This document shows, in pieces, positions 1 to 64,000 of a DNA stretch of 64,000 bases (the stretch's first letter is position 1; each line of letters begins with the position of its first letter). Source of the DNA: Mobula birostris (lineage: Eukaryota). The stretch spans positions 98,472,699-98,536,698 of the forward strand of contig NC_092382.1 in NCBI RefSeq assembly GCF_030028105.1, written 5' to 3'. The position numbers and the translations under genes are program-made. The notes under the pieces are model-generated. The model was not told where the DNA came from. It did not search any database and saw only the letters and a program-made list of their open reading frames with translations.

Positions 1-2156
1 ACTGTACGCTACTTTTCTATTGCTGACATGGAATAGCTTTCTGAATAATTATCGAGAACATCTGCTTGCAGTCCGAGTCCAAGGACACTCAAAGCTGCTG
101 TGCAGGTTGACTCTGTGGTGAAGAAGGCTTAAATATGACCTACCAACTGTCAGTTTTCTATCTATCCCCTAACGAATCCTTTTTGCTTGTAGAATGAGAG
201 TGTCCTTCCATTTTCTTCACAGGCACATGTCTGTCTCAGCTTCTGCAGGCAGATGTGCAGAACAAGCCGTCGGGTATAATCAGGGCAGAGGCTGATCGTT
301 TCTTGATAGGCCAGGGTAAGAAGAGTTACGGGGCAAAGCTGGAGATTTGGGCTGAGAGGAAAATTGGATCAGCCGTGATAAACTACAGAGCAGACTCGAT
401 GTGCCAAATTGGCATAATTCTGCTCCAATATCTCATGGTCTGATGATCTGAATGTCAGGATAGTTTGGTGGACCATCCAATTCCTTGCGCGATTTGATCA
501 AGGGGTAGGTGGTTATGTAGATGAAAGACGCGTTAGCCTTCATTTGAGGAGAGCTGGACACAGCTGGACTATTTTCTCCAGAACGGCGGTCCGCAGGAGC
601 AAAATTCGGCCGTTGTCCTATTGCATCCATGAAAGAAAATCGCATATATGCTGCCTGTTCAGCTGAGTTTCTCCAGCATTTTGTGTGTGTTAATTCAACC
701 TTCCAACATCAGTAGAGCTCCTGTGTTTATGATTTGCTGCTGCATTGCAAAGTTTTCACGGGGCAAAGTTACCTTGAAGAAATTTAAATCCTCATTTCAA
801 AAGGATTTCATTGAGAGTCTCTCTCACTGATCCTCCTCTGGCCTATCAGATTCCTTCCTCACCCACCCTTTTCCTCCCCCAACCGACGGGCTTCACCTGT
901 CATATTCTTACTATATTTGCATATGAATGTATCAAACAGTGGGGTTACTGAATTACCTGTTCACGAACGGGTGCTTCGGTCCAAGTCGACCACGCTGAAC
1001 ATTTTACTTATACCTCAACATCAGCAATCTTGGTGTTCTCTACTTTTTCTCTATATTCGTAAAAAATATAACCTTTTCACAAATCCTCTATCGTTTCGAA
1101 GCAATGTAGAGACCGAACTGTTGTATTAGTTTGACAAAGTTGTCAGTTCTCGGGCTAATTTGACAACCCATGCGCACTTTTACCAAGCTTCCTCAACATC
1201 CACAACCCCATCACGTTTCGGGTCCTCTGCAAGCGTATTTATGTGTCACCTACATTTTCATCCAAGTCAAACACCAGAGAATCTCCAACACATGTCAAAT
1301 GCAGACTGCAGAATGGTTGCCCTCTACCACGACCCTCTGTGCACAATCTCCGCACCAAATTTGAATGGATGCTGTGCCCTGAAGCTTCGTTTTCTGGATC
1401 ACCCTACCCGTTAAGGGTCCTTCTCCAAAGTCTGACATATAGTTCATTCTCAACGGTCGAGCCTCAGGTGCCGAATCTCAATGAATAAATAGACACCCGG
1501 TGTCTTTTCCTCAACAATCACCTTCCCCACATAACCAATGTACTCAATCCAATTCGACAGATTGACCGCCACTGCACCAAGTGTTCAAGAATTTATTTGA
1601 TTTCTCAGAAGGCATTGCGATGGCAATTGGTGCTTCAGACGTACGAACGACGATTGGACGAGTGGTTTTACGAGTGCGAGTTACTGAAATATTCCCTGGG
1701 TGACAGAGAATGTCGAAAGAACTCCGGAACAAATGGAGATTTGCAGACTTTCCACGCCAACTAGTCTCCCCGATCCGTTCAAAGGCTGAGGTTCCTGGAA
1801 CCAAAACTCTCGGCACAGGAAAGCTATTGAGCTACATCGGGCGTACCTGGGCAGGCGTTCGGGACGCACGGAATACCGGCAGGGGACAACGGTCGTATTA
1901 CATTGGTGATGTCAAAGCTTCGCATGCAAATAACGGTGGAATCAACCACTTGGTGGAAATGAGGGGAGGCATTACAGGGAACTCGTGAAGAAAGTAAACT
2001 GGAAGGAGCACAGTGGAGGCAGATTGGAAACAGGTCACCGATGGTGCTCGTGCATGGACAAGGGGAGGCGGGAGGTATCGGGGCTGTCAACAACCCCACT
2101 GGAACTGCACATGCCACTGAAGAGACGGGGTATTTTGCGGAAGTAGGGGAGAAGCG

Positions 2157-3073
2157 TCACTGAGGATTAATGCTGTCCTGACAACGCCGAGTGAACTTTG
2201 CCATGAGACTTAAGGGCGATTTCACCGTCTCCTTCAGCTGCAGCCTGAACCTGGCCTGGATCACGACGTAAAGGGCCGTGTTGGTGCAGCAGCTCAGAAT
2301 TTGCAGCATGTATCCCAGCTCCCGCAGAGAATTCGGGGGTATCACGTATAAGTAATAAATCAAGCTATCCCATACGGAATACACCGTCCGCAGCACCCAC
2401 AGCAGGATGAAATTCCCCGACATCACCAGCAGTAACAGGAGGGATTGCCTGCGGTTCTTCATCTTTGGGTCGGCGGGAGTCTCGCCATCGCCCGAACCAC
2501 GGAGTCTCCTCCGGACTCGGCTGGCTAGTAAGACATGTCTGATTGTTAAACTGTTGAGCAGGAGAATCAAGACAAACGGGAATGTTGGTGTGAGGGAATA
2601 ATGAATCAGTTCAAATGTTGCCTCCTGAGATAGGGAAAAGAAACCACGTCCACTCAGACAGAGCAAGGAAGTAAATGACATCGAATATGTCCCGTCGAGC
2701 ATAAAGTACCAGAATATGTTCTTTATGCAGTTCAGCACAGTCACTGTCCAGAGAACCAGAGCCGCCGCTCTCCCGGTGCCGTATTTTCGTTTCAGCTTCT
2801 GAAGACAAATGGTGACAAACCGATCAAAGGTGAAAGTGACGGTGAACCAGACAGAACAGTCCGTGGCGGCGTAGAACACGACGGTGTGGATATTACACAC
2901 GGGAACGCGATGCGACCAAAAGAAAACCTTCATTGGCATCGTGATCTTGCTCAATACCAGATCGAAGAGAACGACGAGCTGATCCGCTGCTACCATGGCA
3001 ACCAGGTACCTTGTGATGCCTTCGGAGAGGCCGCAATTTCCCCGAGACAGGATGACGATTGTCACCACGTTCA
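2157..3073 (-). CDS. GPCR copy 1, coding exon 2 (end of TM1 to C-terminus); rhodopsin-like, GPR139/GPR142-like
   Basis: Hydrophobic TM segments with AADQL (TM2), C..TFDRFVTIC (TM3), LSCCTNTALY (TM7). Splice acceptor tatttccgtccgcacag|TG at 3074/3073 and stop TGA at 2157-2159. Joined to exon 7092-7272 gives 1098 nt = 365 aa + stop. Confidence 0.92.
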
Positions 3074-3239
3074 CTGTGCGGACGGAAATATAGAAGATTA
3101 ACACACTTTCGGATGGACACTTTCTCTGAAAGCAATTATTTTAATCGATAGCCCTCCCAAGAGCAGAGATGAACATGGAATTAATGTAACTATGAAGGAG
3201 ATTATCAGGATCATTATTAACTTGGTAGTGAGTACAATG

Positions 3240-4120
3240 CACCTGCTGAAGTTCAGAAGGATGAGAGGAGTCTCATTGAAACTTATTCAACATTGAAAGG
3301 CCGAGATATCGTGGACGCGGAGAGGGTTGTTTCTGTCGTGGGGGAGTCTACAACCTGAAGACGAGGCTTCACAATAAAAAGACATCCCTTTAGAACGGAG
3401 ATGGGTCGTAATTTCTTCAGACCGAGACAGGTGAATGTGTGGAATTCATTGGCACAGACGGTTCTGGGGTCAGTTCATTGAAACCATTGGCAGAGGAGAG
3501 TGATGGGTGCTTTATTCATGAGGTCGCCGATGGCTACAGGGCTGGGCGCCAGAATGTGGTTGAGTGCGATAATGAATCAGCTACACAGAATGGCGGCGAA
3601 AGCTCGGTGCTCGGCTGGTCGAATTCACCTTCTTCGTAGAATGCGTCTGCGATCCCAATCGACACAATTTTCCCTCATAGTCGAACCACCTCAGCTCTGC
3701 AGTCAACTGGTGAACCGCCTGCACAGCCAGTTTATCCATCCTCAAGTCGGAAGCCCTGAACTGCCCAGTACTGCAAATGCCTCCTCAACAGCACATTGTA
3801 CAGATGCAGCATAACCACCCTGCTGTTAAACTCAATCCCTCTGGCGACAAAGGCGAACATCCCGTTTGCTTTCTTGACAGTCTGCTGCACCTGCAAACCA
3901 ATCTTTTGTGATTTAAAGCACAAGTAATCCGAAGCCCCTCCGCACAGCAGCATACTGGAACCGTTTACCACGTAAATAATATTCTGTTCTTACAATTGTC
4001 CTTCCCATTCGATAACCTCGCATTTACCAACTTTGCACTCCATCTGCCAGACGCTGCTACATTCGCTGAACGTATTAATATCCCTCTGCATGTTGTCAGT
4101 TTCCTCTGCACTCTTTGTGT
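3240..4120. mobile_element. Decayed CR1 LINE 3' fragments in opposite orientations within GPCR intron (paralogous at ~5000-6450, ~22900-24340, ~39090-40550)
   Basis: Translations such as LELRRMRGNLLETYK, RNFFSQR.VN.WN and VKKANGM.AF..RGIE match the CR1 ORF2 C-terminus seen at 52478-53275. Confidence 0.8.
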
Positions 4121-4188
4121 CGGCGACAGATCATGGAAGTGATGATGCCCACGTACCCTTATGCTTTTTAACTGGTGAGACGTTGGAC

Positions 4189-4623
4189 TGTGATATAACT
4201 CGTGGGTATCTTGTGACTGTCTTGTGACCATGATGTAATTGAGTATCTTGTATGAGTAGGAAGGGTTGTGAAGTGTTCATTCGCCAGGACTAGGTCAGTT
4301 CATTTAAACCATTTTATTTCCTTCGCCGTGAATCCATTGGACAGAATCAGCAGTAACGGCACATCTCGAAGACATCCGTTTCCAGAGACGTCTCTCCGTA
4401 TTGACTGTGTAAATCACTTGGGCTTTCGAAGTTACCATTTTAATACTGTGTTCGAATTTACCACTTTAAGAACTGTTCCAGGGTTGCCGCATAGCAGTTA
4501 ACTTCTGGTTAAGTTAGTCGCTTGAATATTTTTCGCTATTACAGAGCAGAATGTAATAAACGTTTGTTTGTTTGTTTATAAAAACTGACACAATTATATA
4601 TTTGTGTTGCGGGTCACATGACA
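4189..4623 (+). mobile_element. Internally deleted solo LTR (Gypsy/Gmr1-like) in copy 1 intron
   Basis: TG...CA ends, AATAAA near the 3' end, and GTTAACTTCTGGTTAAGTTAGT resembling the LTR at 59397-60161. About 350 bp shorter than the copy at 40633-41420. No clear TSD. Confidence 0.7.
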
Positions 4624-7091
4624 TAAGCTATTTGATGTTTATATATTTTCAAATTAATTCCGCTGATACTATATTCTGCCAACATATTTACCCTACCTAA
4701 AAGAACGACTCTCATTTACCTATGTTGAATTCCAAGTGCCTCTTCTTAACGCAGTTTTGTATCCTCTCAAAGTCCAGCTGTAACCTCTGACAGCCCTCCA
4801 CACTATCTACAACGCCCCCAAACTTCTTTCATCACCAAATTTACTAACCCATCGCTCCACATCCTCATCCAGGTGATTTATAAAAATCAGGAAGAGTAGG
4901 AGTGTCAGAACAGATTCCTGAACCACACCACTGGAATCAAATGGATTGGATTGAATTGGGAGACATTAACAAATCGGTGGTGATTATAATATGGCTACTG
5001 TAGTTCAGGATAATGAGGGGAATTTCACTGAAACCTAGCGAACATTGAAAGGCCGAGATATCGTGGACATCGAGAGCGTAGTTTCTGTAGTGGGGGAGTC
5101 TGCACCTGAAGACGAGGTTTCACAATAGAAGGGCTCACCTTGGAACAGAGACGGGGAAAAATTCTTTACCCAGAGGCTGTTGAATGTGTGGAATTCATCG
5201 CCAGAGACAGATATGGTGGCCAATTCACTGGAATCATGTGCAGAGGACAGTGATGGGCTCTTGATTCAACGGGGCGCCGATGACTACGGGACTGGGCGCC
5301 AGAGTGTGGTTGAGAGGGATAATAAATCAGCTATGATAGAATGGGGGAGAAGGCTCGGTGCCCGAATGACCGAATTTAGCTCCCAAGCCTCATGGACTAA
5401 GCAGTGATAACAACGCATGGCTGGAATGCACTCTGAACTTTGGAATCTGAAGAAGGAGGTACAGACGGGAGGTGTTAAGAGAATAACGAACTGATTAATG
5501 TACCAGTGATCACGGTGACAGAAATTCAACACCCTCCATCTGTAAACACGGGAGAAGATGAGAATATAAGAACATTAGTAATAGGAGCAGGAATAGACCA
5601 TCTGTTCAGACTGGCATGCTCCGGCAATGAAAATGAACATCACTGATCTAACCATGCATTCATCGCCTCTTACCTAACTATTCCTCACAGCCCTTAATTC
5701 ATCTAATGCAAAAGCTATGGCAGCCAGTCTTAAATATCTTTATTGATGTAGCCTCCACTACTTCCTTGAGCAGAGAATTCCACACATTCACCAGTCTCTG
5801 AGAGGAGAAGTTCCTGCTCATCCCGGTACTAAATTTACTCCCCAGAATCCTCAGGCTATGTCCCGTAGCTCTAGACGCACCTACCAGTGGAAACAACTTT
5901 CCTGACGCTATCTTATCTATCCCTTCCAGGACTTTATATGTTTCTAGAAGATTTCCTCTCATTCTTCTGAGCTCCAGCGTGCACGATCCCAGTCGACTCA
6001 ATTTCCTCTCATTCTCGGACCACCTCATCTCTGAAATCAACTGGTGAACCGCCTGCACAGCCAGTTTATCCGTCGTCAAGTCAGGAGTCGAGAGGCGCAC
6101 AGTACTCCAAATGTCGCCTCACCAGTACCTTGCGCATTTGCAGCATAACCTCCCTGTTCTTAAACTCAATCCCTCTGGCAACAAAGACTAATTTGCCTTC
6201 TTCATAGCCTGCTGCACCGGCAAACTACCATTTTGTGATTCAAGCACAAGCGCTCCAAAGTCCCTTCGCACAGCAACATGCTGCTATCGTTTACCACTGA
6301 AATAACATGCTGTGCTGAAAATTGCCGGTCCCAAGTAGATGACCTCGCATTTACCAACCTTGCACTCCATCTGCCAGACGCTGGTACATTCGATGAACAT
6401 ATTAATATCCCTCTGCATGATGTCAGCTTCCTCTGCACTCTTTGTGTCGGCGATAAATAAACGCAGTGATAATTCCCACGTGACCTTATGCTATTTAACA
6501 GGTGAGACGTTGGAGCGACTTAATTATTTGTTTAATTCCGTTAATACTATATTCTACCATTGTATTTGACCTACGGAAAAGAACGACCTCACACTTATAT
6601 GTGTTGAACTCCATCTGCCTCTTTTTAACGCAGTTTTGCATCCTATCAATGTCCCTCTGTAAGGTCGCACAGCCCTCAACATTATCCACAACACCCACGA
6701 CTTTAGGTCATCAGCATATTTACTAACCCATCGTTCCACCTCCTTACCCAGGTCATTTGTAAAAATGACGAAGAGTACCTGTGCCAGAACAGATCGCTGA
6801 GGCACAACACTGGTCAACGCAGAACACGACAGTCTGCAACAATACTCTTCATTCTGTGGGTAAGTCAGTTCTGGACCCACATAGCAATGTCCCATTGGAT
6901 CACATGCTTCCTTACTTTCGCAATAAGATTTGCATGGTGTACTTTATCAAATACCCTCAGCCGATGTTTGCTGAAGCGATACCGGTTGGAAAGACCTGTC
7001 TTGCAATTAGCTAGCCGTTCGAGTACAGGTATGAAAGAGAAGCTGCCTTATATCTTTCAACGTAGTCATGAGAAAGAGACGAGACACTTAC

Positions 7092-7272
7092 CAAGAAGTA
7101 CTACAATTGCAAGTACAGGGTAGTAAACCGCTTGGAATGTCAGAAGCGCAAGATAGATTCGAGAGTCCAATGCCAGCCATTCGTAATTGTCAACAAGATA
7201 TGGATACGGCCAGAAAATATTCTTCGCGATTCCCGTAGCACTGGGCTTAGCATTTCGCAGATTACAATCCAT
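7092..7272 (-). CDS. GPCR copy 1, coding exon 1 (N-terminus and start of TM1)
   Basis: ATG at 7272 (MDCNLRNAKP...YYPVLAIVVLL), donor CTTG|GTAAGT at 7092/7091. Its 181 nt (phase 1) matches the phase of exon 2 (G+TG = Val, then NVVTIVILSRG). Confidence 0.88.
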
Positions 7273-7399
7273 TGTTGCGATCGTCTAGATTCCTGTGCGC
7301 GACCCAGCCTCTGTCTTCTCTCTGTCTGCAGCCGCTGGTCTCTGATAACGCGGACTGGCGGCTCTCACTGGCACTGACGTTGTCAGGGTGACATACTAA

Positions 7400-7660
7400 T
7401 AGACCAGGCAACCAGAAACCACTCCTCCGCGCTGACGTCGACAATCCCCACGGACACACCCTTCATTAAATTCTACGGAATGAGAGGTGCAATTAACCCT
7501 TTATTTGCAGACCGTCAGAGAAGCAATACAAACGGAAGTGTATCTAATAATCCCAGAAGTCGGATGTCCACGGACGCGTGCCGGTTCTTAAATGGACACA
7601 ACATTGAGAAACTCATTGAAACACAACTGGATACTGATATACAACCAGTCTGGAAAGGAA
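7400..7660 (-). promoter_or_regulatory. Conserved upstream (5'UTR/promoter) block of GPCR copy 1
   Basis: Block present before all three first exons (also ~25770-26020 and ~42325-42590). Shared strings: GACAATCCC, CCTTCATTAA, AGGTGCAATTAACCCTTTATTTGC. Function is inferred from position only. Confidence 0.5.
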
Positions 7661-7680
7661 GGTGCACGCTGCAAATAATA

Positions 7681-7725
7681 AAACAAACAAACAAAAAACA
7701 AACAAACAAACAAACAAACAAACAA
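7681..7725. repeat. (AAAC)n microsatellite
   Basis: Direct reading. Confidence 0.9.
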
Positions 7726-7792
7726 CATTAATGACATGCACAGATTAAAAATAAATATTGCATGGATAATTCTTAAAAATTATAGTTGCATC

Positions 7793-9135
7793 CAGTGGCA
7801 TCCAAAGGTTTGTTAAAAATTCCTGTTACTGTGAATAGCTATGCGAGTAAAAGAGGACCTGATTTCTGAAAGGCATAAAGTTAAAGATGACACATTTCTT
7901 TAATATTTTAAGCAAGATTACTTTACAAAGTCCATCTTTTACAGTTTCAAAATAACAAAAAAGGAAAAGGGCCCGACGCAAATGCTTGGACACCCTGTAG
8001 AGTGAGTACTTAGTAACACCCCCTTTAGCAAGCATCACAGCTTGTAAATGCTTTCTTCAGCTAGCTAAGAATCTTTCAATACTTGTTTGGGGCATTTTCG
8101 TCCATTATTACTTGCAAAAGTCTTCTAGTTCTGTGAGATTCTTGGGCCGTCTTGCATGCACTGTTCCTTTGAGGTCTAACCACAGTTTGATCGATGATGC
8201 TTAGGTCGGGGAACGGTGAAGGCCATGGCAGAACCTTCAGCGTGCGCCTTCGATGTAGTCCATTGTGGATTTTGAGGTGTGTTTAGGATCATTCTCCTTT
8301 TGTAGAAGCCATCCTCTTTTCATCTCCAGCTTTCTTACAGACGGTGTGATGTTTGCTTCCAGAATTTGCTGGCATTTAATTGAATTCATTGTTCGCTCTA
8401 CCGGTGAAAGTTTCCCCGTGCCACTGGCTACAACACAAGCCCAAAGCATGATTGACCATCCCCCGTGGAGAGGTGTTCTTTTCATGAAGTTCTGCACCTT
8501 CCTTTTCTTCAAACATGCCTTTGCTCATTGCGGCTAAAAAGTTCTATTTTAACTTCATCAGCCTACAGGACTTGTTTCCAAAATGCTTCAGGCTTGTATA
8601 GATGTTCCTTTGCAAACTTCTGACACTAAAATTTGTGGTGAGGACGCAGGAAAAGTTTTGTCCTGATGGCTCTTCCATGAAGGTCATATTTGTTCAGGTG
8701 TCACTGCACAGCAGAACACTGCACGGCCACTCCAGAGTCTGCTAAATCTTCCCGAAGGTCAAACGGGGGTTTTAATTTGCCTTTTTAGCAATCCTATGAT
8801 GAGTTCTCTCGGAAAGTTTTCTTGTTCTTCCGAACCTCAACTTGAGCTCCACAGTTCCTTGTAACTACTATTTCTAACTTACATTACGAACTGAGGAAAC
8901 GGCTGACTGAAAACGCTTTGTTATCTTGTTGTATCCTTTTCCTGCTTTGTGGGCATTATTTCTTTTAATTTTCAGAGTGCTAGACAGCTGCTTAGAGGAA
9001 CCCATGGCTGTTGATTTTTAGGGCAAAGTTAGCGGAGTCATGGTACATATAATGCTTTAAAATTTCCATCACCTTGCCTTTCCTAACGATGACTGTGACA
9101 AGCCATAGCCCGAACAAGCTAATTAAGGCCTGAGA
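7793..9135 (-). mobile_element. Tc1-like DNA transposon, truncated at one end
   Basis: Begins CAGTGGCATCCAAAGGTTTG. The minus-strand remnant HGGWSIMLW...LQKENDPKHTSKST is typical of a Tc1 transposase. Same site as the copy at 26116-27752. Confidence 0.88.
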
Positions 9136-9239
9136 AATTTCTGAAATATTTATGTCCCTTCGGCCAGATGATATCTGCGAAGGATACCGACAGAGACAGT
9201 AGTGTAACGTGCTGACATTGTCCTCTCTTGTCCAGTGTT

Positions 9240-10660
9240 ACCTCGTTTTTACAAATTGAATCCAATGTCTTCCCAACCACTAAGGTCAGGCTCTCCGGTA
9301 TACAATTCGATTTCTGCTACCTTCCTCCTTTCCTAAATAATCTGGTGCAGTAGCAAACTTTCAGTCCGCTGGCACTATGCCAGAGTCCAGTGGTTTTTAG
9401 AAAGATCATCAAAAATGCTTCTACAATCTCTATCTCTCATTCTTTTAGAAACTAAAGGTGCAGTTGATCTGGCTCGGATGACCCATGCAACCTTAGGTCT
9501 TTCGGGTTCTTGAGCACCTTCTGTCTTGTAACAGTGAGTGAACCTCTCTTCCTTCACACACTACAACATCAGACACAGTGCAAGAGTCTGCCAGAATGAA
9601 CACTGATGCTACAAACTCCAGTAGGTCATCTGCCGTCCCCTTGTCCCCAGTTGTTATTTCTCTTTCCTCATTTTCTAGCGCTCCTATACCCACTCTCATT
9701 TCTCTTTTATTTTTATATACTTAAAAAAGCTGTTACAATCCACTTTGAATTTTTTCATCTTGCTTTTATATTTCATCTTTACCTTCTCATGAATATTTTA
9801 GTTGTTCTCCGTACGTTTAATCTGGATATTTTCTCTGTTGTATACTCTGTCTTTTGCTTTTACGTTAGGTTTGACTTTCCTTGTCAGCCATGATTGTACT
9901 ATTTTACTATTTGAGTATTCCTTTGTTTTCACAATAGACCTATTTTGCACGTTCGACCGTTTGGCCAGAATCTCACGCCATTTCTGACCTGCAAACAAGG
10001 CTGACAACATCTCCTTCAAAATTACTTCGGCCGAGACCTTTCTCACACCACTTTAAACTCGTTTACTGCACCGAAATATTGCTGCGTCAGAATTTAATTT
10101 CTCCCTGTCATATGTGAAGTTGAAGTCAATCATAGTGGTTTCACTGCCTCCGAAGGGTGATTTTACCATGAGCTCCTTAATCATTTCCGATTTATTTCAT
10201 AACACCCAATCCAGTATAGTTGATCCCCACGTCGGCCGAAGGACAAATTACAAAAACAAACCAACCCAATCGACCTGCATGTGGACAAATCCTATGGCTA
10301 TCAGAACATTGCCCTTCAGGCACACATTTTTCCCGTTGCACTCTGCGGTCCATATCCCACCTACTGTCAGGAGGACTGCATATACCTTCCGTGAGTATAA
10401 TGTGAACCTGGCGGTTTCTGAACTCAACAGACGAGTATTCCACAGCTTAAGATCACATGCCATATTTTGTACTGAGCAGGTGCGATTATTTTCTGCACAG
10501 CCAAGCCACCCACTCTGCCGACCTTCCTATCCCTCCGCTACAACCTGAAGACCTCGGGCATTTAGTTCCGAAATGCAACCATCATTCGTTCACGATTCAG
10601 TGATGGGCACAACCTCACTCAATCTCAGAATTTGTAACGATGCAACAAGATCATCTGCTT
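9240..10660 (-). mobile_element. Decayed CR1 ORF2 fragment (paralogous to ~31420-33030)
   Basis: Translations GEITTG.K..A..L.E..ASVF and VHKSPGPDELH resemble CR1 ORF2. Confidence 0.65.
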
Positions 10661-11789
10661 TGTACCGTAACCTGGAGTTGCAGGTCAGTGACATTCGGCT
10701 CTTGACAGGAGAATGATGTGTTACCGCTCAGTTGCAGGTGCCAGGTATCTGTGTGAACGACAGGAGAGGGAAGAGGTGTAAACAGGCAGTGCAGAACACT
10801 CTGAGGTTGCTCTCATTAATCACAGGTGTACTGACTTGGATATTGTTGGAGAGACTACCTATCATGGGACTGCCGCAGCGGCCAGATCTCCGTCACTGAG
10901 TCCAACGCGGTGGCTCAGAATGGAAGAGAGAGAGGAGGAGTTACAGGAGATTGAATAGTTAGAGGAGCAGACAAGAGGTTCAGGAGGGACAGACAGATGG
11001 TGAAGAAAATGGCCAGAATTAGGGCAGCGTGATACTGACGCAATGCAGAGTTGGGTTTACAAAAATTTTTCAACACTTTTGCACAATATCATCATAACCT
11101 GCAACAATATCCTTCGCCTCCTGATCTTGTCCTATTGTGTTTCTGTTTCCGTAGTGAATGCAGATGTGAGATAATCATGAAGGATTTTCTGAACGTCTTG
11201 TCTTCAGATACCCTGCTTTCTTCTTTAGAAGGCCCACCATTCTCCTGGCTCCCGATTTGCTCATCAGAAACTTTTTCAATATCGCTTGATTCAACTTTCT
11301 CTCTTTGTTTAATATCTCCGCATTTCAGGCTCGAACTAATATTTCTAAATAGTAATCATCATTTATTTTCTCCTGTCGATACTTACAATGCTTCCCGTCA
11401 TTTAGCATTTCGAGCCTCGCCTTGCCCTGCTTCATACTTAGCTTCAACTTCAGAAAAAAATGCTGAAACTGAGATCCAAATTATAAAATATCCACCTCTA
11501 AGGTGTGGACTTAGCCCTGGCGGCGATTCTTAATAAAATTTCCCCAGATCCTGCCCAATGCGATTGTATTCGGGATTTGGCAGTCCGAACTATGCCCTGT
11601 GAAGACCAGTCTGATCATAACCTATAACGACCTCAACACATCTCCAATTATGGACATCGTCCCCAAAATACTCTCCATTTAATTATTGACAATTCGGTCG
11701 AACTAACTCCATATATTTTTCTTATCCAGTTTTGGGTCCACAAGGAATGGAACAATTAAAAAAATATTGTTCCTTACTCACGACTAGAG

Positions 11790-12069
11790 GTAGCAATGGG
11801 GGCTAAGAAATGACGTATGAACTTAATAGGTCCTTTGCAAATGCGTTTGCTCTGGAAGGCACTATCAGAATGTCAGAGTCCCGAAAGGGTAAGCGACAGA
11901 GAGTGACTGACAGTGTTATGACAAATGAAAAAGTGCTCGCCAAACACAAAGTTCTTAAGGTGAAAATGTTGCCTGGGCCAGATGGACTACACCTGGAGTT
12001 CTGAGAGAGGTTGCAGAAGAGATAATGGATATATTGGTCATCTTCTTTCTAGAATCACATTGATTCTGG
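11790..12069 (+). mobile_element. CR1 ORF2 fragment, left part (continues at 18041-18110)
   Basis: ELNRSFANAF...LKVKMLPGPDGLH. The sequence ...gattctgg|catgtcccgcaggactgaaagattacaaacgtcac rejoins across the inserted LTR. Confidence 0.8.
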
Positions 12070-13331
12070 TGCCACGTACCCCGTGACGGGAATAAAGAAA
12101 CCAGAATAAATAGAATCCACTTTGGAGTTTAGTATTGCTGATAACTAATAATATTTATTAATTACTGCGCAATACAGTAAACTAAATGAAGATAACTCAA
12201 ACAGGTTAACAAAAATTATATATATAAGTAAACACATCAGTAAGTGTGGAAAAATATGAATGGAAAACCAAGCTTCTTAAAGTCTAGGGGTAAACAGATA
12301 CGGTCTTACGATGTTGAGTAAAGTTCTGTTCAGTTCAGTTCGTGGTATTGTGACAAAAGTACACATGTAGGGTGTTAACTGTCCTCTGCTATCACCAGTG
12401 GGATCATCAGTTGATCTGCCACCTGTATTCAGGAGAGAGAGAGATAAGTAAGACAATGGAGCAGCATTTGGAAATGTTAATGAAGAGACGAGAGAGATTA
12501 ATGGAAGGAGACACCGGTCTGAGTATTGTCAAGACCGGCTGCTTTGAACCCTGAACTGTTTGAAGTCTGATGGACAGGCGATACCCCAACATGGGGGATA
12601 AAAAGGGACAGGTTCGCTGAGGCATCAGACACCACACACGACACCACGAGGTAACGAGACCCTGGAAGCGGTGTGCCCCCACAAATCTGTGGGGGTTTTT
12701 GAGGGCTGGTCGCGGGACTAGCCATAGACGTACAGGGTGGAAAGATACGGTCGGCGGGACAAGGTGTGTGTGTCTGCCCTTGCCTGGGTGCCGGGTTCAC
12801 CGCAGAGGAACGATCGTATCTGGAACGGAGGGGTCACAGTCGGTGACCTCAGAAGACACTACAAAGGGCTCGCCCGAAAGCTAACTGCGAGGAATATCGA
12901 AGGTCTGTTTGGAATCGATTTGCATAGTCATTCGTTCTCTCTCTCTCTTCAACGCCACAACAGCGATTACTGCGAACTGAACTAAATTGAACTCTGTCAC
13001 TTGTGATTGATCATTTTACCCCTAGACTGCGATAGAGCTTGATTGATCCTATTATCCTTGTTCTGTGTACGTGGGTGTTTATTCATTGCTGACCTGTTGC
13101 ATTTATATCCTTACTATTAGAGTACTGTGTTGCTTATTTCTTTAATAAAACTTTCTTAGTTCCAGTAATCCAGACTCCAACTGAGTGATCCATTTCTGCT
13201 GGTTAGGCAACCCAGTTACTGGGTACGTAACATAAGTGGGGTTCCCGTTGGCGATTTTGAACGCTAAATTTGGGACGGGGTAAATTGATTGTGTTAAAAT
13301 TCCCGAAAGAAAGAAAAGGCAAACAGCAGAA

Positions 13332-15178
13332 ATGGAGATTCAGGAATTTCTAAAGGCGCCGACCTTGGACGCATTGGAGGATGCCAGGAAAACGGAATTG
13401 GCAGCTGTGGCCAAACGGTTGAATCTTGTTAAGGGGAAGTCGACAATGAGGAGAGAGGAGATGCACAGAGCTATCATAGAGCATTATGTGTCTAAAGGTG
13501 TGTTTCCCCAAGGGGCGCTGGAGATGATGTCTATTGGAAAACCTGGTGAAGACGCAGCACAGGTGCAGATTGAAAAATTGAGACTCGAGCACGAGTTCCG
13601 GGTACGGCAGCTAGAACACGAAGAGAAAGAGAAACAGTTAGAACGGCAAGAGAGAGAGAAACCCTCAGAACGGCAAGAGAGAGAGAAACAGTTAGAACGG
13701 CAGGAGAGAGAGAGAGAGGCAGTTGGAGCGAGAAGAGTGGCAGAGGGAAAGGGAATTCGAGCTGCTGAGGTTAAAGATGAGGGCAGAACAGGGGCCCATG
13801 CCGAACCAAGCTGGATGGCTCAGGGCGACCCAGGAGGTTAGGCTGGTTCCCCCATTTGACGATACCGATGTGGATCGGTACTTTCTCCATTTCGAAAAAG
13901 TTGCTGCACGTCAGGACTGGCCGAGGGATAAGTGGGCTGTTTTGCTTCAGAGTGTACTTAAAGGAAAAGCCCAACAAGCTTACTCAGCTTTGTCCGCAGA
14001 AGATGCTCAGAGGTATGAAGTGGTGAAAGAGGCCATCCTCAGGATTTATGAGTTGGTCCCGGAGGCATACCGGCAGAGGTTCCGGAATGCGAGGAAGCAG
14101 TGGGACCGCACGTATTTAGAGTTTGCCCGTGAGATGCAGAAATATTGTGAGTGTTGGTGCGCCTCGAAGGGGGTAAATGGGGATTATGACAGACTGCTAC
14201 AGCTGATCCTGATTGAGCAGTTTAAAGGTTGTGTCCCTGACGGTATGAGACCCTATATAGATGAGAAAGAGGCAGCCAGGTTAGCTGCAACTGCTAAGCT
14301 AGCGGATGAGTACGCGTTGACACATAAAACTAAGTCTGTCCCGAATAAAGGCTACCAGAAGGGTAGTCAGGACGGCAGGGAGAGTCCGCCAGAAAAGTCA
14401 GTAAGTAAGCCGGGGACTAGTGAGAAGGGTAAGGTAGACCAGGAGCAGTCAGGTAGGAAGTCTCCTGGGGTCGTCTGTTATAATTGTGGGAAAGCTGGAC
14501 GCTTTGCGTCCAGGTGCTTTGCCCCAAAGAAGGAGACGGGAAAGGGAAAGGCGGCGCTTCCGACTGGCTGTATTGAGCTGGTAAACAAACCGCTAGGAGA
14601 GAAAAGGTCTGCCAAAGTTCAGGAATGGGGCGAGAGGTTTATCTCGGCCGGGTTGGTGCCGGTGAAGGAGAGGTTAAACCCAGTTCCAGTACGGATCTGC
14701 AGAGACACGGGAGCGTGTCAGTCATTGATATTAAAGGGTGTGTTAGACTTTAGTTCAGAGACCGAGACTGGGAAAGTCAGGGTCATAAAAGGCATTGGGA
14801 AAGGGACTGAGGCAGTACCCTTGCACCAGATACACCTAAAAAGCGATTTGGTCTCTGGACCAGTCACGATCGTTGAGGCTCGAACTACCGATGAAAGGCG
14901 TGGAGGTCTTACTGGGTAATGACCTCGCCGGGGGAATTGTGTTCGCAGCAGTGAGATTGACCGGTCAGCCTGCCAGCATTGAGGCCCCGCCCATGGACTC
15001 ACAGGTTTATCCCGTTTGCGCAGTGACTCGGCGTGTGTCCAGAAAGACTGCCGAAGTAAATTTAGCTGAGACGTTTCTACCAGCCTTGTACCAGGGGGAG
15101 ATGGAAAGTGAAAAGAAGGAGCATAGTGAAACAGGAGGAAGTGAGGGAGCTGAGGCAGACTTAGCATTAGCCAGGTAG
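13332..15178 (+). pseudogene. gag: gag-protease of the LTR element (frameshifted)
   Basis: Coiled-coil ERQEREK repeats; capsid region (VPPF...YFLHFEK, YELVPEAYRQRFR...LILIEQF, SCAN-like); zinc knuckle CYNCGKAGRFASRC (His replaced by Arg); protease RDTGA and LLGNDL. Frameshifts near 13715 (GA run) and ~14875. Confidence 0.85.
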
Positions 15179-15299
15179 GAATTTGTACAAGCGCAGGACC
15201 GAGACGAGGAGGTGATGGTTTCGGCGGAGACAGATCTCTCTGAAGCAGCATTAAAAAGGCAGCCAGTAGGCTATTGTGTGGAGGAGGCAGTGCTAAGGA

Positions 15300-16400
15300 A
15301 GAAAGGGAGACCAAGTACCGTACCCGCAGATGAGGAATGGGGGATGGCGCCAAAAATTTATGGGGATTAGATTCTTAACCTGGTCCACAAGATACCCCTC
15401 GGTGGACATTTTGGGGGAGGAAAACAGTCGGCGGAATCATGAAAGAAGTTTACTGGCTGCACAGAAGGAAGAATGTTATTGACTATTGCAGACGTGAGTT
15501 AACACAGTTAGAAGCTATTAACATGTTAAAAGTCCACCACGATCAGAAAACAGATCTAGCTGGAGATATCATGAAAATTAATGAGGCTAGGGTGCCACCT
15601 GATAAGGGGAGGACCCATTTTGCAAAGATAAGCGTGGTGCCGACCTGATGGGAGATGTCTATTGTTTTGACCTGTTTTGCTGATAAGTTCTCTCACCTAA
15701 CCCCCGAACAAAGCGGGCATATTGATAAAGCTAATTAAACTGCTAATTAAACAAGTCTAGACGTCCTGAGGCGATGCGAAGGCCTGGGACATGGGGCTGT
15801 TGTCACATCAGGTCAGCCTAGTGAGCAACACCTCTATAGAAAGATTAATTCAGTGACAAACGGGCTAAAGAACACAGAAGTGTATATTGGCAATGTAGTG
15901 GTCTGCAGTAACACCTGGGAGGATCTGTTTAAAAAGCTGTTTGAAGCCAGCCTGACAGTAAACCTCGAAAAGAGTGAATTCGAGCACGAAAAAGTCACTT
16001 ATCTGGGACTTGTGGTAGGACAGGGGCAGCTGGCTCCGATGCAAGCTCAGTTGCGGGCTATCGCTGAAGTCCCCACTCCGACAGACAAGAGAGCCCTGAG
16101 AAGGTTCTTCGAGATGGTGGGGTACTATCGGAAGTTCTGCAGGAAAAAAAAAACAACTTTGCGGATAGTACTCACCCTCATATTAAACCCCTGCCAAAGA
16201 ATGCTAATTGGTATGGGACGACCCTTGTTATCTGTGTCCGGGGCGAAAACCACTGAGAAGTTACACTGATCACAATTCATTAGTGTTTCTGGCCACTATG
16301 AAGTCTGCTTAGTTGGAGCCTGGTTTGAGAGGATTATTAAAATATCACGCATAAAAGGAACAGAAAATGTGATTGCTGACTGTCTGTCAGGTGTTGACAA
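15300..16400 (+). pseudogene. pol: Fragmentary pol remnants (integrase Zn-finger start, RT palm/thumb, RNase H end)
   Basis: H.IPLGGHFG and YW...NVIDYCR, then VYIGNVVV (YIDD position), VTYLG..VG.G and MVGYYRKFC, then HIKGTENVIADCLS. Confidence 0.75.
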
Positions 16401-18127
16401 CTTAAAATTCTCTGTATGAGACAAATAGCTGATGAAGATGTATATTTGTATGTATCCAATGATGCATTCATGCTAGTAATTTTTACCCCGGTAAAAATCC
16501 TTAAAGGGGAGGGGTGTGACAAAAGTACACATAGACTAAGATGTTAACTGTACTGTGCTATCACCAGTGGGATCATCAGTTGATCTGCCACCCGTCGTCA
16601 GGAGACAGAGATAAGTAAGACAATGGAGCAGCAGTTGGAAATGTTAATGAAGAGACGAGAGAGATTAACGGAAGGAAACACCGGTCTAAGTTTTATCAAG
16701 ACCGGCTGCTTTGAACCCTGAACTGTTTGAAGTCTGATGCACAGGCGATACCCCAACAGGGGGGATAAAAACGGACAGGTTCGCTAAGGAAACAGACACC
16801 ACACACGACACCACGAGGTAACAAGACCCTGGAAGCGGTGTGCCCCCAGAAGTCGGTGGGAGTTTTGGAGGGCTGTCGCGGGACCAGCCATAGACACACC
16901 GGGCGGAAAGATGCAGTCGGCGGGAACCTGGTGTATGTGTCCGCACTTGCCTGGATGCCGGGTTCACCGCAGCGGAACGATCGTATCTGGAACGGAGGGG
17001 TCACAGTCGGTGACCTCAGAAGACACTTCAAAGGGCTCGCCCGAAAGCTAACTGCGAGGAATATCGAAGGTCTGTTTGGAATCCGATTTGCATAGTCATT
17101 CGTTCTCTCTCTCTCTTCAACGCCACAACAGCGATTACTGCGAACTGAACTAAATTGAACTCTGTCACTTGTGATTGATCATTTTACCCCTCGACTGCGA
17201 TAGAGCTTGATTGATCCTATTATCCTAGTTCTGTGTACATGTGTTTATTCATTGCTGACCTGTTGCATTTATATCCTTACTATTAGAATACTGAGTTGCT
17301 TATTTCTTTAATAAAACTTTCTTAGTTCCAGTAATCCAAACTCCAACTGAGTGATCCATTTCTGCTGGTTTGGCAACCCATTTACGGGGTACGTAACAGT
17401 ATGTAGTTGAATAGTGATGCAGAGAGAGAGACAGCAAGTTAAGTCTTCAGGTGAGCTATGTCGTCTATTTCTTCGTCGTCCTCCGAATTCCTTCACAAGT
17501 TACAGTCTGGAACTTTAACAACAAAGGGGACAGTACTTCGGTGTGGTTGAGCTGTCTACCCAGGCTAGAGTCGGACACATGGACAACTCCCCACCGGTCC
17601 TGCCTTTGAATTTTCACTGGCAGAGCAATTAGATCAATCCGCCTGATCGATCCTCCAAAACCAACTTTCTCTGCAGGCACAACTAAGCTAATTCAGTGTC
17701 CCGGTCATGTGTCTGAAGTATATATAATATGACCTACTATTTCTTTCACTGTGCTGAGCATCTCCTGTCATTCGAAGAGTCCCTCCTTCCTTTGTCTGTA
17801 AAGGAATGCGAGCAGGCAGCAAGTCCTTGGAAGTAACATCAACAATGTGCTGTCGGTCACCATAGCAACCTTCGAGCTGCTAAGTTTTTATCTCCAAAGT
17901 AAAACTCTAAACTTAACTCCAGTGAAGGTCTAACCGTCAATCTTCGTCACTCTCCCTTTTCCAAACAAACTATCAATGATAAATAACTCTCTCTGTCTCT
18001 CTTCAAAAAGTTAATAGGGGCACTCCTGGATCCCCTCACACTGGCATGTCCCGCAGGACTGAAAGATTACAAACGTCACACTACTCTTTACGAAGTGAGG
18101 AAGGCAAAATCGTCCGGGATGAAGCTG

Positions 18128-18836
18128 TGTAACAGCCCATTAAGTTACTGTGGAAATGGACCTGGAGACGTTTGCGACTGGTGTGAGTCCGAGAAAGTTC
18201 CGGTTAAACATGCGTGCGTGTTAAGTAGGGAACATTTTCACACTTCGGAAGAAGTGCTAATGCCAGATGTCCCTGGTTCAATCCCGGACAAGCCCCACGA
18301 ATGGAACGCTCAGTGTTACCGGCTCGGGCATATCGAGGGGAAACCACGTCCGCCCTCCAAACCTTGTCTCGCGTTTGTGTAGTTGTTGTGTTGTACACCC
18401 TGGTTTAAACTGACACGTCAAATATCAGACATCACACAATGAACGTTTCACAGATTACACTTTATAGATCTTACTGGAGCTATGCAATTAATAGAGATAC
18501 AATATAAAATGAAATTAGAAGGCGCGAAACTTATCAGAGTCAACCACTTCGTGCACAACCGTCGGAGCTCAATTAACGGGGTCTTCTTTCCACCATGCGA
18601 TCATTTCCGACCTCTTCGACCCGCCCCCTGGGACCAAACACGGTGGTAGACCAGAGCGCGTACAGCATGTCCTTCCTCTTCGGTTCTCCTCCCGAAACAC
18701 CCGGGAAATCACCCACGTTCGCACACAAACAAATAGAATAACATTAGCACTGATTGGGACGTTTTCTACCTTATCAATTGTGTAACCCAAACAAGCAGGG
18801 AGAGAGAAAACTCCTTACAACGCAGTTGTTATTACA
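18128..18836. repeat. Unclassified LTR-like interspersed repeat (paralog ~33500-34143)
   Basis: About 700 bp bounded by TGTAAC...ATTACA and duplicated in the next unit; no coding similarity recognised. Confidence 0.4.
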
Positions 18837-18919
18837 GGAAAGCCATTTTATATGACATACAAAGAAGCCAGTTTAGACACCATTGCAGCCAGTGTAACCA
18901 AGACCCAGTTACAATTGCA

Positions 18920-20230
18920 AGAGGGAACACGTAATATTGCTGGGACCTTGATCGGCTTCCTCATGTCAACTCCAGCCACAGGCGAAGTCCCGCAGGTCTG
19001 GGCAGTGAAAATGTTTTATCTCTTTTTCGAACGAGAAACGGTAACAATCCCGGAAACTATGGATAAGTGAGACTTATTTCAGTTAAATGGACATAGGAGG
19101 TAAAAAATCCGTATGTCCAGGATTTACGACAGTTGGAAAACCCAAACAGATTAGGGAGAGCTAGCATGGCTCTGTTCGGGGCAGATCTTCTCTTACAACT
19201 TGAAAGAGTATGTTAACGAGGTGAGGAAAGGGATTGATGAGGGTAGGGCAGTGGATGCTCAGCACGTGGTATCAGTCAGGCGTTTGACATACTCGCTCAA
19301 GGGGAGATGCAAAGGGAACGGCGGACAATTGGTTGCTTGGACTCATAACATATTTGTGCACAGACGGCAGAGTGAGATGACTGAAGGGACTTATCCGAGA
19401 TGGAGATCTGCAATTAGTGATGCTCGACAGTGATCTACGCAGGGATCCCTGCTGCTTGTGATGTATATAAATTACCTGGATGAAAATCTAGGTGGGCTGG
19501 CTAGTACATTTGCGGATGATGCCAAGATTGATGGAGTTGTGGCCACTGTAAAAGACTGGCAAAGCACAGATGAGTTGCAGATATTAACAACGACAGGACA
19601 GATGGAAATTAACCCAGATAAATCCGAGATGCAGCACGCTGGTATCAAGCAAATGTAAAGAAACAGTACAGTGTTTGGGCAAGCTCCTGAAGAGTGTTGC
19701 TGAGCAGAGCTACCTTGGGATCTAAGGTCACAGCCTCTTGAAAGTGTCTACGCAGGTCAACAAGGTGAATAAGAGACTTTTAGAATACGCAAGTCAGCAA
19801 GGATCTCAATTAAAGACATAATGTTGCAAATTGTGAAAACTCTGGTTAGGCCACATCGGAACGCTGCCTGGATTAGACAACATGTCTTATGACGAGAGCC
19901 TGGACAAACGGGTAGTTTTCCCTGAAGCGCCGGAGGCTCAAGGGAGATTTGGCAGAAGTTTATAAGCTTAGGAGAGGCATAGATAGAGAAATAGGGAGTA
20001 TCTGTACCCAAGTATTCAAATATCGAAGAGAAGAGGCTATGCATCGAAAATGAGAGGAAGTAGTTTCAAGCGGGATGTGAGGAATAGTTGTTGTTGTTTT
20101 TTTTTCACTCTGAGAGCGTGGATGCCTGGAATGCGCTGCCTGGTATGGACGTGGAGTCAAATACATTAGATGATTTTAGGAGACGTCTGGATAGTCATAA
20201 GGATGTAAGAAGATGGAGGATATTAAAATT
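18920..20230 (+). mobile_element. Decayed CR1 RT/3' fragment (paralog ~34240-35490)
   Basis: IDEGRAVD and YINYLDE...STFADDAKI motifs. Confidence 0.8.
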
Positions 20231-20314
20231 GCTGATGTAGGACTGATGAGTGCTTGAGTATTCTTAAGCTCTATGTTCCGAGTAATTGACACGTGACTCC
20301 CTCAGCTGAGATTT

Positions 20315-20316
<2 letters not shown>

Positions 20317-20362
<46 letters not shown>
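20317..20362. repeat. (AC)n microsatellite
   Basis: Direct reading; absent from the paralogous position ~35545. Confidence 0.95.
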
Positions 20363-20364
<2 letters not shown>

Positions 20365-21833
20365 ATATGGAAATGTATCAACACGCAATGAATATCGAGG
20401 CTATCCGATGAGGAGCCCTTGAAAATCAGTCCATATGTCATGGAAACATGAGGAAATCTGTCATGGTGCAGGTCAATGTCAGGGTTTGAATTTTTGAGGG
20501 GTATTAACTGTTATGATCGTGGTCGTGTGAGTGCTAACGCCCCTGTATCTCCGTCCAGGTGGCAGCAGCGTGAAGAGAGCATGGCCTGGGTCATGGAGAT
20601 CACTGATGATGCATTTTGCTTCCTTGAATCTGCGTTCCTTGTAGACGTATTCTGTCTGGGTAGTTTACTACCTGAGGGTATGAACAGCAGAAACTCCTTT
20701 GTCCACACTCACTACTCTCTCCTGTTCCATCCACGTTCCTGGTTCCTCTCTCGTTTCTTGTTCTCAGCTCACTTACCCATCTTCTCCCCCGGTGAACGCC
20801 CTTCCTCGCTTTCGTGTACTAGCGAGTGTCCTCAGGTTCCCACATCTACGTTCTCGTACAGTTTCCGCCGATCACCGCTCAGCTTCCTACATACCCCGCC
20901 CGATTCTACACTGTCCATCACTTATTTTCACAACCCCCCCGTCAGTAGGCAATCTACCTCATCGTCCCCTCAGCCGGCCCCTTGACCTTTCCAATCCAGA
21001 AAAAGTCTCTCCAAAGTGTCAGCTGTTCATTCTCTTCATTGGAACATGACAGCACCAGAGCAGTCCCGTCGCCCCACAAAGTCGCACTGTGCCAGTTAGG
21101 TAAGTAACCTAATGGCTAACCAATCTTATCTGCTTGAATTATGAGCATGTCCTTCCATTTTCCTCAGAGGCACATGTCTGTATCAGCAGCTCCCCAATGT
21201 CTCCCCTCCTTGTGTCCCTACCACCACACCAGGAAGTGCATCCCATGCACCCACTACTCTCTGTGTAAAGGTCTTGCTCTTTAGAGTTCATTTGAAATTA
21301 CCTCCCGAAGATCCTCCGGCGCCTTGTGTATGTTTCAAATTAAATTTTGGGTCGTCTGTAACATTATTAGTCAACTCATTTACATGCATCCAATTTATTT
21401 ATATGTGTCACAAATCCCGGAACAACTCACTGTCGAACTTATTCTACAGGATGTTATTTCTCCTTTGTAATTAAAATGCGATTCCCGGGTGACAACATTG
21501 AAATCTCCGCATTGTCGACTGCCATCTTCTGCTGGCATACGAATCTACTTTTCTTTTATGTTTGCATAGTGTTATCAAAATCCAGAGGGGTCATAGCCAT
21601 GGACTTACCTGCCTGGGAGATATTACCGTATTTCTCAACCGTTTCGAAGCAACAGACACTGAACTGCCGTATTACTTTGACACAGGTATGATTTCTGTGA
21701 CCACAGTTTCAACCCATCTGCACTTTTACCGAGCCTCCTTCAACATCTCCAACTCCATCACGTCCCAGTGGCCCTTCAATTTGTAATAACCTACCAGATA
21801 AAATGGGATAGCTTGGGCGGTATCGGAGAAGTG

Positions 21834-22747
21834 TCACCGAGGATTAATGCAATCCTGACAACGCCGAATGAACTTTGCCATGAGGCGTAAGGGCGATTTC
21901 ACCGTCTCCTTCAGCTGCTCCCTGAACCTGGCCTGGACCACGGCGTAAAGGGCCGTGTTGGTGCAGCAGCTGAGGAGCTGCAGCATGTAGCCCAGTTCCC
22001 GCAGAGAACTCGGGGGAATCGAATGTAATCTCTCCCATATGGAATACACCGTCAGCAGCGCCCACAGCAGGATGAAATTCCCCGACATAACCAGCAGTAA
22101 GAGGAGGGCTTGCCTGCGGTTCTTCAACTCCAGGTCGGGGGACATTTCGCCATCCCGCGAACCACGGAGTCTCCTCCGGGCTCGGCTGGCTACGAAGACG
22201 TGTCTGATGGTTAAACTATTGAGCAGGATTATCAGGACAAAGGGGAATATTGGGGTGAGGAGGAAATGAATCAGTAGAAATGTTGCCAGCTGAGAATAGG
22301 AAAATAAACGGAAACTGGTCAGGCACAGCAAGGAACTATTTAATGACGAATATGACTTATCGAGCATAAAGTACCAGAATATGTTCTTTACGCAGCTCAG
22401 CACAGTCACTGTCCCCAGAACCAGAGCCGCCGCTCTCCCGGTGCAGTATCTTCGTTTCAGCTCCTGAAAACAAATGGCGACAAACCGATCAAAGGTGAAA
22501 GTGACGGTGAACCAGACAGAACAGTCCGTGGCGGCGTAGAACACAACGGCGTGGATATTACACACGGGAGCACGACGTGACCAGTAGAGAAACTCCATTG
22601 GCACGTTAGTCACCGGAATCTTGTTCAATACCAGATCGAAGAGAACGACGAGCTGATCCGCTGCTACCATGGCAACCAGGTACCTTGTGACGCCTTCGGA
22701 GAGACCGCACTTTCCCCGAGACAGGATGACGATTGTCACCACGTTCA
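21834..22747 (-). CDS. GPCR copy 2, coding exon 2
   Basis: Same acceptor (ccgcacag|TGAAC); TFDRFVAIC and LSCCTNTALY motifs; TGA at 21834-21836. With exon 25460-25640 gives 1095 nt = 364 aa. Confidence 0.92.
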
Positions 22748-24424
22748 CTGTGCGGACGGAAATATAGAAGATTAATACACTTTCGGATGGAAACTTTCTC
22801 TGAAAGCAACTATTTTAATCGATAGCCCTCCCAAGAGCAGAGATGAACATGGAACTATGAAGGAGATTATCAGGATCATTATTAAATTGGTAGTAATTAC
22901 AATGCACCTGCTGAAGTTCAGAAGGATGAGAGGAGTCTCATTGAAACTCATTGAACATTGAAAGGCCGAGATATCGTGGACGCGGAGAGGGTTGCTTCTG
23001 CCGTGGGGCAGTCTACAACCTGAAGACGAGGCTTCACAATAAAAAGACATCCCTTTAGAACGGAGATGGGTCGTAATTTCTTCAGACCGAGACAGGTGAA
23101 TGTGTGTAATTCAGCGGCACAGACGGTTCATTGAAACCATTGGCAGAGGAGAGTGATGGGTGCTTTATTCATGAGGTCGCCGATGGCTACGGGGCTGGGC
23201 GCCAGAATGTGGTTGAGTGCGATAATGAATCAGCTACACGGAATGGCGGCGTAGGCTCGGTGCTCGGCTGGTCGAATTTAGCTTCTGACCCTTATGAGCA
23301 AAGCAGTGAAAGCAATCGATGCCTGAAACGTATTCTGATCTTTAGCACAAGGAGAATGAGTTGCAAACGGGAAGTGTTAGGAGAGTAATGAACGAATTAA
23401 TGTACCAAGTACCAGGGTGACAGAAATTCAACTCCCCTCAGCTGTAAACACGAGAGAAAGTGAGAATATAAGAACATTAATAGTAGGAGCAGGAATAGTC
23501 CATCTGTTCGGACTGGCATGATCTGACAATGAAGAAGATCATGGCTGATCTGACCATGGACTCATCGCCGCATACCTACCTTTTCCTCATAGCCCTTAAT
23601 TCGTCTACTATGCAAAATCTATGGCAGCCAATCTTAAATATATTTATTGAAGTTGCCTCCAGTGCTGCACTGAGCAGAGAATTCCACAATTCACCGGCCT
23701 CTGAGAGAAGAAATTCCTCCTCAACACGGTCCTAAGTTCAGTCCGCAGAATCCTCAGGCTGTGTCCCGTAGTTCTAACCTCCCCTACCAATGGAAACAGC
23801 CTTCCGGCGACTATCTTATCTATCCATTCCATAATTTTATATGTTTCTAGCGACTTCCTTTCATTCTTCTGAGTTCCAGCGAGTACGATCCCAATCGAAA
23901 CAATTTCCCCTCATAGCCGAACCACCTCAGCTCTGCAATCAATTGGTGAACCGTCTGCACAGCCAGTTTACCAATCCTCAAGTCGGGAGACCAGAACTGC
24001 ACAGTACTCCAAATGCCTCCTTAATAGTACCTTGACCAGCTGCAGCACATCCTCCCTACTCTTTAACTCAATCCCTCTGACAACAAAGGCTAACATCCTA
24101 TTTACTTTCTTGACAGTCTGCTGCACCTGCAAACCAAACTTTTGTGATTTAAAGCACAAGTAATCCAAAGCGCCTCCGCACAGCAGCATACTGCAATCGT
24201 TTACCACGTAAATAATATTCTGTTCTTACAATTGTCCTTCCCATTCGATAACTTCGCATTTACCAACTTTGCACTCCATCTGCCAGGCGATGCTATATTC
24301 GCTGAACATATTAATATCTCTCTGCATGTTGTCAGTTTCCTGTGCACTCTTTGTGTCGGCGACCGATCATGGAAGTGATGATGCCCACGTACCCTTATGC
24401 TTTTTAACTGGTGAGACGTTGGAC

Positions 24425-24858
24425 TGTTATGTAACTCGTGGATATCTTGTGACTGTCTTGTGACCATGATGTAATTGAGTATCTTGTATGATTAGGAAGG
24501 GTTGTGAAATGTTCATTCGCCAGGACAAGGTCAGTTCATTTAAACCATTTTATTTCCTTTTCCGTGAATCCATTGGACAGAATCAGCAGTAACGGCACAT
24601 CTCGAAGACATCCGTTTCCAGAGATGTCTCTCCTGATTGACGATGTAAATCACTTGGGCTTTCGAAGTTACCATGTTGATACTGTGTTCGAATTTATCAC
24701 TTTATGAACTGTCCAGGGTTGCCGCATAGCAGTTAACTTCTGGTTAAGTTAGTCGTTTGAATATTTTTCGCTATTACAGAGCAGAATGTAATAAACGTTT
24801 GTCTGTTTGTTTATAAAAACTGTCACAATTATATATTTGTGTTGCGGGTCACATGACA
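24425..24858 (+). mobile_element. Internally deleted solo LTR in copy 2 intron
   Basis: Near-identical to 4189-4623, with the same internal deletion. Confidence 0.7.
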
Positions 24859-25459
24859 TAAGCTATTTGTTTGTTTATATATTTTCAAATTAATTCCGCT
24901 GATACTATATTCTGCCAACATATTTAACCTACCTAAAAGAACGACTCTCATTTACCTATGTTGAACTTCATCTGCCTCTTCTTAACGCAGTTTTGCATCC
25001 TCTCAAAGTCCAGCGGTAACCTCTGACAGCCCTCCACACTATCCACAACGCCCCCAACATTCTTTCATCACCAAATTTACTAACCCATCGCTACCACTTC
25101 CTCATCCAGGTCCCTTATAAAAAAATCAGGAAGAGTAGGAGTGTCAGAACAGATCCCTGAACCACACCACTGATCAACGACCTCAATGCAGAATATGACA
25201 GTCTACAACAACACTTTGCCTTCTGTGGGTAAGCCATTTCTGTATCCGCATAGCAATGTCCCCTTGGATGACATGCCTCCTAAATTTCACAATAAGTCTT
25301 GCATGGGGTACCTTATCAAATACACTCAGCCGATGTTTGCTGAAGCGATACCGGTTGGAAAGACCTGTCTTGCAATTAGCGAGTCGTTAGAATACAGGAT
25401 GAATGAGAAGCTAACTTCTATTTTTCAACATAATCATGAGGAAGAGACGAGACACTTAC

Positions 25460-25640
25460 CAAGAAGAGCTACAATTGCGAGTGCAGGGTAGTAAAACTCT
25501 TGGACTCTCCGAAGCAGGAGACTGATTCGAGTGTCCAAAATCAGCCATTGGTAATCATCAACAAGATGTGGATACAGCAAGAAAACGTACTTCGCAATTC
25601 CTGTAGCATTGGGCGATGCATTTCCAGGATTATAATCCAT
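25460..25640 (-). CDS. GPCR copy 2, coding exon 1
   Basis: ATG at 25640 (MDYNPGNASPNATG...YYPALAIVALL), donor G|GTAAGT, 181 nt. Confidence 0.88.
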
Positions 25641-25769
25641 TGCTGGGATTCGTGTTCCCGATCCAGCCCCTGTCTTCTCTCTGCCTGCAGCCGCTGGTCT
25701 CTGATAGCGTAGACTGGCGGCTCTCTCTGAAACTGTGGTTGTGAGGGAGACATATTAATAGAAAAGGGA

Positions 25770-26020
25770 ACCAGCAGCCACACCTCCGCCGTGACGACGA
25801 CAATCCCTACGGACACTCCCTTCATTAAACTCTCCGGAATGACAGGTGCAATTAACCCTTTATTTGCTTCAGAGAAGCGATATCAAAGCAGATTGCAAGT
25901 GTATACAATAATCCCACCAGTTGGCTGTCCACAGATGCGTGCCCTGTCTGTAGATGGACACAAAACTGAGAAACTTTTTGACACACAGCTGGACACTGAT
26001 ATACAACCAGACTGAAAAGG
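25770..26020 (-). promoter_or_regulatory. Conserved upstream block of GPCR copy 2
   Basis: Paralogous to 7400-7660. Confidence 0.5.
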
Positions 26021-26115
26021 AAGGTACACGCAGCAAATAAAAAGAAAACTATAATGATATACACAGTTTAAAATAATTATTGCATAGATAGTTCTTAAAA
26101 AATTATAGTTGTATA

Positions 26116-27752
26116 CAGTGGCATGCAATGGTTTGGGCACCCTAGTCAAAATTTGTGTACCTGTAATAGCTCAGCGAGTAAAAGGTGACCTGATTTCCAA
26201 AAAAAAGCATAAAGTTAAAGATGACAGATTTCTTCAATAACTGAAGCAGGATTACTTTATATTTTTCCCATCCTTTACTGTTACAAAATAACAAACATGG
26301 AAAAGGTTCTGAAGCAAAAGTTTGCGCACTCTGCATGGTCAGTACTTGGTACTCCCCCTTTGGCAAGTATCAAAACTTGTGAACGCTTTTCGTAGCCGAA
26401 CAAGTGTCTTTCAATGATGTTTGGGGATTTTCGTCTACTCTCCCTTGTAAAAGGCTTCTCGTTCTGTGCGATTCTTGCGCCGTCTTGTATGCACTGTTTT
26501 TTTGAGGTTTATCTAAAGATTTTCGATGATATTGTGGTCGGCGGACTGCAAGGGGCATGGTAAAACCTTCAGCTTGTGCCTCTTGAGGTAGTCTATTGTG
26601 GAGTTTGAGGTGTGTTTCGGATCATTATCGTGTTGCAGAAGTCATCCTTTTTTGATCAGGAGCTTTAGAATAGACGGTGTGATGTTTGCTTCCAGAATTT
26701 GCTGGTATTTAATTGAATTCATTCCTCCCTCTACCAGTGAAATGTTGGCCGTGCTGTTGCTGCATCAAAATCCCAAATCATGATTGACTCACCCCCGTGC
26801 TTAACGGTTGCAGTGGTGTTATTTTCATGAAATTCCTCACTCTCTTTTTCTCCAAACATACCTTTGCTCATTGCGACCGGTAAGTTAAATTTTAACATCA
26901 TCAGTCCAAAGTACTTGTTTCCAAAATGCATCAGGCTTGTTAAGATGTGCCTTTGCAAACTTCTCACGCTGAGTTTCGTGGTGAGGACGCAGGAAAAGTT
27001 TTTTTTGTTTTTTTTTTTCTGCTGACTCTTCCATGAAGGTCACATGTGTGCATGTGTTGCTGGACAGAAGAACAGTGCACCCCCACTGCAGAGTCTGCGA
27101 AATCTTCCTGAAGGTCTTTTGCAGTCAACTGGGGAATTTAATTTGCTTTTTTTTTTCGCAATCCTACGAGCAGTCTCTCAGATAGTTATCTTGTTCTTCC
27201 AGACCTCAACTTGACCTCCACCGTTTCTGTTAACTGTCATTTCTTAATTGCATTACGAACTGAGGAAACGGCTACATGAACATGCTTTGCTATCTTCTTT
27301 TAGCCTTACCCTGCTTTGAGGGCATCATTTACTTTCATTTTCGGAGGGCTTGGCAGCTGCTTAGAGGAGCCCATGCCTGCTGATTGTTTGGACAATGTTT
27401 GAGGAGTCGGGTTATTTCAAAGGCTTTGAAATTTGCATTCCCTGGGGTTTCCTAACGATGACCGTGAACAAACCAGAGCCCTAACAAGATAATTAAGGTC
27501 TGAGACCTTGGTAAAAGTGTTCAAAGAGCTCAAATCTCTAGGTGTACCCAAACTTCTGCATGGTGCTCTTTTCCTTTATCTTCACTCGAAAATTGATCAA
27601 AGCAACAAATACACGAACCTTGCATCAAATGTTGAAAAGAATAATTCATCTGTAACTTTATGAATTCTGCAGATCAGTTCATCTTCGACTCACTGAACGT
27701 TTCACTGTAGCGGAAATTTTGACCGGGGTCCTCAAATATTTGCATACCAGTG
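26116..27752 (-). mobile_element. Full-length decayed Tc1-like transposon (IR/DR type)
   Basis: TA-flanked; ends CAGTGGCATGCAATGGTTTGGGCACCC and GGGGTCCTCAAATATTTGCATACCAGTG; inner repeats near 26310 and 27545; TVKHGGESIMIW remnant; many frameshifts. Confidence 0.9.
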
Positions 27753-27849
27753 TAGGTAGATTGAAAATGATATGGAGTTTGATTATTTCAAAATAATGAT
27801 TTTTAGAAAAAAGAGTTTTTACCAGCGGCCAATCGGGTCTCCCTGTGAT

Positions 27850-29720
27850 TTAGGAGGAGAGGACAGCACAGGTATAAACGCGACAGGCTGTCGTTAGATT
27901 GAGAAGCAGCTTTGACTAGCGACCAGGAGGCGTTTGTGGTTGACCTGCAAGAGGAAGGCAGGGTCAGATGCAGTGGCCATCGTCTGAATGGGCCGTGAAG
28001 CAAGTGATCTTCAGGCTTCTGCTCGCCGAGGCGTCAGCTCAGGATGCAAAGCAGGCAAAGAAAAGAAAAGCACTTGGCTAAGTCTTTTGTTCCTTCCCTT
28101 CTATATATCTGATCAGATAGGATAACAGAGAAGCCAGGCAGGATAATTAAATGCTCCTCTTGCGGAATCTGGGGAGGCATAGAGAACTCCAGTAACCCTG
28201 ACGACGACAGCTTCGAGAGTTGCGTTCAGCTGCAGCTTCTGACAATCCGCGTTAACATAGAACATAGAACATAGAACGTAGTATAGTACAGTACAGTACA
28301 GGCCCTTCAGCACACAATGTTGTGCCGACTCTCAAACCCTGCCTCTCATATAACCCCCCACCTTAAATTCCTCCATATACCTGTCTAGTAGTCTCTTAAA
28401 CTTCACTAGTGTATCTGCCTCCACCACTGACTCTGGCAGTGCATTCTACGCACCAAAAATTCTCTGAGTTAAAAACCTTCCTATAATATCGCTCTTCAAC
28501 TTCCCACCCCTTACCTAAAAGCCATGTCCTCTTGTATTGAGCAGTGGTGGCCTGGGGAAGAAGCGCTGGCTATCCACTCTATCTATTCCTCGTATTAACT
28601 TGTACAGCTCTATCATGTCTCCTCTCACCCTCCTTCTCTCCAAGGAGTAAAGCCCTAGCTCCCTTAATCTCTGATCATAATGCATACTTTCTAAACAATC
28701 CAGCATCCTGGCAAATCTCCTCGGTACCCTTTCCAATGCTTCCACATCCTTCCTATAGTGAGGCGACCAGAACTGGACACAGTACTCCAAGTGTGGACTA
28801 ACCAGAGATTTATAGACCTGCATCGTTACATCACGACTCCTAAACTCCATCCCCCGACTTATGAAAGATAACACCCCATAAGCTTTCTTAACTACCCTTT
28901 CTACCTGTGAGGCAGCTTTCAGGGATCTGCGTACATATACCCCCAGATCCCTCTGCCCCTCTACACTACCATGTATCCTGCTATTTACTTTGTACTCTGC
29001 CTTGGAGTTTGTCCTTCCAAAGTGAACCACCTCACACTTGCCGGGTTGAACTCCATCTGCCATTCAGGAGGTGGAGCTAGAACTGGACGAGCTGCAGATC
29101 ATTCGAGAGGCTGAAGTGGTGATGGACAAGACATATAGAGAGGCAGTTACACTCAGGGTGCAGGGCACAGGAGACTGTCTGACAGTCATGAAGGAAAAAC
29201 GGCTGAAGGGGACAGGGCAGAGTTCTCTTCTCGACATCTCGCTCAACATTTTGGATACCGTCGCGGAGTTTGTGGGGCGGGAGAATCAACTGACAGTGTT
29301 CAGTCACAGTGGTCAGTCGCAGGCGCTTAGTTTGCCTCTGTGACTCAGAAGGGAAGTGTGCTTTGAGCGGTGACTGTCTGGGTGTGGGGGGTTGCGAGGA
29401 GCGGAAGCGTAGAAGTCATGATGTGATGATAAGAAATTCGATAGTGGTGCGGACAGGTGGTTCTGTCTCTGCACCTTCAGGGATATCTCGGAACGAGTCC
29501 TCATCATTCTTAAGTGGGAATGTGAACTGCTCGAAATCGTAGCCTGTTGAGTTACCAATGACATGTGTGTGATGAACGATGCTGTTCTGCACTGCCAGTC
29601 CGGGAGTTCAGAGCGAATTTAAAAGGGAGAACCACCAGGATCTGCTGCCTGTTCCACGTGCCTGTGAGGCCGGAAACAGGAAAGACTTCCAGAGTAATAG
29701 GTTTCTAAAGAGTTCCTTTT
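27850..29720 (+). mobile_element. Decayed 5' part (UTR/ORF1) of a CR1-like LINE, interrupted by a younger CR1; paralog ~42880-43870
   Basis: ELELDELQIIREAEVVMDKTY coiled-coil region followed by an esterase-like remnant. Confidence 0.65.
28253..29063 (-). mobile_element. 5'-truncated CR1 insertion with (TTCTATG)n tail, specific to unit 2
   Basis: ORF KCEVVHFGR...LVSPHLEYCVQFWSP...LERRRVRGD; tandem AACATAG tail at 28253-28280; uninterrupted site in unit 3 at ~43245. Confidence 0.9.
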
Positions 29721-30329
29721 ACATCCTAGTCCTCTGGAAATGGATGCTAAAATTGCATTTGTCTTCCTCACCTTTCTGCAAATTTTCCTGTAGGGAATCC
29801 TCCCAAAAGGCTCTGCACCTCTGCTTATTTCTCCATTGTTAAAATAGAACAGGCAGAAACAAATTATATACAGTTTATGGTATGGGGAACGCGTTGTTTT
29901 CAAACACCAGTCCTCAGAAAGTGGATTGGAACATGAATTCGGCTCCCTTAGCTCTGACTCAAACTGCAGATTTTCCTGTGGCTCTGCACTCTTATTTTCA
30001 ATTCAGATATTCTTCCCAGTTACGAAATAGTCCGCGACTTTATTCCCTCTGCCAAAGAGTAAGACTGGACACTTCCCTGCATCAAGTTCTTGCTGCCAAT
30101 TCTTTGCCTGTGGTCCTGTTTGCTAATTCCTTTTGTAAACACTATGCTTCCTAATCTCTACCTGCCCTTCCATCTACCTTCGCATGGGTCTGAAACCCTG
30201 TCAGAAAACCATAAAATCCTTCATCCAAATCATTGACGGTCAACACCATAAGAAGGGGTCCCAACACCGATTCCTGCGGAACTCCACTGATTACCGCTGT
30301 CCGATCAGAAAATGACCTACGCCGTAATG

Positions 30330-31400
30330 TTTCTGGACATCTCCAGAAGGCCGCAATATTAAACAACACCAAGATAGTCTGAAAGTTCCGGGCAAATGAG
30401 AAATGAGCGTGCTTGGCTATGTCCGGACATCAGGTTTCACCAGCTGCTGAGAAACTGAAAAGACCGAACGACTTAATATAAATACAAGAGTCAGATGACA
30501 ACGAACTATATAACTACCGAGCAGTAATTATAGGTAGGCCAATCCACAGTAACCGTCCGGATATAGTAACACAGGATAGACAAAGAACAACAGCTTATTC
30601 AATAGATAAAGCCATTGCATTCACACTAAACATAGATAAATTAGTGCTTGCAAAACAGAGCAATCTGCTGAATTCACCCTTACACACTGTTCACATTCTA
30701 TACCTTCACAGTATGATCCGAGACAAGATTGACCCGACCCGAGAATCCCCTCATAACAAGTTCCTGTACCAACTTCTGAACCACAGATCGTTTTACAATG
30801 TACAGATACACCATTGGACATGAATAACTGGGTGATTCATCCTTTATTAATGTTTTAGGGGGCAAGCAGAGCGTAGTTTACAGAGAAAAAATCGTTTATG
30901 GGGAAAAAGCATCTACTATCACAACATCCTGTCCTATTTTACCTCAGACATGAAAACATAATAGCCATTGTGATTTAAATATATTTGCTGAAACTGAAAA
31001 TGGAAAGAACATTCTGGAACTCTGGAGTTAATTATATAGCTATTTATAATCATTACTACCATCAAACACTGACCTCACTGCTATATCATAAAATATCCTC
31101 ATAACTGATATGTAATTATAATTGTAATATGTAATTATTAATTCAACAATATTAAGCACAACCAATATAGTCTGAAAGTTCCCAGCAACTGAGAAATGTA
31201 TGTGCTGGCCATGTCCGGACCAGCTGCTGAGAAACAGAAAAGACACAACAATTTACTATCAATACAAGTTAGATTCCTACAAATTACATGCCAATTGGTC
31301 AGTTACTACAGATATGAAAATCCTTAATAACTGCCCGGATAAAATAACACAGGATAGACAAAGAACAACAACTCATTTAATAGATATAGTCATTCGGAAC
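30330..31400 (+). mobile_element. Two short fragments (~30330-30625, ~31160-31400) of an R4/Dong-like non-LTR element restriction-like endonuclease; another at ~44510-44715
   Basis: Translation NWSVTTD..I.NNCPD.ITQDRQ..T.HLIDIVI fits the (R)PD-x12-14-D RLE pattern. Confidence 0.55.
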
Positions 31401-34400
31401 ATATTAGGTGTTCTGCACGAGGACTCCCAATTTTCTTTGCAGCGCAGTCAGGTCTGCACGATTAGCAATTCGTCTGCACATTTAATTCTGCTACCAAAGT
31501 GCTTGACCATGCATTATCCAACATTGTATTTCACATTACAATTTCGTCCCAATTCTACTAACCTGTGTAAGGTACTCTGCAAACGACGTCTTTCCTCAAC
31601 AGTACCTGCCCCTACACCAATATTCGTACTGTCTCAAAAATTCGCAGAAAAAAAAGCGGTTCCATCATCTATATAATTAACATAGAACATAACAAAAGTG
31701 TTCCCTGCACCGACAGCTGCGGAACACCGTTTGTCACTGGCAAACAGCCAGCAACGGATCCTTTTTTTTCCCACTCGCTGCCTCCGACCATTCACCCAAT
31801 GCTCCTCGTATTTCTTGTAATACAATGGACTCTTAATTTGCTAAGCAGCCTCATGCGTGGCACCTTGTCAAAGGTCTTTTGAGAGTCCCAATAGACAACA
31901 TCTGTGCACCCTCCTTATCTATCTACATGGCTTCTCCTCAACCAAATCCAGCAGATCTGTCAGGATTTTATCACAATTTCTGAAATATGTATGTCCCTTC
32001 GGCCTGATGATATCTGCGTAGGATACCGAGCGAGACAGCAGAGGAACGTGCTGACTTTGTCCTCCTTTGTCCTCATGCTTAACAATTGAATCCAATATCT
32101 TCCCAACCACTAAGGTCTGGCTATCTGATACATATTTCCCTTTCTGCTACCTTCCTCCTTTCCTAAAGAATCTGGTGGCAGTTACAATCTTTCAGTCCTC
32201 TGACACTGTGCCAGAATCCAATGGTTTTCAGAAAGATCATTAAAAATGCCTCAGCATCTCAATCGCTCATTCTTTTCCAACCCAAAGGTGTAGTTCATCA
32301 GGCCCGGGTGACTTATGTACGCTTAGTTCTTTCAGGTGATTGAGCACCTTCTCTATTGTAACAGAAAGCGAGCCCACCTCTCTTCCTTCACACACGACAA
32401 CATCAGGCAAACTGCTGGAGTCTCCCACAGTGAAGACTGATGCTACATACTCATACAACTCAACTGCCATCTCATTGTTCCCCGTTGTTTTTTTCTCTTG
32501 CCTCATTTTCTAGCGGTCCTATATCCCCTTTCATCTCTCATTTAATTTTATGTACTGAAAAATGCTGTTACTATCCGCTTGGAAATTTTTTGGTCATCTT
32601 GCTTCGAATTTCATCTTTTCCTTCTAATGAATCGTTCAGTTGCTCTCCGTATGTTTAATCTTCATCTTTGCGCTGTTCTATGCTCTCTCCTTAGTGTAAG
32701 GGGGTTTCGTCTGTTATGTTACTGCGGAGGCTACATTTACTTTGGCGTTCGGTTTGACTTCCCTTGTCAGCCACGATGGTACTATTTTGCTTTTTGCCTC
32801 TTTCTTTGTTTTTACAATAGATCTATTCTGCACGTTCCCCGGTTTTACCAGAAACTCACGTCATTTCTGCACTGCAAACAACGCTGAAAGCATCTCCTTT
32901 AAATTCCTTCGGCCGAGAGTTTCACATACCACTGTAATCTCGTTTACTGCACTGAAACACTACTGCGTCAGACTTTAAATTCTTCTTGTCGCATGTCAAT
33001 TTGAAGTCAATCATAGTGTGATCACTGCCTTTGATTTCAACGCTGTGACTCAGAATTGAAGGGAGAGAGCAGGAGTTACAGCGGATTAAATAGTTAGAGG
33101 AGCAGACGGGAGGTTCAGTGGAGACACCAAGATGGAGGGGAAAAAAGGCCGTGATATGGGGGGCAGCGGGATCCTGATCCAATGCAGAGTTGGGTTCACT
33201 AAAATGTCTCAACACTTTTGACGCAATATCATCATTCCCTGCAATAATATCGTTAGCCTCATGATCTTGTATATTGTATATCCGTTTCTGTGGTGAATGC
33301 CGGTTCCAGGTAATCATGAAGGATTTTCAGCACTTCCTGTCTCCAGATATGCTGCTTTCTTCATTAAAAGGCCCACCATTCTCCTCGCTCCCCATTTGTT
33401 CCTCATTTTCCTTTTGGATAGCCCTTGTTTCAACAATCGCGTTTTGTTTAATAACAATTTAATCTTCGTTTAAGCCAGTGCGAAGATGGATCTGAGAAGA
33501 TTCCAACTGGTGTGAGTCCGAGGAAGTACCGGTTAATCATGTGTAGGAGTTAAATTGGGTGAATTTTTGCACTTCGGAATATGTGCTAGTGCGAGGGGTC
33601 CCGGGTTCAAATCCCGAACGAGCCCCACAAGTGTAACGCTGATTGCTAACCTCTCGTGTTTATCGAGGGGAAACCACGTCCGCCCACCAAACCTCACGAT
33701 TGCTTAGTTGCTGTGTAATGCACCCTGCTTTAAACTCACACATGAAGTATCAGACATCACGATTTGCAGATTACACATTATAGAACTTACTGGAACTATG
33801 GAATTAATAGAGATATAATATAAAAGAAAGTAAATGGCGCCAAACTTATCAGAGTTCAACGCGCAACTGTTGGAGCTCAATTAACGGGGTCTTCTTTTCA
33901 CCACGCGATCTCCTCCGACCTCCTCCACCCGCCCCTGTGACCAAAGACAGTGGTCGACCACAGCGCGTACAGCACGTCCTTCCTCTTCGGTTCTCCTCCC
34001 GAAAATCCGGGAACTCACCCGGGTTCCCACACATACAGATAGAATAGCATTGGCACTCATGGGTTCGTTCGTACCCTTTTCAATAATATTAAAACAAGCA
34101 AGCAGGGGGATAGAGAACTCTTTATTTCGCAGTTATTATTACAGGAAAACCATTTTATATGACATACAAAGAATACATTTTAGACACCTCAGCAGCCAGT
34201 GTAAACAAGACCCAGTTACAATTGCAAGAATGAAGACGTAATATTGCTACGGCCTTAATTAACTTGCTCATGCCCACTCCAGCTGCAGGCGAAGTCCCGC
34301 AGGACTGGCCAATGATAATGTTTTATCTCTTTTTAAAACTATGGATAAGTGAGACTCATTTCAGTATATGGACAATGGAGGTAAATTTTTTATGTACAGG

Positions 34401-35629
34401 ATTTACGAGATTAGAAAACTCAGCCAGATTTATAAGAACTAGCATGGCTCTGTTCGGGGCAAATCTTGTCTTACAACTTGAAAAAGTATTTTAACAAGGT
34501 GACGACAGGGATTGACGAGGGTATGCAGTGGATGCTGTCCACATAGTATCAGTCAGACGTTTGACATACTCACTCAAGGGGAGAGGCAAAGGGAACGGCG
34601 GCGAATTGGCTGATGGACTCAGAACATATTTGCGCATAGACGGCAGAGTGAGATGACCGAATGGACTTATCCGAGATGGAGATCTGCAATTAGTGATGCT
34701 CGGCAGTGATCTGTGCTGGGATCCCTGATGCTTGTGATGTATCTAAATGACATGGATGAAAATCTAGGTGGGTTCGCTCGTACATTTGCGGTTGATGCCA
34801 AGATTGATGGAGTTGTGGCCACTGTAGAAAACTGGCAAAGCACAGATGAGTTGCAGATATTAACAGTGACAGGACAGATGGAAATTAACCCAGATAAATC
34901 TGTATGCAGAACGCTAGTATCAAGTAAATTTAAAGAAACAGTACAGTGTTTGGGCAAGCTCCTGAAGAGTGTTGCTGAACAGAGCTACCCTGGGATCTAA
35001 GGTCACAGCCTCTTGAAAGTGGCTACGCAGGTCAACAAGGTGATTAAGAGACTTTTAGATTGCCTAATTTTATCAGTCGAAGCAACGATCTCAAATCAAG
35101 ACGTTATGTTTCAAATTATGAAAACTCTGGTCAGGCCACATCGGAACGCTGCCCGGTTTATACAACATATCTTATGACGGGTCGTTTTCTCTGAAGCGCC
35201 GGAGGTTCAGGGGAGATTTATCAGAGATGTGTAAGCTTATTAGAGGCACCGAGAGAGAAATAGAGAGTATCTGTACCCCAGTGTTCAAATATCTAAGACA
35301 AAAGGCTATGCATCGAAAATAAGAGGAAGTAGATTCAAGCGGGATGTGAGGAATAGTTGTTGTTTTTTTTTCACTCTGAGACCGTAGATGCCTGGAATGC
35401 GCAGCCTGGTATGGACGTGGAGTCAAATACATCAGGTGATTTTAAGAGACGTCTGGATACTCATAAGGATGTAAGAAGATGGAGGATATTAAAATTGCTG
35501 ACGTAGGACTGATGAGTGCTTGGGTATTCTTAAGCTCTATGATCCGAAAATCAGTCCATATGTCATAGAAACACGAGGAAATCTGTCATGGTGCAGGACA
35601 TTGTCGGGGTTTGAATCTTTGAGGTGTAT

Positions 35630-35830
35630 TAACTGTTATGATCGTGGTCGTGTGAGTGCTAACGCCCCTGTATCTCCGTCCAGGTGGCAGCAGCGTGAAA
35701 AGAGCATGGCCTGGGTCATGGCGATCACTGATGGTGGATTTTGCTTCCCTGCGACTACGTTCCTTGTAGATGTATTCAATAATGAGGAAGGTTTTCCCCG
35801 TGATGGACTGGGATGTATTCACATTACTTT
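35630..35830 (-). mobile_element. Rex1/Babar-like LINE 3' fragment (also ~20520-20650 and ~62320-62640)
   Basis: Translations HDPGHALFTLLPPGRRYR and HHPGHAHFSLLP. Confidence 0.6.
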
Positions 35831-36014
35831 AAAAGAACATTTTCTTTACAGCCGGTACAGGAACCCATACACTGGTTGCATAACCGTGACCTCAGTACGG
35901 GTTCCGATGCCGCTCCAGCAGCTTAAAATGACTCCGCACTGATCTGCCTCCTGGCGCTGAACCCTGCATGCGGGACCTGTGCTGCGCCGGCCCGCAGGGT
36001 CTCCCGCACCCACG

Positions 36015-36230
36015 TTCAGGTGCCTTTCTGCTGAGGTGACACTCCACCTGCCAGTCTGCCGGTTTCGTCTGATGTACCCGGTGTTGCCAGTGCAGTGAGG
36101 CCTCCACCTCTTCGGTGAGATCCGAATGGTTACAGGGGAACGTTTCTGCGAGTCCCTCGGCACCGTCGTGCGCAATAGTTAGAACTGCCTCTGGTCAGCA
36201 AATCTACTCCATCTTCCTATTCCCATACTG
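36015..36230 (+). mobile_element. Penelope-like element GIY-YIG endonuclease remnant
   Basis: Degenerate match to FTC.S..V.Y...C..C...(Y)IGE....GERF.E.L...V. Pyrimidine-rich PLE-like 3' sequence follows at ~36600-36950. Confidence 0.55.
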
Positions 36231-38001
36231 AGAGTTTATTCCTGAAATATTTATTATAATTACAAATCGAGCGCCGCCCCAACAAATATCAGAGAATGCG
36301 ATTTCACCCTAAATTAATCAGGGAACAATTTACAAAAAGTAATTAACCAACCGGACAGCTCTTTTAAGTGTGAAAAGACAGATGGTGAACACGAGCACAT
36401 TGAACGAGTGGGACATACAGATTGTCCTTACTGAGGACACTGCAAATTATCTCAGATCTCCGACCCTAACCGTTAGGCTAAGGGCCTGCCCACTGTCTTT
36501 GTGGCTGGAATGATATTTTTTAGGGGAAACAGTTCGTATTCTGTCTGTGTAGTTTACTACCTAAGTGTATGAACATCGATTTCTCCAGCACCAACTCCTT
36601 TGTCCCCTCTCACTATTTTCTCCTGTTTCATCCACGTTCCTGGTTCCTCTCTGGTTTCTTGTTCTCAGCTCACTTACCCATCTTCTCCCCCGGTGAACCC
36701 CCTTCCTCGCTTTCGTGTACTAGCCAGTGTCCTCAGGGTCCCACATCTACGTTCTCGCACAGTTTCCGCCGATCACCGTTCAGTTTTTTACATACCCCAC
36801 CTGATCCTACACTGTCCATCACTTATTTTCACCCCCCCCCCGTCAGTAGGTAATCCACCTCATCGTCCCCTCAGCCAGCCCCTTGACCTTTCCAATCCAG
36901 AAAAAGTCTCTCCAAAGTGTCAGCTGTTCATTCTCTTCATTGGAACATGACAGCACCAGAGCAGTCCCGTCGGCCCACAAAGTCCCGCTGTACCAGTCAG
37001 ATAAGTAACCTAATGACTAACCAATCTTATCTGCTTGAATTATCAGCATGTCCTTCCATTTTCCTCAGAGGCACATGTCTGTCTCAGCAGCTCCTCAATG
37101 TCTCCCCTCCTTGTGTCCCTTCCACCACACCAGGAAGTGCATCCCATGCACCCACTGCTCTCTGTGTAAAGGTCTTGCTCTTTGGAGTTCATTTGAAATT
37201 ACCACCCGAAGATCTTCCGGTGCCTTGTGTATGTTTCAAATTAAATTTTGGGTCGTCTGTAACATTATTAGTCAACTCATTTACATGCATCCGAGTCATT
37301 TATAAATATCACAAATCCTAGAACAGCTCACTGTCCAACTTTATCTACAGACTGTTATTTCTCCATTGTAGTTAAAATGCGATTCCCGGGTGACACATTG
37401 AAATCTCTGCATTGTCGACTGCCATCTTCTGGTGGCATACGAATCTACTTTTCTTTTATTTTTGCATAGTGTATCAAACAGCAGAGGGGTCATAGTCATA
37501 GATTTACACGCCGGGGAGATATTCCCGTATTTCTCTATCGTTTCGAAGCAACAGACACCGAACTGTCGTATTACTTTAACACAGTTATGATTTCTATGAC
37601 CACATTTTCAACCTATCTGCACTTTTACCGAGCACCTTCAACTCTCCAACTCCATCACGTTTTGTGTCACTTGGAGGCATATTAATGAATCAGCACAATT
37701 TTCATCCAAATTAAACGCCATTACATCTCCAACACTTGTGACATGCAGAATCGCTGCCCTCCACCCCTAAGCTCTGTCCTCTATGTCCAGGACAAACTGG
37801 AATCCATGCTATCCAATGCAGCTCGGTGTCGTGGATCAGCCTACCGGAAGAGATCAGTCTCAAAAGACCTACTTCCAGTAGGTTCCCAACTGTAGGGCCT
37901 TGGCTAACTCAATGCATCACGGTCCCAGTGGCCTTTCAATTTATAATGACCAATTAACCTACCAGATGCAATGGGATATCTTGGGCGGTATGGGAGAAGT
38001 G

Positions 38002-38927
38002 TCACCGAGGATTAATGCAATCCTGACAACGCCGAATGAACTTTGCCATGAGACAGAAGGGCGATTTCACCGTCTCCTTCAGCTGCACCCTGAACCTGGC
38101 CTGGACCACGGCGTAAAGGGCCGTGTTGGTGCAGCAGCTGAGAAGCTGCAGCATGTAGCCCAGCTCCCGCAGAGAACTCGGGGGAAAAGAATGGAAGTGA
38201 AAATACATGCTTTCCCATATGGAATCCACCGTCAGCAGCGCCCACAGCAGGATGAAATTCCCCGACATAACCAGCAGTAACAGGAGGGCTTGCCTGCGGT
38301 TCTTCATCTCCGGGTCGGCGGGCATTTCGCCAACCCGCGAACCACGGAGTCTCCTCCGGGCTCGGCTGGCTACGAAGACGTGTCTGATGGTTAAAGTATT
38401 GAGCAGGAGTATCAGAACAAAGGGGAATATTGGGGTGAGGAGGAAATGAATCAGTCGAAATGTTGACAGCTGAGAAATGCAAAATGAACGGTTGCTACTA
38501 AGGCAGAGCAAGGAACTATTTAATGACGAATATAACTCATCGAGCATAAAGTACCAGAATATGTTCTTTACGCAGCTCAGCACAGTCACTGTCCCCAGAA
38601 CCAGAGCCGCCGCTCTCCCGGTGCAGTATCTTCGTTTCAGCTCCTGAAAACAAATGGCGACAAACCGATCAAAGGTGAAAGTGACGGTGAACCAGACAGA
38701 ACAGTCCGTGGCGGCGTAGAACCCGACAGCGTGTATATTACACACGGGAAGACGAATTGACCAGTAGTCAAACTCTGTTGGCCAATAAGTCACTGGAATC
38801 TTGCTCAATACCAGATCGAAGAGAACGACGAGCTGATCCGCTGCTACCATGGCAACCAGGTACCTTGTGACGCCTTTGGAGAGACCGCACTTTCCCCGAG
38901 ACAGGATGACGATTGCCACCACGTTCA
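38002..38927 (-). CDS. GPCR copy 3, coding exon 2
   Basis: Same acceptor and motifs; TGA at 38002-38004. With exon 42012-42192 gives 1107 nt = 368 aa. Confidence 0.92.
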
Positions 38928-40632
38928 CTGTGCGGACGGAAATATAGAAAATTAACACACTTTTGGATGGACACTTTCCCTGAAAGCAATTATTTTAATC
39001 GATAACACTCCCAAGAGCAGTGATGAACATGGAATTAATGTAACTATGAAGGAGATTATCAGGATCATTATTAAATTGGTAGTGAGTACAATGCACCTGC
39101 TGAAGTTCAGAAGGATGAGAGGAGTGTCACTGAAACTTATTGAACATTGAAAGGCCGAGATATCGTGGACGCGGAGAGGGTTGCTTCTGTCGTGGGGGAG
39201 TCTACAACCTGAAGACGAGGCTTCACAATAAAAAGACATCCCTTTAGAACGGAGATGGGTCGTAATTTCCTCAGACCGAGACAGGTGAATGTGTGGAATT
39301 CATCGGCACAGACGGTTCTGGGGTCAGTTCATTGGAACCATTGGCAGAGGAGAGTGATGGGTGCTTTATTCATCAGGCTGCCGATGGCTACGGGGCTGGG
39401 CGCCAGAATGTGTTTGAGTGCGATAATGAATCAGCTAGACGGAAAGGCGGCGAAGGCTCGGTGCTCGGCTGGTCGAATTCACCTTCTGAGCTTTATGGGC
39501 AAAGCAGCGATAGCAATCGAATCCTGAAACGTATTCTGATCTTTAGCACCAGGAGAACGAGTTGCAAACGGGAAGTGTTAAGAGAGTAATGAACGAATTA
39601 ATATACCAAGTACCAGGGTGACAGAAATTCAACTCCCCTCAGCTGTAAACACGAGAGAAAGTGAGAATATAAGAACATTAATAATAGGATCAGGAATAGT
39701 CCATCTGTTCGGACTGGCATGATCTGACAATGAAGAAGATCATGGCTGATCTGACCATGGACTCATCGCCGCATACCTACGTTTTCCTCATAGCCCTTAA
39801 TTCGTTTACTATGCAAAATCAGTGGCAGCCGGTCTGAAATATATTTATTGAAGTTGCCTCCAGTGCTGCACTGAGCAGAGAATTCCCCAGATTCATCACC
39901 CTCTGAGAGAAGAAGTTCCTCTTCATTACGATCCTAAGTTTACTCCCCAGAATCCTCAGGCCATGTCCCGTAGTTCTAATTTCACCTACCTGTGGAGACA
40001 ACTTTCCTCCGACTATCTTATCTATGCATTCGATAATTTTATATGTTTCTAGAAGATGTCCTCTCATTCTTCTGAGTTCCAGCGACTACGATCCCAATCG
40101 ACACAATTTCCCCTCATAGTCGAACCACCCCAGCTCTGCAGTCAACTGGTGAACCGCCTGCACAGCCAGTTTATCCATCCTCAAGCTGGAAGACCTGAAC
40201 TGCCCAGTACTGCAAATGCATCCTCAACAGTACATTGTACAGATGCAGCATAACCACCCTGCTGTTAAACTCAATCCCTCTGGCAACTAAGGCGAACATC
40301 CCGTTTGCTTTCTTGACAGTCTGCTGCACCTGCAAACCAAACTTTTGTGATTCAAGCACAAGTAATCCAAAGCGCCTCCGCACAGCAGCAGACTGCAATC
40401 GTTTACCACGTAAATAATATTCTGTTCTTACATTTGCTCTTCACAAGTGGATAACCTCGTATTTACCAACTTTGTACCCCATCTGCCAAACGCTGTCACG
40501 TTCGCTTATATTAATACATTAATATCCCTCTGCATTTTATCAGTTTCCTCTGCACCCGTTGTGTCGGCGATAGATCCTGGAGGTGATGATACCCACGTAA
40601 CCTTAGGCTTTTTAACTGGTGAGACGTTGGAG

Positions 40633-41420
40633 TGTTACATCCCTCGTGGGTATCCTGTGACTGTCTGATGACCATGATGTAACTGAGTGTCTTGTGAGCA
40701 GGATGCTGCAGTGATGTAATTTTCCCGCCAGTGCGAGGTCACGTGATGACATGTTCTCAACAGGTGTAGAACTGGAAACCCCTGCTGTTACGGAGTTTGG
40801 TTCGTTGTGTAATTGGTCATTTACTCCGTTATGCTGCGTCTTGGTCTCAGGACGCAGTTTCATTTTAAAGTGAAGGTTTACTTTCTTTTGTAATTCTAGT
40901 ATTGGAGAGTGAGGATCTTACTAACGTACGGGAGCCTGAAGCATCGAGTAAAGTTGGTGTCGTTCAGGCAGTTTCATAAAGGATATACCTCAGTGATTCT
41001 TCGTTCAGAAACAGTGACCTGCATCTGAGATATCCTGTAAGATAGGGAAGGTTTGTGCAGTGTTCATTCGCCAGGACAAGATCAGTTCATTTAAGCCAGT
41101 TTATTTATTTCGTCGTGAATCCCGTGGACAGAATCAGCAGTATCGTCTCGTCTTCGAGGACATCCGTTTACAGAGAAGTCTCTCCTGATTGACTGTATAA
41201 ATCAACTGGAATTCCGAAATAACCGTTTTAATAGTGTGTTCGAAGTTACCACTTTAAGAACTTTTCCAGAGTTGCCGTATCGCGGTTAACTTCCGGTTAA
41301 GTGAGTCGTTTGAATACTTCTCGGTATTGGTGAGCAGAGTTTAATAAATGTTTGTTTGTTTGTTTGTTTGTTAATAAAAACTGACTCAATTATATTTTCT
41401 TTGCTGTTGATCACGTGACA
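40633..41420 (+). mobile_element. Full-length solo LTR in copy 3 intron
   Basis: TGTTACA...CGTGACA, 788 bp, at the same intron position as the deleted versions; similar to LTR 59397-60161. Confidence 0.75.
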
Positions 41421-41422
41421 GA

Positions 41423-41454
41423 ATTTCTTTCTTTCTTTCTTTCTTTCTTTCTTT
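41423..41454. repeat. (TTTC)n microsatellite
   Basis: Direct reading. Confidence 0.9.
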
Positions 41455-42011
41455 ATTTCCGCTAATACTATATTCTGCCATCATATTTAGCTACCTAAAA
41501 GAACGACCTCACACTGATCTACGTTGTACTCCATCTGCCCCTTCTTAACGCAATTTTGCATCCTATCAATGTCCGGCTGTAAATCTGACAGCCTTCCACA
41601 CTATCCACAACGACCCCAACCTTTTATCATCACCACATTTATTAATCCATCGCTCCACTTCCTCATCCATGTCATTTATAAAAATCAGGAAGAGTCGGGA
41701 TGCCAGAACAGATCAATGAAGCATACTGCTGGTCAACGACTTCAATGCAGAATATGACCGTCTACAACAACACTTTGCTCTCAATGGGCAAGCCATTTCT
41801 GGATCCACACAGCAATGTCCACTTGGATCACATCCCTCCTTGCTTTCACCATAAGCCTTGCATTATCAAATACACTCAGCCGATGTTTGCTGAAGCGATA
41901 CCGGTTGGAAAGAGCTGCCTTGCAATTAGCCAGTCGTTAGAGCACAGGTTTGAAAGAGGAGCTGACTTATATTTTTCAACATTAATCATGAGGATGAGAC
42001 CAGATACGTAC

Positions 42012-42192
42012 CAAGAGGAGCTACAATTGCGAGTACCGGGTTGTAAACCACTTGGAATGTTCTCAGCCCAAGATAGACTCGATAGTCCAACGTCAGCAAT
42101 TCGTTATTTTCAACAAGACTTTGATACGCCCAGAAAATATTCTTCGTGATTCCCGTATCATTGGGCATAGCATTTCGGAAATAATAATCCAT
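42012..42192 (-). CDS. GPCR copy 3, coding exon 1
   Basis: ATG at 42192 (MDYYFRNAMPNDTG...YNPVLAIVAPL), donor G|GTACGT, 181 nt; homologous to the other first exons. Confidence 0.85.
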
Positions 42193-42324
42193 TGCTGCGA
42201 TCGTCCAGATTCCTGTTCGCGACGCAGCCTGTGTCTTCTCTCTGTCCGCAGTCGCTGGTCTCTGATAGCGCTGACTGGCGGCTCTCACTGACACTGTCGT
42301 TATGAGAGCGGCATTTTAAGAGAA

Positions 42325-42590
42325 CAGGCAACCAGCAGCCACACCTCCGCGGTGACGTCGACAATCCCCACAGGCCCTCCCTTCATTAAGTTCTACGGAA
42401 TGACAGGTGCAATTAACCCTTTATTTGCAGGCCGTCAGAGAAGGGATCCAGAAGCAGATTGGAAGTGTGTCTAATAATCTCAGAAGTCGGCTGTCCACGG
42501 ATGCGTGCCGAGTCTGGAAATGGACTCAAAATCGAGAAATTTACTGACACACAGCAAAACACATATAACTACCAGTCTCGAAATGAAGGT
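42325..42590 (-). promoter_or_regulatory. Conserved upstream block of GPCR copy 3
   Basis: Paralogous to 7400-7660. Confidence 0.5.
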
Positions 42591-45500
42591 ACACGCAGCA
42601 AACAAAAATTAATATAACAAACAAAAATTAATAAAACAATCAATAATAATGACATAAACAGATTACAAATAATTATTGCATAGAGAGTTCTTAAAAATAT
42701 AGTTGCACATGTAGATTGAAAATGATATCGAATTAGATGTTCCAAAATAATGATTTTAAGAAACAAGTGCTTTTCCAGTGGCCAATCGGACCGAAACGTC
42801 GACTGTACGTCTTCCTATCGATGCTGCCTGGCCTGCTTCTTTCACCAGCAACTTTGTTGTGTGTTGCTTATAAAAGTCGACAGCGGGTCCTTACAGTCAA
42901 AAGCTGCTTTGACCAACGAGTAGGCGGCGTTTGTGGTCGATCTGCAGGAGAAAGGCAGGGGCAAATGCGGTAGCCGTCGTATGAATGGACCGTCAAGCTA
43001 CTGCTCACCGAGGCGTCAGCTCAGGGAGGCTTCAGGAAAAGTAGGCAAAGAGAAGAAAAACACTTGGCTAAGACTTTTTTTCCTTTCCCTCTTTCCATCT
43101 GATCAGACAGGACAACGAGCTTCCAAGCAGGATAGTTAAATGCTCCTCTTGCGGAATCTGGGAAGGCATAGAGAACTCCAGTAACCCTGACGACGACAGC
43201 TGCGAGAGCTGCGTTCAGCTGCAGCTTCTGACAATCCGTATTAAAGAGCTGGAGGTGGAACCGGACGAGCTCCACATCATTCGGGAGGCTGAAGTGGTGA
43301 TGGACAGGACGCACAGTGAGGGAGTTAGACCCAGGGCGCAGGGTATAGAAGACTGTGTGACAGTCATGACTGAGAACCGACCGAAGGGGCCAGGGCACAG
43401 ATTCCCTGTGGCCATCTCGTTCAATATTTCGGATATTCTCACGGGGCAGAAAAATCGTCTGAAAGTGTTCAGTCACAGTGTTCGTCTCTCATGCACTTTG
43501 TTTGCCCCTGTGATTCAGAGGGGAAGTGGGTGTTGAGCGGTGTCTGTGTGTGGGGGGTCGGGGTGGGCGGGGGGCGGCAGCGTGAAATTCTTGATGTGGT
43601 GCTGGGATACGACAGTGGTGGGTCAGGTGGCTCTGTCGGCGACAACATCAGCGATATCTCGGATCGAGTCTTCAGTGTTCTTAAATGGGTATGTGAGCAT
43701 CTAGAAATCGTGACCAATTGAGTTACCAATGACATGGGTACGATGAGCGACGAAGTATTGTATGCCAGTTCCGGGAGTTAAGAGCTAAGTTAAAAGGTAG
43801 GACTCTTCTGCATTTGCTGCCCGTGCTCCGGGCTTGTGAGGCCGGAAGCAAGAAGACTATACAGATTAATAGGTTGTTTTAGAGCTGTTTTATATTGCAT
43901 TTCTCTGGAAATGGATGATAGCATTGCATTTGGCTTCCCCACCGTTGTGTAAATTTTCCTGAAGGAAACCTACCCAAAAGGCTCTGCACCTCTGCTTGTT
44001 TCAGTATTCTCCACATTGTTAAAATGGCCCAGGCCAATATAGAGAGTATACAACTTATTACATGGCGTAGGAGTTGTTTTTATATACCAATCCTCTGAAA
44101 ATGGATTGGAACATGCATTTGGCTCCGTCACCACTGACTCAATCTGCAGCTTTTCCTGTGGCTCTGCAACTCTGATTTTTCAATTCAAATGTTCTTCCCA
44201 ATTTAGGAAATAGTCCAGGCCTTTATTACCTCTGCTAAAGTGTAAGACTGGGCACTTCCCTACATTATATTACTTCATAATTCATTGCCTCTTCTGCAGT
44301 CTGTCTAGTGCCTTCTGCAAGCACCGTGCTTCCCCAACCCTACCTACCCTTCCATCTACCCTCGCATGGCTCTCAAACCCTGCCACAAATCAATCAAATT
44401 CTTCATTCAGATTATTGACGTACAACGGGAAAAGAAGCGGTCCCAACACCGATTGCTGCGAACCTCAACCGCTAACCGCCGTCCAATCAGTAAAGGGCCG
44501 ACGCAGTGATTGGCTGAGTCTGGACATGAGGTTTCACCAGCTGCTGAGAAACAGGAAAGACAGAACAACTTACAATAGATACAAGAATCAGATTGCAACA
44601 AACTATATGACTACTGAGCAGTAATTACAGATGGGTTAATACCTAATATCCGTCCGGATTTAGTAACACAGGATAGACAAAGAACAGCAACTTATTCAAT
44701 AGATAAAGCTTTTGCAGGCACACGAAACCTACATAAATCAATGCTTGAAAACACTGAAATCTGCTGAATTAACCCTTACATACTGTTCATATACGTTATA
44801 CCTTCACAGTATTGTCTGGGTCAGGTTTGGCGCGGCGCAAGAATCCCCTCTTAACAAGGGACTATAACAGATTTTGGAGTAAAAATCTTTTTAGAATGTA
44901 TAAATAGCCTATCTGCCATTATTGAATGGGTGATTCATACTTAATTAATGCTTCTGTGAGCAGAGAGAGTGTATTTTCTTTTAGAGAACAACTATTCGTT
45001 TATGGAGAAAAAAACATTCTACTATCACATGATATCATATCCTATGTTTCCTAAGACATGAAATCTTAACAGTCATAACGATTTAAGTATATCAGTTGAA
45101 ACTGAAAACGGTAAGAGCATTCTGTAACTATAGGGTTTATTTTATAACCATTAACAACAATTACAACCATCAAACAATGTCCTCACTGCTGCATCATGAA
45201 ATATCCTCAGAAAGTCTATGTAATTATAACTATTAACTATTAATCCAACATTAACTAACATTTAACTAACAAACATGGCATATACAACTTCACCGTTTTA
45301 AGATTCCCTGAAACAACAATGTCCCTTGTTTTGACCCAGATTCTTAGATGTAAAATCGATTTCAATAGGTACTGCTCAAATTTGAACCGGATTAGACTCA
45401 AATGTACAACATTTTGTAGAACCTGTACAAAAGTATATATTTTTTTCAATATTTTCATTTTTGCGCATTTTGGGTCACTTTAGAAAAAGTCATCAAACTT

Positions 45501-45628
45501 CGGCTAAAAATGGCATTTAGTGTGTTTTTAATGTTATCAAATATGAAAAAGGGTTAATTTTGACCCGAACAGTAAGAAGGTGTTAAAAGAGGAATGTTAA
45601 AGAGGATGGAACATGAATAGGATAAATA

Positions 45629-46245
45629 GTTGCAGTGGTGTTATTTTCATGACCTTCTGCACTCTCCTTTTCTCCAAACATGCCTTTGCTCATTGCGGCA
45701 GAAAGTTATATTTTAACTTCTTCAGTCCACACGACTTGTTTCCAAAATGCATCAGGCTTGTTTAGATGCGCATTTGCAAACTTCTCACACGGAATTTTGT
45801 GGTGAGGACGCAGGAAAGATTTTTTTTCTGCTGACTCTTCCATGAAGGGCACATTTATACAGGTGTCGCTGCACAGAAGAACAGCGCAATCCCGCTCCAG
45901 AGTCTGCGAAATCTTCCTGAAGATCTTTTGCAGTCAATTGGGGAATTTAATTTGCCTTTTTTTAAAATGCTACGAGCAGTCTCTGACATAGTTATCTTGT
46001 TCTTCCAGTCCTCAACTTGACCTCCACCGGTCCTGTTAACTGCCATTTCTTAATTGCATTACGAACTGAGGAAACGGCTACACGAACATGCTCTGCTATG
46101 TTTTTTTTAGCCTTCTCCTACTTTGACAGCATTATTTATTTTAATTTTCGGAGGGCTTGGCAGCTGCTGAGAGGTGCCCATGGCTGCTGATTGTTTGGAC
46201 AATGTTTGAGAAGTCGGGTTATTTATAAGGCTTTGAAATTTGCAT
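45629..46245 (-). mobile_element. Internal Tc1 fragment without terminal repeats
   Basis: Closely matches 26807-27437. Confidence 0.85.
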
Positions 46246-47419
46246 TAATGGCAAAACAGCATTAAAATTAGCGCTACAGATAAAATACTTATAAATTTCA
46301 AGAAGGCTGTAACACCAAGCACCTCTAAATATTCCGAAAGCTCCGAGTATTTGAGAAATGTGAGTGTTTGTTTCAGGTTTTACCAGTGGGGCAGTGAGTG
46401 TTGTTATCCACTTTCGCTCAGGAACCTGATGTTTGCGAAGTCACAACTGCTCGTAAACCTGAATTAGGAATCCTGAAGCCTGACTCAAGTCCCTGGTTCA
46501 AGGGGGTAAAAAAAAAAAATCAGGAAACATTCAGCAAAGTCGAGCTGCGCCGTTGTCAAGAAAAAACCCTTACTTCTTTAGTTCCTGAAAGGAAAAGGGA
46601 ATTCGCTGGGTTCCCTTTGACTCTCCCCAATATTTAAACCACCCTGTCCTTTGATAAACAGCGGGGGGTCTGGCCACCCAGCCAGAATAGTAATGATAAT
46701 GAGGTCGCAGAAAATAAATCTAGGTGGCATACTATGCTGTTACATAGAATATAAGCACCTGATGAAATCGATTGAAATCAGTCTGCATGTCCTCTTGTTT
46801 AAAGCGGAGGTTACGAGGCTGTTGATCACAAAGGGTTTCAAAAGTTACGGGGGATTCAGGCAGAATATTGGGAAATGCCACCTGCACCTTCTCTAAAGCT
46901 TCCATGTGTTCTGTATAATGAACCGACCGGAACTAAACACAATGCTCCAAGTATAGTCAACTTAGAGTGTTATAGTGTTGTAACATTTCCCTCTGTCCCG
47001 AGCTGTATTAGTGTCACACTAACCACTACACAACATAGTGTTCCAACTTGTAACTCAACACCCACCTATACACTGCCTCTTTCAGGTCAGTTACAAAAAT
47101 CAGAAAGAGCAGGATTCCAGAAGAGATCTCTTGGATACGCTCCATCGCCTGAAATTCCTTACTCTCTGAGCAAGATGATTCCAAATTCTGGAAGCAAAGT
47201 TTCTATCGATTATCAAATTTTCAAAGTTTCAAAGTTTCAAAGTTTCCGGGTGTGTCTCATAAGGGTAATCTTGACGAACGGTCCAGTCAGTTCCAATACA
47301 CAGCATCTGCCACTCTACTGTAATGAATTTGTTTTGTCACCTCCTCAAGGAATCACTCAAGGCGTACGACATGACCCGCCCCTCATATAACTGCCCTTAA
47401 TTCTATTTCTCCAAATACT

Positions 47420-48860
47420 CCTGGACCCCTGCATTTGATCTGCTATTGGGAAATGAACCAGATCAGCTTTCAGATCCCTCGGTGGGAGAGCATTTTAGAG
47501 GTAGTGACCACAACTCCAACTCATTCACCACAGCGCTGGAGCGGGATAGGAGCAGACAATTTTGGAAAATATTTAATTGGGGTATGGGAAATATGGTGCT
47601 ATTACACAGGACTTTTGGAACAGATGGTCTCAGGGAAACGCACAACAGAAGTGTGACAAATGTTCAGGGAACATTTGGATAGAGTTCTACATAGGTATTT
47701 TCCATTGAAATTGAGAAAATTTTGGTATACAACCATGTAAAACCATGGTGTATAAAATCTGTTGAAAATCTAGGTTAGAAGAAACGAAAAGCTTACGAAA
47801 GGTTCAAGAAAATAGGTACTGTTAGAGCGATAGAAAATGACAAGGTTGCTGGGATGGAGCTTAAGAATGGAATTAGGAGAGCCAGAAGGGGCCATGAGAA
47901 GAGCCTGGTAAGCAGGATAAAGGAAAACCAGGAGTCACGTGAAAGAATAGGTCCAATCAAGTGTGACAGTGGACAAGTGTGTCTGGAGTCGGAGGAGGTA
48001 CTTAGTAAGTGCTTTGTTTCAGTATTTAACAGGGAAAAAAAAGATCTTGGCCATTTTTGGGAAGACTGACAGTGGACTGAAACTCTTGACCATATGGACA
48101 TTAAGAAAGAAGATGTGTTGGAACTTTTGAAAAGCATTAAGTTAGTAAATTCACCAAGACCCGATGAGATATACCCTAGCCTGATAGCCTCATATTTCCC
48201 CTTCCTCCAAACAAACGTTTCCCTAAATTGTCTATTTCTATCCATCTCCAATGTTGTGGTGAAGGAGATAGGATTGTGATCACGATCTCAAAAACGCTCT
48301 CGCATCGAGAAAACTGACACCTGACTAGGTTCATTTCCCAATTCCAGATCAAGTACAGCCTCTGCTCTTGTACGCTTATCTGCATATTGTGCCAAGAAAC
48401 CTCCCTAAACGCACCTAACCAACTCCATCCCACCTAAACCGTTACTCCAGGAAGATGCAAAACAATATCTGGCAAATTAAAATCTCCCACCACAACAACC
48501 CTGTTATTATTTCAGCTTTGCCGAATCTGTTTCGCTATCGGCACCCAAATGTCCCTGTCGCTATTGGCTGCTCTGTCAAAGCACACAGTTGAGTCGTTGA
48601 CACCTTCCTATTCCTAACTTTCTCTCACAGAGACTCCGTTGACAATCCCTCCATGTCTTTCTCCTTTCCTGCGGCCGTGACACTATCCTTGATCAACAGG
48701 CCTCCACCTCTTTTTCCTCCCTCCTTGACCTTTCTGAATAAGCTAAAGCCTAGCACTTGAAGTAGCCATTCCTGCCCCTGAACCATCCAAGTCTCTGTAA
48801 TGGCCAGGACATCATAGCTCCATTCACCAAGCCTGCATCAGTTTAGGAAATACTGAATGA
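47420..48860. mobile_element. CR1 ORF2 fragments in both orientations
   Basis: IRRARRGHEKSL.SRIKEN and SPRPDEIYP on the + strand; endonuclease-region remnant on the - strand at 48190-48830. Confidence 0.7.
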
Positions 48861-49139
48861 GGACTCTCGAGTGCCTTAGCAGCTCCGACTTCTGCCCTTT
48901 TTCCCTGGTCTGTAACATAGTCTACATCTTTATTAGTTCTACCAAAATGCATGACCATTCAGTTCCCGGAACTCGATTGAATTGACTTAATTTCTCACAT
49001 CGTTCACATACACGAGGACGAAAAATCTTTACGACTCCGTCTAAATGTGAAATGTGTAATCATAGTCAGTTATAATAATTTTGCAACTTAGAAAACACTC
49101 AAATCAGCGTGAGCTTGTCAGTCTGAGGGGCTGGGCCTG

Positions 49140-49970
49140 TTGAAACTGAAAACGACAACAAAATTCTGTAACTGTGGGGTTTATTTTATAACCATTTACA
49201 ATAATTACAACCATCAAACACTGTCCTCACTGCTCTATCATATAATATCCTCATAACGGCTATGTAACAATAACTATTAACTGTTAATCCAACATTAACT
49301 ATCATTTAACCACAAACATGGCACGTACAATTTCACCGTTGTAAGATTCCCTAAAACCACAATTTGCCTTGATTTGACCTAGAGTGCTGATTCTAAAATC
49401 CATTTCAATAGATACGGGTCAAATTTCACCCGGATTAGACTCAATGTACAAAATTTTGTAGCACCTGTGCAAAATGAGATTTTTTTTTTCAATATTTTCA
49501 TTTTTGCGCATTTTGGGTCACTTTAGAAAAAGTCATCAAACTTCGGCTAAAAATGACATTTAGTGTGTTTTTACTGCTATCAGATATCAAAGCGGGTTAC
49601 CTTTGACCCGAACAGTAAGCATGGGTTAAAAGAGGAATGTTAAAGAGGATGGAACATGAATAGGATAAATATTGTTCAGATAATAATATTTACAACTAGT
49701 ATCAACGCAAACACTAAGAAGCAGTATTAAAATTAGCCCTACAGATAAAATACTTATATAATTTTCAAGAAAACTACAACACTGATCACCTCGAAATATT
49801 CTAAAAGCTCCGAGTAATTGATTCAGTATTTATCAGTGGTGCGGTGAGTGTTGTTATCCCCTCTCGTTGAGGAAGGAACCTGATGGTTGTGATGTCACAA
49901 CTGCTCCTAAACCTGAATTCGGAATCCTGAACCCTGATTCAATCCTTGATTGAAGGGGGAAAAAATCAGG
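49140..49970 (+). repeat. Local duplicate of ~45098-45628 plus ~46250-46525; includes a possible piggyBac-type end (TTTGACCCGAACAGTAAGCATGGGTTAA)
   Basis: Long shared strings, e.g. TTTTTGCGCATTTTGGGTCACTTTAGAAAAAGTCATCAAACTTCGGCTAAAAATG. The piggyBac call is tentative. Confidence 0.8.
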
Positions 49971-52900
49971 TGCCAGGGTGCGGGATGTCTCGGATCGGGT
50001 CCTGAATATTCTAAAGGGGGAGGGTGAGCAGCCAGTTGTCTTGGTACATGTTGGTACCAAAGACATAGATAGGACAAAGGAGGAGGTCCTGAAGAGAGTT
50101 TTCCAGGAGTTAGGAAGGAAGCTGATAAGCAGGACCTCCAGGGTAGTAATCTCGGGATTGCTACCTGTGCCACGTGCGAGCGAGGGCAAGAGTAGTCGGA
50201 TCAGGCAGATGAATGCGTGGCTGAGAGGCTGGTTTAGGGGGCAGGGCTTCAGATTCTTGGATAATTGGGATCTCTTCTGGGGGAAGTATGTCTTGTTCAA
50301 AAAGGACAGGTTACACCTGAACCCGAAGGGGAGCAATATCCTGGCGGGAAAGTTTAATAGAGCTGTTAAGGAGGGTTTGAACTAGTTTTGCAGGGGGATG
50401 GGAACCGGAATGATAGAGCGGAGGAAGGGGAAAACAGAAATAAACCTAAGATAGTGAGCAGTAAAGATATCAGGATAGACAGGCAGAAGATGGGGCAAAT
50501 GTGTAGCCATTGGGATGAGATGCAGTGCAACAAAGTTGCAGTGAAATCAAAGCGAAAAGTATTAAATACTGTTCTTAAGGTGTTGTACTTAAATGCACGC
50601 AGCATAAGGAATAAAGTGGATGATCTTGTTATGCAGCTACAGATAGGCAGGTATGATATTCTGGCCATCACTGAGACCTGGCTAAAGGATGCATGTCTCT
50701 GGGAGCTGAATGTCCAAGGATTCACGGTGTATCGGAAGGATAGGAAGGTAGGCAAAGGGGGAGGCGTGGCTTTATTGATAGGAAATGATATTAAATCATT
50801 AGAAAGAGGTGATATAGGATCGGAAGGTGCAGAATATTTCTGGGTTGAGCTCAGAAATAGCAGGGGTAAGAGGACCCTGATGGCATTTATTTATAGGCCT
50901 CCAAACAGATGCAGGGATGTGGACTACAAATTCCAACTGGAAATAGAAAAGGCTTGTCAGAAGGGCAGTGTTATGATAATCCTGTGGGATTTTAACATGC
51001 GAGAAGTTGGAAAAATCAGGTCAGCACTGGATCTCAACAAAGAGAATTTGTAGAATGTCTGCGAGATGGCTTTTTAGAACAGCTTGTTGTTGAGCCTACT
51101 AGGGTATCGGCTGTACTGGATTGGGTATTGTGTAATGGACCGGAGGTGATTAGAGAGATTGAGGTGAAGGAACCCTTAGGAGACAGTGATCATAGCATGA
51201 TTAAGTTCACTGTGAAATTAGAAAAATAGAAGCCAAAATCTGATGTGTCAGAATTTCAGTGGAGTACAGTAAATTACAGTGGCATGAGAAAGGAACTGTC
51301 CAAAGTTGACTGGAAAGGAACACTGGTGGAAAAAAAAAAAAAAAAAAAAAAAACAGCAGAACAGCAGTGGCTGGAGTTCACGCGAGAACTGAGGAAGGTG
51401 CAAGACAGGTATACTCCAAAGAAGAAGAAATTTTCGAGTGGAAATAGGATGCAACCGTGGTCGACAAGAGAAGTCCAAGCCAAGGTTAAAGCAAAAGAGA
51501 GGGCATAGAAGGAAGCAAAAATTAGTGGGAAGACAGAGGATTGGGAAGTTTTTAAAACCTTATAAAAGGAAACCAATAAGGTCATTAAGAGAGAAAGGAT
51601 TATCTATGAAAGGAAGCTAGCAAATAATATCAAAGGGGATACTGAAAGCTTTTTCAAGTATGTAAAGAGTAAAGGACTGCTGAGCGTAGATATAGGACCG
51701 ATAGAAAATGATGCAGGAGAATTTGTAGTGGGAGATAAGGAGATGTCAGAGGAACTGAACGAGTATTTTGCATCAGTCTTCACTGAGAAAGACATCAGCA
51801 GTACACCGGACACTCAAGGGTGGCAGGGAAGAGAAGTGTGCGCAATCACAATTACGACAGAGAAAGTACTCAGGAAGCTGAATAGTCTAAAGGTAGATAA
51901 ATCTCCTGGACCAGATGGAACTCACCCTCGTGTTCTGAAGGAGGAGCTGTGGAGATTGCGGTGGCATTCGCGATGATCTTACCACAGTCGATAGATTCTT
52001 GCATGGTTCCGGAAGACTGGAAGATTGCAAATGTCACTCCATTATTTAAGAAGGGGACAAGGAAGCAAAAAGGAAATTATCGACCTGTTAGATTAACATC
52101 AGTGGTTTGAGAAGTTGTTGGAGTCGATTGTCAAGGATGAGGTTACAGAGTACCTGGAGGCATATGACAAGATGGGCAGAACTCAGCATGGATTCCTTAT
52201 AGGAAAATCCCGCCTGACAAAACTGTCACAGTTCTTTGAGGATATTACCAGTAGGCTAGACAAGGGAGATGCAGTGGATGTTGTTTATTTGGATTTTCAG
52301 AAGGCCTTTGACAAGGTGCCACACATGAGGCTGCATAACAAGATAAGAGCCCGTGAAATTATGGAAAAGTTACATACGTGGATAGAGCGTTGGTTGATTG
52401 GCAGGAAACAGAGAGTGGGAATAAAGGGATCCTAATGTGGTTGGCTGCCGGTTACCAGTGGTGTTCCACAGGGGTCAGTGTTAGGGCCGCTTCTTTTTAC
52501 ACTGTATATCAACGATTTGGATTATGGAATAGATGGCTTTGTGGCTAAGCTTGCTGACGATACGAAGATAGCTGGACGGGCAGATAGTGCTGAGGAAACG
52601 AAGAGTCTGCAGAGAGACTTGGATAGATTGGAAGAAAGGGCAGAGAAGTGGCAAATGAAGTACAATGTTGGAAAGTGTATGGTTATGCACTTTTGCAGAA
52701 CAAATGAACGGGCAGACTACTATTTAAATAGTGAAAGAATTCAAAGTTCTAAGATGAACCGGGACTTGGGAGTCCTCGTACAGGATATCCTTAAAGTTAA
52801 CCTCCAGGAGGAGTCAGTAGTGAAGAGAGCCAATGCAATATTGACATTCATTTCTAGAGGAATGGAGTATAGGAGCAGGGTTGTTATGTTGAGGCTCTAT

Positions 52901-53490
52901 AAGGCGCTGGTGAGACCACACTTGGAGTACTGTGGGCAGTTTTGGTCTGCTTATTTAAGAGAGGATGTGCTGACCTTCGAGAGGGTACAGAGAAGATTCA
53001 ATAGAATGATTACGGAAATGAGAAGGTTAACATATGAGGAACGTTTGTCCGCTCTTGGACTGTATTCCTTGGAGTTTAGAAGAATGAGGGGAGACCACAT
53101 AGAAACATTTCGAATATTGCAAGGCATGGCCAGAGTGGATGTCGCAACGTTGTTTCCCATAATGGGGGACTCTTGTACGAGAGGGCATGACTTTAGGATT
53201 GAAGGGCCCCCATTCAGAACAGAAATGCGAAGATTTTTTTTAAGTCAGAGGGTGGTGAATCTATGGAATTTGTAGCCACGGGCAGCAGTGGAGGCCAAGT
53301 CGTCGGGTGTATTTAAGGCAGAGAGTGCAAGGTATCTGAGTAGCCAAGGCATCAAAGGTTATGGTGAGAAGGCGGCGGAGTGGGATTAAGTTGGAGAATG
53401 GATCATCTCATGATAAAATGGCGGAGCACACTCGATGGGCCGAATGGCCTACTTCTGCTCCTTTGTCTTCTGGTCTTATGGTCTTATGGT
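49968..53490 (+). mobile_element. Near full-length CR1 LINE (3' half of ORF1 plus ORF2), inactivated
   Basis: ORF1 SGNH esterase (VHVGTKD, SGLLP, DRLHL); APE endonuclease (YLNARS, AITETWL); RT (YLDFQKAFDKVPH, KLADDTK); (TCTTATGG)n tail at ~53475-53490; several stops and frameshifts. Confidence 0.95.
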
Positions 53491-54099
53491 GAGACCGTAT
53501 CTCTTCACATGAATAAGCGCTCGACGTCGCGGGCCGACAGCATTCACTCGGACTTTACAGCAGCAATGTACATTTACTCTCTACATAGTTTTGATCAGTT
53601 CCCTGCACGTCACCGCCATTTGCAACTGATCAACGTGGCACCGAGCCTAAGCAAAAACTGATGACAAAAATACGTCCGTAGCTCTCACCGACTTAACACC
53701 GCAGGAATATAACAATAAAATATAGGAACCGAATTAGGACATTTGGCCCAACGCGTCTGCTCGATAATGGCTGATATTTTACTTCCCTTCCTCACCCCCA
53801 ATCCCCGGCCTTTTGCTTTATTGCTGCGTCCAATCAACAACCAATCAATCTCTGGTTTAAATGAACCCAAGGATACGGCCTCCACAGCTGAATGTGGGTC
53901 CAAATTCGCTATCTTCTAGCGAAAGATATTTCTCTGCTTCTCTGTTTTGAATGGACGTCTCTGTGTTCTGAGGCTGCACCCTCTTGTCTCAGACACCGCA
54001 GCTTTGGGAAACATCCTTCGCACATCCATCTGCCTTGGGTTTTCAATATCTGAAAGGATGAAGTGAGATCCCACCCCATCCTTCTGACGTTGCTGAGAG

Positions 54100-56725
54100 T
54101 ACAGAGTTTTCTGTAGGTCCCTTAGTAGAAGCAGAGATAACGAGGAACAGATTGGGAGCAACAAACATCAAAGTAGCTGGTGAACGCAGCAGGCCAGGCA
54201 GCATCTCTAGGAAGAGGTACAGACGGCGTTTCAGGCCGAGACCCTTCGTCAAGACTGCTTCGTCAGCAGATTGGGAGGCATTTTTTAGAAAGGTGGGAAA
54301 ATAACAGGGTTGTTATCATGGGTGAATTAACTTCCCTAATATTGATTGGCACCTGATTAGCTCCAATGATTTAGACGGGACAGAGTTTGTTAAGTGTGTC
54401 CAGGACGGATTCCTGTCACAAAATATGTACAGGACGAACAGGCGGAATGCGATACTAAATCTCGTATTACGTAACAAACTGCGTCTGGTCACAGTCTCTC
54501 AGTGGGTGAGTTGCTGGTGGACTGTGAGCACCGCTCCCTGGCCTGTAATATTATCATGAAAAAGGATAGAATCAGAGAGGACAGGAATAAATAATTGGAG
54601 CAGGGAAAATGATGATGTTTTAAGGGCAGAACCTGCGGTGTGAATTGGAGTGATGTTTTTGCAGGGAAATATACTGTGGACATTTGGTCGATGTCTAGCG
54701 ATCTCTTGCTGGATGTTCGGGATAAATTTTCCCGAGGAGGAAGATAAAGAAAGGTAGGGTGAAGGAACCATGGGTGACAAGTGAGGTGGAAAATCTAGAG
54801 AGGTGGAAGAAGGCAGCTTGCCTGAGGTTTAGGAAGAAAGGATCAGATGGGTCTTTTGAGGAATGTAGGGCAGCAAGAAAGGAGCTTAGGAAGGGGCTGA
54901 GAACAGCAAGATGGGGGCATGAGAAGACCTTGGCGAGTAGGGTAAAGGAAAACACCAAGGCATTCTTCAATTAGGTGAATAACAAAATGATGGCAGGAGT
55001 GAAGATAGGATCATTTAGAGATACAGGTGTGAAGATTTGCCTGGAGGCTGTGGAAGTAAGCGAGGTCCTCAATGAATTCTTCTCTCCGGTATTCACCAAT
55101 GAGAGGGAACCTGATGAAGCTGGGGACAATATGAGTGAGGATTATGTTCTGGAGCACGTTGGTATTAAGGGAGAAGAAGTGTTGGAGCTGTTAAAATACA
55201 TTAGGACGGATAAATTCCCGGGCCATGACGGAATATTACCCAGGCTTCTCCAGGAGGCGAGGGAAGAGATTGCTGAGCCTTTGGCTAGGATATTCGTGTC
55301 CTTGTTGTCCAAGGGAATGGTACCGGAGGATTGGAGGGAGGCGAATGTTAACCCCTTGCTCAAAAAAGATATTAGGGATAGTCCGAATAATTATAGACCA
55401 GTGAGCCTTACGTCTGTGGTTGGAAATCTGTTGGAAAAGATTCTTAGTGATAGAATCTATGGTCATTTAGCGAATCATGATCTGATCAGTGACGGTCAGC
55501 ATTTCTTCGTGAAAGGAAGACCGTCTCTAACAAGCTTGATAGACTTTTTGAGGAGGTGATCAGGCATATATATGAGGGTAGTGCAGTGTTTGTGACCTGC
55601 ATGGAAGTAAGTAAGGCATTGGACAAGGTTCCACAGGGAAGGTTTATTCAGAAAGTCAGAAGGCAGGGGATCCAGTGAAGGTTGGCAAGGCGGTTTCCGA
55701 ACTGGCTCGCCTGAAGATAGCAGAGGCTCGTGGTGGAGGGAGTACATTCGGTTTGGAGGGTTCTGTCTAGTTGTGTCCCACAAGGATCTGTTCTGGGACC
55801 TCTGCTTTTCGTGATTTTTATTAATGACCTGGATGTGGGGGTTGAAGGGTGGGTTGGCAAGTTTGCAGAAGACACAAAGGTTGGTGATGTAGAGGACAGT
55901 GCTGGGAACCGTCGGAAAGACATTGATAGGATGTAGAAGCGGGCTGAGAAGTGACAGATCGAGCTCAATCCCGGGAAGTATGAGGTTGTATACTTTGGAA
56001 AGGCAAACTCCATGGCAGAGTACAAAGTAAATCTGGGATACTTGGTAGTGTGGACGAGCAGAGGGATCTGGGTTTACATGTCCATATATCCCTTAAAGTT
56101 GCCTGATAGGTAGGTAGGGTAGTTTTGAAATGTTAAGGGGTGTTAGCTTTCATTAGTCGATGAACAGAGTTTAACAGTCGCGGGTAAATGATGCCGCTCC
56201 GCAAAACTCTGGTTAGGCCACGCTTGGAGTACTGTGTCCAGTTCTGGTCACCTCACTATGACATGGATGTGGAAGCATTGGAAAGGGTACAGACGAGATT
56301 TACCAGCATGCTGCCTCGTTTAGAGAGTATGCCTTATGATCAGAGATTAAGTGAGCTAGAGATTTAGTCTTTGGAGAGAAGGAGGATGAAAGGAGACCTG
56401 ATAGAGTTATACAAGGTATTAAGAGGAATAGATAGAGTGGACAGCCAGCGCCTCTTATCCCCACGGCACCACTGCTCAGTCCAAGAGGACATGGCCTGTA
56501 TGAAAGTGGTGGGAATTTCAAGGGGGATATTAGAGGAAGGTATTTTACTTAGAGTGTGGCTGGTGCGTGGAATTCACTTTCTGAGTCACTGGTGGAGGTA
56601 GATACACTAGTGAAAATTAAGAGACTACTAGACTGGCATATGGAGGAATTTACTGTGGATGGTTATCTGGGAGGTAATGGTCACCACAACATTGAGGGCC
56701 GAAGGGCCTGTACTGTGCTATACTA
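54100..56725 (+). mobile_element. Decayed CR1 ORF2 (endonuclease end, RT, 3' UTR)
   Basis: PEDWREANV.PL.KK, NYRPVSLTSVV, VPQGSVLGPLLF.IFINDLD, KFAEDTK; TGTACTGTGCT-type tail. Confidence 0.9.
54159..54266 (-). mobile_element. Short Penelope-type pLTR insertion with degenerate hammerhead ribozyme motif
   Basis: Minus strand reads GTC-TTGACGA-AGG-GTCTCGG-CCT-GAAA-CG. Flanked by an 11-bp direct repeat CAGATTGGGAG (54148-54158, 54267-54277). A related partial copy is at 42790-42868. Confidence 0.7.
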
Positions 56726-56747
56726 CTCGAAGTTACATATTGTATGT

Positions 56748-59700
56748 TTAAGAAAAGATGTGGCGACATTTTATCTAACTCGCCAGGCTTGTCAGGTTGT
56801 GGGGAAACCTAATCAAGTTACTCCAGTAGCTCCACTGCAACCGATTCCCTCATTTGTTGAACTATTCTCCAAACTGATTGTAGATTGTGTCGGCCCATTG
56901 TAAAACAGTAAAGCTTGCCTCCAGTATTTGCAGAATATCATCTGGAACGCAATTAGGTTTCCAGAGGCAATACCTCTTGGGAATATAACGGTGAAAACTG
57001 TAACAATTACTCGAATAAAATTCTTTACTTATCTTGGATTGCCTAAGGAGATCCAATGTGATCAAGGTAGTAACTCTATGCGTGGATTGTTCCAGCAGAT
57101 AGATTATACTCTGGGAGCCAAACAGATTACGTCGGCTGCGTTATCATCCCGATTCACAGGGGGCTTGGAGACGTTCCATTCTACCCTCAAACCCTTGACT
57201 CGGATGGTCTGTGTAAAAATGAGAAGGATTTGGATAAGGGCGTTCATTTACTTTTGTTTGCAGTAGGGGAGTCAGTGCAGGAACCTCTAGCATTCAGTCC
57301 TTTCGAACCGGTGTTTGGGCACGGAGGTCAAGGACCTTTGACATTCTGAAAGGAACAATGGGTTAACAACGAATTACATACTAATTTGCCGGATTATGTT
57401 TCAAAATTTAAGGAAATATTACAAAAAGCTTGTGACTTAGCAAGAGAAAAACTAAAATCTGCTCAGAAGAAAATGAAAACTTGGTCGGACAACGAAGCCA
57501 GAATGAGGTCACTTAAGCCTTGAAGTGAAGTGTTGGTTCTTTTCAATGTGCAAACGGACCCATTAAAAGCTAAATTTCCTGGTCCTTATGAGATGATATC
57601 TAAGGTCAGTGATATAGGTTATGTGGTTAAAACACCAGATCGAATAGGCGAACGCAGCTTTGTCATGTAAATATGACAAAACCATATTAAAAGAAACAGC
57701 CCGTTAATATGCCTGTTGTGGTCAATAATAATGAGTCTTATCCCTCTGGGAACTTATCGGATCTACCTGAGTCTCATTTAAACCGAACATTATTTCTGCC
57801 TGCTTACCAAACTGGAAAATTCTGGAAAATATTGAAAAAAAAATTGGCTCATTTACAGCCGGAGCAGCTGCGGTAGCTATGGCAGTTAAGTTTTCAATAT
57901 AGGGATTTATTTCCAGACGTTCCTCAAAGAACCACAGTAGGTTCACATGATTTAGATGTTGGAGATGCCAAACTCATAAAGCAACATCCATATCGGATGA
58001 ACATGGAAAAATGCGTACTGGGTGAACGAGACATTAAGTATATATTAGAACATAATATTATTAGACCTTCTACATCGAATTGGAGTTGGTCTTGTGTTAT
58101 GGTGCGTAACCAGATGGTAGTATTCGGTGTTCTACTCAATACAGGAAGATGAATGCTGTAACAAGAACAGACGCGTATCTAATCCCTAGGGTAGATAATT
58201 GTGTGGAGAAAGTTGGAAAAACAAAGCTCCTTACAAAGATTGATTTGTTAAAAGGGTATAGTGTGTTCTACTGACGGATAGATGTAGAGAAATTTCTGCA
58301 TTTGTAACACCATGTGGGCTATAAGAATATAATGTTCTGGCGTTTGAAATGAAGAATGCACCAGGAACTTTTCAGAGAATGATTAATTCTGTGATTTATG
58401 GGTTAAAATATACAGATGCCTATATTGATGATTTCGTTACAGGAAATGGTACTTGGGAAGCACACATTACTGCAGTGGAGCAACTATTTGAAAGGCTTTC
58501 AATTGCTAACCTAACAATTAACTTAGCTAAAGGTGAATTTGGTCATGTCACTGTGACCTACCTTGGTTATGCTGTGTGTCATGGTAGATTAGATCCTATT
58601 CAGGCAGTTTTAGAGGTACCACCTCCAACTGGTAAAAAGGCTGTCAGAAGAATCTTGGGAATGGTAGGATATTATGGAAAATTTTGTAAGAATTTTGCTG
58701 AGATAGCCCTTCCATGAACTAACCTCTTGAAGAAAGTTGAAAAGTTTGTGTAGATAGTGCTTTTTCAGGAGGCATTTAATAAATTCAAAACTGTGCTATG
58801 TCATGAACCTGTGCTCAGGTCAACTGACTTTGAAAAACCATTTTCATTAGCTGTGAGGGCCAGTGATGAGGCTGCAGGAGTCGTGTTACTCCAAAGGCAT
58901 GAGGGTGATGAGGTTGATCGTCCGGTAGCTTACTTTTCTAAGAAATTTCATTAGCATCAAAAATTATTCAACCATAGAAAAGGAAATAATATCTCTTGTT
59001 TTGGCCTTACAACACTTTCAAATGTATGTTGGTGCAACTCAGAAACTACTCAGAGCTCACATTCATAATCCATGAGTATTTTTGAGTAAGATGAGAAACA
59101 AAACATAGAAGCTTACTGAATTGGTGTTTGATGTTGCAGGAGTATAATATTTTGATAACTCATATTAAGGCAAAGATAATGGAATTGCCGATTGTCTGTC
59201 CCGATGCTGATTTACAATGGCGTTTTTGAGTGGAATTTTAAGACTTGTAACTGTATATTAGTTTGCAAGGTGTTGTATGATAATTGTATGCATCTTATGA
59301 ACGTTGTAGATGGTATGCATTTGTATATTTTTTTTGTAAATAGTTGTTAAAATTTTGCTCATGATATACCAACATTTTCCCTTTTTTGGGTAGAAGTGTT
59401 ACATGCCCACAATATGACCATGGAACAGTGGGGTGATGTATTTGTCTCAAGACCCTGGGGTGTGTTGTGTCACGTGATGGCATCTTCCCTCCGGTACTTA
59501 TGGAAGGCGCCAAAGTTTGACGCAGTTTCTACTTTCTATATAAGGTGCAAACACGTTGTTACCGGCAGTTTCGGCAATTGTTTGCTGCACATTTGTTCTA
59601 CTTTTGCAATCCAGTACTGCAGAGTGAAGACCTTACCAACGAACCAGAACCCAAATTTGGGTAAAGTTAATGACGTACGCTGTTTTGGAAGTGATCGACT

Positions 59701-60161
59701 GTTTGGAATCGGAATCGTCTGGAGAACTGTGGCATGAACGTTTCAGTTACTCCCCTGCAAGTTCAGGACGGTTTGTGCGGTGTCCACCCTCCCGAGAGAA
59801 AAGGTCAATTACTTTATGACTTTATATTCGGTGTGAGGCCTTTAGACAAGGCATCGCTCGACTGTGATCGACAGATTTGTCATTTTCTTCGGAGGAACAG
59901 TTGCTGCATTAAGGTCTGTCCTTAAGGACTGTAAAAATCACTTGGACTTTTGAATTTACCACTTGAAACGGTGTCTCAATTTACCCCTTTTAGAAGTATT
60001 TTTTATTTCGACTGTTTTTTCGAGACATCCACGTAACGGTTAACTTCCGGTTAAGTTAGTGCTTACTTTCCAATGTTTTTGAGTAGAGGCTAATAAATGC
60101 TGTTGTTTGTTTGTAAAACCTGACTTAATTCTATATTTATTTTGTCACCGATGACATAACA
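56748..60161 (+). mobile_element. pol: 5'-truncated Gmr1-like Gypsy element: integrase-RT-RNase H plus 3' LTR (59397-60161)
   Basis: Integrase (CQVVGKPNQ, IVDCVGPL, RFPEAIPL, IQCDQGSN) lies upstream of RT (KNAPGTFQR, AYIDD) and RNase H (FSLAVRASD, PVAYFSKK). This IN-before-RT order is diagnostic of Gmr1. Many stops. Confidence 0.92.
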
Positions 60162-60439
60162 ATATTTGCAATGCTTCGCGTTATTTATCTTTTCGAGCCT
60201 CGCCTTGTCCTGCTTCATAGTTAGCTTCACCCTCAGAAAAGACATGCTGATACTGAGATACAAATGACATAATATCCAACTCTGAGGTGTGGAGTAACCC
60301 CAGCGGCGATTCTTATTAAAAGTAACACATCTGCGATTATAGGCAATATTCCCAAAATGCTCCCCACCGAATTATTGACAATTTGGTCGGTATACCTCCT
60401 TATATTTTTCCTATCCTACGTTTGGTCGGTCTTGGAGAC

Positions 60440-61620
60440 GAATGATAAAATAAGTCAGTCAGCATGGTTGTCCATTGGAAATATGAAAGTTGCTTACAGC
60501 GCGGAAAGAGGCGACGCATTGGATTTTACTTGGATTTTCAGAAGCCATTTGAAGCCACACATGAGGCAGCTTAACAAAATTATATCCTATGTTGTTACAG
60601 GAAGGATACTGGCATGGATGGAAGAATGGCTGAGAGGAGGCACCGAGTGGGAATAAAAGGGGTCTTTTCCGGTTGACGGCTAGTTACCAGTGCTGTTCTT
60701 CAAGGTTAAAAATTTGACAGGTGGCTTTTCATATTGTTTATTAGTGATTTCGATAATGGAATTAATGCTTTGTCGCACATCTTGCAGATGATGCGAAAAT
60801 GGACGGAAGCGTAGGTAGGGCTGAGGAAGCAATGCGATTGCAACACGACATGGACAAATTGGAGGAATGTTCCAGAATGGCAGACGGAAAACAATGTTGG
60901 GATATTATGATACTGCATTTTCTTAAAAAAAAACAATTACATGGACTGTTATCTGAACAGGAAGCAGGTTCAAAGATCAATGGTACAGAGAGACTTTGCA
61001 GTCCTCGTGGAAGAATCATATTAATTTACGGTTAAGTCTGTGGGGAAGATGGCAAACGGAATGTTGGCATTTATTTCAAGGGAGTAAAATACAAAAGCAA
61101 GCAGATAATGAAGAGCCTTAATAAGACACTAGTCAGGCCGCACTTTGAGTAGTTAAAAAAAGTGGTTCATATCTCAGAAAGAGTGCGTTGTCATTGGAGA
61201 GTATCGAGAGGAGGATTCGGGAATAAAAGATTTAACGTGTGATGGTCGTTTGGCGATTTTTGACCCGATCTCACTGGAATTTGGACGAATGCAGGAGGAT
61301 CTCATTGAAACCTACAGGGTGTTCAAAGGACTAGATAGGGTGGATGTAAAGAGAATGTTTCCTATGGGTAGGGTATACAGCACTCCAGGATACAACATCA
61401 CAAAAGAGGCGCGACCCTTCAGAAAGGACTGCTGCGCACTCTAAATCAGTGCTGATAGTTAAGGCGGAAATCGATCGCTCTCTGATCGTTCAGGCCATCA
61501 AAGAATATGGCGTGTAGGTAGGATTATGTAGTTGAGTGGGTTCGATCTCAGCCATAATAGAAAGGCGGAGCAGACTCGACAGCCCAATGGCCCATTACTG
61601 CTCCTATCTCTGATGTGGTG
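60440..61620 (+). mobile_element. Decayed CR1 RT/3' fragment
   Basis: PHMRQLNKI, ADDAK, LQHDMDKLEE and QEDLIETYRVFKGLDRVD remnants. Confidence 0.75.
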
Positions 61621-62699
61621 ATGGACTATCTAAATATTTTATTCGCCTGTCCCTTTTTTATTGTTGTTATACTTTTTCCTGTTGCCTTTACCATTAGACC
61701 TTACTGAAACCCTTCTACAAATTACTTGCTGGCAGGACGATTGGCGAGAACAGCCTACCAGACTGTAGTTTCCTGCCGCCGAGCCAGTGTATTCCTCTCA
61801 CGATGGAACGCGCGGCCACGGGTTACTTCGAGCACTGATCTTCCCATTGTGATGTGTTCTTTCCCGGTGTTACATCAATGCCCGCTCCATCAACAGGGTC
61901 AACAGAGAATTCCGAACTCTCCAGCTCTCTGTCTGTCGGGTAAATCAACATGTGGTCACTTCAAAGTAAAAGTAATTTTATTACCAAACTATGCTACGTC
62001 ATCAAACGCAACGTTGAGGTTAATTTTTGCTGGCATGCAGAGTACAACTGAGAAATGCAACTGAAACATTGAAGTGATCTGTAAAATCTGAGACTGCAAA
62101 TAACCAATGTGCACTGGATGACAAACTGAGCAATCAAGACATAAATAAACTAATGGATAATGAAAGAGTGGATGGATAGATACGGAGACAGGTTGGTGGA
62201 TAAGTAAATAAATTAGCGCTGAGAACGTGTTGCAGGGTCCTTGAAGGTGAGTCCACATCTTGTGAAATCATTTCAGATTTCAGGTCAGTGAGGTGATCCA
62301 GGCTGGTACATCAGCCCCGTGGTTGTAGGGTAACAACTGTTCGCGAAGCGGTTGTGTAGGAAATACAGCTGCCTTCCCTCATTCCCAATGGCAGCAGCGA
62401 GAAGTGCGCATGTCCTGGATGGTGGAGGTCCTTGATGATCGATGCTGCGTCCTTTAGTTTGAAGATGTGCTCAGTGGTGGGGAAGCTGCTCCTGAGGTGG
62501 ACCGGGCCCGAGGAGTTTCTGTTCCTGTGCACTGGTTTATCGAAAACAGGGCGTGACGTAACCAGTCATGGTCCTCTCCACAGTGCATGGAAAGAGGTTT
62601 CTCACAGCTTTATAGGCCATTATGAATCTCGCAAACTTCTGATCATTCAATTATGAGATGATACAGCACAATAGGAAACTAATCTTTCCCACTTTGTTT

Positions 62700-64000
62700 C
62701 ATGAGTGTAAACTTCCATTTTCCTCATAGGCACATGTCTGTCTCAGCTTCCCTGCAAGGTCACTAATCCTTTACCTCTACCACCATACTAGAAGTGAATC
62801 GCATGGACTCTCTGCTTAAAAGTCTAGCCCTTTAATGTTCATTTGAAATTGCCACCTGAAAGTTCCCCGTCACGTTACGCATGTTTCTAAATCAATGATT
62901 CTGGTGTAATCTGCAAAATTATTAGTCAGCACATTTTCATACATCCGATTTTTGGTTGTGTATATCTCAAACCCCGGAACAACTCACTGTCGATCAGTGC
63001 CGATGAACTGTTCTTTATGCGTTGTGATTAACATGCGATTACTGGGTTACAACTTTGTAATTTCTGCATTAATGTCTGTCACCTGCTGGCGGCATTAAGA
63101 ACAAACCTATCATTTCACTGGCTACCTTTCCAACCCATCTGCACTTTCACCAAGCTCCGTCAACAACCACAACTCCATCACATTTTGTGCCGTCTGCAAG
63201 CACGTTTATGCATAATCCCTATTTTATTCCAGAACATCTCCAAATGGTCACGTGCAGAATCGCTGCGCTCCACCACTGCCTTCTGTCCTCTATGTTCAGA
63301 ACATATTTGAATCTACGCTACCTTCTGCAGCTCCGTCTTACGGATCCCCCTCCTGGAAAAGGTCCTTCTCAAATGTCTTACTTTCAGTCTGTTCCCATGG
63401 CTAACAGAATGTCTGACGTTTCTAGTAGCTTAATCAGCATATAAGTATTAGCATTAGGATTGTATGAGGCAACAAGAGCCCCCCGAGTAAACCAACGCCG
63501 TAACAGACAACGGCGGGAAAGGAGCAGATCACCGGATGATCAAACAGAGAAGGAGAAAAGGACAGACTCCGAGGGATCGAAAAAGATGACGTTCGACGTT
63601 TCGGAGAGGTTACGTTCCAATCAGTATCTCATGTGGAATACTCCAGTGTCAGACATTATTCCTGAAATGTCAGCGGGGGAAAAAAAAATCTGATGTATCC
63701 AAACCAATCGAAGGTGTTTGTGCGAGAGCAATACTTCTGACAGCATTTCACATTTCGTGCCGAATCTCAATATATAAATAGACACCCGGTGCGCTTTCCT
63801 CAACAATCACGTTCCCCACATTCCCAATGTACTCAATCCGATCCGACTGATACGATCACCACGGCACAAAGTGACTGTGATGTCCAAGTATGGCAGAATC
63901 ACCCACTTGGTGGAACTCAGAGAGACATTACAGGGAACTGGTGAAGAAGGTAAACTGGAAGGAGCTCTGTGGAAAGCAGATTGTTGACACTCCTCAATCA
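62700..64000. repeat. Start of a fourth segmental unit (3' flank of a GPCR gene)
   Basis: 62713-63400 matches 205-240/1160-1460 and 21150-21750; 63777-63840 matches 1487-1550; 63903-63983 matches 1946-2025. Confidence 0.85.

Follow-up and report, generated by a model that had tools for sequence, protein, structure and literature searches.

Three intact GPR139-related receptor genes of Mobula birostris and the expanded cartilaginous-fish family to which they belong

Three receptor genes in the window

The window, that is the whole stretch of 64,000 nucleotides analysed, contains three genes on the minus strand, designated A, B and C. Their features, together with a conserved block upstream of each start codon and the footprint of a duplication, are listed below.

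7092..7272, minus strand: gene A exon 1, from the start codon through the extracellular N-terminus into TM1
3074..7091, minus strand: gene A intron, phase-1 GT-AG, 4018 bases
2157..3073, minus strand: gene A exon 2 (remaining TM1 to stop); ECL1 2948-2895, ECL2 2696-2610, ECL3 2372-2334
25460..25640, minus strand: gene B exon 1
22748..25459, minus strand: gene B intron, phase-1 GT-AG, 2712 bases
21834..22747, minus strand: gene B exon 2; ECL1 22622-22560, ECL2 22361-22275, ECL3 22037-22011
42012..42192, minus strand: gene C exon 1
38928..42011, minus strand: gene C intron, phase-1 GT-AG, 3084 bases
38002..38927, minus strand: gene C exon 2; ECL1 38802-38740, ECL2 38541-38455, ECL3 38217-38179
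7478..7502 (approximate limits), minus strand: conserved upstream block of gene A, some 200-230 bases ahead of the start codon, candidate promoter element
25837..25861 (approximate limits), minus strand: conserved upstream block of gene B, candidate promoter element
42400..42424 (approximate limits), minus strand: conserved upstream block of gene C, candidate promoter element
20646..24487, no strand assigned: duplication footprint, gene B exon 2 with downstream and intron DNA, 90-91% identical to 36535-40695 (gene C)

The preliminary description of the locus as three intact two-exon GPCRs was borne out. The intron interrupts TM1 in each gene, and the spliced products are stop-free proteins of 365 (A), 364 (B) and 368 (C) amino acids. 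All three match Pfam 7tm_1 at 53.8-71.6 bits (curated cut-off 30.5), and seven helices are formed in the AlphaFold model at a mean pLDDT of 69.6, with a TM-score of 0.6-0.7 against class A receptors. With this domain, the seven-helix fold and the activation motifs, the window genes are class A (rhodopsin-like) GPCRs. No additional copy of exon 1 or exon 2 was found in the 64-kb window, and no 26-base satellite array ahead of the genes.

The exon-2 proteins are 76-89% identical to one another. At the DNA level exon 2 and the flanking intron are 88-90% identical, in keeping with the similarity earlier reported for the core and adjacent intron. The nine loop peptides of that description were all found where expected on the minus strand, and its frame-preserving indels were likewise recovered, the length differences being confined to the loops. 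Besides the loops, the extracellular N-terminus encoded by exon 1 is variable too. A second copy of gene B exon 2, with 99% identity, lies in the opposite orientation at G000:C17:99.69 Mb.

The upstream block can also be aligned with sequence from three remote members of the family (L082, L084, L086). Odorant-receptor-like promoters are marked by homeodomain and O/E site motifs. Such a promoter was considered and rejected, since just 16 of 57 upstream regions contain the homeodomain word and 5 a canonical O/E core. When four contig sets presumed to be of RNA origin were mapped at 80% likeness, short low-depth pieces of exon 2 and repeat-derived intron cover were obtained, with no joint across the intron, a result that speaks neither for nor against expression. 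Among listed RNA records none matched exon 2 of gene B.

Size and descent of the family

Exact matches to the family motif number 907 genome-wide and those to a second, independent family pattern 769, with 0 for the reversed-pattern control of each. The figure of 907 is a lower bound on the family loci in the ray genome; the overlap of the two patterns gives an estimate of about 1,000-1,700. About 89% of the pattern matches lie outside contigs C1-C11, with dense spreads on C17, C24 and C33. The window genes form part of a C17 cluster of 83 close copies (78-100% identity), in which an inverted arrangement is seen and equal scores recur across the contig. Exon 2 is stop-free in 78 of these 83 copies, and exon 1 is intact by a strict rule in 51 of 54. 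In a non-random sample of 40 loci, 15 failed the intactness rule (about 60% intact). At least 907 loci, tandem clusters and a share of non-intact copies thus uphold the proposal of a birth-and-death family. Five pairs of cluster copies are identical; because many copies are identical or nearly so, the number of loci overstates functional diversity, and some of them may be duplicates introduced by the assembly.

The family is also present in sharks, skates and other rays, and its deep subfamilies are common to sharks and rays. A UniRef search returned 1,678 clusters at E<=0.001, the nearest being from Mobula hypostoma (87%). In RefSeq and UniRef the members carry the automatic label 'probable G-protein coupled receptor 139', and some are labelled vasopressin V2-like or capa receptor-like. 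The ESM Atlas repeats this automatic name without assigning a function, and the expansion was not described in any of the literature found.

GPR139 and GPR142 are class A orphan receptors that respond to L-Trp and L-Phe. Human GPR139 was the best match in a profile search of solved structures (61.5 bits; next 40.9) and again in a fold comparison; a single-sequence search left GPR139 unseparated from opioid and muscarinic receptors at 30-31 bits. The phase-1 intron, just before the TM1 Asn, is at the position used by GPR139, and the TM1 intron that the preliminary description gave for GPR139 is present in the ray GPR139 gene. Judged by the shared intron and the best solved relative, the window genes are members of a GPR139-related superclade.

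The true GPR139 of the ray is one separate gene (L101, on contig C11), only 22.5-23.8% identical to the family, and an AU test rejected the grouping of the family with it (p 0.009). GPR142 was not recovered in the ray genome search, in which GPR139 was the one match, and the trees were built without it. The tree places as sister to the family an orphan gene that amphibians and sturgeon carry in single copy, 66-74% identical among amphibians. The alternative of joining the family to the L091/coelacanth lineage, with the amphibian lineage excluded, was rejected (AU p 0.007). Three non-GPR139 lineages were resolved: coelacanth, teleost and frog genes with ray L091; anchovy genes with ray L092; and the amphibian and sturgeon genes. 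Three non-mammalian GPR139-related orphan subtypes, GPR210A, an unnamed one and GPR210B, were reported in a survey that included no shark and reported no expansion (PMC6504862); the three lineages resolved here are candidate counterparts of these subtypes.

In 43 of 43 aligned family sequences D3.49, R3.50, P5.50, N7.49 and Y7.53 are present, and W6.48 is in 42. The window genes retain the aromatic residue at 3.33, H5.43 and W6.48 as in GPR139, but P6.50 and P7.50 are replaced. GPR139 relies on the polar ligand anchors R6.51 and N7.38 and has no cysteine at 3.25 or in ECL2 (PMC5430874). In the family, by contrast, R6.51, N7.38 and E3.32 are mostly replaced: Arg at 6.51 is found in gene A only (1 of 43 sequences), and 7.38 is Tyr in A, B and C. 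Both columns of the TM3-ECL2 cysteine pair are invariant in the 83 cluster copies. Positions 3.32, 3.33, 5.43, 6.51 and 7.38 vary widely across the family; within the cluster there is hardly any change deep in the pocket, and it is the loops that differ.

The separate L101 gene, the tree test, the replaced anchors and the cysteine pair rule out GPR139 orthology, as the preliminary description had anticipated, and the database label hides this. It is accordingly very improbable that the copies are duplicates of GPR139 or GPR142 with L-Trp and L-Phe as ligands, for all that the profile, the fold, the intron and the aromatic pocket residues point towards those receptors.

Selection on loops and helices

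Codon tests were carried out on 74 of the 83 cluster copies, nine rows being left out (5 with a stop, 4 exact duplicates). The models were run with our own code, in which branch lengths were free to change by a scale factor only. Over the 74 copies, M2a was favoured over M1a (2dL 62.7). In clade B, which holds genes B and C, the loops on their own tree gave 2dL 35-42, and about 31% of loop codons fell in a class with dN/dS 3-5 (3.3-3.4 on the own tree). ECL1 and ECL2 each gave 2dL of about 10 on their own tree; in ECL3 of this clade no positive selection was detected. The helices are under purifying selection (TM dN/dS 0.36-0.50).

Gene conversion among the paralogs is evident, the recombination test being positive in clade B (p 0.024) and clade D (p 0.002). 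A recombination null was simulated with a different tree per loop, each loop being free of internal recombination and the synonymous rate uniform across sites, and 0 of 105 simulations reached the observed 34.9 (largest 33.8). After removal of 7 mosaic-looking copies of the 32 in clade B, the loops of the remaining 25 had an M0 estimate of 1.63, with 38 variant codons that alter the amino acid, 34 of them by a single base, against 8 that are silent; the helices of these copies had 32 of each kind.

In clade D (22 copies) loop dN/dS was 0.30 with no positive class. Averaged pairwise over the loops, dN/dS was 1.03-1.06, because synonymous divergence in the loops is also about twice that in the helices. 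These averages and the doubled synonymous divergence indicate that loop divergence reflects in part older genealogies and conversion. The earlier claim of a diversifying ligand-facing surface is thus supported in part, for the clade B loops, where a site class with dN/dS above 1 exceeds the recombination null while the helices are constrained; it does not extend to clade D, to the deep pocket within the cluster or to the loop-wide average.

A candidate recognition repertoire

The three genes are members of a cartilaginous-fish expansion of one orphan GPR139-related lineage. We favour, at somewhat better than even odds (roughly 55%), the reading that this expansion serves as a repertoire, each receptor binding outside ligands through its own loops and signalling through a shared G-protein core. 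Tandem and segmental duplication supplies new copies, and purifying selection maintains the open frames and the signalling motifs. Positively selected point substitutions in ECL1 and ECL2 of one subclade, together with exchange among paralogs, vary the outer face, and pocket positions differ across the family as well. In the favoured reading each receptor would recognise a different, probably peptide-like, ligand.

Peptide-like or aromatic-bearing ligands are suggested by the long disulfide-tied ECL2, the loop-centred selection, the peptide-receptor relatives, and a GPR139-type pocket whose aromatic floor is kept in the cluster but whose polar anchors are mostly lost. Formyl-peptide receptors and MRGPRs, which act in immune and nociceptive sensing, offer a parallel, as lineage-specific clusters with peptide ligands and positively selected extracellular loops, although they are of unrelated lineage and the ray family exceeds them in size by one to two orders of magnitude.

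It is unlikely, but deserves weight, that the copy number is instead a by-product of duplication-prone chromosomes, with largely redundant copies whose loops drift and shuffle over a weakly purified core. The concentration of matches beyond C1-C11, the identical copies, the inverted cluster arrangement, the loop pN/pS near 1 and the neutral-to-purifying loops of clade D would all fit, and larger batoid genomes are reported to hold more tandem duplicates (10.1101/2025.06.08.657570). Against this, in clade B 0 stops were found in 32 unique frames, where about 17 are expected under neutrality. The positively selected class, moreover, survives both the recombination null and the removal of mosaic copies, and deep subfamilies are shared by sharks and rays.

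Selection on the outermost loops over a deep pocket constant within the cluster, episodic between subclades, would also be expected if the receptors had a shared internal function and varied their exposed loops to evade binding by pathogens, parasites or their proteins. This appears improbable, since it leaves about a thousand loci and the wide pocket variation across subfamilies unexplained. Still more doubtful is the reading that the receptors serve endogenous peptides, whether neuroendocrine or reproductive (such as those of gametes or pheromones), and diversified with an expanded ligand family. GPR139 does group with the invertebrate MIP/sex-peptide, proctolin and FMRFamide receptors (PMC12208981). 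The conservation of the single-copy sister gene among amphibians is as expected with an endogenous ligand. It is rare, however, for endogenous peptide receptors to number in the hundreds or to show positive selection.

Within the favoured reading of a repertoire for outside ligands, a chemosensory epithelium (nose, taste, skin) is a tentative site, and immune sentinel cells are a slightly less likely one. In their clustered compact genes, birth-and-death turnover, hundreds of copies, fixed core and variable ligand face, the receptors resemble the OR, TAAR, V1R/ORA, V2R/OlfC and TAS2R families; they differ in forming a separate receptor lineage, matching 7tm_1 only in Pfam. The known chemoreceptor families of cartilaginous fishes are far smaller, with 2 OR, 6 OR-like and 32 V2R genes in catshark (PMC11979771) and 65 genes in the largest V2R cluster of the red stingray. 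The 50 most specific genes of a catshark brain-plus-olfactory library include no GPCR (PMC11979771), which is weak as counter-evidence because single receptors are lowly expressed. It is conceivable, as a bolder and rather speculative extension, that the family is a separate, hitherto unrecognised vertebrate chemoreceptor family and the main one in sharks and rays. Its roughly one thousand receptors would have arisen from one neuropeptide-type orphan gene, which remained single-copy in amphibians and sturgeon, and would be sparsely expressed in sensory cells, offsetting the near absence of odorant receptors.

Published accounts credit cartilaginous fishes with comparatively few GPCRs and olfactory receptors (PMC8455134, PMC11979771). 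Whatever the function of the family, at least 907 loci overturn the low GPCR count. Through the single-copy sister gene of amphibians and sturgeon, the ancestral ligand and tissue become accessible to laboratory work in Xenopus and axolotl. If the family is sensory, it would explain, in a form open to testing, how a few dozen known receptors can be all that sharks and rays appear to have for perceiving many chemicals; if it is immune, it would constitute an extensive system of innate recognition in the oldest of the jawed lineages.

The three receptor genes and other elements of the window

Three two-exon class A receptor genes (A, B and C) lie in the window. They encode 365, 364 and 368 residues respectively, and are stop-free once a GT-AG phase-1 intron, located immediately ahead of the TM1 Asn, is spliced out. 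Each matches Pfam 7tm_1, and AlphaFold, run on 44 aligned sequences, predicts seven helices with moderate confidence (mean pLDDT 69.6, pTM 0.56). All nine loop peptides of the preliminary description were recovered on the minus strand where it had placed them. No fourth receptor copy was found in the 64-kb window. Among named proteins, the closest belong to Mobula (87% and 76-80%), followed by Hypanus (70%).

Receptor genes and other elements of the window
2157-7272, minus strand: gene A
7478-7502: upstream block of ~25 bases, gene A
12349-17398: decayed LTR retrotransposon between genes A and B; terminal repeats 12349-13232 and 16515-17398, 93% identical
13696-14916: gag-like frame with SCAN domain inside this retrotransposon, broken polymerase pieces alongside
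21834-25640, minus strand: gene B
25837-25861: upstream block, gene B
38002-42192, minus strand: gene C
42400-42424: upstream block, gene C
49954-53272: remains of a CR1/L2-type LINE, carrying pieces of esterase (GDSL-like), endonuclease and reverse transcriptase
56553-58714: second LTR-type remnant; reverse-transcriptase piece and, by eye, integrase-like frames

Introns and spacers are filled with more LINE fragments. The window contains no satellite array ahead of the genes. The upstream block, common also to three distant family copies (L082, L084, L086), is a candidate shared promoter element. These distant copies have ~58% protein identity to the C17 cluster described below, and their upstream DNA outside the block aligns poorly.

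Relation to GPR139

Human GPR139 was the best solved structure for the family profile (61.5 bits; next 40.9), and was ranked top by Foldseek with a small margin. The ray's own GPR139 (L101) is a single gene on contig C11, and its product shares only 22.5-23.8% identity with those of the window genes. At the GPR139 ligand site, as defined in PMC5430874, the window genes keep the aromatic 3.33, H5.43 and W6.48; the changed positions are 7.38, which is Tyr in all three, and 6.51, with Arg only in gene A. A TM3-ECL2 cysteine pair is present in the window genes but absent from GPR139. The 43 family sequences compared have constant signalling motifs and differ at 3.29, 3.32, 3.33, 5.43, 6.51 and 7.38.

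Two further conserved GPR139-like genes occur in the ray: L091, which matches a coelacanth protein at 61%, and L092. These single-copy orphans (C18:55.2 Mb and C3:115.3 Mb) have bony-fish relatives, are distinct from both GPR139 and the expanded family, and carry Arg at 6.51. The TM1 intron position was common to the loci checked (L101, L091, L093). PMC6504862 distinguishes three orphan subtypes related to GPR139 among bony fishes and coelacanth; its survey includes no shark.

In a 50-protein tree the family joins an amphibian lineage (support 100/100; family alone 84/86), and in a 32-protein tree an amphibian-plus-sturgeon lineage (100/99; family alone 86/71); both were built without GPR142, which was not recovered in the ray genome. 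Grouping the family with GPR139 was rejected by the AU test (p 0.009), as was grouping it with the L091 lineage (p 0.007). A word-seeded search for the sister lineage recovered 25 matches, comprising 20 amphibian clusters at 66-74% (query included), one sturgeon protein at 46% and four shark or skate proteins at 32-33%; other groups may hold members. Of 4,043 candidates in the ray genome, 136 were scored against the sturgeon protein and none exceeded 34%, which fits an expansion that is the co-ortholog set of the sturgeon gene. The window genes are not GPR139 orthologs, given the separate L101, the AU result and the altered site.

Size and arrangement of the family

A 32-base pattern from the end of TM3 gave 907 matches genome-wide and a 28-base TM7 pattern 769; both reversed controls gave 0. 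Both lists cover C1-C11 completely; there, 96 TM3-pattern and 88 TM7-pattern matches share 47, and in the C17 cluster 57 of 73 pattern matches are common to both. Scaling from this overlap gives a rough family size of ~1,000-1,700 loci, with recall varying by subfamily. About 89% of matches lie beyond C11, many on C12, C17, C24, C33, C34 and small contigs. By the intactness rule applied, exon 2 was whole in 25 of 40 loci sampled non-randomly (stepwise among the first 100 listed matches, C1-C12 only), and open in one more. Identical copies occur, so some loci may stem from recent segmental duplication or from duplication in the assembly.

Other subfamilies spread over tens of Mb (C17:0.8-93 Mb, C24:54-68 Mb, C33:2-38 Mb); copies with equal scores lie at great distances from one another, and several C17 copies have kilobases of flanking DNA in common at 85-96% identity. 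These three contigs look to be made up largely of duplicated receptor-bearing units. At C11:57.1-58.6 Mb, family matches recur every ~200 kb as a large tandem unit with several receptor genes; two sampled copies there have unusually long open tails.

Cartilaginous-fish family proteins form 1,678 clusters when grouped at 90% identity. Those listed, 120 in number, come from Mobula, Hypanus, Narcine, Rhinoraja, Leucoraja, Heptranchias, Heterodontus, Pristiophorus and one unnamed record; Scyliorhinus, Rhincodon, Stegostoma and Chiloscyllium are among 20 cluster representatives looked up. Judged from these records, the family is widespread among cartilaginous fishes. The expansion is confined to this group; the lineage is not.

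The window occupies C17:98,472,699-98,536,698. A protein search for the cluster holding its genes scored 129 among 5,139 first-look candidates. Of the 129, 83 were 78-100% identical, 76 at C17:98.15-100.02 Mb and 7 at 101.10-101.21 Mb, with 78 distinct exon 2 sequences and a stop in 5 rows. One extra copy, one base shorter and missing from the protein list, came from a DNA search (best 40 of 1,452 candidates). Exon 1 was present in all 54 copies with upstream DNA examined, and 51 passed a strict intactness rule; of the other three, one has lost its start codon, one contains a stop and one has an in-frame deletion. Up to 99.09 Mb the copies lie on the minus strand, and from 99.11 Mb on the plus strand: two arms, inverted relative to each other, join near 99.10 Mb. 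The 101.1-101.2 Mb block duplicates 98.15-98.19 Mb, and the coding sequences of the two are identical; the stretch at 99.58-99.61 Mb recurs at 99.79-99.81 Mb. These blocks are recent segmental duplications or assembly duplicates.

Selection on the loops and the proposed role

Codon tests were carried out on 74 of the 83 copies, with custom code for M1a/M2a and M8a/M8. Region-wide dN/dS was 0.94 in the extracellular loops, 0.45 in helices and 0.51 inside; M2a was favoured over M1a (2dL 62.7) and M8 over M8a (52.8). In clade B (32 copies, including genes B and C), the loops on their own tree gave 2dL 35-42, with dN/dS 3.3-3.4 at 31% of sites. None of 105 null simulations with a separate tree per loop reached the observed 34.9 (maximum 33.8). 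ECL1 and ECL2 were each significant when tested singly; ECL3 was not. With the window genes left out, 25 core clade B copies gave a loop M0 of 1.63. Among their variant loop codons 38 were replacements, 34 of these by a single base, and 8 were silent, compared with 32 of each kind in helices; no positive class was found in their intracellular parts. Clade B has 0 stops against ~17 expected under neutrality. In clade D (22 copies) loop dN/dS was 0.30 and the positive class was absent.

Tree-free averages in clade B were pN 0.106 and pS 0.103 for loops, and 0.016 and 0.046 for helices; the proximal intron gave 0.070, and 0.156 across a longer, less reliably aligned stretch. A recombination test gave p 0.024 in clade B and 0.002 in clade D. 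Taken together with the clade B class and the clade D null, these values indicate that the loops are shaped by conversion as well as by episodic positive selection. Evidence of diversifying selection is therefore partial: the preliminary description had counted loop dN/dS at or below 1 against itself, and the average of ~1 goes against it, yet one subclade has a clear class of sites above 1, which goes in its favour.

The three genes are real, intact, not GPR139, and members of a roughly thousand-locus family. The family has duplicated, retained open frames, and kept a fixed signalling core under a variable outer face. It is somewhat more probably than otherwise (about 0.55) a repertoire for outside ligands. 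Each receptor would bind its own ligand, probably a peptide-like or aromatic one. This reading draws on the focus of selection on loops near ECL2, itself tied by a disulfide, and on the kinship of the wider clade with peptide receptors of invertebrates (PMC12208981). Deployment in sensory epithelium is a tentative suggestion, and deployment in an immune setting a slightly more doubtful one.

Amplification leaving largely redundant copies, to be set beside the clade D null as well as the clade B class, is an unlikely account. Loops varied for pathogen evasion, to be weighed with the loop selection and the size of the family, are less probable again, and receptors for endogenous peptides, to be read with the peptide-receptor kinship and the copy number, marginally less so. 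Duplicates of GPR139 that sense amino acids, set beside both the structural match to GPR139 and the AU rejection, are very improbable.

A literature search, with most subscription journals outside its reach, found no paper describing the expansion. The Squalomix preprint (10.1101/2025.06.08.657570) reports batoid tandem clusters; GPR139 is unnamed in its text, and its figure labels or supplements may list the family. In PMC12294341 GPR139 occurs solely within a reference. Catshark olfactory families are described as small in PMC11979771, whose expression tables may bear on the tissue in which the receptors act, and a passage of PMC8455134 refers to a 'relative paucity' of GPCRs in cartilaginous fishes. 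The family would be an expanded GPCR repertoire from a lineage without a known history of forming one.
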